Shown piece after piece: positions 1 to 64,000 of a stretch of 64,000 nucleotides of DNA. How positions within the stretch are numbered: the stretch's first letter is position 1; each line of letters starts with the position of its first letter. The notes below the pieces were generated by a model. That model did no database searches. It worked only from the letters and a program-made list of their open reading frames with translations, and was not told the origin of the DNA. Both the position numbers and the translations under genes were made by a program. Source of the stretch: a phage; the sequence record PV636258.1. The stretch is one strand, 5' to 3'.

Positions 1-54
1 GTCAACAACCCAGAGCCGATAACAGACACCATATGGTTAAAACGCACAAACTGA

Positions 55-393
55 TTAAGGTGCGTTGGTATTGGAGCGGTTGGTAATTATTTCAAAATGC
101 GTCAGTAAACGGTACAGTAATTTCCCACCTATTCTATGGACTATGGTGGTTGACTTTAGGTTAACCACCACACCATCTAGTCTCCCCGTCAACACAAATG
201 TTAAACGAATGCGAAGGATATCACTGCCTTCAGAACGCATTATTTGACAGTCATGGATGTACCCTATTTCTTTCCCTTTGAGGACAAGAGGAACATGTGC
301 GCTTTCCTTTAACAGGGTATCTAAATTTTCAAATAAAGGTTCTTCTTTGTTATTGACGGAATACACCGTCTCTAATATCGGGAATTTATACAT
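55..393 (-). CDS. hypothetical protein (112 aa)
   Basis: ATG at 393..391; abuts upstream ORF stop; no recognisable motif. Confidence 0.45.
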   Translation of the reverse strand: MYKFPILETVYSVNNKEEPLFENLDTLLKESAHVPLVLKGKEIGYIHDCQIMRSEGSDILRIRLTFVLTGRLDGVVVNLKSTTIVHRIGGKLLYRLLTHFEIITNRSNTNAP

Positions 394-394
394 A

Positions 395-856
395 TCATGG
401 CACCAACGTAATCACAATCATGTTGAGTACCGTATCAACCGCGACACCAGAATCTTCTTCATGGATAGTTGATGCACGTAAATGAATGTCAGAAATATAA
501 TTGTCTATATGCATCGATGTCAAATAAGGGCGGTGCTGATACACAGGACGGTTGACCTGAACATATTCACGCAGAATGCTAAATGAAAAGTCTTCACATT
601 GAGTGGTGTCAATGCGCAAAAATCTTTGAGCATGGCAGGTCTTTAACTCGGTCACTTTCCCCAAATAATGGAGGTCTCCGGATGAACCGATACGGAACAT
701 CACGTCTACTTCAGATTTGAAAATTTCGCGTTCAATAAGGGTCGCTGGTGCCCAACAAACTTCTTCCTTGTCTTCTGGGAATAACGTATCGATCACTTCA
801 GGCAATTGGATGTAACCGAAGTTGTGACGAGGGTTGGTCAGTAATTTGTTAGACAT
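395..856 (-). CDS. hypothetical protein (153 aa)
   Basis: ATG at 856 with AGGGG Shine-Dalgarno upstream; start overlaps stop of 849..1091 ORF. Confidence 0.5.
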   Translation of the reverse strand: MSNKLLTNPRHNFGYIQLPEVIDTLFPEDKEEVCWAPATLIEREIFKSEVDVMFRIGSSGDLHYLGKVTELKTCHAQRFLRIDTTQCEDFSFSILREYVQVNRPVYQHRPYLTSMHIDNYISDIHLRASTIHEEDSGVAVDTVLNMIVITLVP

Positions 857-1091
857 TTTGTGCCCCTATTACGTGCTCCGAGGCTTGTTCATAAGCTGTA
901 CGGAGTTCAAGATAAGAATCGGCTAACAGAGGAGATTTTTCATTGCTTCGGTTCATGATTATTTGGTGGTTAACGACAGCACGGCGTAATCTGAGTTCTG
1001 CCACCCAGAATGCTTTTTGTTTGGCGTGTCCTGGACGGGCGCGTAGGTCGTGATAATGCATAGAAGCATGATATATTTCAGAGTTGGTCAT
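849..1091 (-). CDS. hypothetical protein (80 aa), first gene after an early promoter
   Basis: ATG at 1091; sigma70-like promoter and hairpin directly upstream. Confidence 0.5.
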   Translation of the reverse strand: MTNSEIYHASMHYHDLRARPGHAKQKAFWVAELRLRRAVVNHQIIMNRSNEKSPLLADSYLELRTAYEQASEHVIGAQNV

Positions 1092-1141
1092 GATGTAGTA
1101 CCCGCTTTCAATTTGTGGCGTTGGCCAATGAATTACTGGGA

Positions 1142-1170
1142 AGTATAAGCGCAGGATTTATAGAAGTAAA
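1142..1170 (-). promoter_or_regulatory. sigma70-like early promoter TTTACT-N17-TATACT
   Basis: minus strand reads TTTACTtctataaatcctgcgctTATACT immediately after hairpin 1171..1187. Confidence 0.4.
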
Positions 1171-1190
1171 GCCCCTCGATGAGGGGCTGG
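1171..1190 (-). terminator. GC hairpin (gcccctcgatgaggggc), putative terminator
   Basis: perfect stem with 3-4 nt loop downstream of 1196..1582 ORF; short T-run follows on minus strand. Confidence 0.4.
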
Positions 1191-1195
1191 TCGGG

Positions 1196-1582
1196 TTACT
1201 TGATGAAGAGTACCAGAGGCAGGTTTGTGCCCTTGTCTACCACGTACAGAGCGTCATCGCCCTTCTTGAACATCAGCTGGTCGTTCTCGTACATCAGCTG
1301 AGCTTTACGGGCGTCGTTTTGGAAATCTTGGTACAGTTCTGGTTCTTCAGATAACAGTTCCGGGTCGATCAGGTGCACTTCTTTAGATCGCAACTCTTCC
1401 TTGGTCAGCGCCGCCCCGTTACGCAGGGCATCACGCAGGGCACGCAGGATAGAGCGCGGGTATCTCTCCCCGTGGACGTTAAACGCAAAGGGGACTTGTT
1501 TAAGGAACGCTCTGGACTTCGCCAGGCCTTGGATAGGGAAAGAGATGGTGGCTTCTAATACGGCTGGTGTGTTCAGATACAT
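1196..1582 (-). CDS. hypothetical protein (128 aa)
   Basis: ATG at 1582; preceded by promoter-like element. Confidence 0.5.
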   Translation of the reverse strand: MYLNTPAVLEATISFPIQGLAKSRAFLKQVPFAFNVHGERYPRSILRALRDALRNGAALTKEELRSKEVHLIDPELLSEEPELYQDFQNDARKAQLMYENDQLMFKKGDDALYVVDKGTNLPLVLFIK

Positions 1583-1630
1583 GATATAGTCCTTCTGGTC
1601 AAATGTGGCGTTGTTGCCGTGACCTAGAAT

Positions 1631-1658
1631 ACTATAAACCAGGTTTTTGAAAAGTAAA
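1631..1658 (-). promoter_or_regulatory. sigma70-like early promoter TTTACT-N16-TATAGT
   Basis: minus strand TTTACTtttcaaaaacctggttTATAGT after hairpin 1659..1675. Confidence 0.4.
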
Positions 1659-1684
1659 GCCCCTGGGTTAGGGGCTTTGAAAGA

Positions 1685-1909
1685 TCAGCGTTTCAAACTT
1701 GCGGCGAGTCCAGTAACGTCGGTCACGGTTTGGTCAGCCAGAACAATCACGGGCATAGACATGCGTTGCTTACCAGTGATTTTCTGTAATTCTTCCAGCT
1801 TGTAGTCTTTGTCTAGCTTCAGAATTTGGTGTTCAATACCGCGAATGCGACAGATGTTTTCAGCTTGTAAACATTGCGCACAACCTTGTTTGGAATAAAT
1901 CGTAATCAT
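1685..1909 (-). CDS. glutaredoxin/NrdH-like redoxin (74 aa)
   Basis: CAQC active-site motif near N-terminus (KQGCAQC); sits directly downstream of nrdB; AGGTGA SD. Confidence 0.75.
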   Translation of the reverse strand: MITIYSKQGCAQCLQAENICRIRGIEHQILKLDKDYKLEELQKITGKQRMSMPVIVLADQTVTDVTGLAASLKR

Positions 1910-1918
1910 TTCTCACCT

Positions 1919-3022
1919 TTAGGCAAATTTCAGACCGTCGGAGACTGATCCAGTAAGGACACCAGTCAGATAATCAGGGGCTTCCGCTTCCTGTAATGCA
2001 TATTGCATTGTTTTATTATCTAGCCACTCATTTATCCATGGCACCGGATTGTCTTTACGGGCTTGTCCTGGATATGGGTGGCCAATAGCTCCCATACGGT
2101 GTGTTGCCAACCAGTCCACCATTTGATGAAGGATATTTGCATTCAGTCCCAGCATTGAGCCGTCTTTGAACAGATAATTCGCCCATTCTTTTTCTTGGTT
2201 GACAACGTCGACATACACCTGGGTCATTTCGCCGCGCAGTTCTTCTCTAATAATGGCAAAATCAGGGTCCATCAGTGGCAGACGGTTCAGGAAAGTCTGG
2301 GTCAGGATGAGGTGATCTTGCTCATCACGAGCAATCTGGCGGATGATTTTAGCGTTGCCTTCCATTTTGTTGAGGAATTGCATGAAAGCCCAAGAACACG
2401 CGAATGAAACATAGAAACGAACGCCTTCGAGGGAGTTAGCAGCAAACAGAGCACGCCAGAATGCACGCTTGGCGTTCATGATGTCTTCACGGGTGAACGC
2501 GCGTCCAGCCATACGCATCCCGCTGTAACGCACCATGTCGTCGTAGTATACGCTGATCTGTCCGGCGCAATCGACGATCTCCTGAACGTCCAGAACATGG
2601 TCAAAAACGATACCAGGATCATTCACTGTGTTACGAAGGATATGCGTGTAAGATAGTGAGTGGATGGCTTCTTGGCGCGTCCACTCCAGAATAGCAAATT
2701 GCGCTTCTGGTGTTGATGCCCATGGGCCAAACGCTTCGAACGGAGCAGCGCCCTGAATAGAGTCCAGCATGGTTTGGCGTTTCAGGTTGCTGAAGTAGAT
2801 GTGTTGTTCCGCAGCGGATAGAGTGGCAAAGTCCGCTTTGTCTTTGGTGACATCCACTTCTTCCGGACGCCAGAATTGGCTGAGGCCTTTTTCATACCAT
2901 TTTTGAACAAAAGGCCAAGCCACTTTGTCATAACGCTGGATACTTACAGGGTCGCCAAAGAACGGCAAACCTGTATTATCTGAAGATGGGTCAAATACTG
3001 AAAATTGCTTTTGTTCGTTCAT
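1919..3022 (-). CDS. nrdB: ribonucleotide reductase class Ia beta subunit
   Basis: 367 aa; strong resemblance to E. coli NrdB throughout; AGGAAA SD before ATG 3022. Confidence 0.95.
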   Translation of the reverse strand: MNEQKQFSVFDPSSDNTGLPFFGDPVSIQRYDKVAWPFVQKWYEKGLSQFWRPEEVDVTKDKADFATLSAAEQHIYFSNLKRQTMLDSIQGAAPFEAFGPWASTPEAQFAILEWTRQEAIHSLSYTHILRNTVNDPGIVFDHVLDVQEIVDCAGQISVYYDDMVRYSGMRMAGRAFTREDIMNAKRAFWRALFAANSLEGVRFYVSFACSWAFMQFLNKMEGNAKIIRQIARDEQDHLILTQTFLNRLPLMDPDFAIIREELRGEMTQVYVDVVNQEKEWANYLFKDGSMLGLNANILHQMVDWLATHRMGAIGHPYPGQARKDNPVPWINEWLDNKTMQYALQEAEAPDYLTGVLTGSVSDGLKFA

Positions 3023-3092
3023 GTTTATTTCCTGATGAATAAGGGGTGACGAATCACCCCTGATATTAAACGATTGTGTGGTATAGACCTAA

Positions 3093-5369
3093 TCAAACAA
3101 CACAGGTGTCACAAATTTCTTCAACTTGTTTCAGCTCCTCGTCTTCCTTGGAGTCTTTGTTGGTGTTGTAATACAGAGTTTTACCACCCCACATGTAGAA
3201 AGACAGAATATCCTGCATCATAAGAGAGCGCGGGATCTTGCCTTCTGGATATTTCTCTGGGTCATACCATGTGTTGGTGCTGATGGATTGATCTACCCAA
3301 CGTTGTATGACCGCCGCCGTCTTCAGGTATTCAATACAATCCAGATTCCATTTCAGGTCATATAGAGGACCAAGGGTTTCTACATCCGGAACGATCTGTT
3401 TATAGACGCCGTCCTTGCTGCCTTTGATGCTGATGAGACCTTTTGGTGGCTCTATACCGTTCGTTGCGTTCAGCACCTGAGAGGAGCTTTCAGTTGGTGC
3501 TACGGCTAACAACGTGGCGTTACGGATCCCATACTCGGATAGGTTCTGCTTCAGACCTTCCCAGTCAAGACCATAGGCTTGCCCAACAGGCTTTTTGCCA
3601 TTGGGTAGGATGTCCAGCGGGAGAGGCTGAAGGTCGGCTGTTACAAATCCGGAATCATGGATAGTTGACTTCTTACAAGATCCGAAACGCATGGCCAGAC
3701 GGTTGGACGCTTTGACCAAGTAGAAATGAAGATGCGCCATCCACTTGTCTAGAAGTTCTAATCCGATAGGCGATCCATAACCCGTGAAATTCTTGGCCAG
3801 GAAATGTGCGACGTTGACGATACCGATACCCAGAGGACGATATTCTTCTACGGCCAAACGGGCTTGGCGAGCTGGATAGTCCTGATATTCCAACAACATA
3901 TCCAAAGCTGAAACCAGAACGAAAGCAACATCTTCCATTTCTGTTGGATCTTCAAATGCCGTCAGGTTAAATGATGCGAGTGTACATAGGGCAATGCGAC
4001 CATCTTCATCATCATACTGTTGGAACTCACGAGTCGGGAGCGCGATTTCTAAACATAGATTAGAGCTATAAATCGTGTCCAAATTGAACGGACTATACTC
4101 GTTCATGTGATCAACGAATGCGATGTAGATCCGGCCAGTGTCAGAACGCTGGTCTAGTAGCATTTGGAACACTTCTTCAGCTTGCAGCTTTTTGGAACGA
4201 CATAATCCGGCGTCGGCGGCCTTGATCATATTGTCGTACATTTCGCGGAATTTATTGACGTCTGCGAAAAATGCTTCATACATTTCGCGGTTGTCTTTTG
4301 GATCAAACAGGTATAGAGGCTGTTTGTTCACCAGGCGCTCGAACATGACGCGGTTAATCTGAATCCCATAGTCGATACGGCGTTCACGGTTCTCTTCCAA
4401 TCCACGGTTGTTTTTGAGAACAACGACATCATCAAATTGATAATGCCAGATGGGAACATAGCATGTTGCCGATCCACCACGGATACCGCCTTGAGAGCAA
4501 GACTTCAGGGCACCAGTCAAATACTTGATGAATGGAACCAGACCTGTATGGACCATTTCCCCTTTACGGATAGGGCTACCGATGCCACGAATTGCCCCAA
4601 CATCGAATCCGATGCCAGCACGTTTGGAAACATAATCCACGATGCTTTTCGCAGTGGCATTAATTGAGTCCAATGTATCACCAGTTTTGATCAATACACA
4701 AGAGCTGAACTGTCGGGTCGGGGTGCGGACGCCGGACATAATAGGTGTTGGAAGACTGAATTTGCCTGTACTGGCGTATTCATAGAACTTCTTCACCATT
4801 GTCAGTCTGCTTTCTTTATCCCACGCTGAGAATAATGCCATAGCGATTGCCATGTACATGACTTGAGGGGTTTCATAATACACTTTGCTGTCAGAAGAAC
4901 GATCACGCAAAAGATATTTTTGAGTCAGCTGGCCCATTGCTGCCCAAGTGAAATTCTTGTCGCGTTTGTGGTTGATGACTGTGTTAAGTTCTTCGAATTC
5001 TTCTTTAGAGTAAAGTTCGAGGAATTCGCGGTCATAAACACCCAGCTTGGTGTTCTTTGCAAAGATATCCAGCAAATGAGGTGGCTTGTATTGACCATAG
5101 ACAACCTTTCGCAGGTCATACGACTTCAGGCGGGCAGCAACATATTGATAATTGGGTTTATCAACAGAAATTAAGGTGGCCGCAGCTTGGATAATGATAT
5201 CCTGAATGCGTTCGGTTTTCATGTTATCGGTGAATTGAATCTTCGATGCAGCTTCCACCTCAGACACCGATACTCCTTCAAGGCCGTCACATGCTCGTTC
5301 AATAACGGTATGGAGTTTTTCAATGTCAAAGGGGACAGAAGATCCGTCCCGCTTTATGATGTTAATCAT
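3093..5369 (-). CDS. nrdA: ribonucleotide reductase class Ia alpha subunit
   Basis: Near-colinear with E. coli NrdA (ATP cone MINIIKRDGS..., SLPTPIMSGVRTPTRQFSSCVLI, NLCLEIALP); start moved to ATG 5369 with GAGGAT SD rather than track start 5420. Confidence 0.95.
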   Translation of the reverse strand: MINIIKRDGSSVPFDIEKLHTVIERACDGLEGVSVSEVEAASKIQFTDNMKTERIQDIIIQAAATLISVDKPNYQYVAARLKSYDLRKVVYGQYKPPHLLDIFAKNTKLGVYDREFLELYSKEEFEELNTVINHKRDKNFTWAAMGQLTQKYLLRDRSSDSKVYYETPQVMYMAIAMALFSAWDKESRLTMVKKFYEYASTGKFSLPTPIMSGVRTPTRQFSSCVLIKTGDTLDSINATAKSIVDYVSKRAGIGFDVGAIRGIGSPIRKGEMVHTGLVPFIKYLTGALKSCSQGGIRGGSATCYVPIWHYQFDDVVVLKNNRGLEENRERRIDYGIQINRVMFERLVNKQPLYLFDPKDNREMYEAFFADVNKFREMYDNMIKAADAGLCRSKKLQAEEVFQMLLDQRSDTGRIYIAFVDHMNEYSPFNLDTIYSSNLCLEIALPTREFQQYDDEDGRIALCTLASFNLTAFEDPTEMEDVAFVLVSALDMLLEYQDYPARQARLAVEEYRPLGIGIVNVAHFLAKNFTGYGSPIGLELLDKWMAHLHFYLVKASNRLAMRFGSCKKSTIHDSGFVTADLQPLPLDILPNGKKPVGQAYGLDWEGLKQNLSEYGIRNATLLAVAPTESSSQVLNATNGIEPPKGLISIKGSKDGVYKQIVPDVETLGPLYDLKWNLDCIEYLKTAAVIQRWVDQSISTNTWYDPEKYPEGKIPRSLMMQDILSFYMWGGKTLYYNTNKDSKEDEELKQVEEICDTCVV

Positions 5370-5453
5370 AGCGATCCTCGGTTTGTGTTTATGCAGGCTG
5401 TTATTATACACCGCCTCCATGGATTGAAGGCGGCGGGGAAGTTCGTGTGGTAT

Positions 5454-6293
5454 TTAAATGTTGTACAGGTCGTTAATTTCTAACATCAGGCGGGTGAAGT
5501 TGCCGCGACCATTACGATCAGACTTATCGAATTCGATGATGCTGAATGGTTGAACCCACTCTGGATATTCATCTCCGATTTCTACACCGTCAATTTGCAA
5601 GGAACCTGTTTCCAGCTTATTGTTGAAGTCTTTAAAGGAATCCACATACGTCTGTAACGCACTGTCACGCAGTCGCTTGTTAGACTGTTTGATATCTCCA
5701 TTCACGAAGATGTACGAAGAATCTGAAGCACGAGTCAACAAGTTTTTCAGCTGCTCCATATCACATTCCTGTGCTTCTTCAATAATCAGGAAACAATCAT
5801 CGAAAGTCATCCCCTTTACAGTTTCAAGGTCTTGAATTTCTATGATGCGTTTCTCCCACAGATAGTTGAAGAAACCGTCGGAACCCGTATCTGTTTTGAG
5901 AACCTTTTTAAATGTCTGTATGAGCGGCATCAAATAAGGCATCAGCTTTTCATATGTGTCACCAGGCCGGAACCCTGCTGTGGTACCAGTTGGAAGGGGA
6001 GAACGTGTGATGATGATCTTGTTGATTGTTTTGTCTATCAGATGTTTTGCTGCAGCAGATGCACCGCAATAGGATTTGCCTGTACCTGCCGGACCGATTG
6101 CGATAGTGAGGTGTTCGTTTAATGCGGATTGATATGCGAGGTTCTGATTTTCTGAGAGGCCATTGAACGGAGCAATTTTGAAATCACCTTTAGAAAATTT
6201 CATCCAGTCTTCTTCTTTCTGGATGGTGTCTTTCTTACGAGCAGATTTTGTCTTCGCTGGCTTCATGGATACAACTTTAGACGCAGATTGCAT
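5454..6293 (-). CDS. phoH: PhoH-like ATPase
   Basis: Walker A GPAGTGKS, PhoH-like layout; track start is GTG at 6329, ATG 6293 with AGGAAGG SD preferred. Confidence 0.85.
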   Translation of the reverse strand: MQSASKVVSMKPAKTKSARKKDTIQKEEDWMKFSKGDFKIAPFNGLSENQNLAYQSALNEHLTIAIGPAGTGKSYCGASAAAKHLIDKTINKIIITRSPLPTGTTAGFRPGDTYEKLMPYLMPLIQTFKKVLKTDTGSDGFFNYLWEKRIIEIQDLETVKGMTFDDCFLIIEEAQECDMEQLKNLLTRASDSSYIFVNGDIKQSNKRLRDSALQTYVDSFKDFNNKLETGSLQIDGVEIGDEYPEWVQPFSIIEFDKSDRNGRGNFTRLMLEINDLYNI

Positions 6294-6370
6294 GTTGAAC
6301 CTTCCTATATCTACAGGGGTTGTCGACACCTTTAATTAAGCGACACGCCCAGCATACCTGTATATCAGAT

Positions 6371-6395
6371 AAAGAAAAAGGCCGTTTCCGGCCTT
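6371..6395 (-). terminator. rho-independent terminator after endolysin gene
   Basis: hairpin aaggccg/cggcctt followed by TTTTCTTT on the minus strand. Confidence 0.55.
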
Positions 6396-6400
6396 GAGAA

Positions 6401-7195
6401 TTAGCAGAAACTCTTGTATGCTGCCGCCAGTTTAGTATCATACTGGTTTTTCGCATATGCCGGACCATTGTACCGACGAGCAAACTCGGCCCAATTCTTG
6501 TTCTTCAGGGCTTTCCACATATTGGCATCTGCCTTGATGAACTTGACAAATGCCAGAAGGTGAGCGCGTTCACCAGTCAGGAAATCAGTGAACATCTCTT
6601 TGGCATTTGAATAGCCACAGATTTGGCAGTTGAACCCCATGATCTGGAATAGGCCGTAGGAAGCACTCTCGTAAGCGCAGTCCTCGTCAAGGGCGATTGC
6701 ACCCTGAAGGCGTTCCAACTCCGCGTCTCCGCCGATATACCCGCCAGAATTGGGGTTAACCAATGTTGGATAGAGTTGGTACAGAGCATTGGCTCTTGCT
6801 TGCCCGAATTTGGCCGTCACCTTTTTGTACATGATGTGGCGCTCAAACAGAGTTTTGATCTTGCCAGTTTTGGTAAAACCCGTGCCACGGGATTCTACCT
6901 GATTCACAGCTTTCATACTGGCCAGCTCAACACCAAGTTCACGTGCTGCGTCAACCAAGTCCGCTTCGGTCAGATGTTCCTGGTGAGCGTCTCCAGCGTT
7001 TCGGATAGCATAGAAGGTCTTTGGCCCAGCAATACCATCAATAACCAATCCAGCACCTGCCTGAACGGATTTGACAGCATTCTCTGTTGCCTTACCAAAT
7101 ATGCCATCGGCTGTAAGAGAGAAACCGATTTTGTTGAGGCTTTGTTGAAGTGCTTTGACTTCAGAACCTCGGTTGCCAAGTTTTAGAATGGCCAT
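6401..7195 (-). CDS. endolysin: N-terminal peptidoglycan-binding domain plus C-terminal muramidase-like (DUF3380-type) domain
   Basis: N-terminus LKLGNRGSEVKALQQSLNKIGF...DGIFGKATENAV matches PG_binding_1; C-terminal domain resembles phage N-acetylmuramidase family; GGAGGT SD before ATG 7195. Confidence 0.8.
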   Translation of the reverse strand: MAILKLGNRGSEVKALQQSLNKIGFSLTADGIFGKATENAVKSVQAGAGLVIDGIAGPKTFYAIRNAGDAHQEHLTEADLVDAARELGVELASMKAVNQVESRGTGFTKTGKIKTLFERHIMYKKVTAKFGQARANALYQLYPTLVNPNSGGYIGGDAELERLQGAIALDEDCAYESASYGLFQIMGFNCQICGYSNAKEMFTDFLTGERAHLLAFVKFIKADANMWKALKNKNWAEFARRYNGPAYAKNQYDTKLAAAYKSFC

Positions 7196-7262
7196 AAGAA
7201 AATACCTCCGCAATGTATGCGAAGGTATTTAAAGTGAAAGTCGAACTTGAGGAACTGCTGGG

Positions 7263-7598
7263 TCACATCTGAGGCAACAAGGCCGCTATTTTCTCGACCT
7301 TTTGGCGTAGATGGATATACGCTTCTGAAGCCGATATGCCACGTCCTTCTAATGAATCCCGCCCGATGATTTTCACCGACCAGAGTTTCTCATACTGGTG
7401 GTAAGTCATCAAAAAAGATCCACGACACATTTTGATGTCTGCGTCCTCTATGTTTCTGAGTACTTTCCAGTCCGCCTGGCCCAAAGAAATTCTGAGTTCA
7501 TACAGAGCGAGCCTTGACAATTCCAAGTTGCTCTTAGGACTTCCTTCTGGGAAGCCTGACTCGGTTATGACCAAAGCCTCTTGTTTTGTCGGTTTCAT
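7263..7598 (-). CDS. hypothetical protein (111 aa)
   Basis: ATG 7598, ATGA overlap with upstream ORF. Confidence 0.5.
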   Translation of the reverse strand: MKPTKQEALVITESGFPEGSPKSNLELSRLALYELRISLGQADWKVLRNIEDADIKMCRGSFLMTYHQYEKLWSVKIIGRDSLEGRGISASEAYIHLRQKVEKIAALLPQM

Positions 7599-7783
7599 CT
7601 TGATACCACCACTGGCATGATTTCGCTGAAGGACGTACGAACTTCGGTGTCGTACCCGTATTTTTCAAATATTTTCAACATTGCTTGTTCCAGTTCCTCT
7701 TGGAACTGAGGAAAGTGCGCGTTGGGAATTCGGTCGGCAACCCATAGAGCGCCAGGAGAGGCTTGGATAATTGCTCTACTCAT
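7595..7783 (-). CDS. hypothetical protein (62 aa)
   Basis: ATG 7783 with AGGAGA SD. Confidence 0.5.
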   Translation of the reverse strand: MSRAIIQASPGALWVADRIPNAHFPQFQEELEQAMLKIFEKYGYDTEVRTSFSEIMPVVVSR

Positions 7784-7838
7784 GTCTCATTCTCCTACCA
7801 AAACTTTGAAAAAGAGGGGAGAAACCTCCCCCTTGCGG

Positions 7839-8327
7839 TTAAGCCAATTTGTTCACCAGAGTTTCTACTGCGTCGGCGCTCAGTTTACCCATTTTGACAT
7901 ACTGGGATTTCGCTTCACCGCCAGCGGCTTTCACGATATCACTGTTGTCATAACCCTTTTTCGGGAATACCATCACGGAGAATGTTCCGTTGTTCAGCGG
8001 GTTCAGCTGAATACGACCTTTACCGACTACGATGGTGCCGTAAGTTTCGGTATTCGCTTCAACAACGTGGATGTCATGGCCCAGGTCTTTCAGCATGCCA
8101 ACTTTGTCAGCAGTCTTGGCAACTACGGCTTTGTCTACGACAACCTGCTCTACCAGGGTGAAGCCGTTGGTTGCTTTCACTTTGCCGTTCAGCAGATTCA
8201 TGAAGGAAGTTTTGCCACCAGTGAATCCAGCTGCCTGAGCGATGCGGAACATCTCAACTTTTGCAACTTCGGTGTTCAGCTCAAAAGAGATGGTGCCGTT
8301 GGTGATCAGAGTTTTGGTAGTAGCCAT
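7839..8327 (-). CDS. hypothetical protein (162 aa), first gene after early promoter
   Basis: ATG 8327 with GAGGA SD; track start 8363 rejected. Confidence 0.6.
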   Translation of the reverse strand: MATTKTLITNGTISFELNTEVAKVEMFRIAQAAGFTGGKTSFMNLLNGKVKATNGFTLVEQVVVDKAVVAKTADKVGMLKDLGHDIHVVEANTETYGTIVVGKGRIQLNPLNNGTFSVMVFPKKGYDNSDIVKAAGGEAKSQYVKMGKLSADAVETLVNKLA

Positions 8328-8404
8328 GATGTAATTCCTCATAATGTAGTTGGGTCGTTTCACTTTTCATTCGGCGGTGTGTTGTGTACCGCCCTATGTG
8401 AACT

Positions 8405-8433
8405 ATAATAGTGCATCATTATTGAAGAGTAAA
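8405..8433 (-). promoter_or_regulatory. sigma70-like early promoter TTTACTcttcaataa...TATTAT
   Basis: minus strand TTTACTcttcaataatgatgcacTATTAT in AT-rich spacer 8400..8520. Confidence 0.45.
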
Positions 8434-8469
8434 GTCTTTTTCAATAAATTTTTAAATTATTTTTGAAGT

Positions 8470-8500
8470 ATTTTAAAAGGCCTCATAGAACGAGGCCTGA
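8470..8500 (-). terminator. rho-independent terminator
   Basis: hairpin aggcctc/gaggcct followed by TTTTAAAATAC on minus strand, downstream of 8527..8736. Confidence 0.5.
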
Positions 8501-8526
8501 AGGGAAATAATTTGAGTTAAAAAGTT

Positions 8527-8736
8527 TTAGGTCGGCTTCTTTTTCAAATACTGGCGAGCCAAATCCATTTGTTCTTCAGTGATAGGACAACCGCCGAAGT
8601 CCACCATTCCATTCCTCCAACCATGGATGAAACTCTTAGATTCTAAGCCAGATAGGACATATCCTTCACGGGCTTGCATATACCCGCGAAGAATCTCTTC
8701 ATCGTCCATACTATTCAGTTCTTTCAAATCCATCAT
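8527..8736 (-). CDS. hypothetical protein (69 aa)
   Basis: ATG 8736, ATGA overlap with primase stop. Confidence 0.5.
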   Translation of the reverse strand: MMDLKELNSMDDEEILRGYMQAREGYVLSGLESKSFIHGWRNGMVDFGGCPITEEQMDLARQYLKKKPT

Positions 8737-9797
8737 ATCTTCCTCAAGTCAGAAAATCGTAAGGACGCCGACAGTCCCTGATATACGTTCTTGGCCATGA
8801 TCTGAAGCAGATCACGTATCGGGATATTTCCCTTGTCGGGGCGAACCATATCATTGATATCCTTCCACGGTATTTCCGGTGGAAACAGAACGACTTTGAC
8901 TCCGCTGTCTATCATCTTCTGTATACCGTCACAAACTTGTTTGTTCCTGTATTGGTTATCGGGGATATAGATGTCCCCCTTAGCACTTAATAAGTCGGCA
9001 TCGGCAGTCGCAAGACAATTAGGTAGAAACAAGCTATCAATTGGACCTTCTACTACCAACTTTGTTTTGTTCCAAATGATGCGCTCTTCCCCGTAAATCT
9101 TAGTGTCTTCGTTCTTAGGCTTGACAGTGGCATACCGTAATACCCCATCAGGAAGGTTATCGCCGAATGCGCGCCCCTGAACTATCTTCATGCGCCCGTC
9201 TTGGGTCCAGAATGGGATTACCAGCCGCTCATCTTCGGGTATCTTCTTCTGCTTCTCAACATCCGTTTCGAAACTCAGAAGATCTTGACGAAAATTTCTG
9301 CTGTAATATAACAAAGATAACGTGCTCTCCGGCATTCCCCTGCCTTCAACATAACGACGGGCGATATGATCACGGTCAAGAAGATCAAGGCGTATCATAT
9401 TCCCAAGGTGCTCTTCATCCCGTTTGGCGACCCGAGAACCGATACGTGCTGTCTGGGTCAGGCGCTGTAGTGGTTTGAGTTTTTGTAACGGGCGGGAACT
9501 GGTATCCCCCATGATTCTGAATTTTTCAAGGTTGTATTCATTATACAGACGCTCGTCAAACTTCTTCAACCAGAATTCAAACGCCCAACCGCTCATTTCA
9601 TTACAGTTGTGGCACTTGAAACGAAACACATCGTCATCACGATCATAAAAGAAGTGACCACGACGCTTGTTAGCACTCTTCTTAGAATCCCCACATAATG
9701 GGCAACGAAATTTGGCGACAGCGCCAACACGTTCCCAGCTGAATTTATCAAGTCGGGGGGCGAGAAAATTGATGTATTGTTCGTCAAGAAATTTCAT
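8733..9797 (-). CDS. 61: DNA primase (T4 gp61-like)
   Basis: N-terminal zinc ribbon CPLCGDSKKS...CHNC followed by TOPRIM-like region with EGPIDSL acidic motif; size 354 aa as T4 gp61. Confidence 0.85.
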   Translation of the reverse strand: MKFLDEQYINFLAPRLDKFSWERVGAVAKFRCPLCGDSKKSANKRRGHFFYDRDDDVFRFKCHNCNEMSGWAFEFWLKKFDERLYNEYNLEKFRIMGDTSSRPLQKLKPLQRLTQTARIGSRVAKRDEEHLGNMIRLDLLDRDHIARRYVEGRGMPESTLSLLYYSRNFRQDLLSFETDVEKQKKIPEDERLVIPFWTQDGRMKIVQGRAFGDNLPDGVLRYATVKPKNEDTKIYGEERIIWNKTKLVVEGPIDSLFLPNCLATADADLLSAKGDIYIPDNQYRNKQVCDGIQKMIDSGVKVVLFPPEIPWKDINDMVRPDKGNIPIRDLLQIMAKNVYQGLSASLRFSDLRKI

Positions 9798-10069
9798 TTA
9801 CCCCACCCGGTCCGGAAAAGGATAGATTTATATTCTTCTACCATGTTCTGGTCATAATGCGTAAGACGAGAATATGCTTTGGCTTCATAACTGTCAGCCC
9901 CAAGTTCAGTCGCCGCCATGGCCGCTTTCATGTTCAATGTGTTTTCATATCTGGATTCCATACCATGGGTTTCCAAATATTCTTTCGCCTGTACAAATCG
10001 GCGCTCACTCGCAAACAAGAAGTCATAATTTATTTCTGAAAATTCTTTGTTGTATGCTGCTAATGACAT
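9794..10069 (-). CDS. hypothetical protein (91 aa)
   Basis: ATG 10069 with AGAGGTG SD; track start 10114 would overlap upstream gene. Confidence 0.5.
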   Translation of the reverse strand: MSLAAYNKEFSEINYDFLFASERRFVQAKEYLETHGMESRYENTLNMKAAMAATELGADSYEAKAYSRLTHYDQNMVEEYKSILFRTGWGK

Positions 10070-10079
10070 AGTACACCTC

Positions 10080-10697
10080 TTAAATCGCGGGCCTCTGGAA
10101 CACTTCTGACACATTATAATCCACCCCGCGACTTTGAGCTATGCAAAGCTGTCTCCATGCACCATATAGAATATTCTGCTCTGCGACTTGATTGCGTTCA
10201 AAGTGGGCGAATTCTTCCAGCATCTGTTTGTACCCCAATAGATAAGGAGGGATATCTGTAGGTCTTCTTTTGCCCAAAGATTTAGACAAATATGATGCAT
10301 AATGTTCCGGTGAAGACAAAGATGAATATTGCATATTTGGAACGTGAACGGGCTTCAAAGATTTTCTAGGGGTGAAGTACAACAAACCCCACTTGGGAGG
10401 GAGGTCTTCAATTTTAATAACATCTGCTGGGCAAACATAGAAACGATATGCTCCCATGCCTATGGAAGGATTCATGCGATGAGGTTTCTTTTTGTCTGTC
10501 AGGAAGTCGGCGCGGGAGACTTTAACTTCCATTAATATAGAACAACCCCCAGGTCTGAACCCGATGGCGTCAGGGGATTCACGATTATCGAATGAATTTG
10601 GTTCTACGAACACAGCACCACAATTCATTTGTTTGTGTAGAAATTTTGCAGCGATTTGACAACCTTCTGAGTGAGAAGGTATAAAGATTTTGCCCAT
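10080..10697 (-). CDS. PD-(D/E)xK-type nuclease-like protein (205 aa)
   Basis: D...EVK arrangement (DAIGF...ILMEVKV) typical of restriction-endonuclease-fold nucleases; assignment by motif only. Confidence 0.5.
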   Translation of the reverse strand: MGKIFIPSHSEGCQIAAKFLHKQMNCGAVFVEPNSFDNRESPDAIGFRPGGCSILMEVKVSRADFLTDKKKPHRMNPSIGMGAYRFYVCPADVIKIEDLPPKWGLLYFTPRKSLKPVHVPNMQYSSLSSPEHYASYLSKSLGKRRPTDIPPYLLGYKQMLEEFAHFERNQVAEQNILYGAWRQLCIAQSRGVDYNVSEVFQRPAI

Positions 10698-10760
10698 TGT
10701 TATCTGTATCCTATTGATGACGAATGGGCAAAATTATAACCTGACGATGATCCTATTGAG

Positions 10761-11114
10761 TTAGGACAGTTGCTTCAGTTTGTAAATCGTTTGATAGCAC
10801 AGAGTCTTGATTTCGTCAAGCGTATTTTGTAAATGGCTATCACACTGATTGTAGATCCCATTAACGTCGATGATCACGCTGTTGATATACGATATCGGTT
10901 CAGGATTGTACAATTTGATGTTCTCGAATCCTGGAATGTATATACCTCCCGCACCAATATACGCTTCCGTAAAGGTGTCCAGCAAGTCCTCCAGTTCCCC
11001 GTAGAACTCCCCGAGTGCCTTGTGCTTGGCATAGGACGTTGTAACGAAGTGGAGGGCATGAGAGTGGGCTATAGCAAGCAGTCCACGGTTGATGAATATA
11101 CTCGCGTTAACCAT
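10761..11114 (-). CDS. hypothetical protein (117 aa), late-promoter context
   Basis: ATG 11114 with GAGGAA SD; CTAAATAC box 31 nt upstream. Confidence 0.55.
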   Translation of the reverse strand: MVNASIFINRGLLAIAHSHALHFVTTSYAKHKALGEFYGELEDLLDTFTEAYIGAGGIYIPGFENIKLYNPEPISYINSVIIDVNGIYNQCDSHLQNTLDEIKTLCYQTIYKLKQLS

Positions 11115-11128
11115 GATTGTTTCCTCAG

Positions 11129-11158
11129 AAAAAGAAATCCCCCTGTATTTAGGGGGAT
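11129..11158 (-). terminator. hairpin terminator containing CTAAATAC box
   Basis: stem atccccc/gggggat followed by TTCTTTTTCT on minus strand. Confidence 0.5.
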
Positions 11159-11163
11159 TGTCA

Positions 11164-11406
11164 TCAAGGCTTGATCAAAGTCAGCTTGACGGTTTCACCC
11201 GTGCTGGTGTTCGTCAGGGTCATAATGTTCTGTGCGTTCACAGACTTCACTTTCCCCTGATGTTTATCCCCGTTGCGATCATAGTAATCAATCAAATCGC
11301 CTTTGTTAGGGCGGCCAACGTCGGTGATGTCATACATGCCCTGCTGTCCAAGACGGCGATGGTCAACCTTTGCTTCCTTCAAGAGGAAGTCCTGGAATCC
11401 TTTCAT
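11164..11406 (-). CDS. hypothetical protein (80 aa)
   Basis: ATG 11406 with AAGGAGG SD. Confidence 0.55.
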   Translation of the reverse strand: MKGFQDFLLKEAKVDHRRLGQQGMYDITDVGRPNKGDLIDYYDRNGDKHQGKVKSVNAQNIMTLTNTSTGETVKLTLIKP

Positions 11407-11415
11407 ACAACCTCC

Positions 11416-11985
11416 TTAGACAGGTTTAACGCCGATATATTTGGCAATGTCCGCAGCTAGGGTTTTTCCCTTACTGATGTCATGCTGTTTGCCAGCGACT
11501 GTGACAATTACATATGGATCGTCTTCTCCGCCGAAGTCGATTGCGACAGGTTTTCCAATACCAGGAATACCGGAATATTCAAACTCTGTACGACCGCTTT
11601 TACGAGATTTGCCAACGCCCAGCGCTTTACCGATCATCTTATCCATGTTCGCCAATTCTTGGGCATAGGATTCTGTGACCTGACCTTTGCTGGCATCTTT
11701 CCCAAAGAAGAACTCAAAACCGTCATGAACGGCAACCACATCTTTACCGACAGAAACTGCATGAACCTGGTCCGGTGTGAGTTTTACTTTGGTGGTGTTG
11801 CCGTTAGTCAATTCCAGATTATAGATGTCGGCCTGATTATCTGGAGTGATCTGGGTTACGGTGGCACCAGTACACCATTGGGTTCCGTCGGCCTGTTTGG
11901 TGATGGTTACACTTTTGCCTTGTATGCCGCCATGAGTTTGCGGTTGTTGAGCTTGTTCTTTAAAATATTCGATAAACGGTTTCAT
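11416..11985 (-). CDS. hypothetical protein (189 aa), late-promoter context
   Basis: ATG 11985 with AGGAGA SD; CTAAATAC 25 nt upstream. Confidence 0.6.
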   Translation of the reverse strand: MKPFIEYFKEQAQQPQTHGGIQGKSVTITKQADGTQWCTGATVTQITPDNQADIYNLELTNGNTTKVKLTPDQVHAVSVGKDVVAVHDGFEFFFGKDASKGQVTESYAQELANMDKMIGKALGVGKSRKSGRTEFEYSGIPGIGKPVAIDFGGEDDPYVIVTVAGKQHDISKGKTLAADIAKYIGVKPV

Positions 11986-12010
11986 CGTGGATCTCCTAAG
12001 GATTTTGATG

Positions 12011-12017
12011 TATTTAG
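12011..12017 (-). promoter_or_regulatory. late-promoter-like box CTAAATA
   Basis: minus strand gggCTAAATACatc 25 nt upstream of ATG 11985. Confidence 0.4.
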
Positions 12018-12036
12018 CCCCCGAAGGGGCTATGAC

Positions 12037-14766
12037 TTATTTCAGACTAATCTGAAGATTACCACCCAGCGATTGTTCATATTCACTGTATGCACTATCA
12101 CCATTACTCATAGCCCATTCGTCGGATTGGCGAGCGCGTTCAAGGGTCATGAGATTTGGCTCGGTAGGATTATAGCCTTTAGATTTCGCGTCGTTGTATA
12201 CCGTTTGCAGGTATTGGTTGGCACGGTTGATCTGATCCTTGAATTCACGATATGCTCCTTCGGTCGTATTGCGACGGAAAGTGATATCCCAAGCAACATT
12301 CAGAACTGTACCATTACTGGCTGTGTATACCTGCCAATCCAGATCTCGTCCATTAGGAGCGCTGTCACGAATGGATTCGGCATAGGTGGCCAGATCACCT
12401 GCATTCTTACCTCCAGCAGCCTGATCTTTAGCCCGAGCCAGAGCATCAATGACTGCTGTGCGGTTCCTGGACTGCGCCAAATCTTTGTCTTGGAACATAA
12501 TCGCGCCAAATTTACTGACAGTGATGTCATTCAGGAACAGATTGTTAGGGTTATAGTTTGATGAACTGAGGTGGCTCAGTTGCGACGCTGCGTCTTTCAG
12601 GCGTCGAGAAATCTCATCCAATGCATCTTGCACTGATTTGACAGACAACGAAATATCATATCCATTGCTGTCTACTACATTTCGACCATTTTCAGTCAAC
12701 ATGGTGGTGATGTTGGCTTTGTTTCGATCGAAGTCGTAAGTTACGTTGGTAACGAATCTTGCGGCTTGCAACTTGCTGCCAGCAGGGAACTGGAAATCCC
12801 ACGCTACAGAGAAGCCATGAACGGTTTCACCAAAAAATTTAGCATTGCTTGGTACTTTGATGTTTGCAGTGATCACTGCATTTTCACTGGAATTGGTGTT
12901 GATTTCACCAAAGATAGTACGCTCGTCGGAAGATTGAACCAACAGAGTATCTTTTCCACGCCAATCATAGCGGACTTTGAATGTTGTACGAGGAAACTCT
13001 TTCATCAGATCAAGTTTGACCGCCTTGCCCAAGGTAAACCGATTCAGCAGAGCGTCAGCGATCTTCAATGTGAAAGAACCGCAATCAACGTAAGAATATC
13101 CCTGAGAACGGGAAATTTTTTGAATCGGATATGGGGCACCGTTAATAGGAACAACACGGCATTCTACTTCTCCTGCAAATTGAGAATCGGCTGCACGGGA
13201 GATTGCGCCCACTATTTCATAAGCGGCGTTTTTCACGTCTCCTTCCAGCATAAGTTGGTCATGACCAGACAAATCTGATACTACTTCTACAGAAAGTTTT
13301 CCGTTGACAATTCCCCAGAAATAAACCTGAATGTCCAGACCACCCGAAGTACGATATTTGCCCGCACCGATTCGTGTTAGTTTCTCACCTGCATACATAC
13401 CGACCTGTTGTGGAGCATATGTATCAACGATACCCAAGATGCGGGCGATATAACCCTGGTTGCGCAGATCATCCATAGAACCGGTTTTTGGAAGAGTTTT
13501 CATGTCGACGGGAGCAGTAGCCCCTATTCCAAATTCAACATATGCCACAATCTTGCCGCCGGACTTCAGTTCCCACCCCATTCCCTGACGGTCAGAAGCT
13601 GCCATGATTTTGCGATCCACTTCACCGCGACCGACATATTCTTTGTTGAATACGGTCACCTGAGCGATAGATTGGGAGCGGGCAATCTTCGCCATTGCGC
13701 CATCTTTGACCATGATGGCCAGATCATTGGAACTCAGAGTCACATCGTTCGCACCGACTACCTTCACAACAGAACTGAAGATACCGTTGGACTTCGCCAT
13801 GATTGAAATGTTCCAGTCAGGATTGGTAGAATCTGAATTGCTGGTGTCAACATCCACAACAAGTACAACCTGCCCGCCTTTCTTGAACGTGTACTGGTCA
13901 TACAACCCTTTCTTCTGTTTAGACATGTCTGCGCCGATTAAGTCCTGGTTGGTGAAACCGCGCTTCATGCTCCAGGATACTTCTGTGCCATCCAGGTATT
14001 TATCAAAATTGTAGCCATAGAAGGTGGCAACTTCACGGGAACCGCTCACCAGTCGGACGTAGTTTCCGCGGATAGGGTCGCGACCATTCTTCAATTCAAG
14101 GCTAGTGTCGGAAGAGTTATACCAATCACGGTTGACTTCAACCTCTGAACTGTTGTAAGAAGATGAAGTCCCCACATCCAGAGTATCGTTCTGAACCGGA
14201 ACGTCACCGACTTTGTCCGGATCATCCCATGTGACACCTTTCATTTTCGGGCCATCAAATACCTGAGCAGGATCCTTACCTTTACGCACAACCCATACAA
14301 ATGCACGATCAGGGATAGGGGTATACGTCAGGTCCATGACATTGAGCTTCTGCTTCAGGCCGGACTGACGGATGATCTTCGGCAGGAGGGTAACACCACG
14401 TTCCAATGCTTTCTTGGAGAAGTTAATTGCAAAGCCGTCAATGGTTTTACCCAAAGGCGTCGCCATGAATTGCTTTGTTGCTTCAATCATGGATGCGATA
14501 ACGCGCATCGGATTCTTGAAACGACCGATGGCATCGGGATATGTGGAACCACGCTTCTGACCGATAAAGACTTGGCGAACATTCTTGCCTAGACCTTGTG
14601 GGGTATAGAATTGAATACGGAATTCTTTTTCGTCTTCATCAACAAATGTGAAGAAAATGTCGCCAGCGTTCTTCTTGCCGAATGTCAATTCATACGGGGA
14701 TGAGTTAAACGCTTCGTCTAATTGTTTAGACTCTTCAAGAAAGTTCAAGAAAGATGGGATGGCCAT
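12037..14766 (-). CDS. large hypothetical protein (909 aa)
   Basis: long uninterrupted ORF, AGGAGA SD; no motif recognised. Confidence 0.7.
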   Translation of the reverse strand: MAIPSFLNFLEESKQLDEAFNSSPYELTFGKKNAGDIFFTFVDEDEKEFRIQFYTPQGLGKNVRQVFIGQKRGSTYPDAIGRFKNPMRVIASMIEATKQFMATPLGKTIDGFAINFSKKALERGVTLLPKIIRQSGLKQKLNVMDLTYTPIPDRAFVWVVRKGKDPAQVFDGPKMKGVTWDDPDKVGDVPVQNDTLDVGTSSSYNSSEVEVNRDWYNSSDTSLELKNGRDPIRGNYVRLVSGSREVATFYGYNFDKYLDGTEVSWSMKRGFTNQDLIGADMSKQKKGLYDQYTFKKGGQVVLVVDVDTSNSDSTNPDWNISIMAKSNGIFSSVVKVVGANDVTLSSNDLAIMVKDGAMAKIARSQSIAQVTVFNKEYVGRGEVDRKIMAASDRQGMGWELKSGGKIVAYVEFGIGATAPVDMKTLPKTGSMDDLRNQGYIARILGIVDTYAPQQVGMYAGEKLTRIGAGKYRTSGGLDIQVYFWGIVNGKLSVEVVSDLSGHDQLMLEGDVKNAAYEIVGAISRAADSQFAGEVECRVVPINGAPYPIQKISRSQGYSYVDCGSFTLKIADALLNRFTLGKAVKLDLMKEFPRTTFKVRYDWRGKDTLLVQSSDERTIFGEINTNSSENAVITANIKVPSNAKFFGETVHGFSVAWDFQFPAGSKLQAARFVTNVTYDFDRNKANITTMLTENGRNVVDSNGYDISLSVKSVQDALDEISRRLKDAASQLSHLSSSNYNPNNLFLNDITVSKFGAIMFQDKDLAQSRNRTAVIDALARAKDQAAGGKNAGDLATYAESIRDSAPNGRDLDWQVYTASNGTVLNVAWDITFRRNTTEGAYREFKDQINRANQYLQTVYNDAKSKGYNPTEPNLMTLERARQSDEWAMSNGDSAYSEYEQSLGGNLQISLK

Positions 14767-14834
14767 TGTAATTCTCCTGATTATAAAATCGGTGCGGTTT
14801 CCCTTAATTAGCGAAAAGAAAGGGGTGCTTCTTA

Positions 14835-15110
14835 TTAACGACGAAACGGGCGAGACGCGTTTTGGCGATTGTTGTAATTCTTATCAAATTGTGCCAACGC
14901 CGCCGGACTCCATTCGCGTTCCCATTCTTTGTCAACTTCGGTTTGGTTGGCAGGTTCAATCATTTCAGCAGTAGGAAAATCGCGTTTCATAATTTCACGC
15001 AATTGTTCAGAAGGGGCGGTTTGGGCGTGGACTAATTCTTCACCGTCGTAAACTTTGGCCATCAACCATTTGCTGCCGTAACGGATATATGCGTCGAGGA
15101 TGATTTTCAT
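14835..15110 (-). CDS. hypothetical protein (91 aa)
   Basis: ATG 15110 with AGGAA SD; early promoter upstream. Confidence 0.5.
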   Translation of the reverse strand: MKIILDAYIRYGSKWLMAKVYDGEELVHAQTAPSEQLREIMKRDFPTAEMIEPANQTEVDKEWEREWSPAALAQFDKNYNNRQNASRPFRR

Positions 15111-15158
15111 AATGTAGTTCCTGCTTTTCAAGTTGGTGTCGTACTGCTTATGTTTAGA

Positions 15159-15186
15159 ATTATACGTGGGTTATTGAAGAAGTAAA
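15159..15186 (-). promoter_or_regulatory. sigma70-like early promoter TTTACTtcttcaataa...TATAAT
   Basis: minus strand TTTACTtcttcaataacccacgTATAAT immediately after hairpin 15187..15200. Confidence 0.5.
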
Positions 15187-15206
15187 GGGGCTTTTGCCCC
15201 TTTTAT
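15187..15206 (-). terminator. hairpin terminator ggggcttttgcccc
   Basis: perfect 5-bp GC stem with flanking A/T runs downstream of 15215..15853. Confidence 0.5.
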
Positions 15207-15214
15207 TGAATAAT

Positions 15215-15853
15215 TTAAGGTGTTGGGTTGACAACGGGAATATGGAACCTGATCCCAGAGACAATGTCCTTCAACTGTGGCTGCCAACCCGTGACCAAAC
15301 GGGGTAGCGCATTAGAACCAGGATAGACAATAATGATATCGCTTCCGGTTACATTATGTTGAGGGAATTGTGACATGTATTGCTCCATCGTCACCCCTGG
15401 GTCTATCAACACAGGACCGACATCCGAAGATGCATATGTTGCCCCCAAACCGTCGACGCCCCATGCTAATATTCCATAATCAGGAATATTGGCTTCAGAA
15501 GTTATGGTGAATCCGAAGATACGATTCAGCGCAGAAAAATCATACACGCCGTGAGCACTGTCATATGTCAGATAACCCTTTGCCAGCATATCGGCGAATA
15601 TCGCGTCTGTGTCACCAGTTGCCGGAGTCGGTATGGTAAACAATAACTCACCAGCAGGAGGTGATGGATACGTGCCGAGCGCATAAAGGCACCAAGCGTC
15701 AATGCATTTCTTGATGAATGCTTCAGGCGCGACATAATCCGCAAGGCGCATTGTACCGGAATATTCTGAAGTAATGATCCCTTCCTTCGCGCCCTGAATA
15801 GCCAGAAACACCATTATGTGTTCATATCCGGTCTGAGATGGAGTGATATTCAT
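15215..15853 (-). CDS. hypothetical protein (212 aa)
   Basis: ATG 15853 overlapping stop of upstream gene (TAATG). Confidence 0.6.
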   Translation of the reverse strand: MNITPSQTGYEHIMVFLAIQGAKEGIITSEYSGTMRLADYVAPEAFIKKCIDAWCLYALGTYPSPPAGELLFTIPTPATGDTDAIFADMLAKGYLTYDSAHGVYDFSALNRIFGFTITSEANIPDYGILAWGVDGLGATYASSDVGPVLIDPGVTMEQYMSQFPQHNVTGSDIIIVYPGSNALPRLVTGWQPQLKDIVSGIRFHIPVVNPTP

Positions 15854-16470
15854 TATCTGGTCCTCTTGAGTTTCTCAATCGTGCGCTTATTCATGGCGAT
15901 CACTCCTGGGTCGACCTTTGGGTTTATTGCCATGCCTTTGAAAGACACACATCGTTGAAGATATTTAGCCTTCTTCACGACGTCGGCTGCATAAGAATTG
16001 GATTTCTGGTTACGATTGAACCCAGCATTGTAAGAGGAAAGGGATTTGCGGATGTTTTGGTTATGATATTCTAGCCAGAAATTCATTTCATCAAGGGCAG
16101 CATTGGCAGCATATTCTTGATTGACCAGTAATTTGATCGCGACATTGGCGTAACACTTCTGCGTTTTGCATCCCTCCCGTTTCCCGACGGTTTGGACGCG
16201 ATTTTGAAATGCCCCCATATTAGCCGATTTGAGGTTATTCCGCATGGATACAACATCTTCTCCGGCGCGGCTTTCCCTCCATGATATTGCGGCGAGAGTG
16301 AAACCAAGGTCTTGTTGTTTTCCCACGTGATAGGCTGTGGCCATGGTTGAAAGTTGTTGATCAGAAAACTCATAATCACATTGGGTGGTACTTTGGGAAG
16401 CGTGCACACTCCCGCTGGCAATGGTAAAGGTCACGGACAAGGCCATGGCCTTCAACGTTGTCATCGTCAT
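15853..16470 (-). CDS. secreted lytic transglycosylase-like protein (SLT domain) with signal peptide
   Basis: N-terminal signal peptide MTMTTLKAMALSVTFTIASGSVHA; catalytic-type ES motif (WRESRAGED) followed by GAFQ; AAGGAA SD. Confidence 0.6.
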   Translation of the reverse strand: MTMTTLKAMALSVTFTIASGSVHASQSTTQCDYEFSDQQLSTMATAYHVGKQQDLGFTLAAISWRESRAGEDVVSMRNNLKSANMGAFQNRVQTVGKREGCKTQKCYANVAIKLLVNQEYAANAALDEMNFWLEYHNQNIRKSLSSYNAGFNRNQKSNSYAADVVKKAKYLQRCVSFKGMAINPKVDPGVIAMNKRTIEKLKRTR

Positions 16471-16548
16471 GATGGCGTTCCTTATGTGTTTGTCGACTTG
16501 CAGCTCGCTGGAGCCTCCTGACAGGGTTAAAAGATAAAGGGCACGTGA

Positions 16549-16555
16549 TATTTAG
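16549..16555 (-). promoter_or_regulatory. late-promoter-like box CTAAATA in hairpin loop
   Basis: minus strand gggcaCTAAATATCacgtgccc, about 78 nt upstream of SLT gene start. Confidence 0.3.
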
Positions 16556-16566
16556 TGCCCTTCACC

Positions 16567-16851
16567 TTATTCGTAGATCAGATGGTATGATTCCTCGATG
16601 CATTCCAACCAACCGTAGACAAATTCCATAGGATCATCCCAAGCTGTATGGGAAGCAATAGTGAAATCCCCGTCCAAGATTTGCATATCAGTATATTTGT
16701 TGAAACCTAACACGGCATCAACGACTATTAAGCCACCTTGCTCTAGATAACGCTTTGGGGTCAACGTTACCTGATAATGTTTGTTTCGCTGATTCCATAA
16801 CTCGACAGCGATATCACAAGCAATCTGAATTTCATCTTTCTCTTCTGACAT
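16567..16851 (-). CDS. hypothetical protein (94 aa)
   Basis: ATG 16851; overlaps end of upstream ORF. Confidence 0.45.
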   Translation of the reverse strand: MSEEKDEIQIACDIAVELWNQRNKHYQVTLTPKRYLEQGGLIVVDAVLGFNKYTDMQILDGDFTIASHTAWDDPMEFVYGWLECIEESYHLIYE

Positions 16852-17161
16852 ATGTTTGTCTCAAATATTCAGTAAAAGATTTACCCAACTTGCGGAATAG
16901 TTTAATACGACCGATCACTTTGACATAAACATCTCCATGACATGGGCGCGGCTTACACCAGCATCCCAAGGTCTTTCCATCTAATTCAAGGAGTTCATCC
17001 TCGGTGATATCCCCTTCAATCAGGCGCACATACAAATCGTCTTCAAACAACTCAATACAGTTTCCCCGCCCGTGGTCTCTGACCTCGAACGGGTTTCCCC
17101 ATTTACCAGGGCGACCAATGTAGACGTCGTATGGCTCCTTCTTGAAGTGGACGACTTTCAT
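16832..17161 (-). CDS. DUF4326-like protein (109 aa)
   Basis: YDVYIGRPGKWGNPF ... GKTLGCWCKPRPCHGDV arrangement characteristic of DUF4326. Confidence 0.55.
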   Translation of the reverse strand: MKVVHFKKEPYDVYIGRPGKWGNPFEVRDHGRGNCIELFEDDLYVRLIEGDITEDELLELDGKTLGCWCKPRPCHGDVYVKVIGRIKLFRKLGKSFTEYLRQTYVRRER

Positions 17162-17466
17162 TCCAGTTCTTCATTGTCAGAGATTCTTACCAGAAACGCC
17201 TGGTCTCTGTTTGCTTCAAGATCAACGAATCTTCGACTTCCGATAGCTTCAATTTTCCACCAATCGAAAGAACACCAATTCTTGATGATACATTTGATAG
17301 CTTTTTGCTGCATACTACAATGAGCGCGGCGATAGCGTTCCTTGTATTTCTTTGTCCAACCGTGGTTGTCCGCCTTGTGATCATAAATAAACATCAGGCG
17401 AATAGCTTTGTACAGGCGCTTTTCAGCGCCCTTAGATTTCTTCGATACCCTGATCATGATATGCAT
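17158..17466 (-). CDS. hypothetical basic protein (102 aa)
   Basis: ATG 17466; ATGA overlap with downstream gene. Confidence 0.5.
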   Translation of the reverse strand: MHIMIRVSKKSKGAEKRLYKAIRLMFIYDHKADNHGWTKKYKERYRRAHCSMQQKAIKCIIKNWCSFDWWKIEAIGSRRFVDLEANRDQAFLVRISDNEELE

Positions 17467-17469
17467 GCG

Positions 17470-19803
17470 TTAATCCTTCTTAATCACTTCGGTCATGCCA
17501 TTACGCAGACCATAACGAATGTTGTGCTGGAAATATTCTTGGAACTCCTGTTCACGCTGACTGATGACAAACAGATTGTTCCCACCAAATTTATGTTTCA
17601 ACATCTCGACGGATTCTTGAACCCCTCGCTCACTCATGTTTTCGAGTATCTCATCCAACACGAAGAGGTTACATTGTACAGACGCCTTCAGGTTAGCGAC
17701 GTCCCGCAGGGCTAATGTCACCGCCAGATTGAGTCGGCTGCGTTGTCCCGTAGACAGGGAGAATATGCTTTGCCCTTTACGACCTGCAGCGCTCATGGTG
17801 ATTTCAAATGTATCATCAACCGCAATATCCAAGAACATATTGAGTGCTTCAAGATACTCGTTTATTTTACTATTGAGGAAAGGCAAATACAGGCTGATAA
17901 TTCGAGCCTTGGTCTGATCATCTTTTAGGAAGAACAGAAGATGGTTCAGGTCTTGCAATTTCTCATCCAACTCTACGCGCCGCGCATTCAGATCTTCCAT
18001 TAATGCCGTGATGCGAGCGATCTCTCCTTCCAGGGCGTCAGTTGGTGTCGGCTTAACCGCCAATTTACGCTCTAAATCGGCAATGGATGCCTCCAGAGGG
18101 GCACGGCGTGATTTCAGGCTGGTGAGTTTATCAGCCGTGTCGTTGATACTCTTAGAGAGCTGCTCACGGGCTTGGCGAATAGAAGTTGTGATATCTTCAT
18201 AACGGGTGTCTACGGCCTTGAGGACGTCGTTAATTTTGGACTGTTGTTCCCGCTGTAAAGATGTTTTCTCAACAGCAGCGACATCATAGAATCCTTGGAT
18301 GTCGCGTTTTAATGTAGTGATCGCTGATTCCGCTTCTCGGATTTCATTGCGCAAAGCATCCAGTTCTTTGTCAATAACCGAAATTTGAGAAGATAATTCT
18401 GAATCTCTGACATTGTAATTCTCAATCAGGGAATTCACTTCTTCTAGGGCTGTATCAACCTGAAGAATCTTGTCAGTCAGTTCACTGATTTGTGGATAAT
18501 ATTGACTTTCAATGCGTGATTTGGTATCGTCCGACACTAATTGCGTACACGTAGGGCAAGTGCCCATATCGTGGAAACGTTTGATGGCAGATTCATGTCC
18601 TTCCATTTCTGTTACGAATTTGATACGGAAGTTCTCACCCTGCTGACGCCGCGCTAATGCTTTGTTCAGTTCATCCAGGTTAGCATTCCGTTGGCTGACC
18701 AGATCATTTTTACGTTCCGCGACTACCGCCATTCTCTCCCGAATTTCTTGTAATGAACGTTCTCCATCAGACACCTCGATACGCTCATAGTCTTCAGCCT
18801 TGGTATCAGCCTCATCCTGAACCGCTTGGATTTTGGCCGCATACTCTTCATTGATGGCATCGATATCCCCTTTCATTTCGGCATTCAGTCTATTTCGAAC
18901 ATCTGATAATTCTGATTCCAATTTAGAGTCTTGAGCACGGGACTCTGTCAGTTGTTCCTGCACTGCGCCGATATCTGAATTCAGGCTATTCAGACGTTCC
19001 TTCTCTTGGACAAGAATATCCGCAGATTGTTGCTGGATCATCGCATTGGAATTATTGATCTGTTCCAACTGCGCTTGCTGGCCTTTTAGATTCACATCAT
19101 GAAAGGCGTAATCATTGGTGACCGTCGTGAGTTCATTCGTTACTGTCTTGATAGATGCTTTTACATCTTCATTCATCAGACTGAAGAACCCCAAATCCCA
19201 GATTGTCTCTACCATAGCGCGACGGTCGGCAGTGTACATTTCCGTGAATGGGATGAACTTCTCTTTGCCTAGAACCAGGGAGTTCTCAAACATCTTCTGG
19301 TCTACGCCAATCAGGTTCACGATATATTTGTTCATGTCGGCTTTGGCCGCATCATTCACGACCTGCTTCCACTGACCGTCTACCATCTGATAGACTTCTA
19401 CGAAATCAGGTTTGATACCACGACGGACTTTCCATTCACTTCCTCGAGTGGAGAACTCAACTTCACCCACGCATTCCTTTTTGTTTTGAGAGTTAACCAA
19501 TCCGGCTTTCTTTTCTTTCTTACTGTATGTGTCGTTGTACAGAACGAAGAATAACAACCAAACAAGCATGGTAGATTTACCAGCGCCATTGTCATCGGAT
19601 GTAACCAAGGTTGCCGAATTGCGTTGGTAATCAATTTCCATGAATTCATTACCGATGGAACGGAAGTTTTTAGCGCGACCGCGATGGAAAGTCAGTTTGT
19701 GGGTAATTTCCCCACGGATTTCAAATGGTGCTTCAACAGAAACAGGAGTGTCCGCTTCTTTCAACAGCGAACCAAATTTTGATAATAGGTCTACATTGCT
19801 CAT
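17470..19803 (-). CDS. 46: recombination endonuclease subunit, Rad50/SbcC-like (T4 gp46-like)
   Basis: Walker A DDNGAGKST, long coiled-coil, zinc hook CPTC, C-terminal signature and D-loop (LFVLDE); 777 aa. Confidence 0.9.
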   Translation of the reverse strand: MSNVDLLSKFGSLLKEADTPVSVEAPFEIRGEITHKLTFHRGRAKNFRSIGNEFMEIDYQRNSATLVTSDDNGAGKSTMLVWLLFFVLYNDTYSKKEKKAGLVNSQNKKECVGEVEFSTRGSEWKVRRGIKPDFVEVYQMVDGQWKQVVNDAAKADMNKYIVNLIGVDQKMFENSLVLGKEKFIPFTEMYTADRRAMVETIWDLGFFSLMNEDVKASIKTVTNELTTVTNDYAFHDVNLKGQQAQLEQINNSNAMIQQQSADILVQEKERLNSLNSDIGAVQEQLTESRAQDSKLESELSDVRNRLNAEMKGDIDAINEEYAAKIQAVQDEADTKAEDYERIEVSDGERSLQEIRERMAVVAERKNDLVSQRNANLDELNKALARRQQGENFRIKFVTEMEGHESAIKRFHDMGTCPTCTQLVSDDTKSRIESQYYPQISELTDKILQVDTALEEVNSLIENYNVRDSELSSQISVIDKELDALRNEIREAESAITTLKRDIQGFYDVAAVEKTSLQREQQSKINDVLKAVDTRYEDITTSIRQAREQLSKSINDTADKLTSLKSRRAPLEASIADLERKLAVKPTPTDALEGEIARITALMEDLNARRVELDEKLQDLNHLLFFLKDDQTKARIISLYLPFLNSKINEYLEALNMFLDIAVDDTFEITMSAAGRKGQSIFSLSTGQRSRLNLAVTLALRDVANLKASVQCNLFVLDEILENMSERGVQESVEMLKHKFGGNNLFVISQREQEFQEYFQHNIRYGLRNGMTEVIKKD

Positions 19804-19805
19804 TA

Positions 19806-20921
19806 TTATGCATCCAATGTGTTCAGGCGTTGTTGGGCAGCATTATAAAATTGTTCTGCAAGTTTGCAAACATTTTCAGGGCGCTGGATATTGTTGGCTG
19901 CGCGGATATCATTTTTCAAGACTTCCACCGCATCAGTAGCCACCATCTCTTCAGTGACTTCTACCTTCTCGGAAGCAACAGTAATCGTCCGATCGATGAA
20001 GTTGTAATCGATGCATTTACAGCGCTTCAATGCGTCACAGAACTTTTCATAATGCTTGGCATTGTCACGGTTCTGTACAATCACCTTAACGATTTGCCCT
20101 TCAATACCCAAAACATTGTTTAACCAATCGGGGTCGATCCAATTACCTTCAGTATCAGAAGACATTTGTGTGTAGTCGTATTCCACGAACCGGAACAACG
20201 TTTGTTGTTCGTTGTTGGGGATAAACAATTCCCCGCCATTCATGTCGTCTACATAGAATCCTCGGTTCGTCCCGTCTTTGTGGTCTTCCCAGGTAAGGTG
20301 ATAAGGAGTCCCAATATACTGAATGTTACCTTCCATCGAACGGGTATGGAAATGTCCGGTATCCACGCGCTCGAATTTCGAAAGGAGCGCCAAGTCGATC
20401 TGACCTTTATCACATACAGAGGACTGGTACATTTTGAACCCTGCCAACTCCAGATGCGCAAAACAGTACTTGGCGTCTGTATCTTGTATCGCTTTAATGG
20501 ACGCATCATAGTTCTCTTTGTTAATCCACGGCAGTAGGAGGGTCTTGACACCTTCAATCATTACTTCAGTTGGTTCACTGTAATAATGATAAACATCTGG
20601 TGCCAATTCATTAAGATAAGAAGGCCAGTTAATGCGATTGGACTCTTCTAACGTGATATCATGGTTGCCGACGATGCCATTCCATTTAATACCTGCTTTG
20701 CGCAGCGCTGGCGTCAATTCATCTTTCAACCAATCTTTATCGCGACCATACATGAATTTGCGAACATCAAACGTATCACCAAATTGCCACACTTCTTTAA
20801 TATCGGCGTCAACCAATTCTGGAATAAAATAATTGATGAGATAATTCTTTATGAATTCTCGAACGTAACGGGAACCATTACGGCTCCCGATATGTAAATC
20901 ACCAATTTTAGCAATCGCCAT
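19806..20921 (-). CDS. 47: recombination endonuclease subunit, Mre11/SbcD-like (T4 gp47-like)
   Basis: calcineurin-like phosphoesterase motifs (GDLH, GDTFD, GNHD, GHFH) colinear with T4 gp47. Confidence 0.9.
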   Translation of the reverse strand: MAIAKIGDLHIGSRNGSRYVREFIKNYLINYFIPELVDADIKEVWQFGDTFDVRKFMYGRDKDWLKDELTPALRKAGIKWNGIVGNHDITLEESNRINWPSYLNELAPDVYHYYSEPTEVMIEGVKTLLLPWINKENYDASIKAIQDTDAKYCFAHLELAGFKMYQSSVCDKGQIDLALLSKFERVDTGHFHTRSMEGNIQYIGTPYHLTWEDHKDGTNRGFYVDDMNGGELFIPNNEQQTLFRFVEYDYTQMSSDTEGNWIDPDWLNNVLGIEGQIVKVIVQNRDNAKHYEKFCDALKRCKCIDYNFIDRTITVASEKVEVTEEMVATDAVEVLKNDIRAANNIQRPENVCKLAEQFYNAAQQRLNTLDA

Positions 20922-21699
20922 TATTTTGTTGCTCCCGTTCTAATGCTCGTTTCTTTGCTTCTTCCCAATCTGGTTCCATAGAACATATTTCGTCTTCCAG
21001 ATTGAATTGAGTAGAGCCGAAGTCATAGTCTGAATTATCTTCGGCGTCGGCGGTAATGGTATTTTCACTCTTTGTGAGACATTGAAGTATACCGCGTGGA
21101 ATTTTCTTATTCTTTTCCTCTTCTTTGATGGCGATTTGCTTTTGGCGTTCCTTTTCGCGCTGGGCTTCTTTCTTAGTTTCAAAATTTCCGATACGCTCAC
21201 GAAAGTCCATTGTTATACCAGTGCTGTCTACGAACGTCTGTTGCTGGAAGTCTGGGTCATCTGATAATGCAGCGAAACCACCTGCTTCTTCAAATGAACG
21301 CAACTTGATATAATTGTGTTCTTCTTCACTGGTGAGTTTCTTGGCGAATGAACGGTCGGCGCACATCGTTACCCAAGAGAAGAAATTGATTTTTCCTTTC
21401 TTGCCGATATGACTGACGTCAAATGTATGGAGGTAACGAAGAATGTTAACAACGGCCTCACTGACCATGTCTTCGCGGTATGGATAATCACGATAGTTGT
21501 AGCGCATACTCATGTTCTTAATAATCATCTGAACATTCATGGCCACATAATTGGGGATTCTTGGTAGGGGTGTTCCTTCGGCCAAAGCCTTTTTGCGAGC
21601 CGGAATCCAATCTCTCAATATTCCAACAACACGGTCATTATCTTCGTCTGTGAAATATTTGGTGACGTTATCACCCCTGTCTACAAAATTCATACCCAT
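20908..21699 (-). CDS. 55: late-transcription sigma factor gp55-like, with C-terminal acidic extension
   Basis: central region resembles T4 gp55 (LHTFD...FFSWVTMCADRSF); start set at ATG 21699 with GAGGA SD (track start is TTG). Confidence 0.65.
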   Translation of the reverse strand: MGMNFVDRGDNVTKYFTDEDNDRVVGILRDWIPARKKALAEGTPLPRIPNYVAMNVQMIIKNMSMRYNYRDYPYREDMVSEAVVNILRYLHTFDVSHIGKKGKINFFSWVTMCADRSFAKKLTSEEEHNYIKLRSFEEAGGFAALSDDPDFQQQTFVDSTGITMDFRERIGNFETKKEAQREKERQKQIAIKEEEKNKKIPRGILQCLTKSENTITADAEDNSDYDFGSTQFNLEDEICSMEPDWEEAKKRALEREQQNNGDC

Positions 21700-21710
21700 C
21701 GTGATAATCC

Positions 21711-22238
21711 TCAAATACCAATGAATTCATTGAAAGAACCAACGACTTTCTTGACCGAGAAACGGTTATTTTCAAGAACCATTGAACTATCTTCTTTGGC
21801 TCTAACGCTCCACTGATCCGCAATTTCGTTGCCCATCGTTCCTGCATGACCTTTCACCCATTTTAATTCAAGTTCACAAATTGAACAAACTTTGTCATAA
21901 TAATCGAACAACTCGAGCAGAAGTTCTGTGTTCTTAGGCGGCATTCCTTCATATTCCCATTTACGACGCCACTCCAAAACGCTATTGATAACATATTGGC
22001 TGTCGGATATGATGCGGGCTGGGGGAATGCAGCGTTTACCGCAATTAGAGAATTTCCATAGGATCTTCATTGCGTTTATAACCCCGAGTAACTCAGCTAT
22101 ATTGTTCGTTGACGGCGGGGGTAAATACCCATAAAACACTTTCCATTGCTCTCCAGTGATTGGACTGATGGCAAATGCCCAACCAGCGGCTCGTGTCTTC
22201 TGAGGGGACGATGCCCCGTCAGTGTATATTTCAATCAT
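21711..22238 (-). CDS. ribonuclease HI (RnhA-type)
   Basis: IEIYTDGAS, NNIAEL, DSQYV, W.KGHAGTMGNEIAD catalytic motifs; ATG 22238 chosen over TTG 22253. Confidence 0.85.
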   Translation of the reverse strand: MIEIYTDGASSPQKTRAAGWAFAISPITGEQWKVFYGYLPPPSTNNIAELLGVINAMKILWKFSNCGKRCIPPARIISDSQYVINSVLEWRRKWEYEGMPPKNTELLLELFDYYDKVCSICELELKWVKGHAGTMGNEIADQWSVRAKEDSSMVLENNRFSVKKVVGSFNEFIGI

Positions 22239-22280
22239 GTATAAGTATCCCAAACTGGTTTTATCGATGAGGAACGAATC

Positions 22281-23048
22281 ATGTCAGAACGCGCATATCG
22301 TTTCAGTCTGACCGCCCCAGAAATTGAGCGTTTGCTCTTGTCTATAAATGATTCCATACAAAAGCTGGACATCATTTATGACTACACGGCGGGTGGGACT
22401 GAAGGTCAAGTCGCAGCTGCGTCAGCTGTCAAAAACATGTGGCTAAAACTTAATGAGATGGTCACAGGTGAAGGTCTTAAAGACGCAATCAATGCAGCTA
22501 ACGACAGCAACGTATTCACCGATTATTATAAGTCTATTTTAGATCGCGAAACCTGGAAATTTATTGGTTCTCCGGCAGATTTATTAGCAAGGGACGATAT
22601 AGACACTTCCAATTTTGAAGGCGGTGAAGTAATCCTCCTACAAAAGAACGCTTCGGGCAACCCAGAATTCCAATACTGGAAAAGAACTCCTGTGGCAGGA
22701 GGTGATCCAATATTTGGTTGGGGATCTGTTTATGAAGGAAACTCCAACGACTCTTCTATTGATATTCCGGTTGTTGGGACCAGCATACTGAAGACCATCC
22801 CAAAAGCATTGTTTCATATGGTCGAATTCCGAGTACATGCTCGAGAGTCTACCCTCGGTCATTGGCAGGACACTGATGGCAAAATCGGTTATCGTGGTGA
22901 AGATCTGATTTATAGCCTGTATAATCATGTTCAAACCAAACCGATCGCAAATATATCTTTCAGCCAAGATGTGGACAATATGATTATCACGATAACGACA
23001 CTTGAACCAAATATCAAGTGCCATTTATCGTTTATTGCGGGTTATTAA
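22281..23048 (+). CDS. hypothetical protein (255 aa) on opposite strand
   Basis: ATG 22281 with GAGGA SD 8 nt upstream; fills a gap with no convincing minus-strand gene; convergent overlap with helicase stop. Confidence 0.5.
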   Translation: MSERAYRFSLTAPEIERLLLSINDSIQKLDIIYDYTAGGTEGQVAAASAVKNMWLKLNEMVTGEGLKDAINAANDSNVFTDYYKSILDRETWKFIGSPADLLARDDIDTSNFEGGEVILLQKNASGNPEFQYWKRTPVAGGDPIFGWGSVYEGNSNDSSIDIPVVGTSILKTIPKALFHMVEFRVHARESTLGHWQDTDGKIGYRGEDLIYSLYNHVQTKPIANISFSQDVDNMIITITTLEPNIKCHLSFIAGY

Positions 23049-24766
23049 ACCTCAAACACTGCATCGGTGAACCAGGTTGGGAAGAATTCTGGGTTGCGCA
23101 TCATAAGAGATTCAAAGGATGAATCAATGATGTATGTCGCAGCCCAGTCATCAACACCCCTGACCGAACGCCCACACATTTGAACAATGCGCAGTACTGC
23201 ATTGCGGAAATATGCCGACGGATCCACTGAATTGATATGTGCTATCAGTGGATCGCCCAGATAATCATAAGGGACTTTGATCAGTATTTGGAAACGGCTG
23301 TAATCCCCTTTGAAATCATAACCTTCTTCCATAGCCGGACTGGCAATGACGCATGGGGACTTTGTTCTAAAAGCATTTTCCATAATATCCATCAACGCCT
23401 TTCGGGTGCGCGGAACATGGATAAAATTCTGATATTTACTGAATTTTTGTATTGCCAAGGCGCGATCATAACTCACTGTATGGATAATGCCGGACTGACC
23501 TGGGTGGAACGCGATTATTTCATCAATATATTCCGTCAACCTTTTCATTTCATAGTCGCCCATATTGTTAGTCATCTTCACTATGGGCATATAGTTGACT
23601 TTTCTGTTTTCAATTGGGATAGGGTTGCCGATCTGAATGGAATGATAATCCCCCTGTCGAATACCCAATGAACGAGCATAAGAATCTATGCCGCAGATCG
23701 TTGCTGACATATGAACGTGATAATCGGCTTTTCGGAATAACCCGAATTCACTTACATCAGAAGGCATAACAGGTTTAAACCGAATAAAATCTTCCCCCTT
23801 TTCTTGCACAATAAATGTACTTGCTTGGGTTTGTGACATAATACCGCAATAATCACTCAAGTTGTGCAAGACATCTATAATGTCTGCGAGTTTCATCACT
23901 TGGCTTTCACTCAAGCGATCATCTTCGACCAATTCTTCAAGGACTTCCAACAAATTTTCTACTTTGAGATGGAGGTCTTCAAACATTGAATGTAGTTCAC
24001 CAGACAAAGAATATAACTTGCCCAGGACATAGTCCTTGGTACGTTCTACGATATCACCAATGGTAGAGACGATCTCCTTGCCCTCAGGGATAGAACGCAG
24101 CCCCTCCACGGCCTTTGTATTGTATTCCATGATCGTGTGCTCTAGGAGCGTAGAGGGCATTTTATGGCACTCGTCAAGAATCAGCATATCGGAACGGTTT
24201 TCGGGCTTCATGCAGATGGTTGTACACATTTCGATCATCATGGCAGCATTAGTACAACGCAATGATGAAATATCCGTCCACAAATTACGCGCCTGTACAT
24301 AAGGACAGCGGCGTTTGCTACAATGCCCGTCACGGCATGCTATACGGCATTGGACAGCATTGTAATACACATCTGGATGTACGTGGCAACGATAATTCTT
24401 CTTGCCTTTTAGGATATCGATTGATACTGCTTTTTCAGCAGCATACTGATCTTGCAGACCTTTGGTCGGGGTGCTGATAGAAGTGCGAAATTGCCCATAA
24501 GGATCAGCCTGTAAAACTAGATGGCGAATCACTTTATGAATGGTAGTTCCAATCAAAGATTTACCGACGCCTGTCGGAGCTTCAATGATGACATGTTTAA
24601 CCTTTTTGTTGATAAGCGCATCTATGGCTTCGATGATGCATTCCATCTGGCCTGGGTTCGCTTTGTCATATGGGAATTCATCTTTGGCAAGGCGTTGTAT
24701 TTCTTCCATAGGAACCTTACGGCCTATGGCGTCAATCGCCTTTCGGTGTTGATTAAATGCTGTCAC
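23045..24766 (-). CDS. DinG/XPD (Rad3)-family Fe-S helicase-like protein
   Basis: Walker A APTGVGKS, DECH box, four-Cys cluster region CHVHPD...CRIACRDGHC...CPY between them; GTG start 24766 with AAGGAGG SD. Confidence 0.75.
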   Translation of the reverse strand: MTAFNQHRKAIDAIGRKVPMEEIQRLAKDEFPYDKANPGQMECIIEAIDALINKKVKHVIIEAPTGVGKSLIGTTIHKVIRHLVLQADPYGQFRTSISTPTKGLQDQYAAEKAVSIDILKGKKNYRCHVHPDVYYNAVQCRIACRDGHCSKRRCPYVQARNLWTDISSLRCTNAAMMIEMCTTICMKPENRSDMLILDECHKMPSTLLEHTIMEYNTKAVEGLRSIPEGKEIVSTIGDIVERTKDYVLGKLYSLSGELHSMFEDLHLKVENLLEVLEELVEDDRLSESQVMKLADIIDVLHNLSDYCGIMSQTQASTFIVQEKGEDFIRFKPVMPSDVSEFGLFRKADYHVHMSATICGIDSYARSLGIRQGDYHSIQIGNPIPIENRKVNYMPIVKMTNNMGDYEMKRLTEYIDEIIAFHPGQSGIIHTVSYDRALAIQKFSKYQNFIHVPRTRKALMDIMENAFRTKSPCVIASPAMEEGYDFKGDYSRFQILIKVPYDYLGDPLIAHINSVDPSAYFRNAVLRIVQMCGRSVRGVDDWAATYIIDSSFESLMMRNPEFFPTWFTDAVFEV

Positions 24767-24815
24767 GTTGTTCCTCCTTTGGATTCTGTTATAGTTTACC
24801 CGAATCCCAACAACG

Positions 24816-24850
24816 AAAAAGCCGAGGCATTAACCTCGGCTTTCTCTTTT
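24816..24850 (-). terminator. bidirectional rho-independent terminator
   Basis: hairpin gccgagg/cctcggc flanked by A-run and T-run. Confidence 0.6.
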
Positions 24851-24901
24851 AGCCTTGCGCCGCTGCACTGCAGACATGCGCTGGGCCGACGCCTGGTGTG
24901 A

Positions 24902-25180
24902 TTACTGGCCGTTGGCAGCAGCTTTCAGACCTTCACCGACTTTGAATTTAACTACATTTTTCGCTTCGATCTGGATCTGTTGTCCGTTCAGCGGGTTGCG
25001 GCCAGTGCGCGCTTCCTGATGTTTAACTTCGAACGCGCCGAAGCCTACGAATTGGACAGATTGGCCAGCCGCGACTGCAGTTTTCACGCCATTGATAAAA
25101 GATGCAACGATTTTCTCAGCTTCGCCTTTGGTCATACCCTGAGTCTGGGCGATGTGAGCGATAAAATCAGTACGGTTCAT
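24902..25180 (-). CDS. HU/IHF-family DNA-binding protein
   Basis: MNRTDFIAHIA...GFGAFEV...RNPLNGQ typical of HU; ATG 25180 with GGAGT SD. Confidence 0.85.
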   Translation of the reverse strand: MNRTDFIAHIAQTQGMTKGEAEKIVASFINGVKTAVAAGQSVQFVGFGAFEVKHQEARTGRNPLNGQQIQIEAKNVVKFKVGEGLKAAANGQ

Positions 25181-25263
25181 TCGGATTACTCCAGTTGGTT
25201 GTTTACGATGTTTCACTACAAGAGGACTACAGCTTACCTAACAAATATTATTGAATAAAGCGT

Positions 25264-26055
25264 TTATTTGCCGACGTTCAGAATTTTACCTGAGCCGGAT
25301 CCGTCAACGATCAGAGTACATTTCCCGCTGTTGGCGCAAGATTGCAACACCATGTTATATTCGTGTTGTAAATATTCAGATGTCAGAGATGTCGTCAGTT
25401 TCTGATTCGCCTTGGCTTCTTGGTCGCGAATTTCAACGTTCTTTCTTGCTGTATCCAAACGTTTGTCAGCCATGACATTATCACGGATAGATTGCTCAAT
25501 CGAAGGATCTGTCAGCGCCTTTTTCACCAACACGCGTGTGATTGTGAACATGCCAGGCGCAGCAGTTTCCAATTGCTGCTGGGTGCGTTCCTTGATCATC
25601 TTTTCTAACTCAGCCCGTTGGGTGTGAATTGTCATAGAATCCAAAGAAGAAACGGCGTCCATCGTTGAGGATGCTGCGGCGGTTTTAACCAGGTTGAATC
25701 CCACCGCTATCGTGCCGTCACCGAGTTCAGCGCTCTGACCTGCAAATTTGGTATGGAACCAAGGAACCTTCGCGACGTTCGGTGTGTAATAAACGTCCAC
25801 ATCCAGATCTTCCAAGGTCAGGTTGTCTTTGGCCTTTGGCGTCATTTTCGTCAGACTCACGACGGCTTCTTTAGTCGTATAGACATCTACACTTGAAACG
25901 AAACTGGTGTAGATACCTGCGGTTACAGGGTTCATGTCCACTTCACCCCATTGGGTTCGAACACCGACGTTTCCTTCATCGATAACACCGCCGCAGCCTG
26001 AAAGAAGGCTTGTTGCTAGGACCATAATTGCGCCAAATACCAGTTTCTTGAACAT
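25264..26055 (-). CDS. SPFH (band-7/stomatin-prohibitin)-domain lipoprotein
   Basis: lipobox LLSGC after hydrophobic leader; SPFH-like core (EGNVGV...TKEAV...KDNLTLEDLDVDVYYT); AAGGAG SD; ATGA-coupled to upstream small membrane ORF. Confidence 0.65.
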   Translation of the reverse strand: MFKKLVFGAIMVLATSLLSGCGGVIDEGNVGVRTQWGEVDMNPVTAGIYTSFVSSVDVYTTKEAVVSLTKMTPKAKDNLTLEDLDVDVYYTPNVAKVPWFHTKFAGQSAELGDGTIAVGFNLVKTAAASSTMDAVSSLDSMTIHTQRAELEKMIKERTQQQLETAAPGMFTITRVLVKKALTDPSIEQSIRDNVMADKRLDTARKNVEIRDQEAKANQKLTTSLTSEYLQHEYNMVLQSCANSGKCTLIVDGSGSGKILNVGK

Positions 26056-26264
26056 CAATGTACTCCTTCAAAAATGTAAATATAAGCACCCAATGTGAGT
26101 GCAGTTATTGTAACCGAAGAAATCAGCAGTAGGAAAGTTACTCTCACCCGTTTGCGCCAACGTTTACTTCGGTAGATTTTAGTCTCTTTCAAGTATTTGA
26201 AAAAGAAAAATAAAATGAATGTTGAAATTACGAATATGAACAGATAACGGATTAACCCGATCAT
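26055..26264 (-). CDS. small two-helix membrane protein (69 aa)
   Basis: two hydrophobic segments separated by a basic loop (RSKRWRKRVR); translationally coupled to SPFH gene. Confidence 0.5.
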   Translation of the reverse strand: MIGLIRYLFIFVISTFILFFFFKYLKETKIYRSKRWRKRVRVTFLLLISSVTITALTLGAYIYIFEGVH

Positions 26265-26581
26265 ATTTCCCACCCTGTGCTACGCAGATGATCAAAATAA
26301 TCGTTGAGTTCGTCAATATCTTCGATATCAACCCAACGATCATCCAGTCCCATATCATTTAGATCTTCTTCAGTCAGATCATGTTGATAAATCTGAATGC
26401 CCGAAGCATTACAATAATCCGGCTTGATATTGTTGTTGAACTGGAACAAATCATAATCAGCCAGAGTATTCTTCAGGCGCTGCGCTTCTTCAAATGTTGG
26501 AACCTCAACATGAAAAGCGATCCCAGGAACCTGGGGAATATGCCAAACACGAAATTTAAGTTCAAATGGTTTATTCGACAT
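26261..26581 (-). CDS. hypothetical acidic protein (106 aa)
   Basis: ATG 26581. Confidence 0.5.
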   Translation of the reverse strand: MSNKPFELKFRVWHIPQVPGIAFHVEVPTFEEAQRLKNTLADYDLFQFNNNIKPDYCNASGIQIYQHDLTEEDLNDMGLDDRWVDIEDIDELNDYFDHLRSTGWEI

Positions 26582-26858
26582 GTTGTTCTTCCTGCGCCAA
26601 TATTACTTTCATTTGCTCACGAGTAATGATGGTTTCAACAAGATTCTCGTCAATCATCATTTCGTTTAACAGTTCACAACCCAGCACGTGTGGTCGCGCC
26701 ATATACGGTATGGCGTTGAGTTTTTCTTCTATGTCAAGAACGCGCTTGACAGTCAGACCCATAGAAGAAAAGGGAACAGGATAAAAGAATGAAATGATCT
26801 GATTATCCATCCCGTTTGAAAATCTTACCAACAATACATCACACCATACGCCGGACAT
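26571..26858 (-). CDS. hypothetical protein (95 aa)
   Basis: ATG 26858 with GGAGGTG SD. Confidence 0.45.
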   Translation of the reverse strand: MSGVWCDVLLVRFSNGMDNQIISFFYPVPFSSMGLTVKRVLDIEEKLNAIPYMARPHVLGCELLNEMMIDENLVETIITREQMKVILAQEEQHVE

Positions 26859-26859
26859 A

Positions 26860-27528
26860 TTACACCTCCAGACGGTTACAATGAGAAAGCGCGTTATCAA
26901 TCTGTTCCCGAGACAGATATTCCAACGGGTTGCGAGAATACGCGTCTAACAGCAGCAGTTGGAGCACAGCGCGATTACGAGTTTCACTCTCCATCATGAT
27001 ACCGTTCATATGTGGTGAACGGGCTGTCCATACAACATACTGACCTAAATCGTCGTTGGCAGTCAGGCTAATGCGAAACTGATTACACAATTTGTCGATT
27101 AACGCATAATCATATGTGAACGTCCCTTCAGTTTTCCAGCTTGATTTCTTCACCTGAAGAGCTTCACCACGAGTTCTGAATTCTAACGTCACTCCATGAG
27201 TTTCATTGTCGAAATGAACAACTCTCTGAGTTTCATTTTTCAGAGTCCGGTTCATATTATATGCGAAGAAACGGGCGTCGATCTCCCTATTGCTCATGGA
27301 ATTAAAATCGATCGGCCAAAAACGAGCGCGCATAATCGCGCCTTCTGGCAATACAATTAGTCCATTTTCACGGGAGACATAGCAAAGACGTTTAACTGCA
27401 GGGTCAGGATGTTCCACACAATAAACGGAAATTCCAGTGGGAAGGATAGCGTGGGCGACAACACCAGATCTTTCAAAATATAAATTACCCTGGTCAGCCC
27501 CGATGATAATACGGCTCTTGTTGTTCAT
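26860..27528 (-). CDS. hypothetical protein (222 aa)
   Basis: ATG 27528; preceded by hairpin+ATTTGAGA element. Confidence 0.6.
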   Translation of the reverse strand: MNNKSRIIIGADQGNLYFERSGVVAHAILPTGISVYCVEHPDPAVKRLCYVSRENGLIVLPEGAIMRARFWPIDFNSMSNREIDARFFAYNMNRTLKNETQRVVHFDNETHGVTLEFRTRGEALQVKKSSWKTEGTFTYDYALIDKLCNQFRISLTANDDLGQYVVWTARSPHMNGIMMESETRNRAVLQLLLLDAYSRNPLEYLSREQIDNALSHCNRLEV

Positions 27529-27584
27529 AATATAGATCTCTCAAATAAAGGCGGTTTAATAATAACCGCCCTTGTATTATAGAA

Positions 27585-28376
27585 TTATTTTATATCACCG
27601 ACATACATGTTCAAACTTTCATCCCATTCTAAACGAACGCGGATGGTTCCGGAATCGTTAGGGAAAGACAACTTACTAGACATATGTTTGTTGGCATACG
27701 TTCCGCTCTTGTTTACAGGATAATCTTTACCTTCACCGATTGCGAATCGTTTGAAGTTCCGACTCACCATCATATTAATGTTAGGCCACTGCAATTGTTC
27801 CCGTAGGGTTTTGCACAATATAATCTTCCCATTAGACCGGAAAGACACGAATAAATCATTTGGTGAAGAAAATCGCCTTTCTTGCGGGCATAATTGCCTG
27901 ATTGAAATAAACTCAGATTCTTCTTTATTCTCAACTGGAGACTTCACGGGTTCTTCTTTTCGTTTTTCTGCATATTGCTCAACAGCCTTTTGGCTGATAG
28001 GCGGCAGATCAATAGAAGGGGAGATGACTGCGGGCTTAACGACTGGTGAAGTACGAGCGACTCGAAGTTTTTCCTGAGCCTCTAAAATCCTTTCTTGGCG
28101 GGTTTTGGGTTTAGTTTCAACCTTAGAGCTGAAATCGCAGACTGTAACCCAATCACCCTGATCATTGCGCTTGGCAACCAGAGTCAATTTATAGATGATG
28201 CCCTGCAGCTTGCTTTCGCGCATAGTATCTGCGAACCAGAAAGCGCAACCCTGCTCGAACTTTTCAGCGAAGATGACGCGCCCATCTTCGTGAATCAGAA
28301 TGACCTTTGCTTTGTTGGGTGCGAACATCTTATTCTTTTCAATGATCGATTCGGCGATCTTTTTGGTAATAATCAT
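27585..28376 (-). CDS. hypothetical protein (263 aa)
   Basis: ATG 28376. Confidence 0.6.
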   Translation of the reverse strand: MIITKKIAESIIEKNKMFAPNKAKVILIHEDGRVIFAEKFEQGCAFWFADTMRESKLQGIIYKLTLVAKRNDQGDWVTVCDFSSKVETKPKTRQERILEAQEKLRVARTSPVVKPAVISPSIDLPPISQKAVEQYAEKRKEEPVKSPVENKEESEFISIRQLCPQERRFSSPNDLFVSFRSNGKIILCKTLREQLQWPNINMMVSRNFKRFAIGEGKDYPVNKSGTYANKHMSSKLSFPNDSGTIRVRLEWDESLNMYVGDIK

Positions 28377-28426
28377 CACGAAGTATTTCCTTTCAGTTCA
28401 ATGGAAGTTAAATTTTAACCTGAAAA

Positions 28427-28747
28427 TTATCTTTGATTTCCAACGAAATTAGTTGCAATTTCACGGCACATAGTCAGATCTTTAATAGTCTGTTTGCTGT
28501 TGTCTGCGGCAGATTCCATCATAGATAAATCAAGCGCATTCTCTATCTGGTCCACACTATAGAGATCAAGGCGTTTCAATTCACCTTCATAATCAGATAA
28601 AAGAATTGATGTATCCTTATCATCCGGATGGAATTGTTGATATGTAGACAACCAAGCAGCACAAATATTCAACTTACTGGCCGGAGCTGCCAATACTTGG
28701 GAAGACATGAAAGTGCACAGGAATAACAATAAGATTTTGATTTTCAT
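28427..28747 (-). CDS. secreted protein with signal peptide (106 aa)
   Basis: MKIKILLLFLCTFMSSQVLAAP signal peptide; AAGGAG SD. Confidence 0.55.
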   Translation of the reverse strand: MKIKILLLFLCTFMSSQVLAAPASKLNICAAWLSTYQQFHPDDKDTSILLSDYEGELKRLDLYSVDQIENALDLSMMESAADNSKQTIKDLTMCREIATNFVGNQR

Positions 28748-29433
28748 CTTTCGTTCTCCTTCATCATATTATCACAGTCAATTCTTGTTTGCTTGAGTTC
28801 ACGGGAAAGCCTTGGATCATCAAGATTGACAGACAAATTAGTGGAAAGATCTTTCAAACCATTCTGAACACGGTCTTCATAATAATGATCATTTTCCACC
28901 AGCCATGCTCTCAGGCCAAGGGCGCGAGTCCGCCATTCCTTTTTCAAACGTCGATCAGATTCTTGATCAGCACTGTATTCAAATACTCGGATACATTGGT
29001 TGCCATCATTGATGAGATCCAGCTGACGTCGGCCAACCTGCACACCTTTTTGTAATGCTGGAGAAGGAAGAGAACGGCACTGTCTTACGGTCATTCGTCC
29101 TTGTGTGACCATACGACCAGTCATGATGAGATCGCCAGCCTCCATGCCTCCTCGGTTAAATTCTTCGTCGTTCATATATCCTTTCAGGTTGAATGCGCCT
29201 TGCTTATATCGATTAAACTCGATACCAGCATTTACAACGGCATCTGTGACATTACCTGTGGCCCAGAGTTCAGCAAAGTTCTCTATGGAACCAGTTTTGT
29301 CTATAGCCACGGCTTGGGAGAACCCAGCACAGTAGGAAAGATCAGACCACAGTTTTTCACCTGTGGAATTCAGCTTGGCTGTGGCAGGAAGTGCCAGACC
29401 AGCCAGCACAACCGCGATGATTAAACGTTTCAT
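28744..29433 (-). CDS. secreted/periplasmic protein with signal peptide (229 aa)
   Basis: MKRLIIAVVLAGLALPATA signal peptide from ATG 29433 with AAGGAG SD; early-type promoter upstream. Confidence 0.55.
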   Translation of the reverse strand: MKRLIIAVVLAGLALPATAKLNSTGEKLWSDLSYCAGFSQAVAIDKTGSIENFAELWATGNVTDAVVNAGIEFNRYKQGAFNLKGYMNDEEFNRGGMEAGDLIMTGRMVTQGRMTVRQCRSLPSPALQKGVQVGRRQLDLINDGNQCIRVFEYSADQESDRRLKKEWRTRALGLRAWLVENDHYYEDRVQNGLKDLSTNLSVNLDDPRLSRELKQTRIDCDNMMKENER

Positions 29434-29461
29434 GGTGATTCTCCTTATTTCATTGGATAAA

Positions 29462-29490
29462 ATGATAGGGCTGTCACCATGTTGAGTAAA
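29462..29490 (-). promoter_or_regulatory. sigma70-like early promoter TTTACT-N17-TATCAT
   Basis: minus strand TTTACTcaacatggtgacagcccTATCAT upstream of 29433. Confidence 0.35.
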
Positions 29491-29517
29491 GGGTTTCAAT
29501 AAACTATCGTATTCAGA

Positions 29518-29967
29518 TCAGTATCGACTATCACTGACCGTTCTGTATCGCACACCCTGAAACTGTTTAGCGAGTTTAACAAATTCCATCGCTGGCAAAT
29601 CAACTTTGTAGACCTTCATGCGCTGTTTGCCGTCCATGTTCAACGCAGCGACAAATCGGTGAGAACCGTCAACAACGTAATTGTCAGAAGACACCCAAAC
29701 TCGACCCATGGGCTTCTTATTTCTGATCTGCTTCATAATCTTCCAGACCTTCATTTTATTGATTTCGTTCTGGGTAAGACGAAGCATTTTGATAGGCACT
29801 TGCGCAGCATCTATAGACACGCCGTTGTCTTCAAGATATTTGTGAAAATCTTCTTGTTTGTCGGCATCGATTTGCGGCATCGAAGAACGAGAAAGCCCGA
29901 GGTTCCCAACAGGAATCCTCAGGCCATTTATGATATTCATCCAGTCAATAAAGGATGTAAGGAACAT
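29518..29967 (-). CDS. ParB/sulfiredoxin-like nuclease-domain protein
   Basis: YVVDGSHRFVAAL motif resembling ParB N-terminal DGHHR box. Confidence 0.5.
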   Translation of the reverse strand: MFLTSFIDWMNIINGLRIPVGNLGLSRSSMPQIDADKQEDFHKYLEDNGVSIDAAQVPIKMLRLTQNEINKMKVWKIMKQIRNKKPMGRVWVSSDNYVVDGSHRFVAALNMDGKQRMKVYKVDLPAMEFVKLAKQFQGVRYRTVSDSRY

Positions 29968-30004
29968 GACACACCTCGGGATATAGGGTTATCCCTTAGT
30001 TAGT

Positions 30005-30283
30005 TCATTCGGACTTAAACAGCAATTCGCGAACAGAAGTCCCAACGATATTCTGGGTGTTCAACAAACGAGTTAAATCATCCATGTCATATGCTGAATT
30101 GGTGATATGACGCAAGATAATCGCCAACATTCCCTCCAGCGCTCTCCGATTGTTATTCTCTTCAATGTCAAACTTAATTTCAACAAATCGAGATAGCATT
30201 CTGGATTGAGCATTTGTTTCGTTGGTTTTGCTCTGTATAATATCTTTGATTTCCGAACGAGCAATACTTCTTTGATCTGTCAT
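30005..30283 (-). CDS. hypothetical protein (92 aa)
   Basis: ATG 30283; hairpin+ATTTGAAA element directly upstream. Confidence 0.5.
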   Translation of the reverse strand: MTDQRSIARSEIKDIIQSKTNETNAQSRMLSRFVEIKFDIEENNNRRALEGMLAIILRHITNSAYDMDDLTRLLNTQNIVGTSVRELLFKSE

Positions 30284-30335
30284 GATATAGTTCCTTCATT
30301 TCAAATGGGCGGGGCAAAGATACCCCGCCGTGGGT

Positions 30336-30842
30336 TTATAGGGTAATAAGTGATACGGTAAAAACCATCGTCCCATCTGTTGCCATTTTTCTTGAAACTG
30401 GGAAGACGCGAGGCTGGCAGAATATCCATTCTTTCTCCATGGACGCCAAGTCCAGCATATCCATTTCTGATTCATCGTCTTTGTTCACAAATTTTTCTAG
30501 AGAACCAAAGACATTAAGCCCCTCTGGGAGTCCGTTTCGATGTTTGTAACAAATGCGAGCAACAGCTCTGGTTCCATACGATTTAGAAAATTGTTTGGCC
30601 ACATGCTTCAATTCACTGAAGCTGAGACAAGAATCCCATGTCTGGAACATGTCGCCTCGTTCAAACATCATCTCTAAACGCACAACGTCCTCTTTAGGCA
30701 ACCCACGATAAAGTGTGGTCATCTGCGGTTCGCGAAATTCTTGCACCAGATCACGGACGACAGGAGAAACAGTGCCAGGGCGCATAATATGGGACTTATC
30801 ATGGACGAGGTAAAATAAATCTTGAATTTGTTGATCGGTCAT
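30336..30842 (-). CDS. hypothetical protein (168 aa)
   Basis: ATG 30842 with AGGAA SD; hairpin+ATTTGAAA element upstream. Confidence 0.55.
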   Translation of the reverse strand: MTDQQIQDLFYLVHDKSHIMRPGTVSPVVRDLVQEFREPQMTTLYRGLPKEDVVRLEMMFERGDMFQTWDSCLSFSELKHVAKQFSKSYGTRAVARICYKHRNGLPEGLNVFGSLEKFVNKDDESEMDMLDLASMEKEWIFCQPRVFPVSRKMATDGTMVFTVSLITL

Positions 30843-30901
30843 GGTGTAGTTCCTGCATTTCAAATCGACGGGGTAATCATACCCCGCCCTAAGTTATAGA
30901 A

Positions 30902-31141
30902 TTAACTGACGTGCTTCAGAAGAGCGAAGAGGATCACGGCCTTGGCTTTCACCTTGCCGACGATGCCTGTCTCAACATCGACTTCTTCCGCAACCCACTC
31001 TTTACCCTTCTTGCTAATGATGACGTCGCGGCGCTGGACGTATACCTCTTTCGTCGCATACACACGACGGAACCCTTTAGCGCGGAGCAAGCCCCAATTA
31101 CGGTCAATCTCCACTGAAGTTTCTACCATTTTGTTCTTCAT
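30902..31141 (-). CDS. hypothetical protein (79 aa)
   Basis: ATG 31141; early promoter upstream. Confidence 0.5.
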   Translation of the reverse strand: MKNKMVETSVEIDRNWGLLRAKGFRRVYATKEVYVQRRDVIISKKGKEWVAEEVDVETGIVGKVKAKAVILFALLKHVS

Positions 31142-31192
31142 GATATAATCTTACCTTTCAACCTGGTGAACCCATCGTTCGCCAGTTATTGA

Positions 31193-31221
31193 ATAATACG
31201 CATTTGCCTTATAGAAGTAAA
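31193..31221 (-). promoter_or_regulatory. sigma70-like early promoter TTTACT-N17-TATTAT
   Basis: minus strand TTTACTtctataaggcaaatgcgTATTAT after hairpin 31237..31258. Confidence 0.4.
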
Positions 31222-31264
31222 CCCCTAAAAGTAAAAATCCCCAACGTTTGTTGGGGATCTTCAG

Positions 31265-31582
31265 TTACTTGCGCAGGGCAACGACGAGTTCAGCTAACTC
31301 TCCGAGGGTAGGATCATCTCCATGTTTACCCACCCACTCGTCACTAATTTCTACATCGTACTCTTCTTCGATTTCCATGACCAGCTCAATCATGTCAAGA
31401 TCGTCACCGCCGAGATCATTCTTAACCCGTAACGGCGCTAAAGCATCGATATTATCATCAATGTTATCAAACTTGTCCTTGTGATCCCCGTTGCGCCAAG
31501 TTTCCATGTTCAGGTTGTCACAAGCGTACTGAGCCAGAACACGCATTACTTCAACATAAGTTGGTTTGTTTGACATAAGCAT
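31265..31582 (-). CDS. acyl-carrier-protein-like protein with Asp in place of the phosphopantetheine-attachment Ser
   Basis: DLGGDDLDMIELVMEIEEEYDVEISDE aligns with ACP helix II ([27 protein letters not shown]); codons GAC GAT CTT GAC verified on the DNA. Confidence 0.7.
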   Translation of the reverse strand: MLMSNKPTYVEVMRVLAQYACDNLNMETWRNGDHKDKFDNIDDNIDALAPLRVKNDLGGDDLDMIELVMEIEEEYDVEISDEWVGKHGDDPTLGELAELVVALRK

Positions 31583-31619
31583 ATCTCAAAATGAAGGCGG
31601 GTTTCCCCGCCAGTTGAAT

Positions 31620-33836
31620 TTAGATTTTGACTTCTTTTTCAGCCAGTTCGGCAGTGACGGTGTATTTCACCCCATCAACTTCCACATCCATAGTGGATTC
31701 TTCCAAATCCAGGTCGGTAAACCAACCATGGCCTGCAACAATCCCATAAACTACCTTGGACAGCGTTTTGTTCAGGGCGCGGACTTCGTTGATAGCTGCT
31801 TTTGCTGCGTCTCCGATCCAACTTTCGATCAGCTTTTTCTGAGTCTCTTCCGGTACGCTGGTGATCATCGGTGATTTAACGAATGCATTGTATTCAGCCA
31901 GGGCATTAGCGATCAGCTGATCAGCGACATTCAGTTTTTTACCGTCCGTCTGTTTTTTGATAACAGACGCGATGCTCGGCAGTGAAGATGCGCCTTTGAT
32001 TTTCACATTCAATTCACGACTCATATAGACATCGGTTGATTCTACAGAAGAAGTCTTCGGTGAAAATCCATAGTCGCGAATGCCGTTTGCTGACAGGAAA
32101 TCAGCCGCTTCTTTGCCATATTTTGAAGCCAGACCAGTAGCGTTGCCTTTGCCAACCAGTTCATCACGGTAGAATTTCAGAACTTTCTGTTTTGCCTTCA
32201 ATGCTTCACGGCGCACATTGTCTGCAAAGAATTCAGCAGCACTGATATTCTTTGTCATGGCGCGGTTAACCATTGGGACACTTTCCAGATTTACAATGAA
32301 GACTTCCGGCCCACCAAACACATGAACACCCATGGCAGTCAAATCCTGTGCCACCTTAGCCCGAACAATCGGAGAATCTGCAGTGATAGGCATTGTTTTC
32401 AGGTTGATGATACCATCCTTGACAATAGTGTAATTACGATAACGCCAGGTTCCCAGCTCTTCAGGAAGTTCATATTTCTTCTGTACAAACTCAGGCACAA
32501 CAACCGTTCCGTGTTGAACTGTCTGCACACTGATGTTAGGACGTTCTGAATTATAGACCAAATTGCTGATCGGGACAATCCCTTTATCATCTGCTGGATT
32601 GAATTCGGGGGTCCAATCTTCGTGCTCGGCCAGTTTGAGCGCCAGGGCTTTACGCTCTTCTTTAGAAGTCGCATTCGCAATCTCTTCGGCCAACTTGTCT
32701 TCGGTGTCATCAACTTTCTGTACAGTACCGCGCCCAATGCTCTTGTAAGAGAATAGCGGATGCTTGGTGACGATAGAGACATCTGCTTCAGCCAGATACG
32801 TCAGAACATCAACAATGGTGGTGGCGTCTTCAGCCGGAACCATATTATAATCGATGCCATCAACTCCTCGCAGAGATTCGTCTACGATAGCCTGAGTCAG
32901 ATCGACTTTGATGTTGGAATAGTCCTGCTTGGTGAAACAGTTGCTGTATTGTTTGATGAAGCGGACGTCACCCGTCTTCTTCAGCGCGGCCCAGACCAAA
33001 TCGGCGTCCATGGTGTACACGCCATAGAATGCCAGCACGTATGCCGCCTGGGTGTCTGCCAGATTATCCAGCTGGTCGATCATGTTGGGGTTTACAACCC
33101 ACAGCTGAGAAACGCTTTCAGGGATGCTGACGTGGCCAATAGGGTGCTCTTCATCAGGATGCACGGCTAAAACAGTCGCCACACCATTTTCAACATAAAT
33201 GGCATGGGTGTAAACCAGGGGAACATCGACCACCACTTTCGGTGAAGAAGTTTTCAGCACGTTTTCCAATTCGGTCTGATATTCATTCTGGCCTTCGGCG
33301 AATACGTGGGTCGCACCAGAACGTTCTGCCATTAGCCCCAGCAGTTCGCGATTACAATACCAACCGTATTCGATGAAGGTAATGTTATCAAACGCTTTGG
33401 GCAGTACTTCAGCGGCATCCAGGATTTCATTAGAACGCCAGCAGTTGTCATATCCGTCGGTCATGAATGCCAGGTTATTAACATAACCAGGTTTATTCAG
33501 GCTAATGGCAGTTTCCGCAGCCAATTTCAGCGGCTCAACAAAACCAGTACAACCAGAAGGCTTCAGGAAACGGTCAATTAGATTATTGATCTCACTGAGA
33601 TCAGTTGCACTGTTAATCTGACGTCCGGCAAATACCGTTCCGAAATCACCGCGAGATGAAAAGTAAAGGATGCTCACAGTATCTTCCGGTTTCACCAGGG
33701 AAGGCAGGTTCTCCTTCAGATGCTTACGGACTTCTGGAAGTGAACGATACATGGAACCGGAGATATCCACAACGATTACATGGTTAGACGGCGCGACGGT
33801 CGCAACCGCATTCTTAAATGTTAATGATTCAATCAT
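31620..33836 (-). CDS. von Willebrand factor A-domain protein (738 aa)
   Basis: N-terminal vWA with MIDAS DISGS (VIVVDISGSM); long C-terminal region unassigned; ATG 33836 preferred to track start 33974 (TTG). Confidence 0.75.
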   Translation of the reverse strand: MIESLTFKNAVATVAPSNHVIVVDISGSMYRSLPEVRKHLKENLPSLVKPEDTVSILYFSSRGDFGTVFAGRQINSATDLSEINNLIDRFLKPSGCTGFVEPLKLAAETAISLNKPGYVNNLAFMTDGYDNCWRSNEILDAAEVLPKAFDNITFIEYGWYCNRELLGLMAERSGATHVFAEGQNEYQTELENVLKTSSPKVVVDVPLVYTHAIYVENGVATVLAVHPDEEHPIGHVSIPESVSQLWVVNPNMIDQLDNLADTQAAYVLAFYGVYTMDADLVWAALKKTGDVRFIKQYSNCFTKQDYSNIKVDLTQAIVDESLRGVDGIDYNMVPAEDATTIVDVLTYLAEADVSIVTKHPLFSYKSIGRGTVQKVDDTEDKLAEEIANATSKEERKALALKLAEHEDWTPEFNPADDKGIVPISNLVYNSERPNISVQTVQHGTVVVPEFVQKKYELPEELGTWRYRNYTIVKDGIINLKTMPITADSPIVRAKVAQDLTAMGVHVFGGPEVFIVNLESVPMVNRAMTKNISAAEFFADNVRREALKAKQKVLKFYRDELVGKGNATGLASKYGKEAADFLSANGIRDYGFSPKTSSVESTDVYMSRELNVKIKGASSLPSIASVIKKQTDGKKLNVADQLIANALAEYNAFVKSPMITSVPEETQKKLIESWIGDAAKAAINEVRALNKTLSKVVYGIVAGHGWFTDLDLEESTMDVEVDGVKYTVTAELAEKEVKI

Positions 33837-34005
33837 CGTTTTGACCTTTTTGGGCTTTGGAGTGTTTGGAGTTCGCGTCGGCGTTCTCCAGCATAGTTTC
33901 AATGAAATCCCGGTTGTTTTCCATTTGGGCGACCAGAACATCACTGGGACGGAATGAATTGTCAAGACAATCAAGTCCGGCGCGTTTTAATTTGTTGTCG
34001 GTCAT
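33829..34005 (-). CDS. small hypothetical protein (58 aa)
   Basis: ATG 34005 downstream of promoter-like TTGGCA...TATAAT; stop 2 nt before vWA ATG. Confidence 0.35.
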   Translation of the reverse strand: MTDNKLKRAGLDCLDNSFRPSDVLVAQMENNRDFIETMLENADANSKHSKAQKGQNDD

Positions 34006-34155
34006 CAGGCTCTCGTGAGTTATATTTCCCAACTATTTCAACATGGGACTATTATATTACGACAGGCGGTATTGATGCCAATTAATATAATAAAAATGCC
34101 CGATTGAATATAACCGGGCATTATATTATTGACAGGTTGAAATATTATTCAGAGC

Positions 34156-35028
34156 TTATTTAAAGGAGTCTACAATGGATTTGAAAATATAATCTTTGGA
34201 GCGTTGTTGTACCGGGAGTTCTCCATACGGAACCATGCAAGGGTGTTGCTTGGTCTGAGGGTCTTTGACTGGGCCATACACCCATCCCTCAGCCTCCTTC
34301 TCCGCCATCCAGCTCTCATGCGATTCGCTGGGCTTACGATCACCAGTGAGATGGAAGATAACACCTTTGCAAGCGCTCTCACGCTGCCAGGCCGGAGATT
34401 GTTCCCAAGGCAGTTGAGAGTCGTCACCAACAGACTTGCAGTATGCGCGGTTGGCTTCATGACAAATCTTGGCGATGCGCAGAACCAATGGCGAATAAGT
34501 GAGATTGAGTTTGGAGTTGGCGCGCAGGAAATCACTAACAGCCTTACGAGATTTGGCGTTGTGAGAGTCAACAACAAGTTCCATGTCATCCGGCCCACAA
34601 ACGAAAGACGCCAAGAAGCGCTCGCCATTTTCCGCTCTGAACATCACGTCCTGAATCATCACATTGAAGCCGAGGTGATAGGCCGGGCAGAGGGCGCTAC
34701 GTTCAACAGCGTATTGATCGATCCGGATCTCTGCCGTTTCCGTGGCTTTGGCCAACAGATCTTGTTCAACAAGCGCCCGGTACGCCTCCAGCTGCCACAG
34801 CTGGTCGAAGGTGTTATTGTAGGAAATCTCTTTGCCCAGGGCTTCATCGAAGTTGGCCGGGTCTATGGATGTGCTGGGCTTGGTGCCGTGAACGACGAAG
34901 CCGTTATCCATCTTGAAATGACAAGTGATAGCCCGGTGACCGCCGACTTCGCGGTCTTCGTAAATCACCTCAGCGATATGTGACTTCAGGACTTCAGGAG
35001 TGAGTTTGATGCCAGTACGAGTTGTCAT
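34156..35028 (-). CDS. RyR-domain protein (290 aa)
   Basis: C-terminal HESWMAEKEAEGWVYGPVKDPQTKQHPCMVPYGELP matches ryanodine-receptor (RyR) domain signature; AGGAT SD. Confidence 0.65.
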   Translation of the reverse strand: MTTRTGIKLTPEVLKSHIAEVIYEDREVGGHRAITCHFKMDNGFVVHGTKPSTSIDPANFDEALGKEISYNNTFDQLWQLEAYRALVEQDLLAKATETAEIRIDQYAVERSALCPAYHLGFNVMIQDVMFRAENGERFLASFVCGPDDMELVVDSHNAKSRKAVSDFLRANSKLNLTYSPLVLRIAKICHEANRAYCKSVGDDSQLPWEQSPAWQRESACKGVIFHLTGDRKPSESHESWMAEKEAEGWVYGPVKDPQTKQHPCMVPYGELPVQQRSKDYIFKSIVDSFK

Positions 35029-35036
35029 GTGTTATC

Positions 35037-35411
35037 CTATGATATTTGTTTACAGACCTCCACTACTTTACGGCACATGACGATATCGAACAAGCCGATA
35101 TGGCAATCGCGCTTCTTGATCCCCAGATTATGAGCCAGCCAGCTGTAAGCATCACTCCTGCTCCTCTGCCCACTTTTCCAGATAGGGTCAAACGACCTAT
35201 GAGCTTCCTGCTTAGCAGCACGGAGAGCGGCATTCGCCATCCTTCCCAGAGGTTGTCTACCATCCCCATGGGTATGGCAACCCACACGAGCGTCGCATGG
35301 CGAGCATCCCCAGAACTTCAGTTTGTGTAGATCTGGGCGATGAGGGTAGAGTACATCACCACTGACGTATTTGGCAGGAAGACCGCAATAATCACAAATA
35401 ACTTGTTTCAT
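35037..35411 (-). CDS. Cys-rich zinc-ribbon protein (124 aa)
   Basis: CDYCG...CSPCDARVGCHTH cysteine cluster. Confidence 0.55.
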   Translation of the reverse strand: MKQVICDYCGLPAKYVSGDVLYPHRPDLHKLKFWGCSPCDARVGCHTHGDGRQPLGRMANAALRAAKQEAHRSFDPIWKSGQRSRSDAYSWLAHNLGIKKRDCHIGLFDIVMCRKVVEVCKQIS

Positions 35412-35422
35412 ATTCTTTACCT

Positions 35423-35447
35423 AAAAGAAACCCCGCACACGGCGGGG
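35423..35447 (-). terminator. rho-independent terminator
   Basis: hairpin ccccgc/gcgggg followed by TTTCTTTT on minus strand. Confidence 0.55.
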
Positions 35448-35470
35448 TTGCTCAGGCCGGAGCCGACAGA

Positions 35471-35842
35471 TTATTTCAGGAGTTTTTCCAGTTCTTCAAC
35501 AGAGAGACCTTCCAGTTCCTGCTGTTTCTTACGCTGGATCAGTTCCATGATCGCCTGGTTATTCGCTTTACGTTCGGCGGCGGTTGCGCTTTCGTCACGT
35601 TCTTTCAGTTTAACACCGATGATCGCTTTCACGATATCGAAACGCAGTTGTAACTGAGAGTCGACTGCGCTTTTCACGCCGATGAAATCTTCTTCATCGC
35701 TGGCGGCTTCCTTCACCTGACGGCTGAGGTCTTTCGCCAGTTCGTTTAGGGCATTCAGGTTCAGATCCCAAACCTGCTCAACAGACAGCAGACCTTTGTT
35801 AGAGTTGAAACGCAGTTTTAAACGGGTTGCTTGATCAAACAT
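35471..35842 (-). CDS. hypothetical coiled-coil protein (123 aa)
   Basis: ATG 35842 with AAGGAA SD. Confidence 0.55.
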   Translation of the reverse strand: MFDQATRLKLRFNSNKGLLSVEQVWDLNLNALNELAKDLSRQVKEAASDEEDFIGVKSAVDSQLQLRFDIVKAIIGVKLKERDESATAAERKANNQAIMELIQRKKQQELEGLSVEELEKLLK

Positions 35843-35880
35843 TTCTTTGTTCCTTATTACGAATTTGTGGTCAAAATCAA

Positions 35881-37899
35881 TTAGAAAATGACTTTTACAG
35901 TACGGTTAAACGCGCCGGACACTTTGACGAACACGTGGTTGCGTTGCGTCGTTGAGAATCCCAGACCGGACAGTTGGTTTTCATTCGGCTGGACTTTCAT
36001 TTTACTACCCAACATTTCAAAAACCTTACGATGTTTATCCAGTTCTGGCTTCAGATATTCGTTGTAGAAACCACGAGTACCTTCAGGATTAGCACAGCCT
36101 TCAAGAATGAAGAACACGTGCTTGTTACCAGTTTGCTCCCCATCCCAATGGTTTGGTGAATTCAGGACCAGCTGTACTTTCTGGAAGGTCGCAGTCTTGA
36201 TACCCCAAACTTCTTTAGACTTATCAACATTAGCCAGTTCGGACTTAATGCCAACAACTTGTTTGTCTTTAACAGTCAGGATGACTGCAGTGATACGCCC
36301 CTGATCTTTCAGGCCAGGATGGCTGAAACGATGCGTTGCGCCTTTGTATTCTACTTCGACTTCAAACCCTTCGTCGATTTTTTCACGTTGATTGTAGTTG
36401 TGGATTTCGAAACGGTATTCACCATCGCGCAGCTTGCTTTCATCTGTAAAGATGATATTTTCCACCGGAGCGCGGTTTGGATCAATACCATCCATACCGT
36501 TCATATCGATATCCAGATGGGCACCTGTCATAGAGCGGCGATCGCGGAAGTAAACGTGCTCCATGTTGTTGAACATATGCAGATCGAGGTCGTCGTTATT
36601 GTGCCACGCCAAGGAAACGCGCAGATACCCGTCAACTTTACCACCAGCAGCCTTTACACGTTCTTTAATGGAATCGGTCACTTCACCGTTGTAAGACCAG
36701 GAGAAACCGTTGTTCCACTTGAACAGGTTAGGCGCATCTGGGTTCGCCGGAGCAACCAGGGACATCAGGTTGCTAGTGTGAGAATTCTCTACAAGCACTT
36801 CCATTGAATGCGCTTTTGGCAGAACATTGCTCAGGAAATCATCAACGCTGATCTCTTCAACTTTTTCCAGGGACTTGGTCGGAGTTTTCACTTCGGCGGC
36901 CAGCTGAGCAAACGGATCCATCGCTTTCTGAGCAGCCAGGTCGGCAAACAGAACGTTGTTGATGGTCAGATCATCGTAAACCGCATAACGACGCGCCAGT
37001 GAGTCTTCCAAACCCAGAGCAATAACTTCTTTCTGAGCGTTTTCGATCATGGATTTTGAAACCAGCGCTGTCGGACGTTTGTAGTTCGCCGGAGCAACTT
37101 TGGATTCAAACGATTTAACAGCCTTTTCCAGTTCCACGCCTTCGCTGATATCTGTCAGCAGAGTGCCGATAACTGTGTTACGGATGCCGTGTGGAACATG
37201 ATTGTTTGAACGGTATCCAGTATGCCATGCCCAAAGAGAACGGGCTGATTCGGGGACTTGTTCATATGCCTTTTTGGTTTCAACAAATCCCTTCACTGCT
37301 GCTTTGTGTTCTGCGCCGCGATACAGAGAATTCTGGTCAATCAGTTCCAGAACGATTTCAGCTGATTCCAGAGTAATTTCACGCAGACCGCGTTCAAACA
37401 ATTCAATAGCCTGGCGGATTTCACCTTTTTTCGAAGCGATTGCGTCCGGACGCAGAACATAGCTACCAAGTAATTGGGTATGGAAATGATTGTAAGTACG
37501 GATTTTGCCATCTTCACCAGATTCGTGATTGTGAGACAGGCCGACTTTGGCAGAATCGTTAAAATAAACATCGACGATTGCGTGTTGTTTGACATAAGCG
37601 GAAAGAGCCGCAGCCACCACGTCATATTCATTACCCAGATCAATGTTGTCCCAGATGGAAATCACGTTCAGCTCTGAATCGATGGTGACAACACCGCCGA
37701 TGTTACGGATGAATTGTTTACAGCAGGTGCAATCGTGTTCAGTACGTTCGCGGTACAGCGGGTTAGTACCAGCAGGGAAAGATGCCAGATACAGATCCCA
37801 AAGAGCATCTTTATCGATATTGGTCATGAACAGACCAGTTGCGGACATCGCCAGCACGTTGTTATTAACTGCCGTTGCGAAGGGTTTGAATTCTGCCAT
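35881..37899 (-). CDS. large hypothetical protein (672 aa)
   Basis: ATG 37899 with AGGAAG SD; no family-B polymerase, P-loop or other recognisable motif. Confidence 0.7.
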   Translation of the reverse strand: MAEFKPFATAVNNNVLAMSATGLFMTNIDKDALWDLYLASFPAGTNPLYRERTEHDCTCCKQFIRNIGGVVTIDSELNVISIWDNIDLGNEYDVVAAALSAYVKQHAIVDVYFNDSAKVGLSHNHESGEDGKIRTYNHFHTQLLGSYVLRPDAIASKKGEIRQAIELFERGLREITLESAEIVLELIDQNSLYRGAEHKAAVKGFVETKKAYEQVPESARSLWAWHTGYRSNNHVPHGIRNTVIGTLLTDISEGVELEKAVKSFESKVAPANYKRPTALVSKSMIENAQKEVIALGLEDSLARRYAVYDDLTINNVLFADLAAQKAMDPFAQLAAEVKTPTKSLEKVEEISVDDFLSNVLPKAHSMEVLVENSHTSNLMSLVAPANPDAPNLFKWNNGFSWSYNGEVTDSIKERVKAAGGKVDGYLRVSLAWHNNDDLDLHMFNNMEHVYFRDRRSMTGAHLDIDMNGMDGIDPNRAPVENIIFTDESKLRDGEYRFEIHNYNQREKIDEGFEVEVEYKGATHRFSHPGLKDQGRITAVILTVKDKQVVGIKSELANVDKSKEVWGIKTATFQKVQLVLNSPNHWDGEQTGNKHVFFILEGCANPEGTRGFYNEYLKPELDKHRKVFEMLGSKMKVQPNENQLSGLGFSTTQRNHVFVKVSGAFNRTVKVIF

Positions 37900-38018
37900 G
37901 GTATAGTCTTCCTGTTTCAGTTCAAATGTGCGCCCCGTTTGCCAGGGCGCTTCGTTTAAGTGAGGTCAATAATACGTTGAAAAGAGTTATTGAAGAATGA
38001 AGTAAAGGGAATCTTTAT

Positions 38019-38243
38019 TCAGACGATCTTACCGCCGTCACAAGGCCGAGTATCACCGGAGTTGTATGCCAGCATCCCCTGCTTCATCAAACGTCTCGGC
38101 CCAGAAACTGATTTCTGTTTCCTCAGCGTGTTGCAAAACCGAGTATTGCCTGGGTAAGGAGTGTACACGAGACGTCCTTCCATACGGGCTTTCAGAAGAA
38201 ACTCATCAGTCGCTTTACACAGTTTGAACAATTTCCAGCTCAT
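38019..38243 (-). CDS. hypothetical protein (74 aa)
   Basis: ATG 38243, ATGA overlap with HNH gene stop. Confidence 0.4.
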   Translation of the reverse strand: MSWKLFKLCKATDEFLLKARMEGRLVYTPYPGNTRFCNTLRKQKSVSGPRRLMKQGMLAYNSGDTRPCDGGKIV

Positions 38244-39169
38244 TTTTCACCCTTGTATCTTTTTAACCATTTTACGCATTTTAATGGTTCCCAGCCTTTA
38301 TTGAAACGTTCGATTATCCCACTGGTGGCATTAAACGCCTTCAGATCTTTTGTTCCATACACGAACAAGAGGGCTTCTGAACGTTTCATCGTATTCAGGG
38401 CTTCAAGGAATTGATCAGCTTTCTCCCAATATACGTCATTGTCGGGGTTCCATTTACCCTTCTCCCAAGGCATCTTAGCCAACATGCCTTTCTGAGCGTT
38501 TTCTTTCTGTTTGGCGCGTTGCTCTGGTGTGAATGAGTTGGTTAAGTCCTTCCCATAATTGGGATTGAGTTCCCCAAGTTTAGCTTTCCTGGCACGTTCA
38601 GAAAATTGTTCTAAATCCATGTTGGCGCGGCGTTTCTCTAAAACCCGCCTTTTATATTCAGGATCAGAAGCCATCCTTTCATGGATTTTCATCAATCCTT
38701 TGGTAATTTTCTTGACTTGCTCTGGAGTTCTCTTATACCCATATTGGGGATTATTCTTTCCTCTTCTCCCATACATTGGGTTGTTTGCCCCGACGCATTT
38801 AGAGACACCCTTTGTGAGTTTGGATATTCTTTGTCCAAATTCTTTCCTTAACTTTTCGTAAAGGTGAGAATTAAATTTTATGCCCGTTGGTGTATACCTA
38901 CCCCCACGGCTCATCAAAAGAACAGCATATACCATATCAGAATTCGGGAAAGCCAAGGCCAAACACACATGGGCAAGATAATGTTGCCTGCCAGTAAGTC
39001 TTGCCAAATTGATCTTGTCTTTGGAATATTCAGGGAACATGCTCTTGGGAAGGATGTGGTGTAATTCGGTGTAGTCACCATCAGGATATTTGAAAGATTG
39101 AATCATCCTCAAATACTTCTTGATAAAATGCGGTTTACCGCCTTTAGAAATCAATAATTCGTAAAACAT
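38240..39169 (-). CDS. HNH homing endonuclease with NUMOD-like repeats (free-standing)
   Basis: ELHHILPK...HYLAH His-Me finger motif; repeated NPMYG/NPQYG/NPNYG motifs; GGAG SD. Confidence 0.7.
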   Translation of the reverse strand: MFYELLISKGGKPHFIKKYLRMIQSFKYPDGDYTELHHILPKSMFPEYSKDKINLARLTGRQHYLAHVCLALAFPNSDMVYAVLLMSRGGRYTPTGIKFNSHLYEKLRKEFGQRISKLTKGVSKCVGANNPMYGRRGKNNPQYGYKRTPEQVKKITKGLMKIHERMASDPEYKRRVLEKRRANMDLEQFSERARKAKLGELNPNYGKDLTNSFTPEQRAKQKENAQKGMLAKMPWEKGKWNPDNDVYWEKADQFLEALNTMKRSEALLFVYGTKDLKAFNATSGIIERFNKGWEPLKCVKWLKRYKGEK

Positions 39170-39228
39170 AACAGGAACTCCAAATGAAAGTTCCTGTTAT
39201 AATATACTTTCTTAACTCACAAAGTAAG

Positions 39229-40431
39229 TTACTTTTTAAATAAATTTAGTAGGTTTTTAGAACCAGATGTCGTCGCTTTAGGTTGTCCTTCCCCATCGTA
39301 TCCAACCTTCCCGCGCGGTTTTTTACCTTGCTGTAAAGCCTCTACACAACGGGTGTATTTCTGAAGTTCACAAAACATATTTTCTCCTGCCATTATATTT
39401 AAATGGTGATCCCAAGGCTCTTCCGCAGACCAAAATTCTTCCCTGTTATACCCAAGAGGACCATAAACTGCGTCCTGATTATCCCGTAGCCAGAATATGC
39501 ATTCTTCATGAGTCATGCCGTCCTTATCCAGGAACATCAGGTCAATACCCGCACGGCAACCTGGACCAGCGATAGTGAAATGATTCTCACTGAATGGATA
39601 CTCAGGGATGTATGTGAAGTCCACCCAGATCTGATATGCCAGGAATGGCCCAAGCCCCTCAATGTCGTCATACATCGCCTGGTAAACAGAGTCGGGACGG
39701 CTAAATTCCCTGAGGCGATCAAAGTAATGAGGGTGTTTGTTGACGAATGCCTTCAAAGAGCGGATGACTCGCATTGGCATGTACGGCTCCCAACCCTCAA
39801 TCGTGTACTCCCCAGGATTCTCTTCAACCAGCTTCTTGGCGACCTTGTAATCCAATTCATCCACGACACCCTGGCCAACACGGTGTACCTTAACCATCAT
39901 GCCACCGAAGCGCTGCTCCTTGTGGTTGACAACCAGCTCAGGAAAAGCCAGGCATTGCTTCAGACCGCCCGTGTTGAAGGCATTGGTGAATACCTTACCA
40001 CCGTCGGCCTCGAACTTCTGAAGACGGGCGCGGGTCTCGTCCAGGTTGATTTTAGCAAAGTCTGAAATCGTCATAGCGCCCTCGAGCGCCACCTTGATCG
40101 GATCCCAGAGATTGAACATGCGGAACAGAACACAGTTGAACATTTTGTCGGCCATGCTCAGAGCGTCGTTCTTGACGATGTTGTTGATCAGGTTGAGGGA
40201 CTGCCTGTCGTGCTCTCTCCGGACGTTACAGAACTTGACCTGCCGTAGTATAGGATTATTCGTCCAAGGAGCAGGAAGACGCTGGACGTCCTTCTTGACG
40301 TGGATCTGGTAACGATCGTGCATCCATTCGTAAGACCACTTTACAATCTGCTGGTCCAGGACGGGTTTGGCAGATTTAATTTTAGCTTCCCGAACACCGC
40401 AATAAGGAATGTCACACGGTTTATCTTTCAT
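39229..40431 (-). CDS. hypothetical protein (400 aa)
   Basis: ATG 40431 with GAGGAT SD; own terminator upstream; no motif recognised. Confidence 0.65.
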   Translation of the reverse strand: MKDKPCDIPYCGVREAKIKSAKPVLDQQIVKWSYEWMHDRYQIHVKKDVQRLPAPWTNNPILRQVKFCNVRREHDRQSLNLINNIVKNDALSMADKMFNCVLFRMFNLWDPIKVALEGAMTISDFAKINLDETRARLQKFEADGGKVFTNAFNTGGLKQCLAFPELVVNHKEQRFGGMMVKVHRVGQGVVDELDYKVAKKLVEENPGEYTIEGWEPYMPMRVIRSLKAFVNKHPHYFDRLREFSRPDSVYQAMYDDIEGLGPFLAYQIWVDFTYIPEYPFSENHFTIAGPGCRAGIDLMFLDKDGMTHEECIFWLRDNQDAVYGPLGYNREEFWSAEEPWDHHLNIMAGENMFCELQKYTRCVEALQQGKKPRGKVGYDGEGQPKATTSGSKNLLNLFKK

Positions 40432-40448
40432 GGTATCCTCTCTAGAAT

Positions 40449-40477
40449 ACAAAAACAGAGGCCATTATAGCCTCTGT
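40449..40477 (-). terminator. rho-independent terminator
   Basis: hairpin cagagg/cctctg followed by TTTTTG on minus strand. Confidence 0.55.
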
Positions 40478-40500
40478 TGTTTAGTGAATAACGGATTATA

Positions 40501-41370
40501 TTAATCGAAGCGAGAGAGGTGTGTCACAGTGTTTTGAACAGGTGCGCACGCGTATACGCGAACATTAGCACCCCACACCCCACACAGCTTAGGCATATTG
40601 GTATCGTTAATGATATACGCTGGCACATAACTTTCAATTTGGCCGTTAACATCTACGGGTCGAGAAGATTTTTCAACTGCCATAGAAAGAATTACTTCCA
40701 ACGTTTTTGGAGATACCAATGCCACGCCGTTCAGATCATCAACAAATACCTGTCCTTCTTCAATTGCCATGCTGACAACGATGTCATTGATCTGACGGGA
40801 AGGGGTATTCGTCAGCATATCAGAGAAATCAGGCTCTTTGAACACAGCCATGTTTTTCAGGAATTTTCCTTTCGGATATTCTTTGCCATTCCACATCACA
40901 GTCTCATTCACTTTGATGCATGCCTGAGGGAATTCACCTTCAACGCGTAACTGGCCAACTGGGAAACCGCGTGAATAATAATATTCCAGTGCCGGACCGA
41001 CTTCATCTTCAGAGCGAATAAATTTGCTCATGTTGGAGGCATAAACACGCTGCAAGCACTCATCGCCGTTGAAACCAGCAATGTGTGCCACGCCGTCATT
41101 GACTGTTGTGATGTCGCCCTGAGCGTCCAAAATCTGGCGCATAATGTCTTTGATGTCGACAACAGCAGGTTCTTTCAGGACTCGCGGAGATGCAGTGAAC
41201 TCAATTTTCACCTCGTGGTCGAAATAAGCCGCTTCCAGTAATTCGCGGGTCTCTTCCAGAACCAGTTTGGCCTGATTGCGAATTTTACCGAAGTCAGGGG
41301 CTGTAATATCTCCAGCCGCATTACCAAAAGCCAAATTCAATCTCACGTTTTTATTAAATGTAGTTGTCAT
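40501..41370 (-). CDS. hypothetical protein (289 aa)
   Basis: ATG 41370 with TGGAG SD; follows regA. Confidence 0.6.
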   Translation of the reverse strand: MTTTFNKNVRLNLAFGNAAGDITAPDFGKIRNQAKLVLEETRELLEAAYFDHEVKIEFTASPRVLKEPAVVDIKDIMRQILDAQGDITTVNDGVAHIAGFNGDECLQRVYASNMSKFIRSEDEVGPALEYYYSRGFPVGQLRVEGEFPQACIKVNETVMWNGKEYPKGKFLKNMAVFKEPDFSDMLTNTPSRQINDIVVSMAIEEGQVFVDDLNGVALVSPKTLEVILSMAVEKSSRPVDVNGQIESYVPAYIINDTNMPKLCGVWGANVRVYACAPVQNTVTHLSRFD

Positions 41371-41386
41371 AATATAGCGACTCCAG

Positions 41387-41782
41387 TTATTCGCTTTTTG
41401 CCCGACTTGGGCGAATAGTGTATTTTGGAACCAATTTCCACTCAGAAACTTGGTCATGTTTTACAACTTTGATCCGAGACATGTCAGCCACTTCGGTTAT
41501 TTGTTCCGGATGCAAGATCTTAACCATATTCCATTGCTCCAGAAGCCGTATAATCCGATTCATACGCAGGACATCTTCACGCGTAAAGCCGTTGTAGTGC
41601 CCATCTAGCATGAACAAATGCTTGAAATGCACGATGTGATATCTGCCAAATTTATGCAGAATATGGCACGTTTGATACAAGGTGTTAGGCTCTTGACGAG
41701 TGTTAACCCCTATCCGACTCAGCGTTTCCTTGATACCCAGGAAAATCCCTGGTTTGTCTTGGTTCAATTGAACTTCAACCAT
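41387..41782 (-). CDS. regA: translational repressor RegA
   Basis: LYQTCHILHKFG...HFKH...EWKLVPKYTI closely parallels T4 RegA; start at internal ATG 41782. Confidence 0.8.
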   Translation of the reverse strand: MVEVQLNQDKPGIFLGIKETLSRIGVNTRQEPNTLYQTCHILHKFGRYHIVHFKHLFMLDGHYNGFTREDVLRMNRIIRLLEQWNMVKILHPEQITEVADMSRIKVVKHDQVSEWKLVPKYTIRPSRAKSE

Positions 41783-41880
41783 ACAGTCAACAATGCTGGC
41801 CTCATCGTTGACAGCTGAAAGTTTTAAGATGTCCAGCGTATTACGCGCCATGACTCATACCCCTTTAACAATTATTTGAA

Positions 41881-42303
41881 TTACTTAGCCTTGCGCGGTT
41901 TGGCTTTTTCGTTGCTGTTGGAACGTTCGACCTTCGCCTTGATTTCAGCCAGGACTTCTTTCGGCAGGAATCGAACATATTCTGAAGCCTTTTCAGGACT
42001 GATGTAATAATACTCAGAAATCAATTTTACATCAGGATCCATAGCTCCCTTCTTAGACCACTTGTCATAGCGACGTTTTGCCGGAATGCTATGAAACGCC
42101 AGGTTCCATTGCATCCAAGGAGTAATGGCATGGAAGCGGTTCATTTGTTCAGCAACCACAAGCGTGTCTTTACTCTGAGCAAGGCCGCGCCGAGTCATGA
42201 AAGGATCAAATGCCTTTCTGATTTCGGGGTCTTCGGTCATCAACAGATTCTCTTTGGTGCTATTCAACGCACCGAGGTAATCGAACAGTGACGGAGCGGC
42301 CAT
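41881..42303 (-). CDS. 62: clamp-loader small subunit (gp62-like)
   Basis: position between 44 and regA; IPAKRRYDKWSKK resembles T4 gp62 VPRGKRYGKWAK. Confidence 0.65.
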   Translation of the reverse strand: MAAPSLFDYLGALNSTKENLLMTEDPEIRKAFDPFMTRRGLAQSKDTLVVAEQMNRFHAITPWMQWNLAFHSIPAKRRYDKWSKKGAMDPDVKLISEYYYISPEKASEYVRFLPKEVLAEIKAKVERSNSNEKAKPRKAK

Positions 42304-42307
42304 AATA

Positions 42308-43297
42308 TTACTTCCATTTGATGTTGAGCATGACGTTAGTCAAGAAGTAAACGCCGTGTAACCAGACGTCGCCGACGGAACGATGTTCAATCTGAGACTG
42401 ACCACAGACACATACCAGATCAGGGATTGACTCTTTTTGAATCAAAGGAGCCTTTTCCTTGTTCTGGGGAACGCAGAAATGGAAGAAACGGGAATAAAAA
42501 TCTTCAGTGATGTAGTTTTGGTTGTCGGTCACCCACTGCTTCATCCCAGCCCAATCATTGGTTTTCAGGAAATCAACCAACGCTTGGAATTCCCCTGCTT
42601 TAACCTGTGCCAGAGCGCGTTCATCGATTTTACCAAACGTGGTGGCATTATCCTGAAGAGTTCCCATAATTTTGCGATTATCTGGGAAATATGATTTCAC
42701 AATGGAAGCAATTACACCAGCTTCATACGGAATACCTTCCTCTGTCAGGATAGTTGCGCAACGACGCATGAATTGGAGTTTAACTTCATCTGCTTCCTTT
42801 TCGGACCAGATAAAATCAATTTCACGACAGCGGGAACGCAGAGGTTCGTTAACGCGCTGTTTCGCATTAGTCGTCAGGATGAAGGAGCAGTTTTTGGAGA
42901 CTTTCTCTACGATGCCTTTCAGGGATTCCTGCGCCGCCATGGAAAGTCGCTCAACTTCATCGAGGATAACGACTTTGCGGCCACCGAAAACACTGACGCC
43001 AGTTGCGTATTGAATAACACGGTCACGGATGACATCAATGCTGTTATCCAGTGACGCATTGATCATCAACGGTTTGATGCAACCGATTTCGTTACACACA
43101 GCCAGAGCAGAAGTAGTCTTGCCCGTACCAGGCTGAGGGGAATAGAACAGCATTGAGGGGATGTTTCCATTGCCTGATGTAACATAGCCATGGATTTTTG
43201 CACGGACGTCTGAAGGGAGGACGATCTCATCCAGATTGTCAGGGCGATATTTGTTTTCCCACGCGTATTGATCTGTGACGATAGTGATGTTAGACAT
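42308..43297 (-). CDS. 44: clamp-loader large subunit, AAA+ ATPase (gp44-like)
   Basis: Walker A PQPGTGKTT, Walker B ILDEVE, SRC-like motif SRC (PLRSRCREI). Confidence 0.9.
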   Translation of the reverse strand: MSNITIVTDQYAWENKYRPDNLDEIVLPSDVRAKIHGYVTSGNGNIPSMLFYSPQPGTGKTTSALAVCNEIGCIKPLMINASLDNSIDVIRDRVIQYATGVSVFGGRKVVILDEVERLSMAAQESLKGIVEKVSKNCSFILTTNAKQRVNEPLRSRCREIDFIWSEKEADEVKLQFMRRCATILTEEGIPYEAGVIASIVKSYFPDNRKIMGTLQDNATTFGKIDERALAQVKAGEFQALVDFLKTNDWAGMKQWVTDNQNYITEDFYSRFFHFCVPQNKEKAPLIQKESIPDLVCVCGQSQIEHRSVGDVWLHGVYFLTNVMLNIKWK

Positions 43298-43375
43298 TGC
43301 AGCCTCTTTAGATAAAACGTTTCAAAGGGCGGGGAAACCCCCGCCACCGATAATAAAGCGCCGAATCGTTATTGA

Positions 43376-44044
43376 TTAATCCAGCTGCATGCCGACGTAA
43401 TAGTTGATGGTGCCGTCTGCGGATTGGAAGTTAACCAGTTGCATTTCGGCACAGGCGCGGATCACGTAGTTGCCTTCGATCATTTTCAGGTTGACCACAT
43501 CAACAGGCATAGCAAAATCACCCAGAGTTGTTTCACCCAACTCAACAGTGTAATCGTTGGAATTGTCGATAGTAGTGGTCGTGCCCACCAGACGAGTTTT
43601 ACCGCCGCTGGCAACCAGACGTACAGTTTTGTGACCCAGAGTAGAACAGGCGCGAGTCAGCTCTTTCATTTTTTCAGGAGTGACCGTTGCTTCAAATTCT
43701 ACAGACGGAAGATCGATGCTGTCTGCCGGAACGACAGTCAGTTCTTTAGCGGAACGCCAGAATTGCAGTTGGGAGTTTTCACCTTTCAGCAAAATGTGGT
43801 CTTCTGACATTTCAATTTTACCGCCTTTAAAACTCGGCAGACGCTGGATTGCCAGCAATTTGGTCAGATCCAGAATCGGGAATTCGAACGGGAAGTCTTC
43901 GTCGATGTCGGCAATAGCGATAACTGTACTGGAATCGTTAACAGTGCGCAACTTTTTACCAGGTGCCAGAACGATAGAGGGGCAGATGGTTTCAAAGTTA
44001 GCCAGCAGTTGTAAAGTGCGTTCGGAGAGAGTGATCTCTTGCAT
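43376..44044 (-). CDS. 45: sliding clamp (gp45-like)
   Basis: 222 aa; N-terminus LSERTLQLLANFETI parallels T4 gp45 LSKDTTALLKNFATI; GAGGA SD before ATG 44044. Confidence 0.8.
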   Translation of the reverse strand: MQEITLSERTLQLLANFETICPSIVLAPGKKLRTVNDSSTVIAIADIDEDFPFEFPILDLTKLLAIQRLPSFKGGKIEMSEDHILLKGENSQLQFWRSAKELTVVPADSIDLPSVEFEATVTPEKMKELTRACSTLGHKTVRLVASGGKTRLVGTTTTIDNSNDYTVELGETTLGDFAMPVDVVNLKMIEGNYVIRACAEMQLVNFQSADGTINYYVGMQLD

Positions 44045-44382
44045 TAGTTGTATCCTCAAAATATAGTGGGGTTCAAGTCATATTTGACGCAAATTAGTAT
44101 CGCGTGTTTGTAGTTATAGAACAAGTAATAAATTGCCCTACGCGCGATAAATAAATGCCTGACGGCATTTATAATATTCTGTTTTAATAAAACCTTTCTT
44201 TATCAGTCTACTCGCTTCGCTCGTGATAATACTCGTTGCTCGCAAAGCTCACAACTCGTATATTACGCACGGATTGTTCAACAAGAAAGCGATTTTTATT
44301 CAACAATTAAAATATTTTATTTGGTCTAAACAGAGCATGACATTATTATGTAGCCAAGTTTGCTAACACGCGAGAAATACAT

Positions 44383-44748
44383 ATGAAGCAATTTGTTGGT
44401 TTATACGCAGTAGGGGAAGACCAAGAAGCAATTCTTTCCATATCAGAACAACGTTCGTCATTAAAAGGCGTTTATTTACAAAGCCTTTTCTGTACATCGG
44501 GGTTTGTTGTGACACCGATGATGGTGATACCATTACTCCCAAATAACAAAGGTCTGTATGTTGGTATTATTCAACAAGGCCAGGCGCGGGAAGTGAAAGT
44601 TGTTCCATTGCTGGCATCTAATGAAGAATTGTTTTCTCAGATTCTTGAGCCGAAAGTGCTACAACAATGTATTGGCACGATCGACTGTTTATTTGGTTCC
44701 AACAAAGAAGGCGAGGCAACCCCCGCCTATGTGAACCAAGATCTTTGA
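44383..44748 (+). CDS. hypothetical protein (121 aa) on opposite strand
   Basis: only long ORF in the AT-rich divergent region; weak SD. Confidence 0.3.
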   Translation: MKQFVGLYAVGEDQEAILSISEQRSSLKGVYLQSLFCTSGFVVTPMMVIPLLPNNKGLYVGIIQQGQAREVKVVPLLASNEELFSQILEPKVLQQCIGTIDCLFGSNKEGEATPAYVNQDL

Positions 44749-44753
44749 AATAG

Positions 44754-46253
44754 TTAGAGCGCCACTTTTTTCATTTTAACAGGGTGGCGCTCCATAAGAT
44801 AAAATTTATATCTCTCATGAGAATGCCTGAGAGCATGGTTGTAGGAACCGTTGTAGCGCAGGTTGTCTACCAGGTCCCAGATTCGCGCAACATCCTTAGA
44901 GGAATGCTGACGCATCAAACGCCCCAATGTCTGTATAACACGGATATAAGATTTGCTGGGATGGGCCAATATCAGATGATGGAGTTTTTTGATAGATACG
45001 CCCTGTTGCATAGTACCATATGATGCTAACAGTGTTATATCTTCCCCTTCTTCCATAGCAGCCTGAATCTGTTTACGAACTTCTGTCTTGACTTCCCCGT
45101 TGATGACGAATACGTTTTTCTTGACTGCCGATAGCATTTCATAAACCAACATCATGTGTGCATCGATACGTTCGAACATTACTGCGACGTTCCCTTTCAA
45201 AGATAGAGCCATTCGGGCTATCAATTCATTGCGGCGTTCGTTAGCAATGAGGAATTCTATTTCCTTTTGATACTCAGCACCGTGCATTTCAATACAGTCT
45301 GCCATAGGATGTATGACTTCAATCATATTAACATTGATGTCCGCCGCATATCCTAGATCGATTAAATCGCGCGCTGTAATAATTTTATGATATGCACCAA
45401 AGTGAGCAACGACTTGTAACCCTGCGACCTTTGTATTCGCCAGGGTTCCGGTTACTCCCAAACGTTGATCAGCGTTAATACAGTTGTTCAAGATGTAAGA
45501 CAATTTATCTGATTTTGATGTATGTACTTCGTCGACGACGATATCTCCAAATTGATGGAACCACTCTTTGGGTTGGTTCTGGATACCTTGCCAAGTTGAA
45601 ATAACTATGGGTTTGAAAATCTCTTTCGTTGCCCCTTCGTATATTGTCTGGACGTTCATCAATGGCTTCCATTCTGTCCCGTGGCTATATTCTTCGAAGT
45701 TGTCATACAACTGAGTCACCAAATGAATGGATGGTACAACGATTAACGTTCTCAGATTACTTTCGAGGGCATCTCTGCGTTGCCTGTAGTAACGAGCCAT
45801 GATGTACAAAATAAAGGATTTGCCGGCACTCGTGGCAGCTTCGAGGACACATCTGCTTTGGCGTATTGCTGTGGAAACAGAATCAAATTGATAATCGCGG
45901 ACAATCGCTTTTTGATATTGTTTGTTTTCGTCTCGGTACACCGCATTCAATGTATCGATGAACGCATGAATTTCTTCATCCGGAATATCTTGAATATATT
46001 TTAAGGCCGGATCTAATTTGATGGTGTAACCGTTCATCTTACAGAATTTGAACACCTCAAATAACAGGCCGATGTCGATAAGCCCAGAACTCTTTGTGAA
46101 CAGCCGCACTACGCCGTCCCATTTACTGAACGGATTCGGTTGGAAATTAGGATCTTCAAATTTGAAGTAATCGTTGAGTTCTTCACGGATATAATCCTCG
46201 GCGAGGATCCGCATTCTAACTTCGTTCACTTTGACTATTTGGATCTCAGACAT
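44754..46253 (-). CDS. uvsW: UvsW-like DNA/RNA helicase
   Basis: colinear with T4 UvsW (TSAGKS, DEVH, SGEV..E.R, LHHLILAH, QTLGR); CTAAATAC box 26 nt upstream of ATG 46253. Confidence 0.9.
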   Translation of the reverse strand: MSEIQIVKVNEVRMRILAEDYIREELNDYFKFEDPNFQPNPFSKWDGVVRLFTKSSGLIDIGLLFEVFKFCKMNGYTIKLDPALKYIQDIPDEEIHAFIDTLNAVYRDENKQYQKAIVRDYQFDSVSTAIRQSRCVLEAATSAGKSFILYIMARYYRQRRDALESNLRTLIVVPSIHLVTQLYDNFEEYSHGTEWKPLMNVQTIYEGATKEIFKPIVISTWQGIQNQPKEWFHQFGDIVVDEVHTSKSDKLSYILNNCINADQRLGVTGTLANTKVAGLQVVAHFGAYHKIITARDLIDLGYAADINVNMIEVIHPMADCIEMHGAEYQKEIEFLIANERRNELIARMALSLKGNVAVMFERIDAHMMLVYEMLSAVKKNVFVINGEVKTEVRKQIQAAMEEGEDITLLASYGTMQQGVSIKKLHHLILAHPSKSYIRVIQTLGRLMRQHSSKDVARIWDLVDNLRYNGSYNHALRHSHERYKFYLMERHPVKMKKVAL

Positions 46254-46279
46254 CACTAATTTCCCCCAATATTATGGAG

Positions 46280-46286
46280 TATTTAG
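46280..46286 (-). promoter_or_regulatory. late-promoter-like box CTAAATA upstream of uvsW
   Basis: minus strand cgCTAAATACtcc overlapping stop of upstream gene. Confidence 0.45.
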
Positions 46287-47029
46287 CGATCCGCCCAGAT
46301 TCCTTTCTGTTCTTTATCCATTTTGTGATACAGACGGACACGGTCAAACATTTTAGAAATAACGTCTTTGCGATCGAATTCGATTATGGTGGGAACAAGG
46401 GCATTTTCGTTGGATATAATATTGATTAAACGCTCTATCTTGACATTAAACATTTGTTGAAACATGACTGAGTATAGACACAATTGAATACTATAATCTT
46501 CTATCATGCTTCGAGTTTTTAGGGTGTTAGATGTTTTGAAATCGATTATGCTTGGAATTCCTTCGTAAACCCCGATGAGGTCAACACGACCAGCAAGACC
46601 CAGGACTTCGCTATATAATGGAATCTCTTGTGCATATATCTTGCTCATTTTGTTAAGGTAGGGGAAAACCTGTTTGAACATAAACACGTATTCCCCTGCA
46701 GCTTCCAGAACTTCCTTCATTGGTCTGTTTTTGAGATACAACTCACAAGCCAAATGAAGTTTTTCCCCACGGTCTGCGCAACGATGTGTTTCTATATCAG
46801 CAGCTTCATGCCCCAACTTGTCCCGCCAGGCTTCTAACCATGTATGGTCACCAGTACGCCCTAACATGGTCGTCACTGAAGTTAGTTTGACTCCAGTGGG
46901 AGAAACATAGTGACGACCATTTTCGGTAGTTACGCAAGTCAGTTCCTTAAACGGCAAGGAATATTGCTGAAATGTATGATGACGATTTTCAAAGTCATTA
47001 AGTTTGCGCAAAGCCTGTAGAGAAACCAT
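46283..47029 (-). CDS. RecB-family PD-(D/E)xK nuclease-like protein
   Basis: GRVDLIGVYEG...IIDFKTS matches D / E.K-type RecB nuclease motifs; TAATG coupling with upstream gene. Confidence 0.55.
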   Translation of the reverse strand: MVSLQALRKLNDFENRHHTFQQYSLPFKELTCVTTENGRHYVSPTGVKLTSVTTMLGRTGDHTWLEAWRDKLGHEAADIETHRCADRGEKLHLACELYLKNRPMKEVLEAAGEYVFMFKQVFPYLNKMSKIYAQEIPLYSEVLGLAGRVDLIGVYEGIPSIIDFKTSNTLKTRSMIEDYSIQLCLYSVMFQQMFNVKIERLINIISNENALVPTIIEFDRKDVISKMFDRVRLYHKMDKEQKGIWADR

Positions 47030-47484
47030 TACATCCCATCCAAATATTTTCGCCAATCAATAGCATTCTTCACTTCATATCCGAGTTTGTTCAAACGATC
47101 TAAGCAACTTTCGATGAACTTGACTTTGGCTTTCTGCTCTTGAAGCATGCTAGACAATTCGATATAATCATCATCTGCTTTTACCCATACGTCTATATCA
47201 GATTTCAGGGGTCGAACTTTTAATGGGCGTTCAACATAAACGTTGGGCGGCAATTCCCCTGCATAAAATCGGCGTAAATAGAGATCTATTTGGCGGAATT
47301 TGCCAGTTAGATACTCCAGATATCTTCCTTCACGAATATAATGGCGTTGCACAGTCATCCACGAACGACCAATTTTCAATGACATTTGGTCTAAGTTCAT
47401 GTCTTCAGGATTTACCGAAATAAGAGGTTCCAATTCTACCATTATATCTTCGGTTTTCATCGTTTCAAGTTTTGTTTCGCTCAT
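47029..47484 (-). CDS. possible UvsY-like recombination mediator (151 aa)
   Basis: weak resemblance to T4 UvsY (LRRFYAGE vs LDYYSG) and proximity to uvsW; AGGGAA SD. Confidence 0.4.
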   Translation of the reverse strand: MSETKLETMKTEDIMVELEPLISVNPEDMNLDQMSLKIGRSWMTVQRHYIREGRYLEYLTGKFRQIDLYLRRFYAGELPPNVYVERPLKVRPLKSDIDVWVKADDDYIELSSMLQEQKAKVKFIESCLDRLNKLGYEVKNAIDWRKYLDGM

Positions 47485-47522
47485 GATTTATTCCCTGCTG
47501 TTTCAACTCTCTGTATTATAAC

Positions 47523-48020
47523 TTATTGTTTATCAATTTCGCGGGTGACGCGAGTCGGAGTCAGTTTCAAATATTTGAACGTGACAGTCGTGACCAGTTG
47601 GGGAACCGCAGCATCCACATCCACCAATACGTTATCCAAAGCTGTGGGACGGGCTTCTTCCAACAACAATTGTAGACCAACAGGTCGATTCATGTTATCA
47701 AGAAGGTCGATGGTGATGTCGCGGCTGACAGCTAAATCAGATCCAGCATTAGACGCAATCCAATTGTAAATCTGTTCCCAGTTGTACCAACTCTCATCGA
47801 TAACGAACGTAAATACGATGGGGTCATACGTGAGACGTTCTGAAGGTATGGAGTTGAGCACATCGCCAGGGGATGGTCCCTCGATACCTTCAGAATACAC
47901 TCCAGGAATACTGAAGTCATGTATTGAACGAGTAAGCAATATCAGGTCTCCGATAGTTAAGCGCCATTTATCGGAAGCCGCGAAATTAGGATTTTCGTTT
48001 TTGAATTGTACACCTGTCAT
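47523..48020 (-). CDS. tail-tube-family protein (gp19 paralogue; possibly tail tube terminator)
   Basis: pattern shared with the window's gp19 (DKWRLT vs QHRWRVT; PIVFTFV vs LPVTFINV; DLLDN vs ELLDAN). Confidence 0.45.
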   Translation of the reverse strand: MTGVQFKNENPNFAASDKWRLTIGDLILLTRSIHDFSIPGVYSEGIEGPSPGDVLNSIPSERLTYDPIVFTFVIDESWYNWEQIYNWIASNAGSDLAVSRDITIDLLDNMNRPVGLQLLLEEARPTALDNVLVDVDAAVPQLVTTVTFKYLKLTPTRVTREIDKQ

Positions 48021-48083
48021 GTTAGCACCTTTGCTGTGGAGAACGTTTTAGTGTTCCTGATACGCGGATTCAGAAAATGGATC

Positions 48084-48704
48084 ATGACGATGATAATGGT
48101 GCTTGCACTCACAAGTTGCCGTATCTTTGTCACGTCCGTCATTTCTGTAACCGACCTCTGGGATCCTGAAATCAGAACCATACCTGTTAACATCTCAGCC
48201 GACATTGATAAATGCAATAAAAATATTCTGAATCAAGTAGTATCTGATTTTCAGAACTTCCAGACTCTTCAAGCTGTTGGTTGTTTTGATGATAACAACC
48301 AGTCACTGAGACCATACTGGAAAACCACGATTCCCCTATTGAGGAAAGGTGACGAAGGAAAGATCCCATATCTATCCGCAAGTATTTATTACTCTCAGAA
48401 TAATAGCATCATAGCGACTTTCAATCCTTCTTTCTTTGACAAACTTAGAAGGAATACTCAAGCAAGGGACGTAGAAATCACCAGAGACGTTGCAATATCA
48501 TTTCAGATAGTTAATAACACCAAATCTCCGATCCGAATTGCCACTCAGGGTGTTTTCGTTAATGGATCTGCTGTGGGTAATGAAATGAACATCTATGAAA
48601 TAAGACCAGGCGGTAAAGTATGGATTCGAATGAGTGATGTTGGGGTGAACTCCCTGGTGATGGAAGGTATCGAACCAGTGGGAGTTCTCCCCGCTAGACA
48701 TTGA
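48084..48704 (+). CDS. putative lipoprotein (206 aa) on opposite strand
   Basis: MTMIMVLALTSC lipobox-type signal peptide; divergent from 47523..48020; abuts stop of 48705..49433. Confidence 0.4.
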   Translation: MTMIMVLALTSCRIFVTSVISVTDLWDPEIRTIPVNISADIDKCNKNILNQVVSDFQNFQTLQAVGCFDDNNQSLRPYWKTTIPLLRKGDEGKIPYLSASIYYSQNNSIIATFNPSFFDKLRRNTQARDVEITRDVAISFQIVNNTKSPIRIATQGVFVNGSAVGNEMNIYEIRPGGKVWIRMSDVGVNSLVMEGIEPVGVLPARH

Positions 48705-49433
48705 TTATTTCAGGGACTCTTTTAATTCTGGAGTCCCTATTTTATCAATAACGCCTCCAGCACAGAGATCTTTGGCCCATTCTCCAAGAACATTCGCAAA
48801 AGAGAAGTTTAGACATTCTTTGATCATACTTTCAATATGAGCAAGTTCTGCAGCTATCCCATCGGTGATATCGTTTATAACTCCATTGACGGCGGTTATT
48901 GCCTCATTGATATGTCCTGTTACTTCAGCAGCCAATTGCTGTAGTTTTGCCATACCTTCTGAGGCACCTTCCATAATCATGTCATACAATTCCGATATCT
49001 TGTTAGTCACAGTCTGGAGAGCGCCTTCCATAGCGTTTAACCATTGGCGGCCTAGATCCTGAACAACACCGAATGCTTTGTTGATCAGGTCACAATTGTT
49101 TGGTTCCCGTGATATACTTTTCAAACCTGATTTATATGAAACGGAAGTCCCAATTCTTGAATACGCTTCATTTATGCTCTGGTCGCCATATGTGTTCAGT
49201 GTCGTTATCCCCGTGTTGGCAGAGCTATACATGTTTGTGGCTGCTGTAAGTTTATCTGGTGTTAATCCACCTGCTGACATAGCCAACTGCATTTCCGGAG
49301 TCGCGTTGGCAGTTATCAATGGTATATTGGTACTACCACTGGTGATTAAATCCTGTGAGGGACCGGAGAGGGACGGAAGCGGGTTGCTAAATGCGTTACC
49401 AGAGGAAAGGACATCGTAGATTTGTGCGTTCAT
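48705..49433 (-). CDS. hypothetical protein (242 aa), late gene
   Basis: ATG 49433 preceded by TATAAATACCCCC embedded in 26-nt palindrome. Confidence 0.6.
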   Translation of the reverse strand: MNAQIYDVLSSGNAFSNPLPSLSGPSQDLITSGSTNIPLITANATPEMQLAMSAGGLTPDKLTAATNMYSSANTGITTLNTYGDQSINEAYSRIGTSVSYKSGLKSISREPNNCDLINKAFGVVQDLGRQWLNAMEGALQTVTNKISELYDMIMEGASEGMAKLQQLAAEVTGHINEAITAVNGVINDITDGIAAELAHIESMIKECLNFSFANVLGEWAKDLCAGGVIDKIGTPELKESLK

Positions 49434-49455
49434 AAAATACCCCCAATTTTGGGGG

Positions 49456-49463
49456 TATTTATA
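49456..49463 (-). promoter_or_regulatory. T4-type late promoter box TATAAATA within perfect palindrome 49435..49460
   Basis: minus strand TATAAATACCCCCAAAATTGGGGGTATTT, 22 nt upstream of ATG 49433. Confidence 0.5.
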
Positions 49464-49464
49464 A

Positions 49465-49635
49465 TCATGGAAGATGATAGATAAAATTCTCGCAGAACTT
49501 TTTGGTGTATTTCTTTAGAAATATAAATTTAGGTTCGCGTGGTGTATTTTTCAGATCATTTAGTGTGATATAACTGATTCGCGCCAGAAAGTACATGGTA
49601 AAAGCGACGCAAAGAATCAAAATTAATTGCAGCAT
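49465..49635 (-). CDS. small membrane protein (56 aa)
   Basis: hydrophobic helix LILILCVAFTMYFLA; GGAG SD; TATAAATA box at 49667..49674. Confidence 0.45.
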   Translation of the reverse strand: MLQLILILCVAFTMYFLARISYITLNDLKNTPREPKFIFLKKYTKKFCENFIYHLP

Positions 49636-49666
49636 AGCTAACTCCATATGGGTGTGAAGGCAAACA

Positions 49667-49674
49667 TATTTATA
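49667..49674 (-). promoter_or_regulatory. late promoter box TATAAATA
   Basis: exact T4 late consensus on minus strand upstream of small membrane ORF. Confidence 0.45.
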
Positions 49675-50092
49675 ACAATCGTTTGGTTTTGGGTTTGCCC
49701 ATGAGAGTGATATTGACATTGACTCCTGCTTTTTTCATGCGGGTAATCATGTCTTGCGTCCCAGTAGACGAACCATCCCATAACGCAATTCCAAAGACCT
49801 CAAGACCTTTTTGTTTGGCCAGGGTTGTAGCTTTGTCTAACATATCTTTGTTACGTTGGTTTCCTGCGCCTTTCCCATATATCGTGTGATAATCCTTAGG
49901 GATCCCCATTGGCGTAACATGGACATAATTGATTTCACACCAATCACGAGATATCAAGTCCACACCAACCGCTTCACCTTCTATAAAAGTTTCGATCTCG
50001 TGGGGATCTAACAGTTCATCCAGTTTGGCGAAGATTTTATCCCGCTCGGTTATTGAGCGGGAACCTGTAATGAGCACGACATATTTCTTCAT
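49670..50092 (-). CDS. SLOG/DprA-like (DUF2493-type) protein
   Basis: YVVLITGSR and WDGSSTGT motifs. Confidence 0.45.
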   Translation of the reverse strand: MKKYVVLITGSRSITERDKIFAKLDELLDPHEIETFIEGEAVGVDLISRDWCEINYVHVTPMGIPKDYHTIYGKGAGNQRNKDMLDKATTLAKQKGLEVFGIALWDGSSTGTQDMITRMKKAGVNVNITLMGKPKTKRLL

Positions 50093-50097
50093 AGAAC

Positions 50098-50415
50098 TCA
50101 CAGCGCCCCAAGATTGCCGATGACATAAAGGGAGCACAGGGGAGTCCCTGACGAGCGGGGTTCGATTGTCATCCCACTCAGGCGGATCAGTTCCAGCAAG
50201 CCGTCGGTGGTCTGATACGCACGAGTCGAACCGTTTGGACGATATAGCTCCAACTCGGTTCGCCCTTCCTTTAATGCGTTACGGATGCGTGTGAATACGC
50301 TGTGGGCTTGATATTTTTGACGTAGAATATCTAAACGGGTGATGAGATTTCGACTGCGGCTGCGACGCCCCTTTGAAGAAACAACTAATTTCATTTCTGG
50401 TGTTTTACAAGCCAT
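50098..50415 (-). CDS. hypothetical basic protein (105 aa)
   Basis: ATG 50415. Confidence 0.5.
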   Translation of the reverse strand: MACKTPEMKLVVSSKGRRSRSRNLITRLDILRQKYQAHSVFTRIRNALKEGRTELELYRPNGSTRAYQTTDGLLELIRLSGMTIEPRSSGTPLCSLYVIGNLGAL

Positions 50416-50483
50416 GTTATAGTCCTCTATTTGTAGGGGTTGGGTATGATTTTAACATACCCGTTCAAATGGTTTAGAACAAA

Positions 50484-50948
50484 TTACAGATCTTGGCACT
50501 GATCGCAATATTCGTCGTATGTGAATGTCTCATCACACAGGCCATCACGCATCATATCGGCCTTGGCTTCGCCAAACATTTTCAGGGTGATAACGTTGCC
50601 GTCTAAATCTTTACGAAGTTCGTTCGGCTTGGTTTCTATGAAGTCGAACACCACAAAGAACCCTTCGGTGACATATTTGATGGTTTTGTTGCTCAGCTTA
50701 CGGATGCCACCATTCTTTTTGAAGATAGAGGTGCGGAGGTTTTCGAATTCAGCCAGATTGTCATCGTGATTCTTGATGGCGTTCAGCATTGCGTCAAGGT
50801 CGATTTCAGGACGAAGCATTTTGACCTGATCTTCGCGGTCATAAGAAGTGAAAGATTCTATGTTGGTGATGCCCAGAGCGTTTTTAACAAACGCGTCAAA
50901 TTTGGTGAAATTGTTGAATGCCCAGACGGAGATTTTTACGGTTGTCAT
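50484..50948 (-). CDS. hypothetical protein (154 aa)
   Basis: ATG 50948 downstream of early promoter. Confidence 0.55.
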   Translation of the reverse strand: MTTVKISVWAFNNFTKFDAFVKNALGITNIESFTSYDREDQVKMLRPEIDLDAMLNAIKNHDDNLAEFENLRTSIFKKNGGIRKLSNKTIKYVTEGFFVVFDFIETKPNELRKDLDGNVITLKMFGEAKADMMRDGLCDETFTYDEYCDQCQDL

Positions 50949-50997
50949 GATGTAGATCCTTCATTTCAGAGTCAGTGTTGTGCTGCTTATGGAATGA

Positions 50998-51025
50998 AGT
51001 ATACGGGGTTTATTGAAGAAGTAAA
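50998..51025 (-). promoter_or_regulatory. sigma70-like early promoter TTTACTtcttcaataa...TATACT
   Basis: minus strand TTTACTtcttcaataaaccccgTATACT overlapping hairpin 51004..51030. Confidence 0.5.
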
Positions 51026-51051
51026 CCCCGTTTATTGAATAAATTTTAAAT

Positions 51052-51306
51052 TTATTTGAAGCGATCAGGAAGAGTGTCGTGAACCTCAGCGCTCAGCACC
51101 AGGAACTTGCCGTCTTTAGTAGGGAAGCAGTAGTCTTTCTTGATGTGGCGCATGTGTTCAGCCGTAGCCGCTACACAGTCGTTAGTCACGTCGGTCTTCT
51201 CACCTACCCACATACTGGTTTTGGTATTCAATGTACCTTGGAAGATAGTGCCCGTCAACGGGCTTGCTCCAATCTTTTTGATTCTCATAATTTCTCCCAA
51301 GTCCAT
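51052..51306 (-). CDS. hypothetical protein (84 aa)
   Basis: ATG 51306 with AAGG SD. Confidence 0.45.
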   Translation of the reverse strand: MDLGEIMRIKKIGASPLTGTIFQGTLNTKTSMWVGEKTDVTNDCVAATAEHMRHIKKDYCFPTKDGKFLVLSAEVHDTLPDRFK

Positions 51307-51659
51307 GTTTGCGCCTTGGCTTTTCCGACTACTGGAACGTTACGGTGCATGTTTCTGAAGCTGCCTGTCTGATAAAAACAGATCCTGATGCGTTCATTTT
51401 CGGTATGCTGTGCCCAAACATGATGACCGTCTGGGTATGGGTCGTGACCAGCGCTACCTCCTTGTAGAGCTGTTTTGGTAACGACATAATGCCCTTGCAT
51501 GTAACCGAAGAATCCCTCAGGGGTGATATAACCAGAGTCCGTTTGCCAATCTCCCTTGCAATTAGAATACAAGAAATGCTTAGGCACCTGAGTTTCAATG
51601 GTCATTTCTTCTGTGAGAACGAACACATCGCCGACTTGAAGCAGTGGTAAATTGCTCAT
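51285..51659 (-). CDS. hypothetical protein (124 aa)
   Basis: ATG 51659 with GAGAG SD. Confidence 0.5.
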   Translation of the reverse strand: MSNLPLLQVGDVFVLTEEMTIETQVPKHFLYSNCKGDWQTDSGYITPEGFFGYMQGHYVVTKTALQGGSAGHDPYPDGHHVWAQHTENERIRICFYQTGSFRNMHRNVPVVGKAKAQTWTWEKL

Positions 51660-51670
51660 ATATTAATCTC

Positions 51671-52117
51671 TCACATGTTGCTGATTTTAAATAAAGTCGG
51701 AACATAGCACGGGTGTTGTTCACAGGACATGAAGGTATCAAAACGGGAACCTTTAACCAAGCCAGGCAGTTCGCCTTTCTTCAGGAGATCACGCACTAAC
51801 TCTTGCGTGTCATACCAACTTTTTGCCGGATTGGATTGGACTTCTGAAACTCGGATTTTCAACTCCCCAGTCGAATAATATTTACCGCTTTCCTTCATAT
51901 AATAAAGGTTGACGGTCAGATATTGAGGAGAATCTATTTCTTCCCAACCGTTATCAACCAAGTCTTGGCGGTCATTGTCGTGACTTTGATAATCAATGCC
52001 ACCGCTGGCCAATTTATAGCATTTGAAAATGCGAAAACCTTCGATAGGTGTATCGATGTCGCTACGAAAAAACTGGGAACGTCCTGGACTAATAAAGATA
52101 TAATTTTGTTTAGACAT
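51671..52117 (-). CDS. hypothetical protein (148 aa)
   Basis: ATG 52117 with GAGAG SD. Confidence 0.55.
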   Translation of the reverse strand: MSKQNYIFISPGRSQFFRSDIDTPIEGFRIFKCYKLASGGIDYQSHDNDRQDLVDNGWEEIDSPQYLTVNLYYMKESGKYYSTGELKIRVSEVQSNPAKSWYDTQELVRDLLKKGELPGLVKGSRFDTFMSCEQHPCYVPTLFKISNM

Positions 52118-52132
52118 GATGTAGTTCTCTCT

Positions 52133-52366
52133 TCAAAGTGATAAATGGTTGCATGAGTCTTCTTGACTTGCCAACTCCCAACGAATGATCGTGCCGTCCA
52201 TTTGGGTTATGTCGCAATTCAAATTACTTCCTGGGAGATAAAGGTCTGGCTTCAGATAATATCTCGTTTCACCGTCTTCAAATATTTTTTGAGCCGTGAA
52301 AACTTCGATTTTAGATTCCAAATAGTTCTTATCCAGATATATCTTACGGATTAGAGTCGGCATCAT
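52133..52366 (-). CDS. hypothetical protein (about 77 aa)
   Basis: ATG pair at 52366/52363; N-terminal part of track ORF overlaps neighbouring gene. Confidence 0.4.
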   Translation of the reverse strand: MMPTLIRKIYLDKNYLESKIEVFTAQKIFEDGETRYYLKPDLYLPGSNLNCDITQMDGTIIRWELASQEDSCNHLSL

Positions 52367-52538
52367 CCCACCCCCATTCGTCTTCCCAAGCCTGACGTGG
52401 AGTTTTGCCAGATTCATAATCTTCACGCCAAGCATCTGCATCAGCGGCAGAACCATGTTGAGAACGGGCAACGCGCTCTAATTCGGTATGCCATTCTGCA
52501 AAGTTGGAGTTTTCATTGTTAAGAGTTTCTTTTGCCAT
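52344..52538 (-). CDS. small acidic Trp-rich protein (64 aa)
   Basis: ATG 52538 with AGGAAT SD. Confidence 0.4.
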   Translation of the reverse strand: MAKETLNNENSNFAEWHTELERVARSQHGSAADADAWREDYESGKTPRQAWEDEWGWDDADSNP

Positions 52539-52599
52539 GAGTTGTATTCCTATTGTGAAAGTTGGGTAATGATGGTTCATTACCCATTTATTGAAAATA

Positions 52600-52914
52600 T
52601 TAACAATTATCTTTAGACTCGTTTTCACAATTTGGGTGATAAAACGTTCCCAGTTTAGTATGGATGACGTCCATGTGGGCATTGATTCTATCGATGATAT
52701 CGTCCTGCTCTCCTTGTATGTTAAGGATAGCACCAACAAGACCTGGATTGTGTGTTGATTTTTCTTCAGAATCAGATTCGGGAAATTCACCATCTAATTG
52801 TCGACGAATATTGATCACATTAGTAAGGATGTCAAAAAGACGTTCTTTTTGGGTGCGGGAATTAATGAGGATTTGTGACACGGATTGTTCAGAGGTAATA
52901 TTTCGGGTTGTCAT
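52600..52914 (-). CDS. hypothetical protein (104 aa)
   Basis: ATG 52914 with AGGAG SD. Confidence 0.5.
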   Translation of the reverse strand: MTTRNITSEQSVSQILINSRTQKERLFDILTNVINIRRQLDGEFPESDSEEKSTHNPGLVGAILNIQGEQDDIIDRINAHMDVIHTKLGTFYHPNCENESKDNC

Positions 52915-53001
52915 GACTGATACTCCTGTTGTAAGAAAGTTATATCGTACAACAGGAATTGTTATTGAACTATTCGCGTATTAAATCGTTACGATAAACA
53001 A

Positions 53002-53238
53002 TCACGTATTTTGAGAAACATATTTCAGATATGCGTATTTGTAACCTTCCTCGGTGAGTACACACAGATGTGTATCTCGACCTTTTGGTACGTTTTTAAC
53101 ATCAACTCGTTTACAAAACCCCAGGGATGCCAATTCGGCTTCTCCAGATTTAGCAGGTATTTCCCCAGCTTCACGAGGTCCAAACCAGAAAAGAACGAAT
53201 AGAGTATCGATGGCACCGCCGGATAATTGATGAGACAT
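53002..53238 (-). CDS. hypothetical protein (78 aa)
   Basis: ATG 53238 with AAGGAGG SD, just downstream of gp23 terminator. Confidence 0.5.
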   Translation of the reverse strand: MSHQLSGGAIDTLFVLFWFGPREAGEIPAKSGEAELASLGFCKRVDVKNVPKGRDTHLCVLTEEGYKYAYLKYVSQNT

Positions 53239-53284
53239 TTTAACCTCCTTTGATAAATGAGGCTTTATTATCTTACATATCCCT

Positions 53285-53311
53285 ATAAAGAAAAACCCCG
53301 CCGAAGCGGGG
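53285..53311 (-). terminator. rho-independent terminator after major capsid gene
   Basis: hairpin ccccgc-cgaa-gcgggg followed by TTTTTCTTT on minus strand; identical hairpin recurs at 59652..59667. Confidence 0.65.
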
Positions 53312-53332
53312 TTTGTTATCAAAACCTGTCGA

Positions 53333-54655
53333 TTAGAACAGAGATTTGATCAGACCTTTGCGGAAATACGGGTTGCTGTCTTGAGCAATACCGTCAGCAG
53401 TCACGTAAACCTGCGGGTCTTGGTTCGCCGGAATCTGTACGAACGGGTTAGCACAGATGCCGTAACGGGTTTTGAACGCCATACGCGGAGCGAAGGTGGT
53501 TTCACCCTGGGTGCGGTACATTTCCAGCGGCACATACGGCGCGAAGAAGATACCAGCATCCAGCGCAGTTGCGCCTTTGTATGCCAGAGTGATATATTCT
53601 GCTACAGCATACGGGTCAACATAGACGCGCATACCGTTGGACAGAACACCAGCGAAGGTCTGGCCAGTCGGGTCAACAGCCAGTTTAGTGTTTTCCTGCA
53701 GAACCGGAGCATAGTCCAGCATGCCAGACATCGCCAGAGCGGATGCCACGTTCGGAGAACACAGAACACGGTTGCCTTTACCACGACGGGTGTCAACACC
53801 GATACCGTTCGCTTCAACTTCCAGCATGAAAGTCAGGAACTTCCATTTTTCCAGCGCCCAACGACCGGAGATGTCCTGCGCGATATCAACAACACCGTTG
53901 GTACCGAATTTTTTGAAGCGAACAGCACTGAAGTTCATGGTACGGATGAATTCACGGTTCATTTCCGCCTGAATTTCAGTTACCATCACGTCAGACAGGA
54001 TATTATCCACGTCTTCGCCGTGAATCGCCATCATGTCCTGACGCAGTTCGTGGCTGTAATCAGCGTACAGGCCGCGAGACTTGGCAGTAACGGTCGCTTT
54101 CTGAACAGTGATACCAACACGCGCCCAAGGGTTGGTGGTAGTACCCAGCAGTTCAGCGTCACTTGACGGCATACCTTTACCGATAGTGGTCACGCCAGAG
54201 CCAGAACCTTCGATTTCAGCCTGACTAAAGCCAGACGGGTCGCCAGCCTGTACAGTACCATCACCGGAATAGCCGGAATCGGCTTCCTGCATGAACAGTT
54301 CTTTACGAGACTGTGCGGTGTTGGAACTGTCGCCAACGCCCTGGCGAGCGCGCAGTGCAAAGATCTGACCGTCAGGACCAGACAGCGGCTGAACACCGAA
54401 GAAGTCCATCGCGATGTTGATCGGCGCCAGACGTTTTGCCATGTCGATCAGAACTGGCTGCCATTTACCGACAGTGCTGTTCACAGAACCAGGTGCGTCA
54501 GATTCGCCCAGGTTTTTTGCGTTCCATTCAGCCTGGTTCTGCATCAGACGGATGGTTACGTTTTCGACAGACAGAGGTTGAATAGCTTCAGATTCTTTTT
54601 GGAGAACTGGCAGCCACTGTTTGCGCATTTCTTCGGTTACAAGTTTCTTAGTCAT
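53333..54655 (-). CDS. 23: major capsid protein (gp23-like)
   Basis: FFGVQPLSGPDGQIFALRAR and KTRYGICANPF blocks parallel T4 gp23; AAGGAA SD. Confidence 0.92.
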   Translation of the reverse strand: MTKKLVTEEMRKQWLPVLQKESEAIQPLSVENVTIRLMQNQAEWNAKNLGESDAPGSVNSTVGKWQPVLIDMAKRLAPINIAMDFFGVQPLSGPDGQIFALRARQGVGDSSNTAQSRKELFMQEADSGYSGDGTVQAGDPSGFSQAEIEGSGSGVTTIGKGMPSSDAELLGTTTNPWARVGITVQKATVTAKSRGLYADYSHELRQDMMAIHGEDVDNILSDVMVTEIQAEMNREFIRTMNFSAVRFKKFGTNGVVDIAQDISGRWALEKWKFLTFMLEVEANGIGVDTRRGKGNRVLCSPNVASALAMSGMLDYAPVLQENTKLAVDPTGQTFAGVLSNGMRVYVDPYAVAEYITLAYKGATALDAGIFFAPYVPLEMYRTQGETTFAPRMAFKTRYGICANPFVQIPANQDPQVYVTADGIAQDSNPYFRKGLIKSLF

Positions 54656-54746
54656 GATGCTCGTTCCTTACATTGATATTCAGTTAAGTTGAAATTACTT
54701 AGTAGTTCAAAATCAAGCCCCCTTTCGAGGGCTGTGGCTGCTAAAA

Positions 54747-55586
54747 TTAGCCGTTCAGCAAAGCACTGATCTGGCGACGGACGGCTTCGTTGACTTCTTT
54801 GCCAACTTCGTCTTTGTCATCATCGTCATCGTCATCATCGTCGGCTTCACCTTCTTTCTTCGGTTTTTTACCTTCTTTGATGTCTTTTTCAGACTTGTCG
54901 CCATCCGGCTTGCCTTTTTCATTGTCTTTGCCGACTTTATCAGAGAAGTCATCTTTGCCTTCTACCAGGTTACGGAAGGTGCGCACACGGGATTCAAATT
55001 CAGACTCGGTCTGGAATTCAATACCTTCCAGCAGGTTGACAACAGTGTCTTTCTTGGTGTCAACCATACCTTCACAAATACGATCAATGACATCATTGCG
55101 CTGGCGTTTGGTTTCACTTTCTTTGAGCTGAGCCAATTCAGTATTGGCAATGCTGGCGCGTTTCTCTGCTTCAGCCAGGCGGTTGGTGAGAGCTGCAATC
55201 TGACCGTCTGGGTCAGTGGCGAAACTAACACCTGCTTCTTTCAGAACATTAGAGAAACCAGTGAGGAAGCGTTCAGCAGCTTCGGTTTTGATCTGAGCGT
55301 CAATAGCTGGGGCATTTTTGTTAGCCCATTCTTCAACAACCGCGTTGAGGAACGAATCAACTTTTTCCGCCAACTGAAGAGTGAAATTTTCTTTAAGGTC
55401 TGCGACTTCTTTCTGGTGAGCTTCTACCAGAGTCAGGCGCTCAACGTTACCAGCCGCTTCAGTTTCTTGAATAGCTTGCAGACGGGCGGCTTCAACTTTA
55501 GATTCCAGCAGACCAGATACTTTGTCCAAGAAATCGGTGCTGAGGCCATTAACGCCTTCAAACAGTTTTTGCAATTCAGGTTTCAT
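54747..55586 (-). CDS. 22: prohead scaffold protein (gp22-like)
   Basis: alpha-helical, acidic C-terminal poly-Asp run; position between gp21 and gp23; CTAAATAC box 28 nt upstream. Confidence 0.8.
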   Translation of the reverse strand: MKPELQKLFEGVNGLSTDFLDKVSGLLESKVEAARLQAIQETEAAGNVERLTLVEAHQKEVADLKENFTLQLAEKVDSFLNAVVEEWANKNAPAIDAQIKTEAAERFLTGFSNVLKEAGVSFATDPDGQIAALTNRLAEAEKRASIANTELAQLKESETKRQRNDVIDRICEGMVDTKKDTVVNLLEGIEFQTESEFESRVRTFRNLVEGKDDFSDKVGKDNEKGKPDGDKSEKDIKEGKKPKKEGEADDDDDDDDDKDEVGKEVNEAVRRQISALLNG

Positions 55587-55614
55587 GATAGTTTCCTTCT
55601 GAACGATTTTTCAG

Positions 55615-55621
55615 TATTTAG
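55615..55621 (-). promoter_or_regulatory. late-promoter-like box CTAAATA upstream of gp22
   Basis: minus strand cactaaatactg, 28 nt before ATG 55586. Confidence 0.45.
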
Positions 55622-55632
55622 TGAGCTGAATT

Positions 55633-56301
55633 TCAGCCCAGATGATTCAATGCTGCATCAAGGCGGCGCAGGAAGTCGTCTTCTACTTGAATATTGGCTT
55701 TCACCAACTGATCAACAACGTTTCCTTTAACATCCCGAGGCATCCAAATACCAGAAGCCTCATCAAGCTGCCATTCAACAGATTCACTCACAGCCTTAAC
55801 ATAACAAACTTGTCCAGAAGGACGGTCGACTGCATCAACAGCGGTGAGCATAAAGCCAGGCTGAACGTCATCATAACCGTTTACTGACTTGGTCTCACCC
55901 AGGCCACGTGTAGACACGGCCAGATTGAAGTCTGCTTCAGCCAATGCACGTATGATTTGGCCTTTTGGTGTATTTAAAATTCGCGCCCGACCGATGGCAT
56001 TAGTGCCTTCCCAGCGAAGGGATTCGGTTTTGAGCGCTGCTTCCACCAGATTAGGGAAAGGATAGTCAGGATGTGTGACTTCACCGATTGCGCGACGATC
56101 TTGGATATACTCTTTGTCGTATGCTTCGACAGCAGGAATACCCACTTTCTGCAGATCATAGTTACGCCCGTTACGGTTGACTTGGTTACACATCACAAAC
56201 GGACCTTCGATGAACATGGCCTTCCCACCAGTTGAGGTTGTGGCCTCACCGATTTGAAGATCCTTCCCTATCGCTGTGATCTCACGCAACAGTTTCATCA
56301 T
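55633..56301 (-). CDS. 21: prohead protease (gp21-like)
   Basis: size and position as T4 gp21; GEVTHPDYP and catalytic-type Ser/His regions; AAGGAG SD. Confidence 0.85.
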   Translation of the reverse strand: MMKLLREITAIGKDLQIGEATTSTGGKAMFIEGPFVMCNQVNRNGRNYDLQKVGIPAVEAYDKEYIQDRRAIGEVTHPDYPFPNLVEAALKTESLRWEGTNAIGRARILNTPKGQIIRALAEADFNLAVSTRGLGETKSVNGYDDVQPGFMLTAVDAVDRPSGQVCYVKAVSESVEWQLDEASGIWMPRDVKGNVVDQLVKANIQVEDDFLRRLDAALNHLG

Positions 56302-56308
56302 AAACTCC

Positions 56309-56626
56309 TTACTTGTTCTTACTCAGTCCCATCATTTTGCGGAACTTCATAGCCTTTTTCTTACGACGCTCGATTTTACGTTGATAGCCCATTCCCATAC
56401 GCTTTTTAGAGCGGAGGGCTTTGCGGTTGCCGATCTTGCGAACACGACGTTCGCTGGCATCCATGACTTCACAACGTGAACCATCAGCCGACAATTTGAA
56501 CCCAGGGGCACATTTCAGACGGCGGCGGCGTTTACCACGAGCGTTCACTTTATCGATGACTCGCTGCTCGTCCATACGAGAGGCCAGGAAATCAGCGAAC
56601 GTGGCGATCTCTGTGATTTCCATCAT
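56309..56626 (-). CDS. prohead core protein-like (very basic C-terminus)
   Basis: position between portal and protease as T4 gp67/gp68; Arg/Lys-rich tail; AAGGAG SD. Confidence 0.45.
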   Translation of the reverse strand: MMEITEIATFADFLASRMDEQRVIDKVNARGKRRRRLKCAPGFKLSADGSRCEVMDASERRVRKIGNRKALRSKKRMGMGYQRKIERRKKKAMKFRKMMGLSKNK

Positions 56627-56634
56627 GCATCTCC

Positions 56635-56805
56635 TTACTGGCCGTTGTTGTTTGAATTCATATCAGCTGCGATAGAATCCAGAACATATGCTGTGCCTTG
56701 GTTTAATAGTTCTTGACTACGTGCATCAAGTTCCATGTTGCATTCTGCAACAGCAGTTTCAGTGTCACCGTCAATTACTGCACGAACGATATCAATTGCG
56801 CTCAT
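56635..56805 (-). CDS. small acidic protein (56 aa), possible prohead core component
   Basis: ORF below track cutoff found by hand: ATG 56805 with GGAGAT SD and CTAAATAT box 27 nt upstream. Confidence 0.35.
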   Translation of the reverse strand: MSAIDIVRAVIDGDTETAVAECNMELDARSQELLNQGTAYVLDSIAADMNSNNNGQ

Positions 56806-56832
56806 GATTTTGATCTCCGAATTAATTTTCTA

Positions 56833-56839
56833 TATTTAG
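56833..56839 (-). promoter_or_regulatory. late-promoter-like box CTAAATA
   Basis: minus strand aactaaatatag immediately after portal stop. Confidence 0.4.
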
Positions 56840-56846
56840 TTGAACT

Positions 56847-58529
56847 TTAAATACTATCGTCTGTTGAACCGGAGAATGGGATAGTCTCAGGTTTAAACTT
56901 CAACGGACTAACATCTGAACCGCTATAATTGCCAGTTTCATCTGCTTGAACCTTCGGATAGAGACCTTTCTTCTTCTCTTCCGCGATCTTCGTTTGTTGT
57001 TCTTTAACTTCTTCATCAGACATACGCAATACATTTCTCATGACGTAGTCTATGGAGAAAATGGAACCAACGAATGGCTCAACAGTGTTCAATGAAGCCA
57101 GACGATCATTCAAGATAGCGTTTTCTTGTTGTTCACGAATGTAACTATCTGATGTGAATTCAAACTTTATAAACGGTTTGATCTTCTCATTCCAATCCTT
57201 TTCATCCGTAACGCCTTTCAAAATTAACTGGCGGCGCAAGAATTCCATAAAGAAATGGGAGTAACGGCGTCGTAACCCAGCACAGAACTTGCTGAAGCGC
57301 AGCTCTTCCTGTGTAATCTCCGCAAGGTTAGAACCCCCAATGTTAATGGAACCTTCTTCCTGAAGACGGCTCTTGGGGATCATCAGTGCATCATAGAGTT
57401 TTTCACGGAAATAATTCACATGGTCCATTTCACCCAATTGATTCCCACCACCAACAGTTGCAATTTCTGTGGCGTTTTGGCCTTCACGACGAGGCAACCA
57501 ATAATCTTCTGCAATCCCCATGAGGTGGGCGTTGCCTGTAATTTTACCAGTGGTCCTGTCGTATGCATTACGGTTTTTGAATTTACCCATCATCATAGTC
57601 ATGTATTCTTCAGCAGATTTCTTGCCGAGAGTACCGACGTCGAGATAGAATGCGCGTTTCTCGGGGGCACGAGTGATGGCATAAATTACTGTTGCGTCTT
57701 CAGTCGTAACCAAGTTGTTCAACGGACGGATTGCAGGATTTAAAAGCCCTGGGACAATACCGTTAGCCAATGGTTCTTCACCACTATCGATATAAACGAT
57801 ACTTTCATCATCAAACACGAGTTCTTGTTGTGAAGGTTGGAAGTTTTGAGAAGTACCTGATTGACCAGTGAATTGATTCCGGTTGTAATTCGGATTGTAA
57901 TAGTATTTCAGCGTTACAGATTCGATCGCTTCTATACCACCTTCACGCATTGCCTTTTCAACGATGTACACAGGACGAATACAACGAGAATCCAGCATGA
58001 CCAATTTCTTGATCCCACCCTTCTTATTCGTTGGGTCAACAATCACATGATACGCTTGTCGACCATCTACATACCATTTCCGAATTTTTTGATACGCCGT
58101 ATTTTCAAAATCCATCAAATGAATCACTTCTTTGAAACATTCGGTGATAGATTCTTTGACTGATTCAGAAATACCATCAACTTTGTCAAGATTGACTGTC
58201 ACCGGAGTTTCGTCTTCCTCACATGTGACAACGTCATTAACAATGATGTCCACAGCTTTGCGTATTTCTGGCTGCTGGGCCATGGACTGATATTCTTCCA
58301 CAACTGTTTTAACGCTGAGAAGTTCACTCTCAACGCCAACATAGTTGTAGGTGTTTGCACCGCCCTGAAGGATTATAGAACCGTCTTGAGCATCGTCCAG
58401 AGCAACAACTGTCGCCTTGGTGAGCAACAATTCATCTTGTTTTTGGGCTAACTTATCGGTGTCGACTTTGGCATTGACTAAACCGCCGCCACCAAACAAA
58501 CCGAAGAACCCTCTGCCGTATCCAGCCAT
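56847..58529 (-). CDS. 20: portal vertex protein (gp20-like)
   Basis: 560 aa; position upstream of prohead core/protease/scaffold/capsid; GAGGAC SD. Confidence 0.88.
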   Translation of the reverse strand: MAGYGRGFFGLFGGGGLVNAKVDTDKLAQKQDELLLTKATVVALDDAQDGSIILQGGANTYNYVGVESELLSVKTVVEEYQSMAQQPEIRKAVDIIVNDVVTCEEDETPVTVNLDKVDGISESVKESITECFKEVIHLMDFENTAYQKIRKWYVDGRQAYHVIVDPTNKKGGIKKLVMLDSRCIRPVYIVEKAMREGGIEAIESVTLKYYYNPNYNRNQFTGQSGTSQNFQPSQQELVFDDESIVYIDSGEEPLANGIVPGLLNPAIRPLNNLVTTEDATVIYAITRAPEKRAFYLDVGTLGKKSAEEYMTMMMGKFKNRNAYDRTTGKITGNAHLMGIAEDYWLPRREGQNATEIATVGGGNQLGEMDHVNYFREKLYDALMIPKSRLQEEGSINIGGSNLAEITQEELRFSKFCAGLRRRYSHFFMEFLRRQLILKGVTDEKDWNEKIKPFIKFEFTSDSYIREQQENAILNDRLASLNTVEPFVGSIFSIDYVMRNVLRMSDEEVKEQQTKIAEEKKKGLYPKVQADETGNYSGSDVSPLKFKPETIPFSGSTDDSI

Positions 58530-58596
58530 GATCTAAGTCCTCAACATTTTCTTGTAATTAGTGAGGGGGAATAACATTCCCCCAGCACCGAGGACA

Positions 58597-59130
58597 TTAC
58601 AATGACTTGTCAGAAACGGCTTGGAAATAACGCAAGTCGACAGTGAACTGTGTGTAAGAGTCCATTGCCGACATATCGAGTTCCAGTTGGCCGAGGTTTT
58701 GAGGCCAGCCGCCCTGTAAAGTCCATGTCTTAGTCACGTTGTCATTCGCGTCCAGAAGTTCCATGATGATATCACGGAAATAATCATCTGGATTCGCGCT
58801 GGCGCGGTTGTTTTCACTACCGTTGATGAATTGCTGCCACACTTCAAAAGCATTGTATGGAGCGTTGTTCACCACGTTAATGAACGTCACAGGAAGCGCT
58901 TCGAAACGACGATCCCCTGGGAACGGAAGTTCACGACCACCCCAGGGCACCAGAATTTCGCCCAGCTGACCTGTTGGGGTGTTGGTGGTTACAGCCAGCA
59001 AGGACACGTCACGAATTGTGTCGGAACCAGCAACAAAAGAAGGAAAGTTTACAGTCACACGCCAGCGGTGTTGGCGTTGTACGCCGCCCCCTCGTGACAT
59101 GGCTGCGCGAAACTCATTGACTGTCGCCAT
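58597..59130 (-). CDS. 19: tail tube protein (gp19-like)
   Basis: 177 aa immediately downstream of sheath gene region; GGAGAT SD. Confidence 0.8.
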   Translation of the reverse strand: MATVNEFRAAMSRGGGVQRQHRWRVTVNFPSFVAGSDTIRDVSLLAVTTNTPTGQLGEILVPWGGRELPFPGDRRFEALPVTFINVVNNAPYNAFEVWQQFINGSENNRASANPDDYFRDIIMELLDANDNVTKTWTLQGGWPQNLGQLELDMSAMDSYTQFTVDLRYFQAVSDKSL

Positions 59131-59160
59131 TTTTATATCTCCAAATAAGAGTACACAATT

Positions 59161-59619
59161 CTAATTAGTCGTCAATCTTTTAATCTTCATGGAAGAAAAA
59201 TCAAATCCGTGGTCAACATTGCTTAAAACGGGTTCGATTTCACACAATTCCCAACGGGGATCTATGAGAGAAACAAGACCAATGTGTTCACCTGTGGATG
59301 TCAATTTTGCTGCAGTTTTACCCAGCATATGACTTCCATCATTACCGCCTTTATTCATGTTGTAACCCATCTCATAAGAATTATATTGAGCGATGAGTTG
59401 CTTCTCTAATTCCCATTTATGGACTTCATCGGTCTGAGCAATTACAACGAAAGTAAATCCAGATGTTCCATACTTACGCATAGCATCATACAATTCACTT
59501 TGGACTCCATGATGAAAAGCATTCGCAAAATGCTGATCATATCTTCGTTGTGGGTGATTGGTCACACCGATGTAGACCTTTCCATTAGTTATCGTTTCAA
59601 TTTTGTATGCGTATATCAT
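59161..59619 (-). CDS. GIY-YIG homing endonuclease (free-standing, between genes 18 and 19)
   Basis: N-terminal IYAYKIETITNGKVYIGVT...RRYDQH GIY-YIG motif. Confidence 0.8.
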   Translation of the reverse strand: MIYAYKIETITNGKVYIGVTNHPQRRYDQHFANAFHHGVQSELYDAMRKYGTSGFTFVVIAQTDEVHKWELEKQLIAQYNSYEMGYNMNKGGNDGSHMLGKTAAKLTSTGEHIGLVSLIDPRWELCEIEPVLSNVDHGFDFSSMKIKRLTTN

Positions 59620-59640
59620 TCAATAACTCAAATCAATAAG

Positions 59641-59667
59641 ACAAAGGAAAACCCCGCCGAAGCGGGG
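59641..59667 (-). terminator. rho-independent terminator after tail sheath gene
   Basis: hairpin ccccgc-cgaa-gcgggg followed by TTTTCCTTTG on minus strand. Confidence 0.65.
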
Positions 59668-59675
59668 TTGGTCAT

Positions 59676-61571
59676 TTATGAAGCAGCAACGATGCCGCCA
59701 CCGGATTCGATTTCCGAGAATTCCATGTCCGGACGAACGGCAGCAAAGTCAAGATACACCCAATTTATGCTGTATTCCGGTTTCAACCAAATGCCTGCAA
59801 CCATTTGGTTTGCCGCAATGACATCAGCAGTGTTGTTGTCTTCATCACATTTGACTTTACCATCGTAAATCGCGCCCATATTTGCCAGCTGGCGAATATA
59901 TGGACGAACCGCATTGCTGAACAGACCACGTGTAAACGCGTCATTGTTCTCACCAAGATAGTATTTGGCGATTGCGGCGATGTTCTGCTCAGCCATGATG
60001 AACAGACCACGAACGTTGATGCGGTCAAACGCCGACGGGCGGGTCAAGCCAGTTTTGTCACCATACAGGACGATGCCTTCATTGGAGAAGGTTACGATGC
60101 TGTTGATCTGATTGCGGTACAACACAGCACGTTCATCAGAAGACGCGGACCACGCCATTCGATTATAGTTGTTGTATTTACCACGGTTGTGGAACGCCGG
60201 AGATTTGTAGATACCCGCGATTTCAATGCTTCGCGCCCAAACACCTGCGGTGCCACCACAAGCCGGAATCCAACGCATTTTGTCGTTGTACTTGTCGTAC
60301 ACGTATGCCCAGTTATCATCCATGAAGAAATAAGAAGAGTCGCGAACAAGGCTTTCACGCCAAGCAACGACATCATCCATTTCACGACCACGGTTGCCAA
60401 CAACCGTATCACGGAGCGGGGATACGAAAGATACGGTATCTTTTCGCTCAGTAGATAAGTCGATCAATGCTTGTTGCTCAATCAGTTCTTCACAGTACGC
60501 AAATACTGGCTTCGCATCATATGCTTCAGCGTTGTTCAAGACTTGGATAGCTGCCACGCGGTTGATGTTATAATCGTCTACGCCGCCTTCTAATTCAACG
60601 ACACCTGCTACCAGTTCACTCGCGAAGGTATACACCCAATTTGAAGTATCGTTGATCACGTCTTTGAAGTACGCATTCGCACCATCGGATTTTTTAGAAC
60701 CCTGGGTATTCTGCATCAGTTCGTATTTTTCAATGATGGAACCAGAAGCGCCAACAGTAGTGATTACGGCTGTTGCAGTCAGTCCTTTATCATCAGGAAC
60801 GATAGCTGTAACGGCCTGAGGACCGATAGCTTTATGGGTCACGATGACAGTGTTGGACTTCACGACAACAGAAGAATAAACACTTGTCAGGGAAGTCAGC
60901 GCTGTACCGATTTTGGTTGCCAAAGTGGCTGGAGTATCAGTATCCAGATATGCGATATCTTCACCCGCCACACTGATGGTGCCAGCAGCAGTAGCCGTAC
61001 CAGAAACGGAGATACGGTCAACCTGACCGACCGCGCCAGCAGAGTCGGTAATGCGACCAACTTTGTCTACGACAACTACATGGAATTCACCAGACTGAGG
61101 TGCGTATGCAAAGTTATTACGGAATTCCCAAGTCGAGAACCCAGCAGCATCACAAACATTGATAGCAATATCATTGCCCAGGGAACCTGGATAACGACCA
61201 GTCCAAGTGATGGACGCCGAAGGACTTGCTGTTTCAAAATCCAGTTTGTTTTTGATCGCAATCGCTGTCTGACCTTTGGTAACAGAGTTCTTGGCTAGAG
61301 GACCAACAACACGGGTCACCCATGCCATAGAGCTGTAAGACAAAAAGTCCGCGATTACGAGAAAATCGGTCGCAGTACTGTCGTTGGGTTTGAAGAATTT
61401 CTTCACCAAACCTGTCTCACCACCAGTCACCAGCACTGGAAGTTCAACTTCACCCCATTGAAATTTGCCGACGGTCGCGCCCTGAACAACAACGGACGGA
61501 GACGTCTGAAGCGTGGCATCACGCTCAGTCCACTGAACGGACGGCGCAACGCTGAAGCTTTGAGTTGCCAT
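59676..61571 (-). CDS. 18: tail sheath protein (gp18-like)
   Basis: 631 aa; ATG 61571 with GAAGGAA SD; track start is non-ATG; CTAAATAT box upstream. Confidence 0.9.
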   Translation of the reverse strand: MATQSFSVAPSVQWTERDATLQTSPSVVVQGATVGKFQWGEVELPVLVTGGETGLVKKFFKPNDSTATDFLVIADFLSYSSMAWVTRVVGPLAKNSVTKGQTAIAIKNKLDFETASPSASITWTGRYPGSLGNDIAINVCDAAGFSTWEFRNNFAYAPQSGEFHVVVVDKVGRITDSAGAVGQVDRISVSGTATAAGTISVAGEDIAYLDTDTPATLATKIGTALTSLTSVYSSVVVKSNTVIVTHKAIGPQAVTAIVPDDKGLTATAVITTVGASGSIIEKYELMQNTQGSKKSDGANAYFKDVINDTSNWVYTFASELVAGVVELEGGVDDYNINRVAAIQVLNNAEAYDAKPVFAYCEELIEQQALIDLSTERKDTVSFVSPLRDTVVGNRGREMDDVVAWRESLVRDSSYFFMDDNWAYVYDKYNDKMRWIPACGGTAGVWARSIEIAGIYKSPAFHNRGKYNNYNRMAWSASSDERAVLYRNQINSIVTFSNEGIVLYGDKTGLTRPSAFDRINVRGLFIMAEQNIAAIAKYYLGENNDAFTRGLFSNAVRPYIRQLANMGAIYDGKVKCDEDNNTADVIAANQMVAGIWLKPEYSINWVYLDFAAVRPDMEFSEIESGGGIVAAS

Positions 61572-61613
61572 AATATCATTCCTTCTCGGTAGAGTTTCGC
61601 TCAATTTGAAAGA

Positions 61614-61620
61614 TATTTAG
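61614..61620 (-). promoter_or_regulatory. late-promoter-like box CTAAATA upstream of gp18
   Basis: minus strand cactaaatatc between terminase stop and sheath start. Confidence 0.45.
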
Positions 61621-61623
61621 TGA

Positions 61624-63834
61624 TCAATTCTTAAACCACTCATCCATGGTCATCCCTGACATTTCGTTGAAAACTTGAATACCCCCGAAACCAGGCAAAT
61701 GCTCAGTTTCGGATGGGGTGTCTCCAACGACTAAACCGCCAAATGGGAATACCTGCTGAGATTCAGTTGAAGACATTCGGTTTCTCATGTCCTGAGAAAT
61801 ACTTGTAGACGTCAAGTCACTGAACCATTCTTGTTTTACCGCCCATGAATATAAGACCAACGGCATGACACAGTCATCGTGACAACCGTCATCGGCTTCA
61901 TACCGAGCGCCTTTGAACACAAATGTACTGAGTTCATCTATCGTGTCCTGGTCTTCTATCACCAACATTTCTTTCTCAATGAGCGCTTTCAAGTTAGCAC
62001 AACCGATAGATCGGACTTTTCTGTTGGTATTGATACCAGGTTCCGGTTTACGCCCACCAATCCGTTTCCCCGTCCCTTTGTTATCTGTTGATGTGAATAT
62101 GATTTCTGGATATTCTATCTCTTGATAAAGAATTGTAATAACCTGACCGCCGACGTCGTTGTTTGTTTCAACAAGGACAGGACATTCCCCGTATTCGGTG
62201 CACATATCAGCTATCGTGTATGCATACATCATAGGAGGTATCGTATTATTCCTGTACTTGGCTGCTATGACATGCGGATATTCAGTTATATCCAGAATTG
62301 TTAAGACGGAATAATCTCCTTCCACTCCCTTCCCAGTGTCCGCAATCCCAAAGTAGAGACGTTGTGGGTCGTATTCCTTATAAATCTTGGTGAATTCATT
62401 AGGTTCCCGATACAACTTGGACGTCATTTTATCTAAGCATTTGGCCGGAATCAATGAACCCACGGAACCACGGAACTTAATGCCAAATTCTTGATCGAAA
62501 CGAGCATCCCCCAGACGGGCACGTTGTTTGGTTTCCCAATCTGGATCTTTGGTATATGCCGGAACCTTATACCATGGGACTTCAGTTAGGTGGAAGTCGT
62601 TGTATTGTGGATGGCGTGGATCTGCTTTGGTGACAATATCATAGAACAACCCTCGCTGGCCTTTCGGAGTACTTGTCAAAATACAGCGTGATGTATCGGC
62701 AGATGCAATGGCTGGGAAAGTTGATTCCCAAAATTCAAAGTCGTTTTCGATAAACGCGACTTCGTCAACATACAAGAGCGATACAGAACGACCACGGATG
62801 GAGTCCGAAGACGTGGCATAAGCGTATATCTTAGAACCATTCTCAAACTCTATCAGGGTAGAACCAAACTTCTCACAACCCTGCTGAAGGAAGAATGGAA
62901 GGTCTTGGTATGCCTTTCTGATACGATCAAGAATTTCTATCGCTTGTTTCTCTTTGTTTGCCAGTACTGCGATTTCCTTATCAGAATGGAACATCGCGTA
63001 CCAAAGAAGAAACGCCGCCACCACGGTCGTGTTATGACTGAGAAAGCCATTCGTGTAATAACGTTGATCACTAGATTTGACCTGCAGATCGTACATATGG
63101 TGATATTCACCAGTCTGCCAAATCTCACGGATTTCTTCTGGACCTTCTGTCGTCATGATGTATGACCCAGCATTCAGGTCTTTGGCAAATATCTCCTTCA
63201 TGTCCGAAGTGAAGAACATATGTTCATCGGCCACGTTAATTCGCCTTCCGGTAACGGTGACAATAACGAATTCCGCATATTTCTTCGTCTTATGCGCTGC
63301 GATAACCGGAACCCAGCCACTATCGGATTGTACAAAGTAACGTTTGCCGAAGCGGCTGTCCACGAACTTGTCATGGTTGCCAATGGTATTCAGCGGCACA
63401 GCGTGGTTGACGTCCTCGAAGCGGCTGTGAAGCTCCCCTATGGTCAGGAGCAACTCCTCTTGGCTGAGAGTATCGTAAACTGTGACAAGCGTGTCGCCTT
63501 TTACACATTTTCCAGACTGACGAGCCTGGACGACCGCATTAAATCGATAGTCCTGAAAGTCATGGAACAACTGTTTCTGATAATCATGCATATCGAAAAG
63601 GATAAAGCCTTTATCGATCGTGGTTATCTTGTAATAGTTGGCGGCGAAGTAGTGTGCATCCATAGAACATTCAACGAATTCGTCTTCTTGTTCATCTGTC
63701 AGCATTAACTCGACTCGAGGAGCACGCACAGAAGGTTTGCGCATAAACGTTTGGTCCATACGCAATTTCACATCGTCTATTTTGAACCCCGTTTTAATTG
63801 GGGCATATTCTATATCACGCTTCTGATACGCCAT
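61624..63834 (-). CDS. 17: terminase large subunit (gp17-like) interrupted by an in-frame mini-intein
   Basis: 736 aa; Walker A region VVQARQSGK / TT split by insertion; C-terminal nuclease region colinear with T4-type terminases. Confidence 0.9.
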   Translation of the reverse strand: MAYQKRDIEYAPIKTGFKIDDVKLRMDQTFMRKPSVRAPRVELMLTDEQEDEFVECSMDAHYFAANYYKITTIDKGFILFDMHDYQKQLFHDFQDYRFNAVVQARQSGKCVKGDTLVTVYDTLSQEELLLTIGELHSRFEDVNHAVPLNTIGNHDKFVDSRFGKRYFVQSDSGWVPVIAAHKTKKYAEFVIVTVTGRRINVADEHMFFTSDMKEIFAKDLNAGSYIMTTEGPEEIREIWQTGEYHHMYDLQVKSSDQRYYTNGFLSHNTTVVAAFLLWYAMFHSDKEIAVLANKEKQAIEILDRIRKAYQDLPFFLQQGCEKFGSTLIEFENGSKIYAYATSSDSIRGRSVSLLYVDEVAFIENDFEFWESTFPAIASADTSRCILTSTPKGQRGLFYDIVTKADPRHPQYNDFHLTEVPWYKVPAYTKDPDWETKQRARLGDARFDQEFGIKFRGSVGSLIPAKCLDKMTSKLYREPNEFTKIYKEYDPQRLYFGIADTGKGVEGDYSVLTILDITEYPHVIAAKYRNNTIPPMMYAYTIADMCTEYGECPVLVETNNDVGGQVITILYQEIEYPEIIFTSTDNKGTGKRIGGRKPEPGINTNRKVRSIGCANLKALIEKEMLVIEDQDTIDELSTFVFKGARYEADDGCHDDCVMPLVLYSWAVKQEWFSDLTSTSISQDMRNRMSSTESQQVFPFGGLVVGDTPSETEHLPGFGGIQVFNEMSGMTMDEWFKN
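63031..63507 (-). mobile_element. mini-intein (about 159 aa) inserted in terminase P-loop
   Basis: insertion begins CVKGDTLV (Cys1) and ends FLSHN followed by Thr +1; interrupts GK|T of Walker A. Confidence 0.75.
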
Positions 63835-64000
63835 CGTCTTCTTCCTTCACATCAACTGTTTCACCATCAATGATTTCATCTTCTGGTTGTTGTGCGGCCT
63901 TTGCTTGTGCTCTTTCTTCAGCGCGACGACGGGCATCTTCAATCGTCTTCAATAAATCGCGAGAAGATCGCGCCTTTTTCCCAACCGATACTGTTGTTGT
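63815..64000 (-). CDS. partial CDS, probable terminase small subunit C-terminus
   Basis: open frame running off window end; stop TGA at 63817..63815 overlaps gp17 start as in T4 gene 16/17. Confidence 0.4.
   Translation of the reverse strand, partial: TTTVSVGKKARSSRDLLKTIEDARRRAEERAQAKAAQQPEDEIIDGETVDVKEEDDGVSEA

What the first reader, a model, noticed from the sequence alone, without database searches (positions are those of the whole stretch)
11146..61620. Late promoters appear to use CTAAATA(C/T), with two exact T4-type TATAAATA boxes
CTAAATA(C/T) lies 25-42 nt upstream of the starts of gp18, gp22, a small head-region ORF, uvsW and two small genes at 11-12 kb, and about 78 nt upstream of the lytic transglycosylase gene. 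TATAAATA occurs upstream of two adjacent genes at 49.4-49.7 kb, one embedded in a perfect 26-nt palindrome (AAATACCCCCAATTTTGGGGGTATTT). This is consistent with gp55-dependent late transcription using a variant box.
Basis: partly seen in the sequence, partly recalled or inferred. Interest (0 to 1): 0.5.

Follow-up and report, generated by a model that had tools for sequence, protein, structure and literature searches.

The report
ViI-like phage late promoter boxes
The short sequence CTAAATA that precedes the head, tail and lysis genes of this Salmonella ViI-like phage is almost certainly its late-gene promoter, a variant of the phage T4 signal that is already described in the literature, so the finding is real but not new.

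Summary
The window is a Kuttervirus (ViI-like, Ackermannviridae) genome segment. CTAAATA occurs 8 times, all on the coding (minus) strand, and 7 copies lie 25-78 nt upstream of start codons. It is the most position-enriched 7-mer in the window (p~4e-9) and in the whole CBA120 genome (17 of 25 copies in the -60..-15 zone, p~1e-21).

The boxes persist at orthologous sites in relatives down to 29-65% protein identity while the flanks diverge. In CBA120 they precede 15 of 26 late genes and 0 of 34 early or DNA-metabolism genes.

The gp55-type late-promoter reading is supported in silico. It is not new: CTAAATA starting at -12 was described for Aeromonas phage Aeh1 (2006), and "CTAAATAcCcc" is a published Ackermannviridae regulatory motif.

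One addition: the "cCcc" tail is an anti-Shine-Dalgarno arm. At the endolysin, orf171, uvsW and about ten other late genes, the box plus tail pairs with the ribosome-binding site. Only transcripts started at the box would then be translatable, as in T4 genes e, soc and 49. No transcript mapping exists.

The parts
61614..61620 (-). CTAAATA box, 42 nt upstream of gp18 (tail sheath), directly after the gp17 stop codon
   Evidence: CAC-TAAATA is conserved in relatives down to 66% gp18 identity.
59162..59168 (-). CTAATTA variant box, 31 nt upstream of gp19 (tail tube). It overlaps the end of the SegD homing-endonuclease gene.
   Evidence: The orthologous site is CTAATTA or CTAAATA in relatives, including those without SegD.
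58555..58561 (-). CTAATTA variant box, 25 nt upstream of gp20 (portal).
56833..56839 (-). CTAAATA box, 27 nt upstream of orf192. It heads the tight orf192-gp68-gp21 operon.
   Evidence: The site reads CTAAATA or CTAAGTA in relatives. gp68 and gp21 have no box of their own.
55615..55621 (-). CTAAATA box, 28 nt upstream of gp22 (scaffold)
   Evidence: Conserved down to relatives with 29% gp22 identity (L027, L028).
54696..54702 (-). CTAAGTA variant box, 40 nt upstream of gp23 (major capsid protein), after a hairpin that follows gp22.
   Evidence: The orthologous position holds canonical CTAAATA in L023-L025, L027 and L028.
49667..49674 (-). TATAAATA box, 31 nt upstream of orf173. Its TAA is the stop codon of orf174.
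   Evidence: ATAAATA is kept in several relatives; the T at -13 is not.
49456..49463 (-). TATAAATA box, 22 nt upstream of orf171 (DUF7217)
   Evidence: The core TAAATACCCC is invariant in 12 distinct relatives, while the base before it varies among A, T and C.
49435..49460 (-). Hairpin AAAUACCCCCA/UGGGGGUAUUU. The 5' arm is the 3' part of the box plus the C-run. The 3' arm is the Shine-Dalgarno sequence (GGGGG) plus UAUUU, just before the orf171 AUG.
   Evidence: -16.6 kcal/mol, z=-3.1. An RNA starting 6 nt after the box is unstructured, 0 kcal/mol. The loop-proximal pairs differ between genera but stay complementary.
46280..46286 (-). CTAAATA box, 26 nt upstream of uvsW. Its TAA is the stop codon of the exonuclease gene.
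   Evidence: Conserved down to 62% UvsW identity.
46252..46290 (-). Hairpin pairing the box region (AUCGCUAA...CUCCA) with the uvsW Shine-Dalgarno and start region (UGGGG...UUAGUGAU)
   Evidence: -14.3 kcal/mol, z=-5.0. The late-start RNA folds at 0 kcal/mol. It is less conserved in distant relatives.
41882..41888 (-). CTAAGTA candidate box inside the 3' end of gp62, 30 nt upstream of the RegA homolog
   Evidence: RegA is identified by PF01818, E=4e-35. The same site is present in CBA120. Conservation in other genera was not checked.
16549..16555 (-). CTAAATA box in the loop of a hairpin (GGGCAC...GUGCCC followed by UUUAUCUUUU), 78 nt upstream of the SLT-domain gene orf114
   Evidence: The orthologous loops read CTAAATA or CTAATTA. 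The SLT domain scores 21.6 bits against a 21.3-bit cutoff.
15962..15968 (-). CTAAATA inside orf114, 108 nt upstream of orf113. Possible internal late promoter.
   Evidence: The codons GCT-AAA-TAT never vary in 7 distinct relatives, while neighbouring codons show synonymous changes. This is suggestive only.
14805..14811 (-). CTAATTA variant box, 38 nt upstream of a 909-aa gene (PHROG 3867).
   Evidence: TCGC-TAATTA is invariant in 12 relatives whose upstream sequences differ.
12011..12017 (-). CTAAATA box directly after a GCCCC-UUCG-GGGGC hairpin, 25 nt upstream of orf109
   Evidence: The orthologous site reads CTAAATA, CTAATTA or TTATAAATA in different relatives.
11146..11152 (-). CTAAATA box in the loop of a terminator-like hairpin (11136-11159, followed by a T-run), 31 nt upstream of orf108 (DUF5856)
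   Evidence: The hairpin is flagged as terminator-like. In L044 the hairpin is absent but CAC-TAAATA-C remains.
7226..7232 (-). TTAAATA variant box, 30 nt upstream of the endolysin gene (muramidase plus PG-binding domain).
   Evidence: Pfam PF11860 E=4e-58. The box is invariant in all relatives examined.
7200..7230 (-). Hairpin AAAUACCUUCGCA/UGCGGAGGUAUUU. The box plus its tail pairs with the endolysin Shine-Dalgarno sequence (GGAGG).
   Evidence: -18.0 kcal/mol, z=-7.5. The late-start RNA folds at -3.5 kcal/mol. The stem is maintained through G-U changes in relatives.
5451..5457 (-). TTAAATA overlapping the PhoH stop codon, 81 nt upstream of nrdA. Doubtful as a late promoter.
   Evidence: An exact early-type TTCAAT-N14-TATAAT motif lies between it and nrdA, at 5403-5428.
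20908..21699 (-). gp55 homolog, the presumed late sigma factor that reads the boxes. It lies next to gp47 and gp46, as in T4.
   Evidence: PHROG 234 E=1.6e-53. tblastn reaches annotated cyanophage gp55 genes. It is 18% identical to T4 gp55 over 122 aa, pairwise E=0.005.
43376..44044 (-). gp45 sliding-clamp homolog, the activator of late transcription in T4
   Evidence: 100% identical to the CBA120 protein annotated gp45. Pfam gp45-slide_C scores 19.9 bits, below the 25-bit cutoff.

Best explanation
The boxes are the -10-type elements of this phage's late promoters.

Consensus and geometry. The consensus is (A)C-T-A-A-[A, less often T or G]-T-A. By analogy with T4 it occupies positions -12 to -6. 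There is no conserved sequence in the 10 nt upstream of it.

Mechanism (inferred). Host RNA polymerase core carrying the phage gp55 sigma factor, helped by gp33 and the gp45 sliding clamp, opens DNA at the box. Transcription starts about 6 nt downstream, giving short leaders of roughly 15-35 nt that carry the ribosome-binding site.

Transcription units in this window. Each head or tail unit has its own box: gp18, gp19, gp20, orf192-gp68-gp21, gp22 and gp23. So do the endolysin, uvsW, orf171, orf173, orf108, orf109, a 909-aa gene, the SLT-domain gene and probably regA.

Two recurrent contexts.
(a) The box lies in the loop of, or directly after, the hairpin that ends the upstream gene. Late initiation would then restart transcription past a terminator.
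(b) The 3' half of the box plus a C/T-rich tail (the published 'cCcc') forms the 5' arm of a strong hairpin. Its 3' arm is the Shine-Dalgarno sequence plus UAUUU. Read-through RNA from upstream would have its ribosome-binding site sequestered. RNA started at the box would lack the 5' arm and be translatable.

What is shown: motif position, strand bias, gene-class association, cross-genus conservation and predicted folding.
What is inferred: the transcription start point, dependence on gp55, gp33 and gp45, and the translational gating.
For: Position and strand:
- 8 of 8 CTAAATA copies are on the coding strand, and 7 lie 25-78 nt upstream of starts.
- CTAAATA is the top 7-mer in an unbiased positional scan of the window (p=3.6e-9).
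- It is also the top 7-mer in all of CBA120: 17 of 25 copies in the -60..-15 zone, p=9e-22, with the reverse complement at 1.
- The degenerate box gives 28 hits in the window, 14 of them 14-50 nt upstream of a same-strand start (p=8e-16).

Gene class: 15 of 26 late genes carry a box against 0 of 34 early or DNA-metabolism genes. In CBA120, boxes also head divergent late units that need their own promoter: gp48, gp2/orf081, gp26 and gp5.

Conservation:
- Orthologous boxes are kept while flanks diverge.
- CTAAATA, CTAATTA, CTAAGTA and TATAAATA interchange at the same site.
- In distant relatives the gene-strand to opposite-strand counts are 10:0, 13:0, 8:0 and 8:1.

Start point: the predicted +1 is a purine at 27 of 35 sites and C at 1.

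Machinery: gp55 matches PHROG 234, gp45 is in the window, and gp33 is annotated in CBA120.

Literature:
- T4 TATAAATA lies at -13..-6, and Aeh1 uses CTAAATA from -12 (PMC1524935; PMC2988020).
- CTAAATAcCcc is listed as an Ackermannviridae regulatory motif (PMC7283392).

Hairpins:
- The SD window pairs with the segment absent from a late-start RNA at 17 of 34 box sites, against 15 of 168 non-box genes (Fisher p=1.5e-7).
- Shuffling the box-proximal 15 nt removes the effect: mean ddG -6.3 observed against -2.7 +/- 0.3 shuffled.
- Window hairpins have z-scores of -3.1, -7.5 and -5.0.
- The T4 precedent is genes e, soc, 49 and I-TevI (PMC3014915).
Against: - No transcript 5' ends, timing data or gp55 dependence are available for any ViI-like phage in the held literature.
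- gp55 here is very distant from T4 gp55: 18% identity, pairwise E=0.005. It has no Pfam, NCBIfam or PDB sequence match.
- Some late genes have no proximal box, including gp3 and gp17 in the window and gp4, gp13 and tailspike 1 in CBA120.
- Three boxes overlap the upstream gene's TAA stop codon, so part of their conservation could be coding constraint.
- Within-site covariation for the hairpins is thin: 2 pairs, each changed in one sequence.
- The C-rich segment after the box at hairpin sites departs from the AT-rich melting region described for T4.
- The uvsW hairpin is not kept in the most distant relative.
Confidence: 0.8

Rival explanations
1. The box is an RNA-level signal rather than a promoter. 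It could be a processing or cleavage site, or a leader element, in long polycistronic late transcripts. That would also place a conserved 7-mer at a fixed distance before many start codons.
For: The fixed distance to start codons (22-42 nt) and the frequent association with RNA hairpins would suit an RNA element. The T4 review itself warns that primer-extension ends do not distinguish initiation from processing.
Against: - The motif equals the published late-promoter variant of Aeh1 and differs from T4's at one position.
- In CBA120 it heads divergent late units where no same-strand upstream transcript is expected: gp48, gp2/orf081, gp26 and gp5.
- At orf108 the box persists in a relative whose upstream gene and hairpin have been replaced (L044).
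Confidence: 0.08
2. The pattern is a by-product of composition. Intergenic DNA is AT-rich and contains TAA stop codons, so a TAAATA-like word accumulates there by chance.
For: The count of CTAAATAY alone is only about 2.4 times expectation, and TATAAATA is at expectation. Three boxes contain the upstream gene's TAA stop.
Against: - CTAAATA ranks first among all 7-mers for positional enrichment in the window and genome-wide. Its reverse complement has 1 zone hit against 17.
- Most boxes do not overlap stop codons.
- Boxes are retained at orthologous sites while neighbouring intergenic bases change.
- They are associated with late genes and not early genes.
Confidence: 0.02
3. The box-containing hairpins are not translational gates. 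They are intrinsic terminators of the upstream gene, or 5' stabilising stem-loops, and their overlap with the ribosome-binding site is incidental.
For: - The orf108 hairpin with the box in its loop is flagged as terminator-like.
- The orf114 hairpin has a T-run after it.
- The stems at orf171 and the endolysin end in UAUUUU, which resembles a weak U-tract.
- Covariation evidence is thin.
Against: - The orf171 and endolysin hairpins are not picked up by the terminator scan.
- Their 3' arm is the SD itself, at normal spacing from the AUG.
- SD pairing to the promoter-proximal segment is about 10 times more frequent at box sites than at other genes.
- The genes concerned include the endolysin and the RuvC resolvase. 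I take these to be functional counterparts of T4 genes e and 49, the classic gated genes (the equivalence is my own inference).
Confidence: 0.3
4. The box is a promoter or operator read by a factor other than gp55, for example host sigma-70 using it as an extended -10 element, or an unidentified phage protein.
For: The phage gp55 is so diverged from T4 gp55 that equivalence of function is an assumption. TAAATA resembles a degenerate TATAAT.
Against: - No conserved -35-like element appears in the 10 nt examined upstream of the box.
- Genuine sigma-70-like and early-type motifs occur at other genes.
- The box is restricted to late-class genes.
- gp55, gp33 and gp45 homologs are all present.
Confidence: 0.07

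Closest known systems
Bacteriophage T4 late promoters (TATAAATA at -13 to -6; gp55 sigma, gp33 co-activator, gp45 sliding clamp)
   Same: A single short AT-rich -10-type box with no -35 element. It is placed just upstream of virion, lysis and some recombination genes. The TAAATA core is identical. Homologs of gp55, gp45 and gp33 are present. uvsW carries a box here; by my recollection T4 uvsW is also a late gene.
   Different: Position -12 is C (23 of 35 sites) rather than A, and position -13 is not T. Position -8 tolerates T or G. The segment after the box is often C-rich rather than AT-rich. The gp55 here is 263 aa and only about 18% identical to T4 gp55.
Aeromonas phage Aeh1 putative late promoters (CTAAATA beginning at -12; Nolan et al. 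2006, PMC1524935)
   Same: The same seven bases, with C at -12 as the discriminating feature. Both were found in silico upstream of orthologs of T4 late genes. In both cases the gp55 is described as strongly diverged.
   Different: Aeh1 is a different phage lineage from Ackermannviridae. I did not compare the two gp55 proteins. The CTAATTA and CTAAGTA variants and the C-rich tail were not part of what I read about Aeh1.
'CTAAATAcCcc' regulatory motif of ViI-like phages (Viunalikevirus/Ackermannviridae), quoted in PMC7283392. By my recollection it was first reported in Adriaenssens et al. 2012, Arch Virol 157:2035, which I could not read.
   Same: It is the same element in the same phage group. 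Sites with the full CTAAATACCCC form occur upstream of tailspikes 2-4, orf229, RuvC and orf171 in CBA120.
   Different: The published 11-mer describes only the hairpin-type subset. Most head and tail gene boxes in this window lack the C-run. The paper I could read calls it a 'regulatory motif' without stating a function or noting that the C-run pairs with the ribosome-binding site.
T4 genes e (lysozyme), soc, 49 (endonuclease VII) and I-TevI: translational gating by a hairpin whose 5' strand is encoded by the late promoter region (PMC3014915)
   Same: The Shine-Dalgarno sequence is sequestered in read-through RNA, and the late promoter is positioned so that late RNA lacks the 5' arm. The gated genes here include the endolysin and, in CBA120, the RuvC resolvase. 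I take these to be functional counterparts of T4 e and 49.
   Different: Here this is prediction only. It appears far more widespread, at roughly 12-17 genes per genome including tailspikes, gp6 and gp14. The promoter box itself, rather than sequence near it, forms the outer part of the stem.

Membership tests
T4-type (gp55-dependent) late promoter | A single short -10-type box related to TATAAATA, with no conserved upstream (-35) element | tested here: met
   The TAAATA core is invariant at all candidate sites, 6-7 of 8 T4 positions match, and information content is low at -22..-13. Positions further upstream, including -35 itself, were not profiled.
T4-type (gp55-dependent) late promoter | Located upstream of late (virion, lysis) genes and absent from early genes | tested here: met
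   In CBA120, 15 of 26 late genes against 0 of 34 early or DNA-metabolism genes carry a box 14-50 nt upstream (Fisher p=1.5e-7). Late genes without a box lie inside operons. In the window, boxes precede gp18, gp19, gp20, gp22, gp23 and the endolysin.
T4-type (gp55-dependent) late promoter | The genome encodes gp55, gp33 and gp45 homologs | tested here: met
   gp55: PHROG 234 E=1.6e-53, but only a weak pairwise match to T4 gp55 (E=0.005). gp45: identical to the CBA120 protein annotated gp45, with a sub-threshold Pfam hit. gp33: annotated in CBA120 outside the window and stated in PMC3184105.
T4-type (gp55-dependent) late promoter | Primary transcripts start about 6 nt downstream of the box, at late times, dependent on gp55 and DNA replication | not testable with these tools
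   The only indirect hint is that the predicted +1 is a purine at 27 of 35 sites. No RNA data were found.
Aeh1-type late promoter variant | C at position -12 (CTAAATA) instead of A | tested here: met
   C at -12 in 23 of 35 CBA120 sites and 12 of the 14 window sites that lie 14-50 nt upstream of a start. A or T fills the rest, and no GTAAATA copy in the window lies upstream of a start.
T4 gene e-type translational gating hairpin | The Shine-Dalgarno sequence and/or AUG is sequestered in a stable helix in RNA that reads through from upstream | tested here: met
   Prediction only. Endolysin -18.0 kcal/mol (z=-7.5), orf171 -16.6 (z=-3.1), uvsW -14.3 (z=-5.0). Genome-wide the pattern is present at 17 of 34 box sites against 15 of 168 other genes.
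T4 gene e-type translational gating hairpin | The late promoter encodes the 5' strand, so late transcripts lack it | tested here: met
   This is geometric. With +1 placed 6 nt after the box, predicted late RNAs fold at 0 to -3.5 kcal/mol. The assumed start point is itself unverified.
T4 gene e-type translational gating hairpin | Early read-through transcripts exist and are poorly translated, while late transcripts are well translated | not testable with these tools
   Needs RNA mapping and reporter or proteomic timing data.
Intrinsic (Rho-independent) terminator | A G+C-rich hairpin followed by a T-run | tested here: inconclusive
   The orf108 hairpin (box in the loop) is flagged. The orf171 and endolysin hairpins are not.

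The most novel reading that the evidence does not exclude
The C-rich tail of the published CTAAATAcCcc motif is an anti-Shine-Dalgarno sequence. ViI-like phages would then run a genome-wide regulon of a dozen or more late genes, including the endolysin, the RuvC resolvase, tailspikes 2-4, gp6, gp14, uvsW and orf171. In each, the promoter box itself forms the outer stem of a hairpin that silences translation of any read-through transcript. These proteins could then be made only from gp55-initiated RNA. This would be the T4 gene e/soc/49 trick used as a general design principle rather than as a handful of special cases.
Probability: 0.5. Interest if true: 0.5.

Novelty: already known. Interest (0 to 1): 0.3.

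Why it matters
Knowing the late promoter gives a practical map of transcription units for Kuttervirus and other Ackermannviridae phages. These phages are widely used for biocontrol, detection (reporter phages) and host-range engineering, so inserted genes can be placed behind defined late signals.

The box list also flags uncharacterised genes as late-class, for example orf108, orf109, orf171, orf173 and the 909-aa gene.

The promoter-embedded anti-SD hairpins, if real, would explain how the endolysin and other dangerous or dose-sensitive proteins are kept silent on early read-through RNA. They would also need to be preserved or deliberately removed in engineered constructs.

As biology, it is a further example of a gp55-type sigma factor whose specificity has shifted at one position (-12).

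Tried and rejected
- The paper I remember as the source of CTAAATAcCcc (Adriaenssens 2012, Arch Virol; PMC4174289) is not held. Its wording on function rests on my memory.
- A plain literature search for CTAAATA returned thousands of irrelevant primer hits. CTAAATAC plus 'phage' found the EspM4VN paper.
- Searches for Ackermannviridae or Kuttervirus transcriptome or TSS data found nothing relevant.
- The annotation of the closest record, Salmonella phage 38, is fragmented by apparent frameshifts. I transferred the CBA120 annotation instead.
- gp55 gave no hit in Pfam, NCBIfam or PDB sequence searches. Only PHROGs and a weak pairwise match to T4 gp55 link it to the family.
- RNAalifold covariation on the orf171 hairpin was weak, because the outer stem is invariant.
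- I considered and rejected the ideas that TATAAATA marks a distinct 'T4-type' class of box and that the trailing C/T is part of the motif.
- I considered the TTAAATA at the PhoH stop as an nrdA late promoter and judged it doubtful.
- gp3 and gp17 have no proximal box.

Full report
IDENTITY OF THE WINDOW
The 64-kb window is part of a Kuttervirus (ViI-like phage, family Ackermannviridae). Depending on the segment, it is 99.3-99.6% identical to Salmonella phages 38 and Chennai, and 97% identical to E. coli phage CBA120. Almost all genes are on the minus strand.

The RefSeq annotation of phage 38 is broken into many fragments. I therefore transferred the CBA120 annotation to the window by tblastn and added a few extra ORFs.

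The window runs from the nrd genes and the endolysin, through gp61, gp46/47, gp55, the gp45/44/62/regA cluster, uvsW, uvsY and gp3, to the head and tail module gp23-gp22-gp21-gp68-gp20-gp19-gp18-gp17.

CHECKING THE OBSERVATION
CTAAATA occurs eight times, always on the minus strand, at exactly the coordinates given. Seven copies are intergenic. They end 42 nt (gp18), 27 (orf192), 28 (gp22), 26 (uvsW), 25 (orf109), 31 (orf108) and 78 nt (SLT-domain gene orf114) before the start codon. The eighth lies inside orf114.

The count is only modestly above chance: 8 against 3.3 expected, and 1 of 100 shuffles reached 8. Placement is not chance. In a scan of every 7-mer, CTAAATA ranks first for enrichment in the sense-strand zone -90..-15 of 85 gene starts (7 of 8 copies in 4.6% of positions, p=3.6e-9). 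TAAATA ranks first among 6-mers.

TATAAATA occurs twice, which is the chance expectation, but both copies sit 22-31 nt upstream of starts.

The quoted 26-nt palindrome is 24 of 26 symmetric: 12-nt arms around a 2-nt centre.

Reading all intergenic regions and aligning orthologous upstream regions from relatives shows one-base variants at the same distance from other late genes:
- CTAAGTA, 40 nt before gp23
- CTAATTA, 25 nt before gp20
- CTAATTA, 31 nt before gp19, overlapping the end of an inserted SegD homing-endonuclease gene
- CTAATTA, 38 nt before a 909-aa gene
- TTAAATA, 30 nt before the endolysin gene
- CTAAGTA, 30 nt before the RegA homolog

With the degenerate pattern CTAA[A/T/G]TA or [A/T]TAAATA there are 28 hits in the window. 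Fourteen of them lie 14-50 nt upstream of a same-strand start codon, a zone holding 2.5% of positions (p=8e-16).

CONSERVATION
I fetched 45 loci from IMG/VR around gp21 and around orf114. They span 100% down to 47% identity of the anchor protein.

- The gp18, gp22, gp23, gp19, uvsW, orf171, orf108, orf109, orf114, 909-aa-gene and endolysin boxes are all retained at the orthologous position while adjacent intergenic bases change.
- The variants substitute for each other at the same site. gp23 has CTAAGTA in Kuttervirus and its nearer relatives, and CTAAATA in more distant ones. gp19 alternates between CTAATTA and CTAAATA. orf109 shows CTAAATA, CTAATTA or TTATAAATA. The orf114 loop shows CTAAATA or CTAATTA.
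- The two 'T4-exact' TATAAATA boxes of the window are not conserved as such. Only NTAAATA is.
- In the most distant loci, CTAAATA is 10:0, 13:0, 8:0 and 8:1 on the gene strand versus the opposite strand.

GENOME-WIDE GENE-CLASS ASSOCIATION
I assembled the whole CBA120 genome with its T4-style annotation.

- CTAAATA is again the top 7-mer: 17 of 25 copies in the -60..-15 zone (p=9e-22). Its reverse complement has one copy there.
- A box 14-50 nt upstream is present at 15 of 26 recognisable late genes and 0 of 34 early or DNA-metabolism genes (Fisher p=1.5e-7).
- Late genes without a box (gp21, gp68, gp17, gp16, gp15, gp53, gp25 and others) follow a box-bearing gene closely.
- Boxes also head divergent late units that must have their own promoter: gp48, gp2/orf081, gp26 and gp5.
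- The distance from box end to start codon has a median of 32 nt.
- The position 6 nt after the box, where T4 geometry predicts +1, is a purine at 27 of 35 sites and C at one.

MACHINERY
The window encodes a gp55 homolog (PHROG 234 'late sigma transcription factor', E=1.6e-53). It lies next to gp47 and gp46, as in T4. tblastn links it to annotated cyanophage gp55 genes at 24-30% identity.

Pairwise with T4 gp55 it is only 18% identical over 122 residues (E=0.005). It has no Pfam, NCBIfam or PDB sequence match.

gp45 is in the window, and gp33 is annotated elsewhere in CBA120. The CBA120 paper states that all three homologs are present (PMC3184105).

COMPARISON WITH WHAT IS KNOWN
- T4 late promoters are an 8-bp TATAAATA at -13 to -6 with no -35 element (PMC2988020; PMC1524935).
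- For Aeromonas phage Aeh1, Nolan et al. [quoted passage not shown] They noted that C at -12 is rare in other T4 relatives and that Aeh1 gp55 is strongly diverged. That is the same variant seen here.
- For ViI-like phages, the 2011 CBA120 paper said the late promoter was not yet identified.
[quoted passage not shown] I recall this motif from Adriaenssens et al. 2012 (Arch Virol), which I could not open.

The element is therefore already in the literature. What the present analysis adds is quantitative support, the variant boxes and the site list for this window.

AN ADDITIONAL FEATURE: PROMOTER-EMBEDDED ANTI-SHINE-DALGARNO HAIRPINS
At orf171 the box and a C-run (AAAUACCCCC) pair with GGGGGUAUUU, which is the ribosome-binding site plus the bases before the AUG. 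At the endolysin, AAAUACCUUCGC pairs with GCGGAGGUAUUU. At uvsW the box region pairs with the SD and start region.

- These fold at -16.6, -18.0 and -14.3 kcal/mol, with z = -3.1, -7.5 and -5.0 against shuffles. RNAs beginning 6 nt after the box fold at 0, -3.5 and 0 kcal/mol.
- Across CBA120 the same architecture recurs at RuvC, gp14, gp6, tailspikes 2-4, orf229, orf249 and others, each with a different inner stem.
- The SD window pairs with the segment that a late-start RNA would lack at 17 of 34 box sites against 15 of 168 other genes (Fisher p=1.5e-7).
- Shuffling the 15 box-proximal bases removes the effect: mean ddG -6.3 observed against -2.7 +/- 0.3 shuffled.
- In relatives the orf171 outer stem is invariant, while the loop-proximal pairs change yet remain complementary (AA/UU, A/U, AU/AU, AC/GU, UGA/UCA). 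Formal covariation is thin, with two pairs each changed in one sequence.

This explains the 'cCcc' of the published motif. [quoted passage not shown]

The rival reading is that these are terminators. It fits the orf108 hairpin, which has the box in its loop and is flagged, and probably the orf114 hairpin. The terminator scan does not flag the orf171 or endolysin hairpins.

VERDICT
The gp55-type late-promoter interpretation is supported as far as sequence analysis can go, with confidence about 0.8. It remains untested experimentally.

It is already known as a motif of this phage group, and as the late promoter of Aeh1. Interest is therefore low to moderate.

The translational-gating reading of the hairpin subset is a plausible extension of a known T4 mechanism, with probability about 0.5. 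It is the only part that might be new.

One caveat from general knowledge: ViI-like phages carry hypermodified thymidines in their DNA (the topic of PMC5889632, listed). This could influence recognition of a T/A-rich box, and no sequence analysis captures it.

Noticed in passing
window 5403-5428 (-), 15111-15214 (-), 50949-51051 (-), 8328-8526 (-), 37900-38018 (-): A second family of intergenic motifs occurs before non-late genes: TTCAAT-N14-TATAAT (1 exact and 5 one-mismatch copies against 0.75 expected) and repeated TTCAATAA / TTTACTTCT(TCAATAA) blocks. TTACTTCT is 5 of 5 in the upstream zone. These are probably the early, sigma-70-like promoters, the other published Ackermannviridae motif.
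   Followed up: partly
window 59161-59619 (-): A SegD-type GIY-YIG homing-endonuclease gene is inserted between gp18 and gp19, and its 3' end overlaps the gp19 box CTAATTA. Relatives without this insert have unrelated upstream sequence but keep a CTAAATA or CTAATTA box at the same distance from gp19.
   Followed up: partly
window 16471-16548 (-): The 78-nt leader between the orf114 box/hairpin and the orf114 start codon (AACCCTGTCAGGAGGCTC...GAGCTGCAAGTCGACAAAC...) is almost invariant in relatives whose orf114 protein is only about 82% identical. It may be a structured leader or contain a tiny ORF.
   Followed up: no
window 15962-15968 (-): CTAAATA inside orf114: the codons GCT-AAA-TAT show no synonymous change in 7 distinct relatives, while flanking codons do. 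It is possibly an internal late promoter for orf113, 108 nt downstream.
   Followed up: partly
window 48021-48050 and 48383-48389 (-): gp3 (tail completion) diverges from the plus-strand gene orf170 with only 30 nt between them and has no proximal box. The nearest same-strand box-like word (ATAAATAC) lies 362 nt upstream, antisense within orf170.
   Followed up: no
window 44045-44753: A 709-nt stretch between uvsW and gp45 has no gene in the CBA120 annotation. It is AT-rich and has hairpins. The phage 38 record annotates an opposite-strand ORF here, corresponding to window 44383-44748 (+), 121 aa.
   Followed up: no
window 41387-41851 (-): CBA120 orf160, annotated as hypothetical, is a clear RegA translational-repressor homolog (PF01818, E=4e-35). 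It sits after gp45-gp44-gp62 as in T4 and has a CTAAGTA box 30 nt upstream.
   Followed up: partly
L003/L004 (NC_029042, Salmonella phage 38): The RefSeq record of the closest relative splits gp18, gp20, gp21, gp23, gp46, nrdA and others into several CDS each. The window has intact ORFs, so that record probably carries frameshift sequencing errors.
   Followed up: no
database hits H8 and H36: Records labelled 'Pseudomonas phage Pa-sanjiao' and 'Enterococcus phage Efm 3-10' are 98-99.6% identical to Salmonella Kuttervirus sequence. The host labels are implausible, so the records may be mislabelled or contaminated.
   Followed up: no
window 1092-1684 and 9798-10079: Two 'intergenic' gaps left by the transferred CBA120 annotation contain minus-strand ORFs (1196-1582, 128 aa; 9794-10114, 106 aa). 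These are probably real genes missing from that annotation.
   Followed up: no

What the first reader, a model, noticed from the sequence alone, without database searches (positions are those of the whole stretch)
22281..23048. Opposite-strand 255-aa gene wedged between RNase H and the DinG-like helicase
This is one of only three plus-strand candidates in the window (with 44383..44748 and 48084..48704). It has a good SD and fills a 790-bp stretch lacking a convincing minus-strand gene. Opposite-strand islands in T4-like genomes often encode immunity or exclusion functions.
Basis: seen in the sequence. Interest (0 to 1): 0.5.

Follow-up and report, generated by a model that had tools for sequence, protein, structure and literature searches.

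The report
Phage gp9-like baseplate protein gene
The plus-strand ORF is a real, conserved gene of a Kuttervirus (Ackermannviridae) phage whose product is a virion protein, most likely a diverged relative of the T4 baseplate "socket" protein gp9 and not an immunity or exclusion factor; this is useful annotation but not a new kind of system.

Summary
The window is a Kuttervirus genome (99.8% identical to Salmonella phage Chennai). ORF 22281..23048 (+), 255 aa, is a real gene. It matches phrog_3833 end to end (E 1e-164) and occurs in 358 phage records. Substitutions pile up at third codon positions of the plus frame (44/22/130). The rival minus-strand ORF is broken by stops in relatives.

Its orthologues were found by mass spectrometry in purified virions of LIMEstone1 (ORF93: 8 peptides, 41% coverage) and Sajous1 (gp203: 39 spectra).

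A T4-type late-promoter motif sits 34-41 nt upstream. It is TATAAGTA here and TATAAATA in three other genera.

In one distant relative the gene lies between a baseplate wedge gene and a tail-fibre gene.

Best reading: a late-expressed, probably trimeric adaptor at the baseplate periphery. The immunity/exclusion idea is not supported. This is a new, diverged member of a known kind, of modest interest.

The parts
22240..22247 (+). T4-type late-promoter-like box TATAAGTA, 34-41 nt upstream of the ATG, inside the 42-bp divergent intergenic region shared with RNase H
   Evidence: It is the only TATAAGTA in the window. The same position reads TATAAATA in Agtrevirus, Limestonevirus and Miltonvirus, and TAAATA / TAAGTA in Vibrio relatives. 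The LIMEstone1 record annotates a 'putative late promoter' at the equivalent place. A single one-mismatch match is not above chance: 49 were found in the window against 52 expected. Function is therefore inferred.
22269..22273 (+). Shine-Dalgarno GAGGA, 7 nt before the start codon
   Evidence: Read directly from the sequence. GAGGA is conserved in the orthologous loci, or AGAGG in some.
22281..23048 (+). Coding sequence of the 255-aa protein (28.4 kDa, pI 4.8), stop codon included
   Evidence: Orthologues were detected by MS in virions: LIMEstone1 ORF93 and Sajous1 gp203.
22281..22550 (+). N-terminal helical region (aa 1-90; helices 12-21, 47-61, 63-72, 81-88)
   Evidence: AF2 model m48a03645ae92. 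Together with the middle domain this is the best-conserved part of the family: 29-31% identity in distant members against 16% for the C-terminal domain.
22464..22544 (+). Single copy of a phage tail-fibre repeat motif (aa 62-88, GEGLKDAINAANDSNVFTDYYKSILDR)
   Evidence: The family profile matches tandem repeats ('DAEIRxAVEAATDSNVFTDADHSKLNAIE') in long proteins. Those proteins fall in tail-fibre PHROGs, and the repeat also occurs in the solved fibre gp28 of cyanophage P-SCSP1u, 8i4m_e.
22551..22745 (+). Middle beta domain (aa 91-155), containing RDDIDTS (aa 104-110)
   Evidence: AF2 strands 94-96, 117-120, 129-136 and 144-149. RDDIDTS aligns with RHDIDTS of T4 gp9 (residues 84-90). This is collinear with the C-terminal match but not significant on its own, E 0.16.
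22746..23045 (+). C-terminal beta-sandwich domain (aa 156-255), homologous to the C-terminal domain of T4 gp9 (Pfam PF23618)
   Evidence: pLDDT above 90. hhalign of the family against the gp9 family gives 93.5%, E 2.3e-7 for the full profile and 97.1%, E 6.5e-11 for the domain alone. hmmsearch of the family profile against the PDB finds only gp9 at a significant level, E 1.6e-5. Five of 58 members weakly hit PF23618.
23045..23048 (.). TTAA in which the stop codons of the plus gene and of the convergent helicase gene overlap, leaving no intergenic space
   Evidence: The same overlap appears in the Chennai, kage, Agtrevirus and LIMEstone1 annotations.
24818..24843 (.). Hairpin AAAGCCGAGGCATTAACCTCGGCTTT, the first terminator-like site downstream on the plus strand and possibly bidirectional. 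If it is used, the late transcript would run antisense through the whole helicase gene.
   Evidence: Pattern scan only. Terminator-like sites are not enriched over shuffles. Speculative.

Best explanation
The gene encodes a late-expressed virion structural protein of the Kuttervirus. It is a diverged relative of the T4 baseplate protein gp9, the trimeric 'socket' that joins fibres to the baseplate.

Proposed mechanism, with the status of each step:
1. Late in infection, RNA polymerase carrying the phage gp55-type sigma factor starts at the TATAAGTA box and transcribes the gene against the flow of the surrounding replication genes. The sigma factor is encoded two genes away at 20908..21699. This step is inferred from the motif and its conservation.
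2. The 28-kDa acidic soluble protein is built into the particle. This is shown by mass spectrometry in two relatives.
3. It has three parts, as gp9 does: a helical N-terminal part carrying one tail-fibre-type repeat, a middle beta domain, and a C-terminal beta sandwich. The fold is predicted. Homology to gp9 is shown for the C-terminal domain only.
4. [quoted passage not shown] The more variable C-terminal domain would bind a trimeric partner coaxially, such as the tailspike complex or the uncharacterised 'prongs'. Location, oligomeric state and partner are all inferred.
For: Real gene.

Virion protein:
- LIMEstone1 ORF93 (28.32 kDa) gave 40.78% coverage and 8 unique peptides. Contaminating non-structural proteins in the same study gave less than 5% (PMC3296691). 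ORF93 is the syntenic orthologue.
- Sajous1 gp203 gave 39 spectra from CsCl-purified virions (PMC10892097). gp203 is the orthologue.

Late-promoter motif conserved across genera.

Similarity to gp9:
- Foldseek against the PDB ranks T4 gp9 (1qex) first, E 2.7e-8.
- hhalign gives 93.5% / E 2.3e-7 for the whole profile and 97.1% / E 6.5e-11 for the C-terminal domain.
- The family profile finds only gp9 in the PDB at a significant level.
- PF23618 is the only Pfam family hit by more than one member.

Fibre association:
- The tail-fibre repeat motif.
- In a metagenomic contig the family member P0054 lies between a baseplate wedge gene (phrog_219, E 1e-90) and a tail-fibre gene (phrog_4492, E 3e-33).
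- Member P0085 is followed 12 nt later by a gene with a tail-fibre-type N-terminus.

Conservation pattern: the N-terminal and middle parts are conserved and the C-terminal domain is variable, which fits an adaptor.

Role of gp9 in T4: its N-terminal domain binds gp7 and the long fibres attach coaxially to its C-terminal domain (PMC3004832).
Against: - The window protein itself reaches no Pfam threshold.
- The N-terminal and middle parts show no significant sequence similarity to gp9.
- Whole-chain TM-scores are low (0.35) and rmsd values are high. The match is therefore domain by domain, with different domain orientations.
- The first structural model was poor in its N-terminal half.
- The gene is not in a baseplate gene cluster in Ackermannviridae.
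- A 2024 review states that Ackermannviridae lack the gp9-gp11 periphery (PMC11721090).
- These phages have no T4-type long tail fibres. The TSP4 tailspike is itself gp10-like and may bind the wedge directly (PMC8825819).
- No data place the protein in the baseplate rather than the neck or head.
- The promoter is a one-mismatch motif, and such matches occur at chance frequency in the window.
- No transcript data were found.
Confidence: 0.6

Rival explanations
1. The protein is a virion component but not a baseplate socket. It could be a short stand-alone fibre or lectin-like decoration, on the head, neck or tail, whose variable C-terminal beta sandwich contacts the host surface or another virion part.
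Against: The top structural and profile matches are specifically gp9, not receptor-binding tips. In one relative the gene lies between a wedge gene and a fibre gene, the place of a connector. At 255 aa with a single repeat it is too short to form a long fibre.
Confidence: 0.25
2. It is an immunity or superinfection-exclusion protein, or another host-directed protein, encoded on an opposite-strand island.
For: Opposite-strand placement among early and middle genes. No experimental function has been reported for this gene.
Against: No transmembrane segment or signal-like region. No defence-family match. Abundant in purified virions. Late-promoter motif upstream. gp9-like fold. The arrangement is conserved across the family down to 26% identity, unlike mobile accessory genes.
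Confidence: 0.03
3. It is a non-structural late protein, for example an assembly chaperone for fibres or tailspikes, that co-purifies with particles.
For: MS of purified phage also picks up some non-structural proteins. Adjacency to fibre genes would also suit a chaperone.
Against: Coverage and spectral counts are in the range of genuine tail and neck proteins, not contaminants: 41% coverage against less than 5%, and 39 spectra against 33 for a neck protein. The homology is to a structural protein.
Confidence: 0.08
4. The real gene is the minus-strand 128-aa ORF 22638..23024, and the plus ORF is fortuitous.
For: None beyond the existence of the ORF.
Against: The codon-position substitution pattern fits the plus frame. 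The minus ORF has internal stops and loses its start codon in relatives. It has no family hits. Peptides of the plus-strand product were observed.
Confidence: 0.01

Closest known systems
Bacteriophage T4 gp9 (baseplate wedge tail-fibre connector; PDB 1QEX/1S2E; Pfam PF07880 + PF23618)
   Same: Similar size (255 aa against 288 aa). Same three-part plan: helical N-terminus, middle beta domain, C-terminal beta sandwich. The C-terminal domain is homologous at profile level. It is the top structural match in two programs. It is a virion protein and probably a late gene.
   Different: The N-terminal and middle parts show no significant sequence similarity. PF07880 is not matched. The N-terminus carries a tail-fibre repeat motif that gp9 lacks. 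The gene sits alone, on the opposite strand among replication genes, not between genes 8 and 10. The phage has tailspikes and no long tail fibres, so the partner must differ.
N-terminal particle-binding modules of podophage tailspikes and fibres (Klebsiella phage Kp9 gp42 7XY1; Acinetobacter phage Fri1 gp49 6C72; vB_ApiP_P1 6E1R; APK09 gp48; AM24) and the XD1 domain of CBA120 TSP4
   Different: Those modules are the N-terminal parts of long enzymes. Here the module is a free-standing 255-aa protein with no catalytic body.
PHROG families phrog_3833 and phrog_25346
   Same: The protein is a full-length member of phrog_3833 (E 1.3e-164). Its N-terminal half matches phrog_25346.
   Different: Both PHROGs are listed as 'unknown function'. 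GenBank records variously call the gene hypothetical, putative or virion structural protein, and once 'baseplate wedge protein'.

Membership tests
T4 gp9 family (baseplate tail-fibre connector) | C-terminal domain of type PF23618 (T4_gp9_10_C) | tested here: met
   The window protein alone does not hit Pfam. The family profile aligns residues 158-252 to gp9 residues 177-280: hhalign 93.5%, E 2.3e-7, and for the domain alone 97.1%, E 6.5e-11. hmmsearch against the PDB gives gp9 at E 1.6e-5 as the only significant hit. Five of 58 members weakly hit PF23618.
T4 gp9 family (baseplate tail-fibre connector) | N-terminal and middle region of type PF07880 (T4_gp9_10_N) | tested here: not met
   No Pfam hit for any of the 58 members. 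hhalign of residues 1-157 against the gp9 family gives E 0.099. Only the short motif RDDIDTS/RHDIDTS lines up. Structural alignments do extend beyond the C-terminal domain, with 158 residues aligned.
T4 gp9 family (baseplate tail-fibre connector) | Three-domain architecture (helical N-terminus, beta middle domain, beta-sandwich C-terminus) with gp9 as nearest solved fold | tested here: met
T4 gp9 family (baseplate tail-fibre connector) | Homotrimer | not testable with these tools
   Only monomer prediction was available.
T4 gp9 family (baseplate tail-fibre connector) | Component of the virion, located at the baseplate periphery | tested here: inconclusive
   Virion presence is shown by MS for the orthologues LIMEstone1 ORF93 and Sajous1 gp203. 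Location within the particle is unknown. Gene neighbourhoods in two distant relatives point to the baseplate or fibres.
T4 gp9 family (baseplate tail-fibre connector) | Binds a trimeric fibre coaxially and relays the signal for sheath contraction | not testable with these tools
   This needs structural or genetic experiments. The role in T4 is taken from PMC3004832.
T4 gp9 family (baseplate tail-fibre connector) | Gene lies in the baseplate wedge cluster (between genes 8 and 10 in T4) | tested here: not met
   In all Ackermannviridae examined it lies between RNase H and a helicase or after a topoisomerase gene. One distant metagenomic member does lie between a wedge gene and a fibre gene.
T4-type late genes | TATAAATA box a short distance upstream of the gene, recognised by gp55-RNA polymerase | tested here: inconclusive
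   TATAAGTA at 22240-22247 has one mismatch. The exact consensus sits at the same position in three other genera. A gp55 homologue is encoded at 20908..21699. One-mismatch matches occur at chance frequency. No transcript data exist.
Phage immunity / superinfection-exclusion proteins (e.g. T4 Imm, Sp) | Small membrane or periplasmic protein expressed early, absent from virions | tested here: not met
   No hydrophobic segment. Found in virions. Late-type promoter motif upstream. No PADLOC hit.

The most novel reading that the evidence does not exclude
Reviews state that Ackermannviridae lack the gp9-gp11 baseplate periphery. On this reading they do keep a gp9-derived socket protein, encoded away from the tail genes. 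It would be the missing link that anchors the branched tailspike complex (the TSP4 anchor domain) or the unexplained 'prongs' to the wedge, and that relays receptor binding to sheath contraction.
Probability: 0.25. Interest if true: 0.5.

Novelty: new member of a known kind. Interest (0 to 1): 0.3.

Why it matters
Ackermannviridae (ViI, CBA120, Det7, LIMEstone and relatives) are widely used biocontrol and model phages. Their branched tailspike complex is well studied, but its docking site on the baseplate is unknown. Reviews state that the gp9-gp11 periphery is missing. Recognising this conserved, MS-confirmed virion protein as gp9-like gives a concrete candidate for that docking site. It also replaces 'hypothetical protein' in several hundred genome records with a testable annotation. 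It is not a new kind of biology.

Tried and rejected
- **Minus-strand 128-aa ORF.** Rejected on codon-position substitutions and on stops in relatives.
- **Immunity, exclusion or defence role.** No PADLOC hit. The only NCBIfam hit was noise, Cap12 at 13.8 bits against a cut-off of 450. There is no hydrophobic segment.
- **Direct family and structure look-ups with the single sequence.** Pfam gave nothing and the PDB sequence search gave nothing at E 10 or below. A profile of distant members was needed.
- **Shallow alignment.** The first AF2 run, on 29 close homologues, gave a poor N-terminal half, pLDDT 64.6. hhalign with that alignment missed gp9, probability 0.6%. Adding 47 distant members from the representative search fixed both.
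- **Homology of the N-terminal and middle parts to gp9.** Not significant.
- **Late promoter as a statistical signal within the window.** One-mismatch TATAAATA matches are at chance level, 49 against 52 expected. They also precede the primase and NrdA genes. Only cross-genus conservation supports the site.
- **Literature.** I found no transcriptome for a Kuttervirus. No paper called this gene gp9-like. The ViI proteome paper is not held. The phiD3 proteome paper did not list the gene.
- **Conserved partner gene next to it.** Neighbours differ between lineages: a homing endonuclease, unrelated ORFs, or fibre genes in only two cases.

Full report
**What the window is.** The 6 kb around the finding is 99.8% identical to Salmonella phage Chennai, a Kuttervirus of the family Ackermannviridae. 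The window corresponds to Chennai positions 85267-149266. The neighbours are the gp46/gp47 recombination nuclease, the gp55-type late sigma factor, an RNase H of the host RnhA type (21711..22238, -), a DinG/Rad3-type helicase (23045..24766, -), an HU-like DNA-binding protein and an SPFH lipoprotein.

**Checking the observation.** The ORF is exactly as described: ATG at 22281, TAA ending at 23048, 255 aa, with GAGGA 7 nt upstream. The Chennai record annotates the same CDS (C149).
- The protein matches phrog_3833 over the full profile, E 1.3e-164.
- It occurs in 358 phage records.
- About 59 clusters at 50% identity exist in a 1.8-billion-protein library, nearly all 245-260 aa long.

Compared with Agtrevirus, LIMEstone1 and Serratia phage 3M orthologues, substitutions by plus-frame codon position are 44/22/130, 41/23/129 and 88/48/153. 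The minus-strand 128-aa ORF acquires internal stops and loses its start codon in those phages.

**It is a virion protein.** The LIMEstone1 record labels the syntenic orthologue ORF093 'unknown structural protein; confirmed structural protein' and marks a putative late promoter just upstream. The LIMEstone1 paper lists ORF93 at 28.32 kDa with 40.78% coverage and 8 unique peptides. The non-structural proteins it regarded as carried along had less than 5% coverage. The paper adds that all twelve unknown structural proteins have structural counterparts in ViI (PMC3296691). In the Kuttervirus Sajous1, gp203 gave 39 spectra from CsCl-purified virions, comparable to a neck protein at 33 (PMC10892097). 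I confirmed that gp203 is the orthologue, lying between RNase H (gp204) and the helicase (gp202). The window protein has a calculated mass of 28.4 kDa and pI of 4.8, and no hydrophobic segment.

**Expression signals.** The divergent intergenic region is only 42 bp. It holds TATAAGTA at 22240-22247, the only such octamer in the window. At the same position Agtrevirus and Limestonevirus have TATAAATA, Miltonvirus has TATAAATA, and two Vibrio Ackermannviridae have TAAATA and TAAGTA. TATAAATA is the T4 late-promoter consensus (established knowledge), and the phage encodes a gp55 homologue two genes away. The motif alone is weak evidence. One-mismatch matches occur at chance frequency, 49 against 52 expected, and some precede the primase and NrdA genes. 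The late-promoter assignment is therefore an inference from conservation and from the protein's structural role.

The stop codon overlaps that of the convergent helicase gene in a TTAA at 23045-23048. The first terminator-like hairpin on the plus strand is at 24818-24843. A late transcript may thus run antisense through the helicase gene, but this is speculative.

The arrangement RNase H (-) | gene (+) | helicase (-) persists in Vibrio members of the family at 26-35% protein identity and in metagenomic relatives. It is an old, fixed arrangement and not a mobile island.

**What the protein is.** Single-sequence searches of Pfam and the PDB found nothing. A first AlphaFold model, built from 29 close homologues, was confident only for residues 160-255. 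A second model, built from a 58-sequence alignment that included distant members, reached pLDDT 87.5. It shows helices at 12-21, 47-61, 63-72 and 81-88, a small beta domain at about 94-149, and a beta sandwich at 158-254.

Structural comparisons:
- Foldseek against the PDB ranks T4 gp9 (1qex) first, E 2.7e-8, and a Klebsiella phage gp9 second.

Sequence profiles agree:
- The family profile against a T4 gp9 family profile gives 93.5% probability, E 2.3e-7, aligning residues 158-252 with gp9 residues 177-280.
- The C-terminal domain alone gives 97.1%, E 6.5e-11.
- hmmsearch of the family profile against all PDB sequences returns gp9 as the only significant hit, E 1.6e-5.
- PF23618 (T4_gp9_10_C) is the only Pfam family touched by more than one member, 5 of 58.
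- Pairwise BLASTP already gave a collinear weak match, E 0.013.

The N-terminal and middle parts show no significant similarity to gp9. The conserved RDDIDTS (aa 104-110) does line up with gp9's conserved RHDIDTS, in the right order. Residues 62-88 are instead a single copy of a repeat ('...DSNVFTDxxKxKL...') that occurs in tandem in proteins of tail-fibre PHROGs and in the solved fibre of cyanophage P-SCSP1u.

**Context in distant relatives.** Most members sit alone among replication genes of large T4-like or Ackermannviridae-like genomes. Two short metagenomic contigs are informative. Member P0054 lies between a baseplate wedge gene (phrog_219, E 1e-90) and a co-directional tail-fibre gene (phrog_4492, E 3e-33). 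Member P0085 is followed 12 nt later by a gene with a typical tail-fibre N-terminus. Within the family the N-terminal and middle parts are better conserved than the C-terminal domain: 29-31% against 16% identity in distant members, and 71-72% against 58% in close ones. That is the pattern expected of an adaptor whose one end binds a conserved scaffold and whose other end follows a changing partner.

**How it most likely works.** In T4, gp9 is a trimer present at 18 copies. Its N-terminal domain binds gp7, and the long tail fibres attach coaxially to its C-terminal domain. It swivels with the fibre and takes part in unlocking the baseplate (PMC3004832). By analogy I propose that this protein is a trimeric adaptor at the baseplate periphery. 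What is shown: the gene is real, the protein is in virions, and the C-terminal domain is homologous to that of gp9. What is predicted: the three-domain fold. What is inferred: late transcription, trimer formation, baseplate location and fibre or tailspike binding.

The partner is unknown. The baseplate receptor of the TSP4 anchor domain has not been identified (PMC8825819). The composition of the 'prongs' is also unknown (PMC11721090). TSP4 is itself gp10-like and may bind the wedge directly, so the link to the tailspike complex is only one possibility.

**Comparison with what is known, and novelty.** The gene is already annotated in hundreds of genomes. Most call it hypothetical, some 'putative/virion structural protein', and one 'baseplate wedge protein'. 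Both PHROG families are listed as unknown function. A 2024 review says Ackermannviridae lack gp9-gp11. I found no paper assigning a gp9-like protein to them. The result is therefore a refined annotation: a diverged, free-standing gp9-like protein encoded outside the tail module. It fails the PF07880 (N-terminal region) and gene-position criteria of the gp9 family and meets the C-terminal-domain and fold criteria. I file it as a new, diverged member of a known kind and not as a strict gp9 orthologue.

**Verdict.** The immunity/exclusion interpretation is not supported. Interest is modest, 0.3. It would rise if the protein proves to be the docking site of the tailspike complex.

Noticed in passing
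window 48705..49433 (-) and 49670..50137 (-): Two adjacent minus-strand ORFs match different parts of one PHROG (phrog_289, 'GTP-binding domain'): profile positions 3-146 and 259-500. They are separated by about 240 bp. The window's only two exact TATAAATA boxes lie here, one inside the gap (49456-49463) and one at its upstream edge overlapping the stop of the upstream ORF (49667-49674), both on the minus strand. This could be a split gene, an intervening element, or two genes with an internal late promoter.
   Followed up: no
window 44383..44748 (+) and 48090..48704 (+): These are the other two plus-strand genes. Both are real conserved families of unknown function: phrog_4255 (E 4e-62) and phrog_3832 (E 2e-109). 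Like the gene studied here, 44383..44748 ends head-on against a helicase gene, the UvsW-type 44754..46253 (-). 48090..48704 lies next to a gene that the Chennai record annotates as a tail completion protein and that matches the PHROG 'tail tube' family phrog_45 (47523..48020, -). No TATAAATA-like box lies just upstream of either.
   Followed up: partly
window 22236..22253: The ORF finder extends RNase H to a TTG at 22253, while all records start it at the ATG at 22238. The extension would overlap the late-promoter box of the divergent gene. With the ATG start, the RNase H ribosome-binding region and the TATAAGTA box share the same 42 bp.
   Followed up: partly
window 24818..24843: A perfect 10-bp-stem hairpin flanked by A-run and T-run (AAAGCCGAGG-CATTAA-CCTCGGCTTT) lies between the HU-like gene and the helicase gene. 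It looks like a bidirectional intrinsic terminator.
   Followed up: no
window 26261..26581 (-): The Chennai, kage and Sajous1 records annotate a 'superinfection exclusion protein' here, on the minus strand.
   Followed up: no
window 25264..26055 (-): This gene encodes an SPFH/band-7 lipoprotein. The Sajous1 orthologue (gp200) was detected at low level, 3 spectra, in purified virions.
   Followed up: no
L004 (Salmonella phage SeF6a) 1703..2425: This otherwise 99%-identical phage carries an extra 723-bp gene annotated 'NAD synthetase' between the late sigma factor gene and RNase H. The window lacks it. It is an indel polymorphism next to the locus.
   Followed up: no
L016 8754..9470 (-): In one metagenomic relative an HNH homing endonuclease gene is inserted convergently right after the gp9-like gene, between it and the helicase.
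   Followed up: no

Follow-up and report, generated by a model that had tools for sequence, protein, structure and literature searches.

Closest Described Systems

Two genes of a phage genome, one for a helicase and one for an HU-family protein, were compared with the systems that resemble them most. The DNA that we analyzed (the window) is 64,000 nucleotides long (sequence record PV636258.1). DinG, as represented by the E. coli (6FWR/6FWS) and F. magna (9KQH) enzymes, gave the best structural match and the best profile matches of the phage helicase. The two have in common an SF2 core, a DExH box and, between motifs Ia and II, a cluster of cysteines; an Arch-type insertion is probably shared as well. 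They are only 14–17% identical, DinG is longer (716–748 vs. 573 aa), and its cysteines are spread over ∼85 residues, compared with 28 in the phage protein. DinG is an SOS-regulated chromosomal gene, whereas the phage helicase is encoded by a lytic phage.

The archaeal and eukaryotic XPD/Rad3 proteins (T. acidophilum 4A15, 2VSF, and 9P55; S. acidocaldarius 3CRV; human XPD in TFIIH) share the Helicase_C_2 domain and apparently the four-domain layout with the phage helicase, whose fourth cysteine, like its counterpart in Rad3 and FANCJ, is part of a CPY motif. Archaeal XPD (551–620 aa) is similar in size to the phage protein, and Foldseek matches of XPD/Rad3 structures to the phage model ranged from 4.7e-24 to 1e-17 (TMq up to 0.67). 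Sequence identity is 11–15%, the cysteine spacing is different, and the phage is without TFIIH-type partners. The fold is also shared with CasDinG/Csf4 of type IV-A CRISPR (8E2W, 7XF0, 8RFJ; Foldseek ∼5e-21). The FeS domain of CasDinG is described as vestigial in PMC10450177, whereas all four cysteines of the phage helicase are invariant.

T4 Dda (SF1B), an accessory 5′-3′ helicase in a T4-type replisome, is the proposed functional counterpart of the phage helicase, even though it belongs to an unrelated superfamily with an unrelated fold and has no Fe-S cluster. T4 carries Dda and showed no XPD-like helicase among the tblastn matches; the reverse was found for Kuttervirus and phiM9.

Bacterial HU proteins (E. 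coli HU-alpha/beta, B. anthracis 3RHI, S. aureus 4QJN, Anabaena 1P71) are 40–44% identical to the phage HU and share its GFG motif, R58, R61, N62, P63, and K86; bacterial R55 is replaced by Q55 in the phage protein. SPO1 TF1 and ASFV pA104R are virus-encoded DNABII proteins, like the phage HU, and the DNA of SPO1, like that of Kuttervirus, is built from hmdU. TF1 has F61 where the phage HU has R61, and its 9-residue C-terminal extension is absent from the phage HU, which has only 2 residues past the HU core. Both F61 and the C-terminal extension are important in TF1. ASFV pA104R was a much weaker match to the phage HU model (TM 0.66).

Gene Order and Intergenic Hairpins

The window comes from a Kuttervirus (Ackermannviridae), a phage of Salmonella and E. 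coli. Its positions 22000–26200 are 99.9% identical to Salmonella phage Chennai and 98.6% identical to CBA120. Both open reading frames are present on the minus strand exactly at the coordinates given in Table 1. GenBank records already annotate the two genes, which are ordinary members of known families; a literature search found no functional, biochemical or genetic study of either one.

Since HU occupies the higher coordinates of a minus-strand transcription unit, it lies upstream (5′) of the helicase, and transcription runs from HU through a hairpin with a U-run to the helicase. A sequence-only reading of this DNA had placed HU directly downstream of the helicase, which is true only in plus-strand coordinates and wrong in the direction of transcription. 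The same reading had set HU behind a terminator. A hairpin was indeed found between the two genes, but it follows HU instead of preceding it. The terminator hairpin proper (24846..24815) consists of a 14-bp stem and a 4-nt loop (UAAU), followed by UUUUUCGUUGUU on the minus strand; the stem is a GC-rich GCCGAGG/CCUCGGC pairing lengthened by A/U pairs. The 116-nt intergenic RNA gave a fold z of −2.99, and none of 200 shuffled sequences (0/200) folded equally well. The HU gene ends at its own putative terminator.

On the 3′ side of the helicase are a reversed orf123, a cellular-type RNase HI (two genes further on), gp55, gp47, and gp46. The order helicase, reversed orf123, RNase HI, gp55, gp47, gp46 was also found in Serratia phiMAM1 and Vibrio phage D533. 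Our preferred reading is that the helicase and HU are two separate, independently expressed phage genes, and we give it, together with the roles proposed below, a probability of roughly 0.55.

Table 1. Features of the HU and helicase genes in order of transcription (n, number of helicase homologues compared)
Feature	Position	Strand	Basis
HU/IHF-family (DNABII) gene, 92 aa, 9.8 kDa, pI 9.8, = CBA120 orf125	24902..25180	-	ORF
HU beta-arm tip QEARTGRNP, residues 55-63	24992..25018	-	alignment
Second hairpin, imperfect, GC-rich, directly past HU stop codon	24851..24890	-	intergenic RNA fold
Intrinsic-terminator-like hairpin and U-rich run, HU/helicase intergenic	24809..24846	-	RNA fold
Ribosome-binding site AAAGGAGG, 6 nt 5′ of helicase GTG start	24767..24785	-	sequence
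XPD/DinG-family SF2 helicase gene, 573 aa, 65 kDa, = CBA120 orf124	23045..24766	-	ORF
Q-motif region FPYDKANPGQ, residues 31-40; F31, Q40 invariant	24647..24676	-	alignment, n=62
Motif I / Walker A APTGVGKS, residues 63-70; T65, G66, G68, K69 invariant	24557..24580	-	n=62
Motif Ia TPTKGLQDQ, residues 99-107; L104, Q105, Q107 invariant	24446..24472	-	alignment
Compact C127-x12-C140-x8-C149-x4-C154 segment, then PY; putative 4Fe-4S	24305..24388	-	alignment
Motif II / Walker B DECH, residues 198-201; D198, E199, H201 invariant	24164..24175	-	alignment
Arch-like insertion, motor domain 1, residues ∼210-345	23732..24139	-	AF2 secondary structure
Helicase_C_2 region, motor domain 2, residues 465-566	23069..23374	-	Pfam PF13307

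Family Placement and Motifs of the Helicase

The GTG start of the helicase is the one used in the CBA120 annotation. The protein matched PHROG 2488 "DNA helicase" at 3.7e-265 and Pfam Helicase_C_2 (PF13307) at 46.1 bits against a gathering cut-off of 25.3 (E 7.1e-12). A profile search against PDB sequences returned F. magna DinG (6.5e-21), E. coli DinG (1e-17), Rad3 (2e-13), and T. acidophilum XPD (9e-13). The AF2 model (pLDDT 90.9, pTM 0.89) was compared with PDB by Foldseek, where the best DinG, XPD, and CasDinG matches had E values of 1e-27 to 1e-17: E. coli DinG 6fwr was matched at 8.5e-27 (TMq 0.66), T. acidophilum XPD at 4.7e-24, CasDinG at 5e-21, and human XPD with a TMq of 0.67. The top 39 matches were all XPD/DinG/CasDinG-type chains, and the whole-chain alignments to DinG and XPD extended over 600–700 columns. 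The protein is an SF2 helicase of the XPD/DinG (Rad3) family, and the Pfam, PDB profile and Foldseek matches bear out the Rad3-family, DinG/XPD-like identity read from the letters alone.

Residue conservation was counted in 62 homologues (31–100% identity). The full set of SF2 motor motifs (Q, I, Ia, II, III, V, and VI) is present with invariant key residues, including the Walker A and DECH motifs that had been recognized earlier (Table 1). DECH residue C200 is C in 57 of the 62 homologues and S in the remaining five. Motif III is present as HMSATI, with S354 and T356 invariant, and motifs V (SPAMEEGYD) and VI (QMCGRSVR) are located inside the Helicase_C_2 region; the invariant residues of motor domain 2 are S476, G482, D484, Q529, G532, R533, and R536. 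With two RecA-like motor domains and all the conserved helicase motifs, the enzyme is predicted to be catalytically competent.

Motor domain 1 is interrupted by two insertions. One is helical and resembles the Arch domain that the family has between motifs II and III; the other, with the four cysteines, is unusually compact at 28 residues. In the model the Arch-like insertion is made of long helices (residues 256–280 and 287–312) and a beta hairpin (317–332); Pfam HBB weakly matched residues 335–396 (E 0.04). The profile search proposed with the sequence-only reading was split in outcome: Helicase_C_2 matched as described above, and DEAD_2 (PF06733), which normally covers the Fe-S/Arch region, gave no match to the helicase even at E up to 10. 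The DEAD_2 profile is present in 1 of the 120 homologues listed, and the miss is due to divergence from the profile, not to absence of the motifs.

The helicase failed the NCBIfam ortholog cut-offs for DinG (NF008729, 57.6 vs. 598 bits), YoaA (NF053712, 53.9 vs. 680), and Rad3 (TIGR00604, 27.1 vs. 247 bits). Scores so far below the cut-offs place it on a separate branch as an ortholog of none of the three, and transfer of function from any one of them would be loose. Homologues are also carried by other T4-like viruses and by haloarchaeal viruses, and 77 Vibrio phage records contain one. The protein belongs to a divergent branch of the XPD/DinG (Rad3) family whose members are mostly viral. In tblastn only 32 Escherichia phage records matched, about the number of Escherichia Kuttervirus records, which is consistent with the earlier remark that this class of Fe-S helicase is not found in T4.

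Proposed Role of the Helicase

The phage has a T4-type replisome (gp41, gp59, gp43, gp45, gp44/62, gp32, UvsX/Y/W, and gp46/47). Within this set gp41 and gp59 are annotated in CBA120, and a UvsW homologue (UvsW_N) is located in the window at 44754..46256. A search with T4 Dda against the whole CBA120 genome and the window found nothing (best E 0.47), and the product name "Dda-like helicase," present in the T4 RefSeq record, is absent from the CBA120 RefSeq annotation. Sinorhizobium phage phiM9, which belongs to a different T4-like family, has gp41, UvsW, and a dinG-like helicase, and the Dda search of its genome also gave none (best E 0.086). Since gp41 and UvsW homologues are present and Dda is absent, we infer an accessory 5′-3′ helicase of replication and recombination; its equivalence to Dda is read from which of the two helicases is carried by each of only three genomes (T4, CBA120, and phiM9).

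In a T4-type replisome that has no Dda homologue, the enzyme would most likely fill the place of an accessory 5′→3′ helicase. Its family membership suggests 5′→3′ polarity. By analogy to the solved XPD and DinG structures, it may translocate 5′→3′ on ssDNA threaded under the Arch and Fe-S domains, and the Fe-S domain may act as a strand-separating wedge. It could clear R-loops and D-loops, and strip off bound proteins, in front of the forks or in their wake during recombination-dependent replication, probably working with the cellular-type RNase HI encoded two genes on. PMC2770101 reports that E. coli requires DinG to replicate through highly transcribed regions.

This proposal can be widened to several virus lineages. 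A mostly virus-borne Rad3/XPD/DinG branch with a minimal 28-residue Fe-S module would act in haloarchaeal myoviruses and several T4-like groups (Ackermannviridae, Pootjesviridae) as the accessory 5′-3′ helicase that T4 has in Dda, clearing R-loops with a cellular-type RNase HI, and HU would be lineage-specific and tuned to DNA with the positively charged 5-NeOmdU side chain on ∼40% of its thymidines. Taken jointly these statements are doubtful.

The helicase could instead be a dedicated DNA-repair enzyme and not a replication accessory, protecting the hypermodified phage genome by verifying or opening damaged DNA like XPD, or by clearing blocked 3′ ends like YoaA. YoaA and DinG are its best NCBIfam matches (1.3e-14 and 8.3e-16), although both matches are far below the ortholog cut-offs. 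The gene neighborhoods also offer some indication of repair: in phiM9 an endonuclease V (DenV-like) gene of UV repair lies four genes downstream of the helicase homologue, and in Kuttervirus the helicase is near gp46/gp47 (Rad50/Mre11-like). However, the CBA120 annotation contains no UvrA/B/C-like or chi (HolC)-like partners, and we consider a dedicated repair function rather unlikely. Repair and recombination-dependent replication are inseparable in T4-type phages, so that this alternative overlaps with the accessory role that we prefer.

The HU Protein

The HU gene starts with ATG, and the same MNR/MNK start is found in every homologue. Pfam Bac_DNA_binding (PF00216) was matched at 7.7e-30 (103.4 bits vs. 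a cut-off of 22.4) over the full length, with HU residues 1–90 on profile positions 1–90 of 90. PDB sequence matches included B. anthracis HU (1.3e-19) and SPO1 TF1 (3.9e-11). The monomer model (pLDDT 95.2) has helices at residues 3–14, 18–37, and 83–89 and strands within 42–81, and superimposed on HU/IHF structures with TM 0.82–0.88 and rmsd 1.6–2.4 Å. The beta-arm keeps R58, G60, R61, N62, and the intercalating P63, and position 55 is Q, not R; all of the 39 relatives compared have R58, G60, and P63, and K86 is also kept. The phage protein is a full-length DNABII member, and the HU fold expected by the sequence-only reading is well supported.

HU scored below the NCBIfam equivalog cut-offs for HU-alpha (67.2 vs. 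162), HU-beta (67 vs. 157), IHF-alpha (76.2 vs. 111), and IHF-beta (66.8 vs. 115). It makes up a separate clade restricted to enterobacterial Ackermannviridae, and its closest cellular counterparts reach no more than 48% identity. Among the phages examined, those of Vibrio, Aeromonas, and Sinorhizobium have no HU gene beside the helicase, and fewer than 8 Vibrio phage records contain an HU homologue, compared with 77 for the helicase. HU is therefore not needed for the helicase. In CBA120 and other ViI-like phages, 5-NeOmdU takes the place of ∼40% of T (PMC5889632). Vibrio phage 1.255.O also has 5-NeOmdU (PMC5889632), so HU is probably not tied to this modification.

An HU dimer would bend DNA by inserting P63 of each beta-arm. 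We propose that HU is a phage-made nucleoid-associated protein, not a part of the virion, that acts in the infected cell on partly hypermodified (5-NeOmdU) DNA and may assist in replication, recombination or transcription. The 61 proteins in the proteome of CsCl-purified virions of Sajous1, a close relative, include neither HU nor the helicase (PMC10892097, Table 6), although small basic proteins can escape virion mass spectrometry. The earlier suggestion of a genome-packaging chromatin function is therefore disfavored.

A TF1-like specialist, which would prefer modified phage DNA and regulate phage transcription, or be packaged as virion chromatin, seems improbable to about the same degree as the repair function. 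HU is called "transcription factor 1" in several GenBank records. The DNA of the phage is hmdU-derived and contains 5-NeOmdU (PMC5889632), and the HU homologue TF1 of SPO1 binds preferentially to hmU DNA (Grove et al., 1996, as cited in PMC3969353). A relative of the phage HU, P0137 (58% identical), has F61, like TF1. However, the phage HU itself has R61 and is without the TF1 extension, and it is no closer to TF1 (37% identity) than to ordinary HU (40–41% for E. coli and Geobacillus HU). Homologues are also found in many phages not known for hmU (Ralstonia, Burkholderia, and SPbeta-like phages), and the absence of HU from the Sajous1 virion proteome argues against virion chromatin in particular.

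The Four-Cysteine Segment

The helicase has 14 cysteines, of which C127, C140, C149, and C154 are kept in all 62 homologues. C144, which can also be counted from the raw sequence, is kept in only 15 of the 62. Invariant positions number 40 out of 573, and four of them are these cysteines, within 28 residues between motifs Ia and II; such clustering is well beyond chance. C149 and C154 align with C199 and C205 of E. coli DinG, and C154 also aligns with C191 of Rad3 and with the CPY cysteine of FANCJ. The invariance of the cysteines and their alignment with DinG, Rad3, and FANCJ ligands point to C127, C140, C149, and C154 as the most likely ligands of a [4Fe-4S] cluster. The four-cysteine cluster that the sequence-only reading called typical of iron-sulfur helicases is supported by the same conservation and alignment, and the alignment of C149/C154 with DinG gave no sign of a spacing incompatible with an Fe-S domain.

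The shortness of the segment could also point to zinc bound in a structural role, or to a domain that has become vestigial, in place of 4Fe-4S, or to an ATPase/translocase without unwinding activity. The four cysteines are contained in only 28 residues, whereas C194–C205 of DinG lie ∼75 residues past C120, which we take to be the first Fe-S ligand of DinG. Pfam DEAD_2 does not recognize the cysteine region, and the vestigial FeS domain reported for CasDinG offers a precedent. We regard these possibilities as quite improbable: in contrast to CasDinG, none of the four cysteines varies even in homologues with as little as 31% identity, C149 and C154 line up with established DinG ligands, the CPY motif is retained, and all ATPase and helicase motifs are intact.

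A defense or counter-defense function related to type IV CasDinG or to Hna/PDC-type defense helicases, instead of replication, is very improbable: PADLOC PDLC01439 ("typeIV_DinG, CAS-IV-A associated") matched residues 24–553 at 4.4e-50, PDC-S28 matched weakly, and Hna and CasDinG structures were among the Foldseek matches, but the PADLOC model probably recognizes Rad3/DinG proteins in general, NCBIfam Csf4 (TIGR03117) gave 12.6 bits against a cut-off of 400, the neighborhood contains HU, orf123, RNase HI, gp55, and gp46/47 instead of cas/csf genes or arrays, PMC10892097 tabulates the helicase among replication and structural genes (in what we take to be a table of Vi01-like conserved proteins), and the gene is kept in other T4-like and haloarchaeal viruses.

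Gene layout around the helicase and HU genes

The sequence-only reading had described a DinG/XPD-like Fe-S helicase followed by an HU-family protein directly downstream behind a terminator. Both ORFs were found at the coordinates given in that reading, on the minus strand, and a terminator between the two genes was confirmed. The term "downstream" holds only in plus-strand coordinates; for transcription it is wrong, as HU is upstream. The order of transcription on the minus strand is SPFH lipoprotein, HU, intergenic region and helicase. The intergenic region of 135 nt contains an imperfect GC-rich hairpin first and the 14-bp terminator hairpin second (RNA fold of -45.3 kcal/mol, z = -2.99; 0 of 200 shuffles equal). 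The stops of the helicase gene and of the convergent orf123 homologue overlap by 4 nt.

Coordinates and properties of the features in the helicase/HU region of the window
Feature	Position	Strand	Description
gp55-type late sigma factor	20908-21714	-	
RNase HI, cellular-type	21711-22253	-	PF00075, 5.7e-24
orf123 homologue	22281-23048	+	255 aa; PHROG 3833; Pfam none; TAA stop overlaps helicase TAA
Helicase ORF	24766..23045	-	573 aa; GTG start, 6 nt after AAAGGAGG
Inverted repeat	24767-24815	-	GGATTC-n15-GAATCC
Terminator	24846..24815	-	14-bp hairpin, then UUUUUCGUUGUU
HU ORF	25180..24902	-	92 aa; ATG, same start in all homologues
SPFH/Band-7 protein	26058..25264	-	lipoprotein signal (…LLSGC); Pfam Band_7, 1.2e-12; PHROG 200 'lipoprotein'
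P22 gp17 superinfection exclusion homologue	26261-26581	-	PF17420, 9.3e-50

The inverted repeat is located between the terminator and the ribosome-binding site of the helicase gene, directly against the Shine-Dalgarno sequence, and is a candidate translational or transcriptional control element. The SPFH/Band-7 gene lies directly upstream of HU, and the P22 gp17 homologue is carried here by a virulent myovirus.

A scan of 22000-26600 gave 10 sigma-70-like sites against 9.7 expected, which is uninformative on the transcription of either gene. The T4 late-promoter motif TATAAATA was present twice in 64 kb (1.76 expected), with none near the helicase or HU genes. Because a gp55-type sigma factor is encoded in the window, yet TATAAATA occurs at chance level, the late promoters of Kuttervirus-type phages must differ from those of T4.

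Helicase family, motifs and predicted structure

A database search yielded 577 homologues of the helicase, 62 of which (31-100% identity) were aligned. Residues invariant in the alignment are T65, G66, G68 and K69 in Walker A; L104, Q105 and Q107 in motif Ia; D198, E199 and H201 in the DECH motif (C200 in 57/62); S354 and T356 in motif III; S476, G482 and D484 in motif V; and Q529, G532, R533 and R536 in motif VI. The catalytic machinery is thus fully intact.

The assignment to the XPD/DinG (Rad3) family in the sequence-only reading was borne out by Helicase_C_2, by profile searches against PDB and by Foldseek-type structure matches. Helicase_C_2 (Pfam) scored 46.1 bits (cut-off 25.3), the Walker A region gave a Pfam ResIII match and a DEAD match below threshold, and PHROG 2488 'DNA helicase' covered the protein end to end (3.7e-265). 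DEAD_2, the other profile proposed by that reading as a check, gave no match at E up to 10. All NCBIfam matches were weak (bits/cut-off: DinG 57.6/598, YoaA 53.9/680, rad3 27.1/247, Csf4 12.6/400). Against solved structures, the profile of the alignment matched Finegoldia magna DinG at 6.5e-21, Escherichia coli DinG at 1e-17, Rad3 at 2e-13, Thermoplasma acidophilum XPD at 9e-13 and FANCJ at 5.5e-12.

The AlphaFold model of the helicase (pLDDT 90.9, pTM 0.89) was compared with PDB, and every one of the best 39 matches was an XPD/DinG/CasDinG-type chain (DinG 8.5e-27, T. acidophilum XPD 4.7e-24, CasDinG 5e-21, human XPD TMq 0.67). Other SF2 helicases, RecQ among them, trailed at ∼1e-9. The motifs, profile matches and model matches therefore make family membership secure, leaving very little doubt about the XPD/DinG identity.

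In the XPD/DinG family the Fe-S domain is located between motifs Ia and II. The helicase has 14 cysteines, and the four that are invariant among the 62 aligned homologues (C127, C140, C149, and C154) form the pattern NYxC-x10-12-C-x8-10-C-x4-6-CPY in that interval. The profile alignment pairs C149/C154 with DinG C199/C205, and C154 also with Rad3 C191. The four-cysteine cluster of the sequence-only reading stood: its spacing is compatible with a 4Fe-4S site. C144, found in only 15/62 homologues, is not among the conserved residues. The predicted ligand set is C127, C140, C149, and C154, with C144 excluded, and a putative 4Fe-4S cluster is likely bound by the helicase. The segment is unusually compact: all four ligands fit into 28 residues.

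The HU protein

The HU fold claimed for the second protein was supported by a whole-length Bac_DNA_binding match (7.7e-30) and by a model (pLDDT 95.2) whose superposition on solved HU/IHF structures gave TM 0.82-0.88. Its best solved relatives by sequence are Bacillus anthracis HU (1.3e-19) and then other HU/IHF chains; phage SPO1 TF1 matched at 3.9e-11. E. coli HU-alpha and HU-beta are 40% identical to the phage protein, Geobacillus HU 41%, TF1 37% and IHF 29-30%; the phage protein scored below every HU/IHF ortholog cut-off of NCBIfam. The arm tip reads QEARTGRNP. R58, G60, R61, N62 and K86 are retained, as is P63, the intercalating residue; position 55 has Q in place of R. Two features that the alignment shows in TF1, F61 and the C-terminal tail, are absent from the phage protein; arm position 61 is R in the Kuttervirus clade, whereas it is F in SPO1 TF1. 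P0137, a 58%-identical relative on a 10-kb contig, has F61 (RQGFNP) like SPO1 TF1.

The phage protein forms a separate clade, at 58-100% identity. Recent capture from the host was ruled out because the nearest cellular proteins are ≤48% identical, E. coli HU being at 40%. A two-HU system was also considered, as CBA120 orf010 (6625-7134, outside the window) is labeled 'histone family DNA-binding' in RefSeq; it was dropped after a Pfam search of orf010 to E 0.01 found no domain, and the label looks unsupported.

Distribution of the two genes

The helicase family was detected in 498 phage records, including Ackermannviridae of enterobacteria, Vibrio and Aeromonas, T4-like phages of Rhizobium/Sinorhizobium, haloarchaeal HF2/HRTV myoviruses and some megaphages. 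A distant member is encoded on a 262-kb contig in phage-like surroundings. HU at >70% identity was confined to enterobacterial Ackermannviridae; among Vibrio phage records, fewer than 8 carry an HU homologue vs. 77 with the helicase. Serratia phage phiMAM1 retains the full order of HU, helicase, reversed orf123, RNase HI, gp55, gp47, and gp46, and Vibrio phage D533 retains this order with HU alone missing. Aeromonas phage phiA8-29 and Sinorhizobium phage phiM9 have the helicase without HU. Since the helicase is found without HU in phages of Vibrio, Aeromonas and Sinorhizobium, the two genes are neighbors that are evolutionarily uncoupled and not one unit. A single functional operon was ruled out by these helicase-only phages together with the intervening terminator.

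The orf123 homologue breaks the minus-strand gene run and is the sole plus-strand gene from about 49 to 94 kb in CBA120. It adjoins the helicase gene down to Vibrio D533 (30% identity) and is labeled a structural or baseplate wedge protein in some records. The second gene downstream of the helicase, beyond the reversed orf123, encodes RNase HI, and gp55, gp47, and gp46 come after it; this order is kept in phiMAM1 and D533.

Possible roles in replication and on modified DNA

CBA120 encodes gp41, gp59, a primase, a UvsW homologue (UvsW_N domain), a UvsY-like mediator and gp46/47, with a RecA/UvsX-type 'DNA repair protein' at orf068. PhiM9 encodes gp41, UvsW and a dinG-like helicase. The presence of Dda, the accessory 5'-3' helicase of T4, was compared in three genomes (T4, CBA120, and phiM9): T4 has Dda, and a T4 Dda query gave no match in CBA120 (best E 0.47) or in phiM9 (best E 0.086). 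Conversely, the earlier claim that T4 itself lacks this helicase class is consistent with our search, in which only 32 Escherichia records matched, close to the count of Kuttervirus records from Escherichia; T4-like coliphages appear to lack a helicase of the Kuttervirus type.

The proposal that the helicase may be the accessory 5'-3' helicase of the Kuttervirus T4-type replisome comes from this T4-type gene set without Dda in CBA120 and phiM9. By family resemblance, it would translocate 5'->3' along ssDNA that passes under the Arch and Fe-S domains, and the Fe-S domain would split the duplex. Like E. coli DinG, which is described as acting at highly transcribed regions (PMC2770101), it would remove R-loops, D-loops and protein blocks. 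The conserved RNase HI nearby could be its natural partner, and the two may act together in R-loop processing. The Dda-like role is tentative, at somewhat less than even odds. If true, replacement of Dda would be a tidy non-homologous displacement within a well-studied replisome and would also offer a small Fe-S helicase amenable to biochemical study.

Approximately 40% of T is replaced by 5-NeOmdU in the phage DNA (PMC5889632). Inside the infected cell, HU would most likely bend phage DNA as an accessory protein; if so, SPO1 TF1 could usefully be compared with a phage HU that works on 5-NeOmdU DNA. A role in the virion is disfavored because both HU and the helicase are missing from the virion proteome of the close relative Sajous1 as listed in Table 6 of PMC10892097. 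For the combined account of helicase and HU, with functional steps drawn from family and genome content, we estimate a probability of about 0.55.

Annotation of the region and profile matches to defense systems

Region 22000-26200 shares 99.9% identity with Salmonella phage Chennai and 98.6% with Escherichia phage CBA120, whose ∼49.8 to 110.5 kb is the collinear counterpart of the window. At least 80% of 22000-26200 is covered by 170 phage records, Ackermannviridae nearly throughout. In CBA120, orf124 is annotated as 'DNA helicase' and orf125 as 'DNA binding protein'. Elsewhere in GenBank the helicase is labeled 'DNA helicase', 'ATP-dependent DNA helicase DinG' or 'Rad3-related', and HU is labeled 'DNA-binding protein HU-beta' or 'TF1'/'transcription factor 1'; both genes carry annotation in well over 100 records. 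Both are also included in a table of replication and structural genes in PMC10892097, which we read as a list of proteins conserved in Vi01-like phages. Since the family names are in the annotation and both genes are in that table, the sequence-level claim is already known, correct yet ordinary, and neither protein differs from its own family to a degree that specialists would find surprising. As a discovery, two annotated genes of a known Kuttervirus are of little weight. Full-text literature searches found no functional study of either protein, and a 2024 review of Ackermannviridae nowhere mentions any helicase or DNA-binding protein. The additions made here are the exact cysteine set, confident models, the corrected gene order and terminator position, the evolutionary uncoupling of HU and helicase, and the absence of Dda from two T4-like lineages with the helicase.

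The PADLOC profile PDLC01439 ('typeIV_DinG, CAS-IV-A associated') matched the helicase at 4.4e-50 across nearly the entire protein, far more strongly than did the curated models for DinG and Csf4. Membership in a defense system was considered for this match and rejected on gene context and the Csf4 score. PDLC01439 probably covers Rad3/DinG proteins generically and could yield false 'type IV CRISPR' calls in phage genomes.
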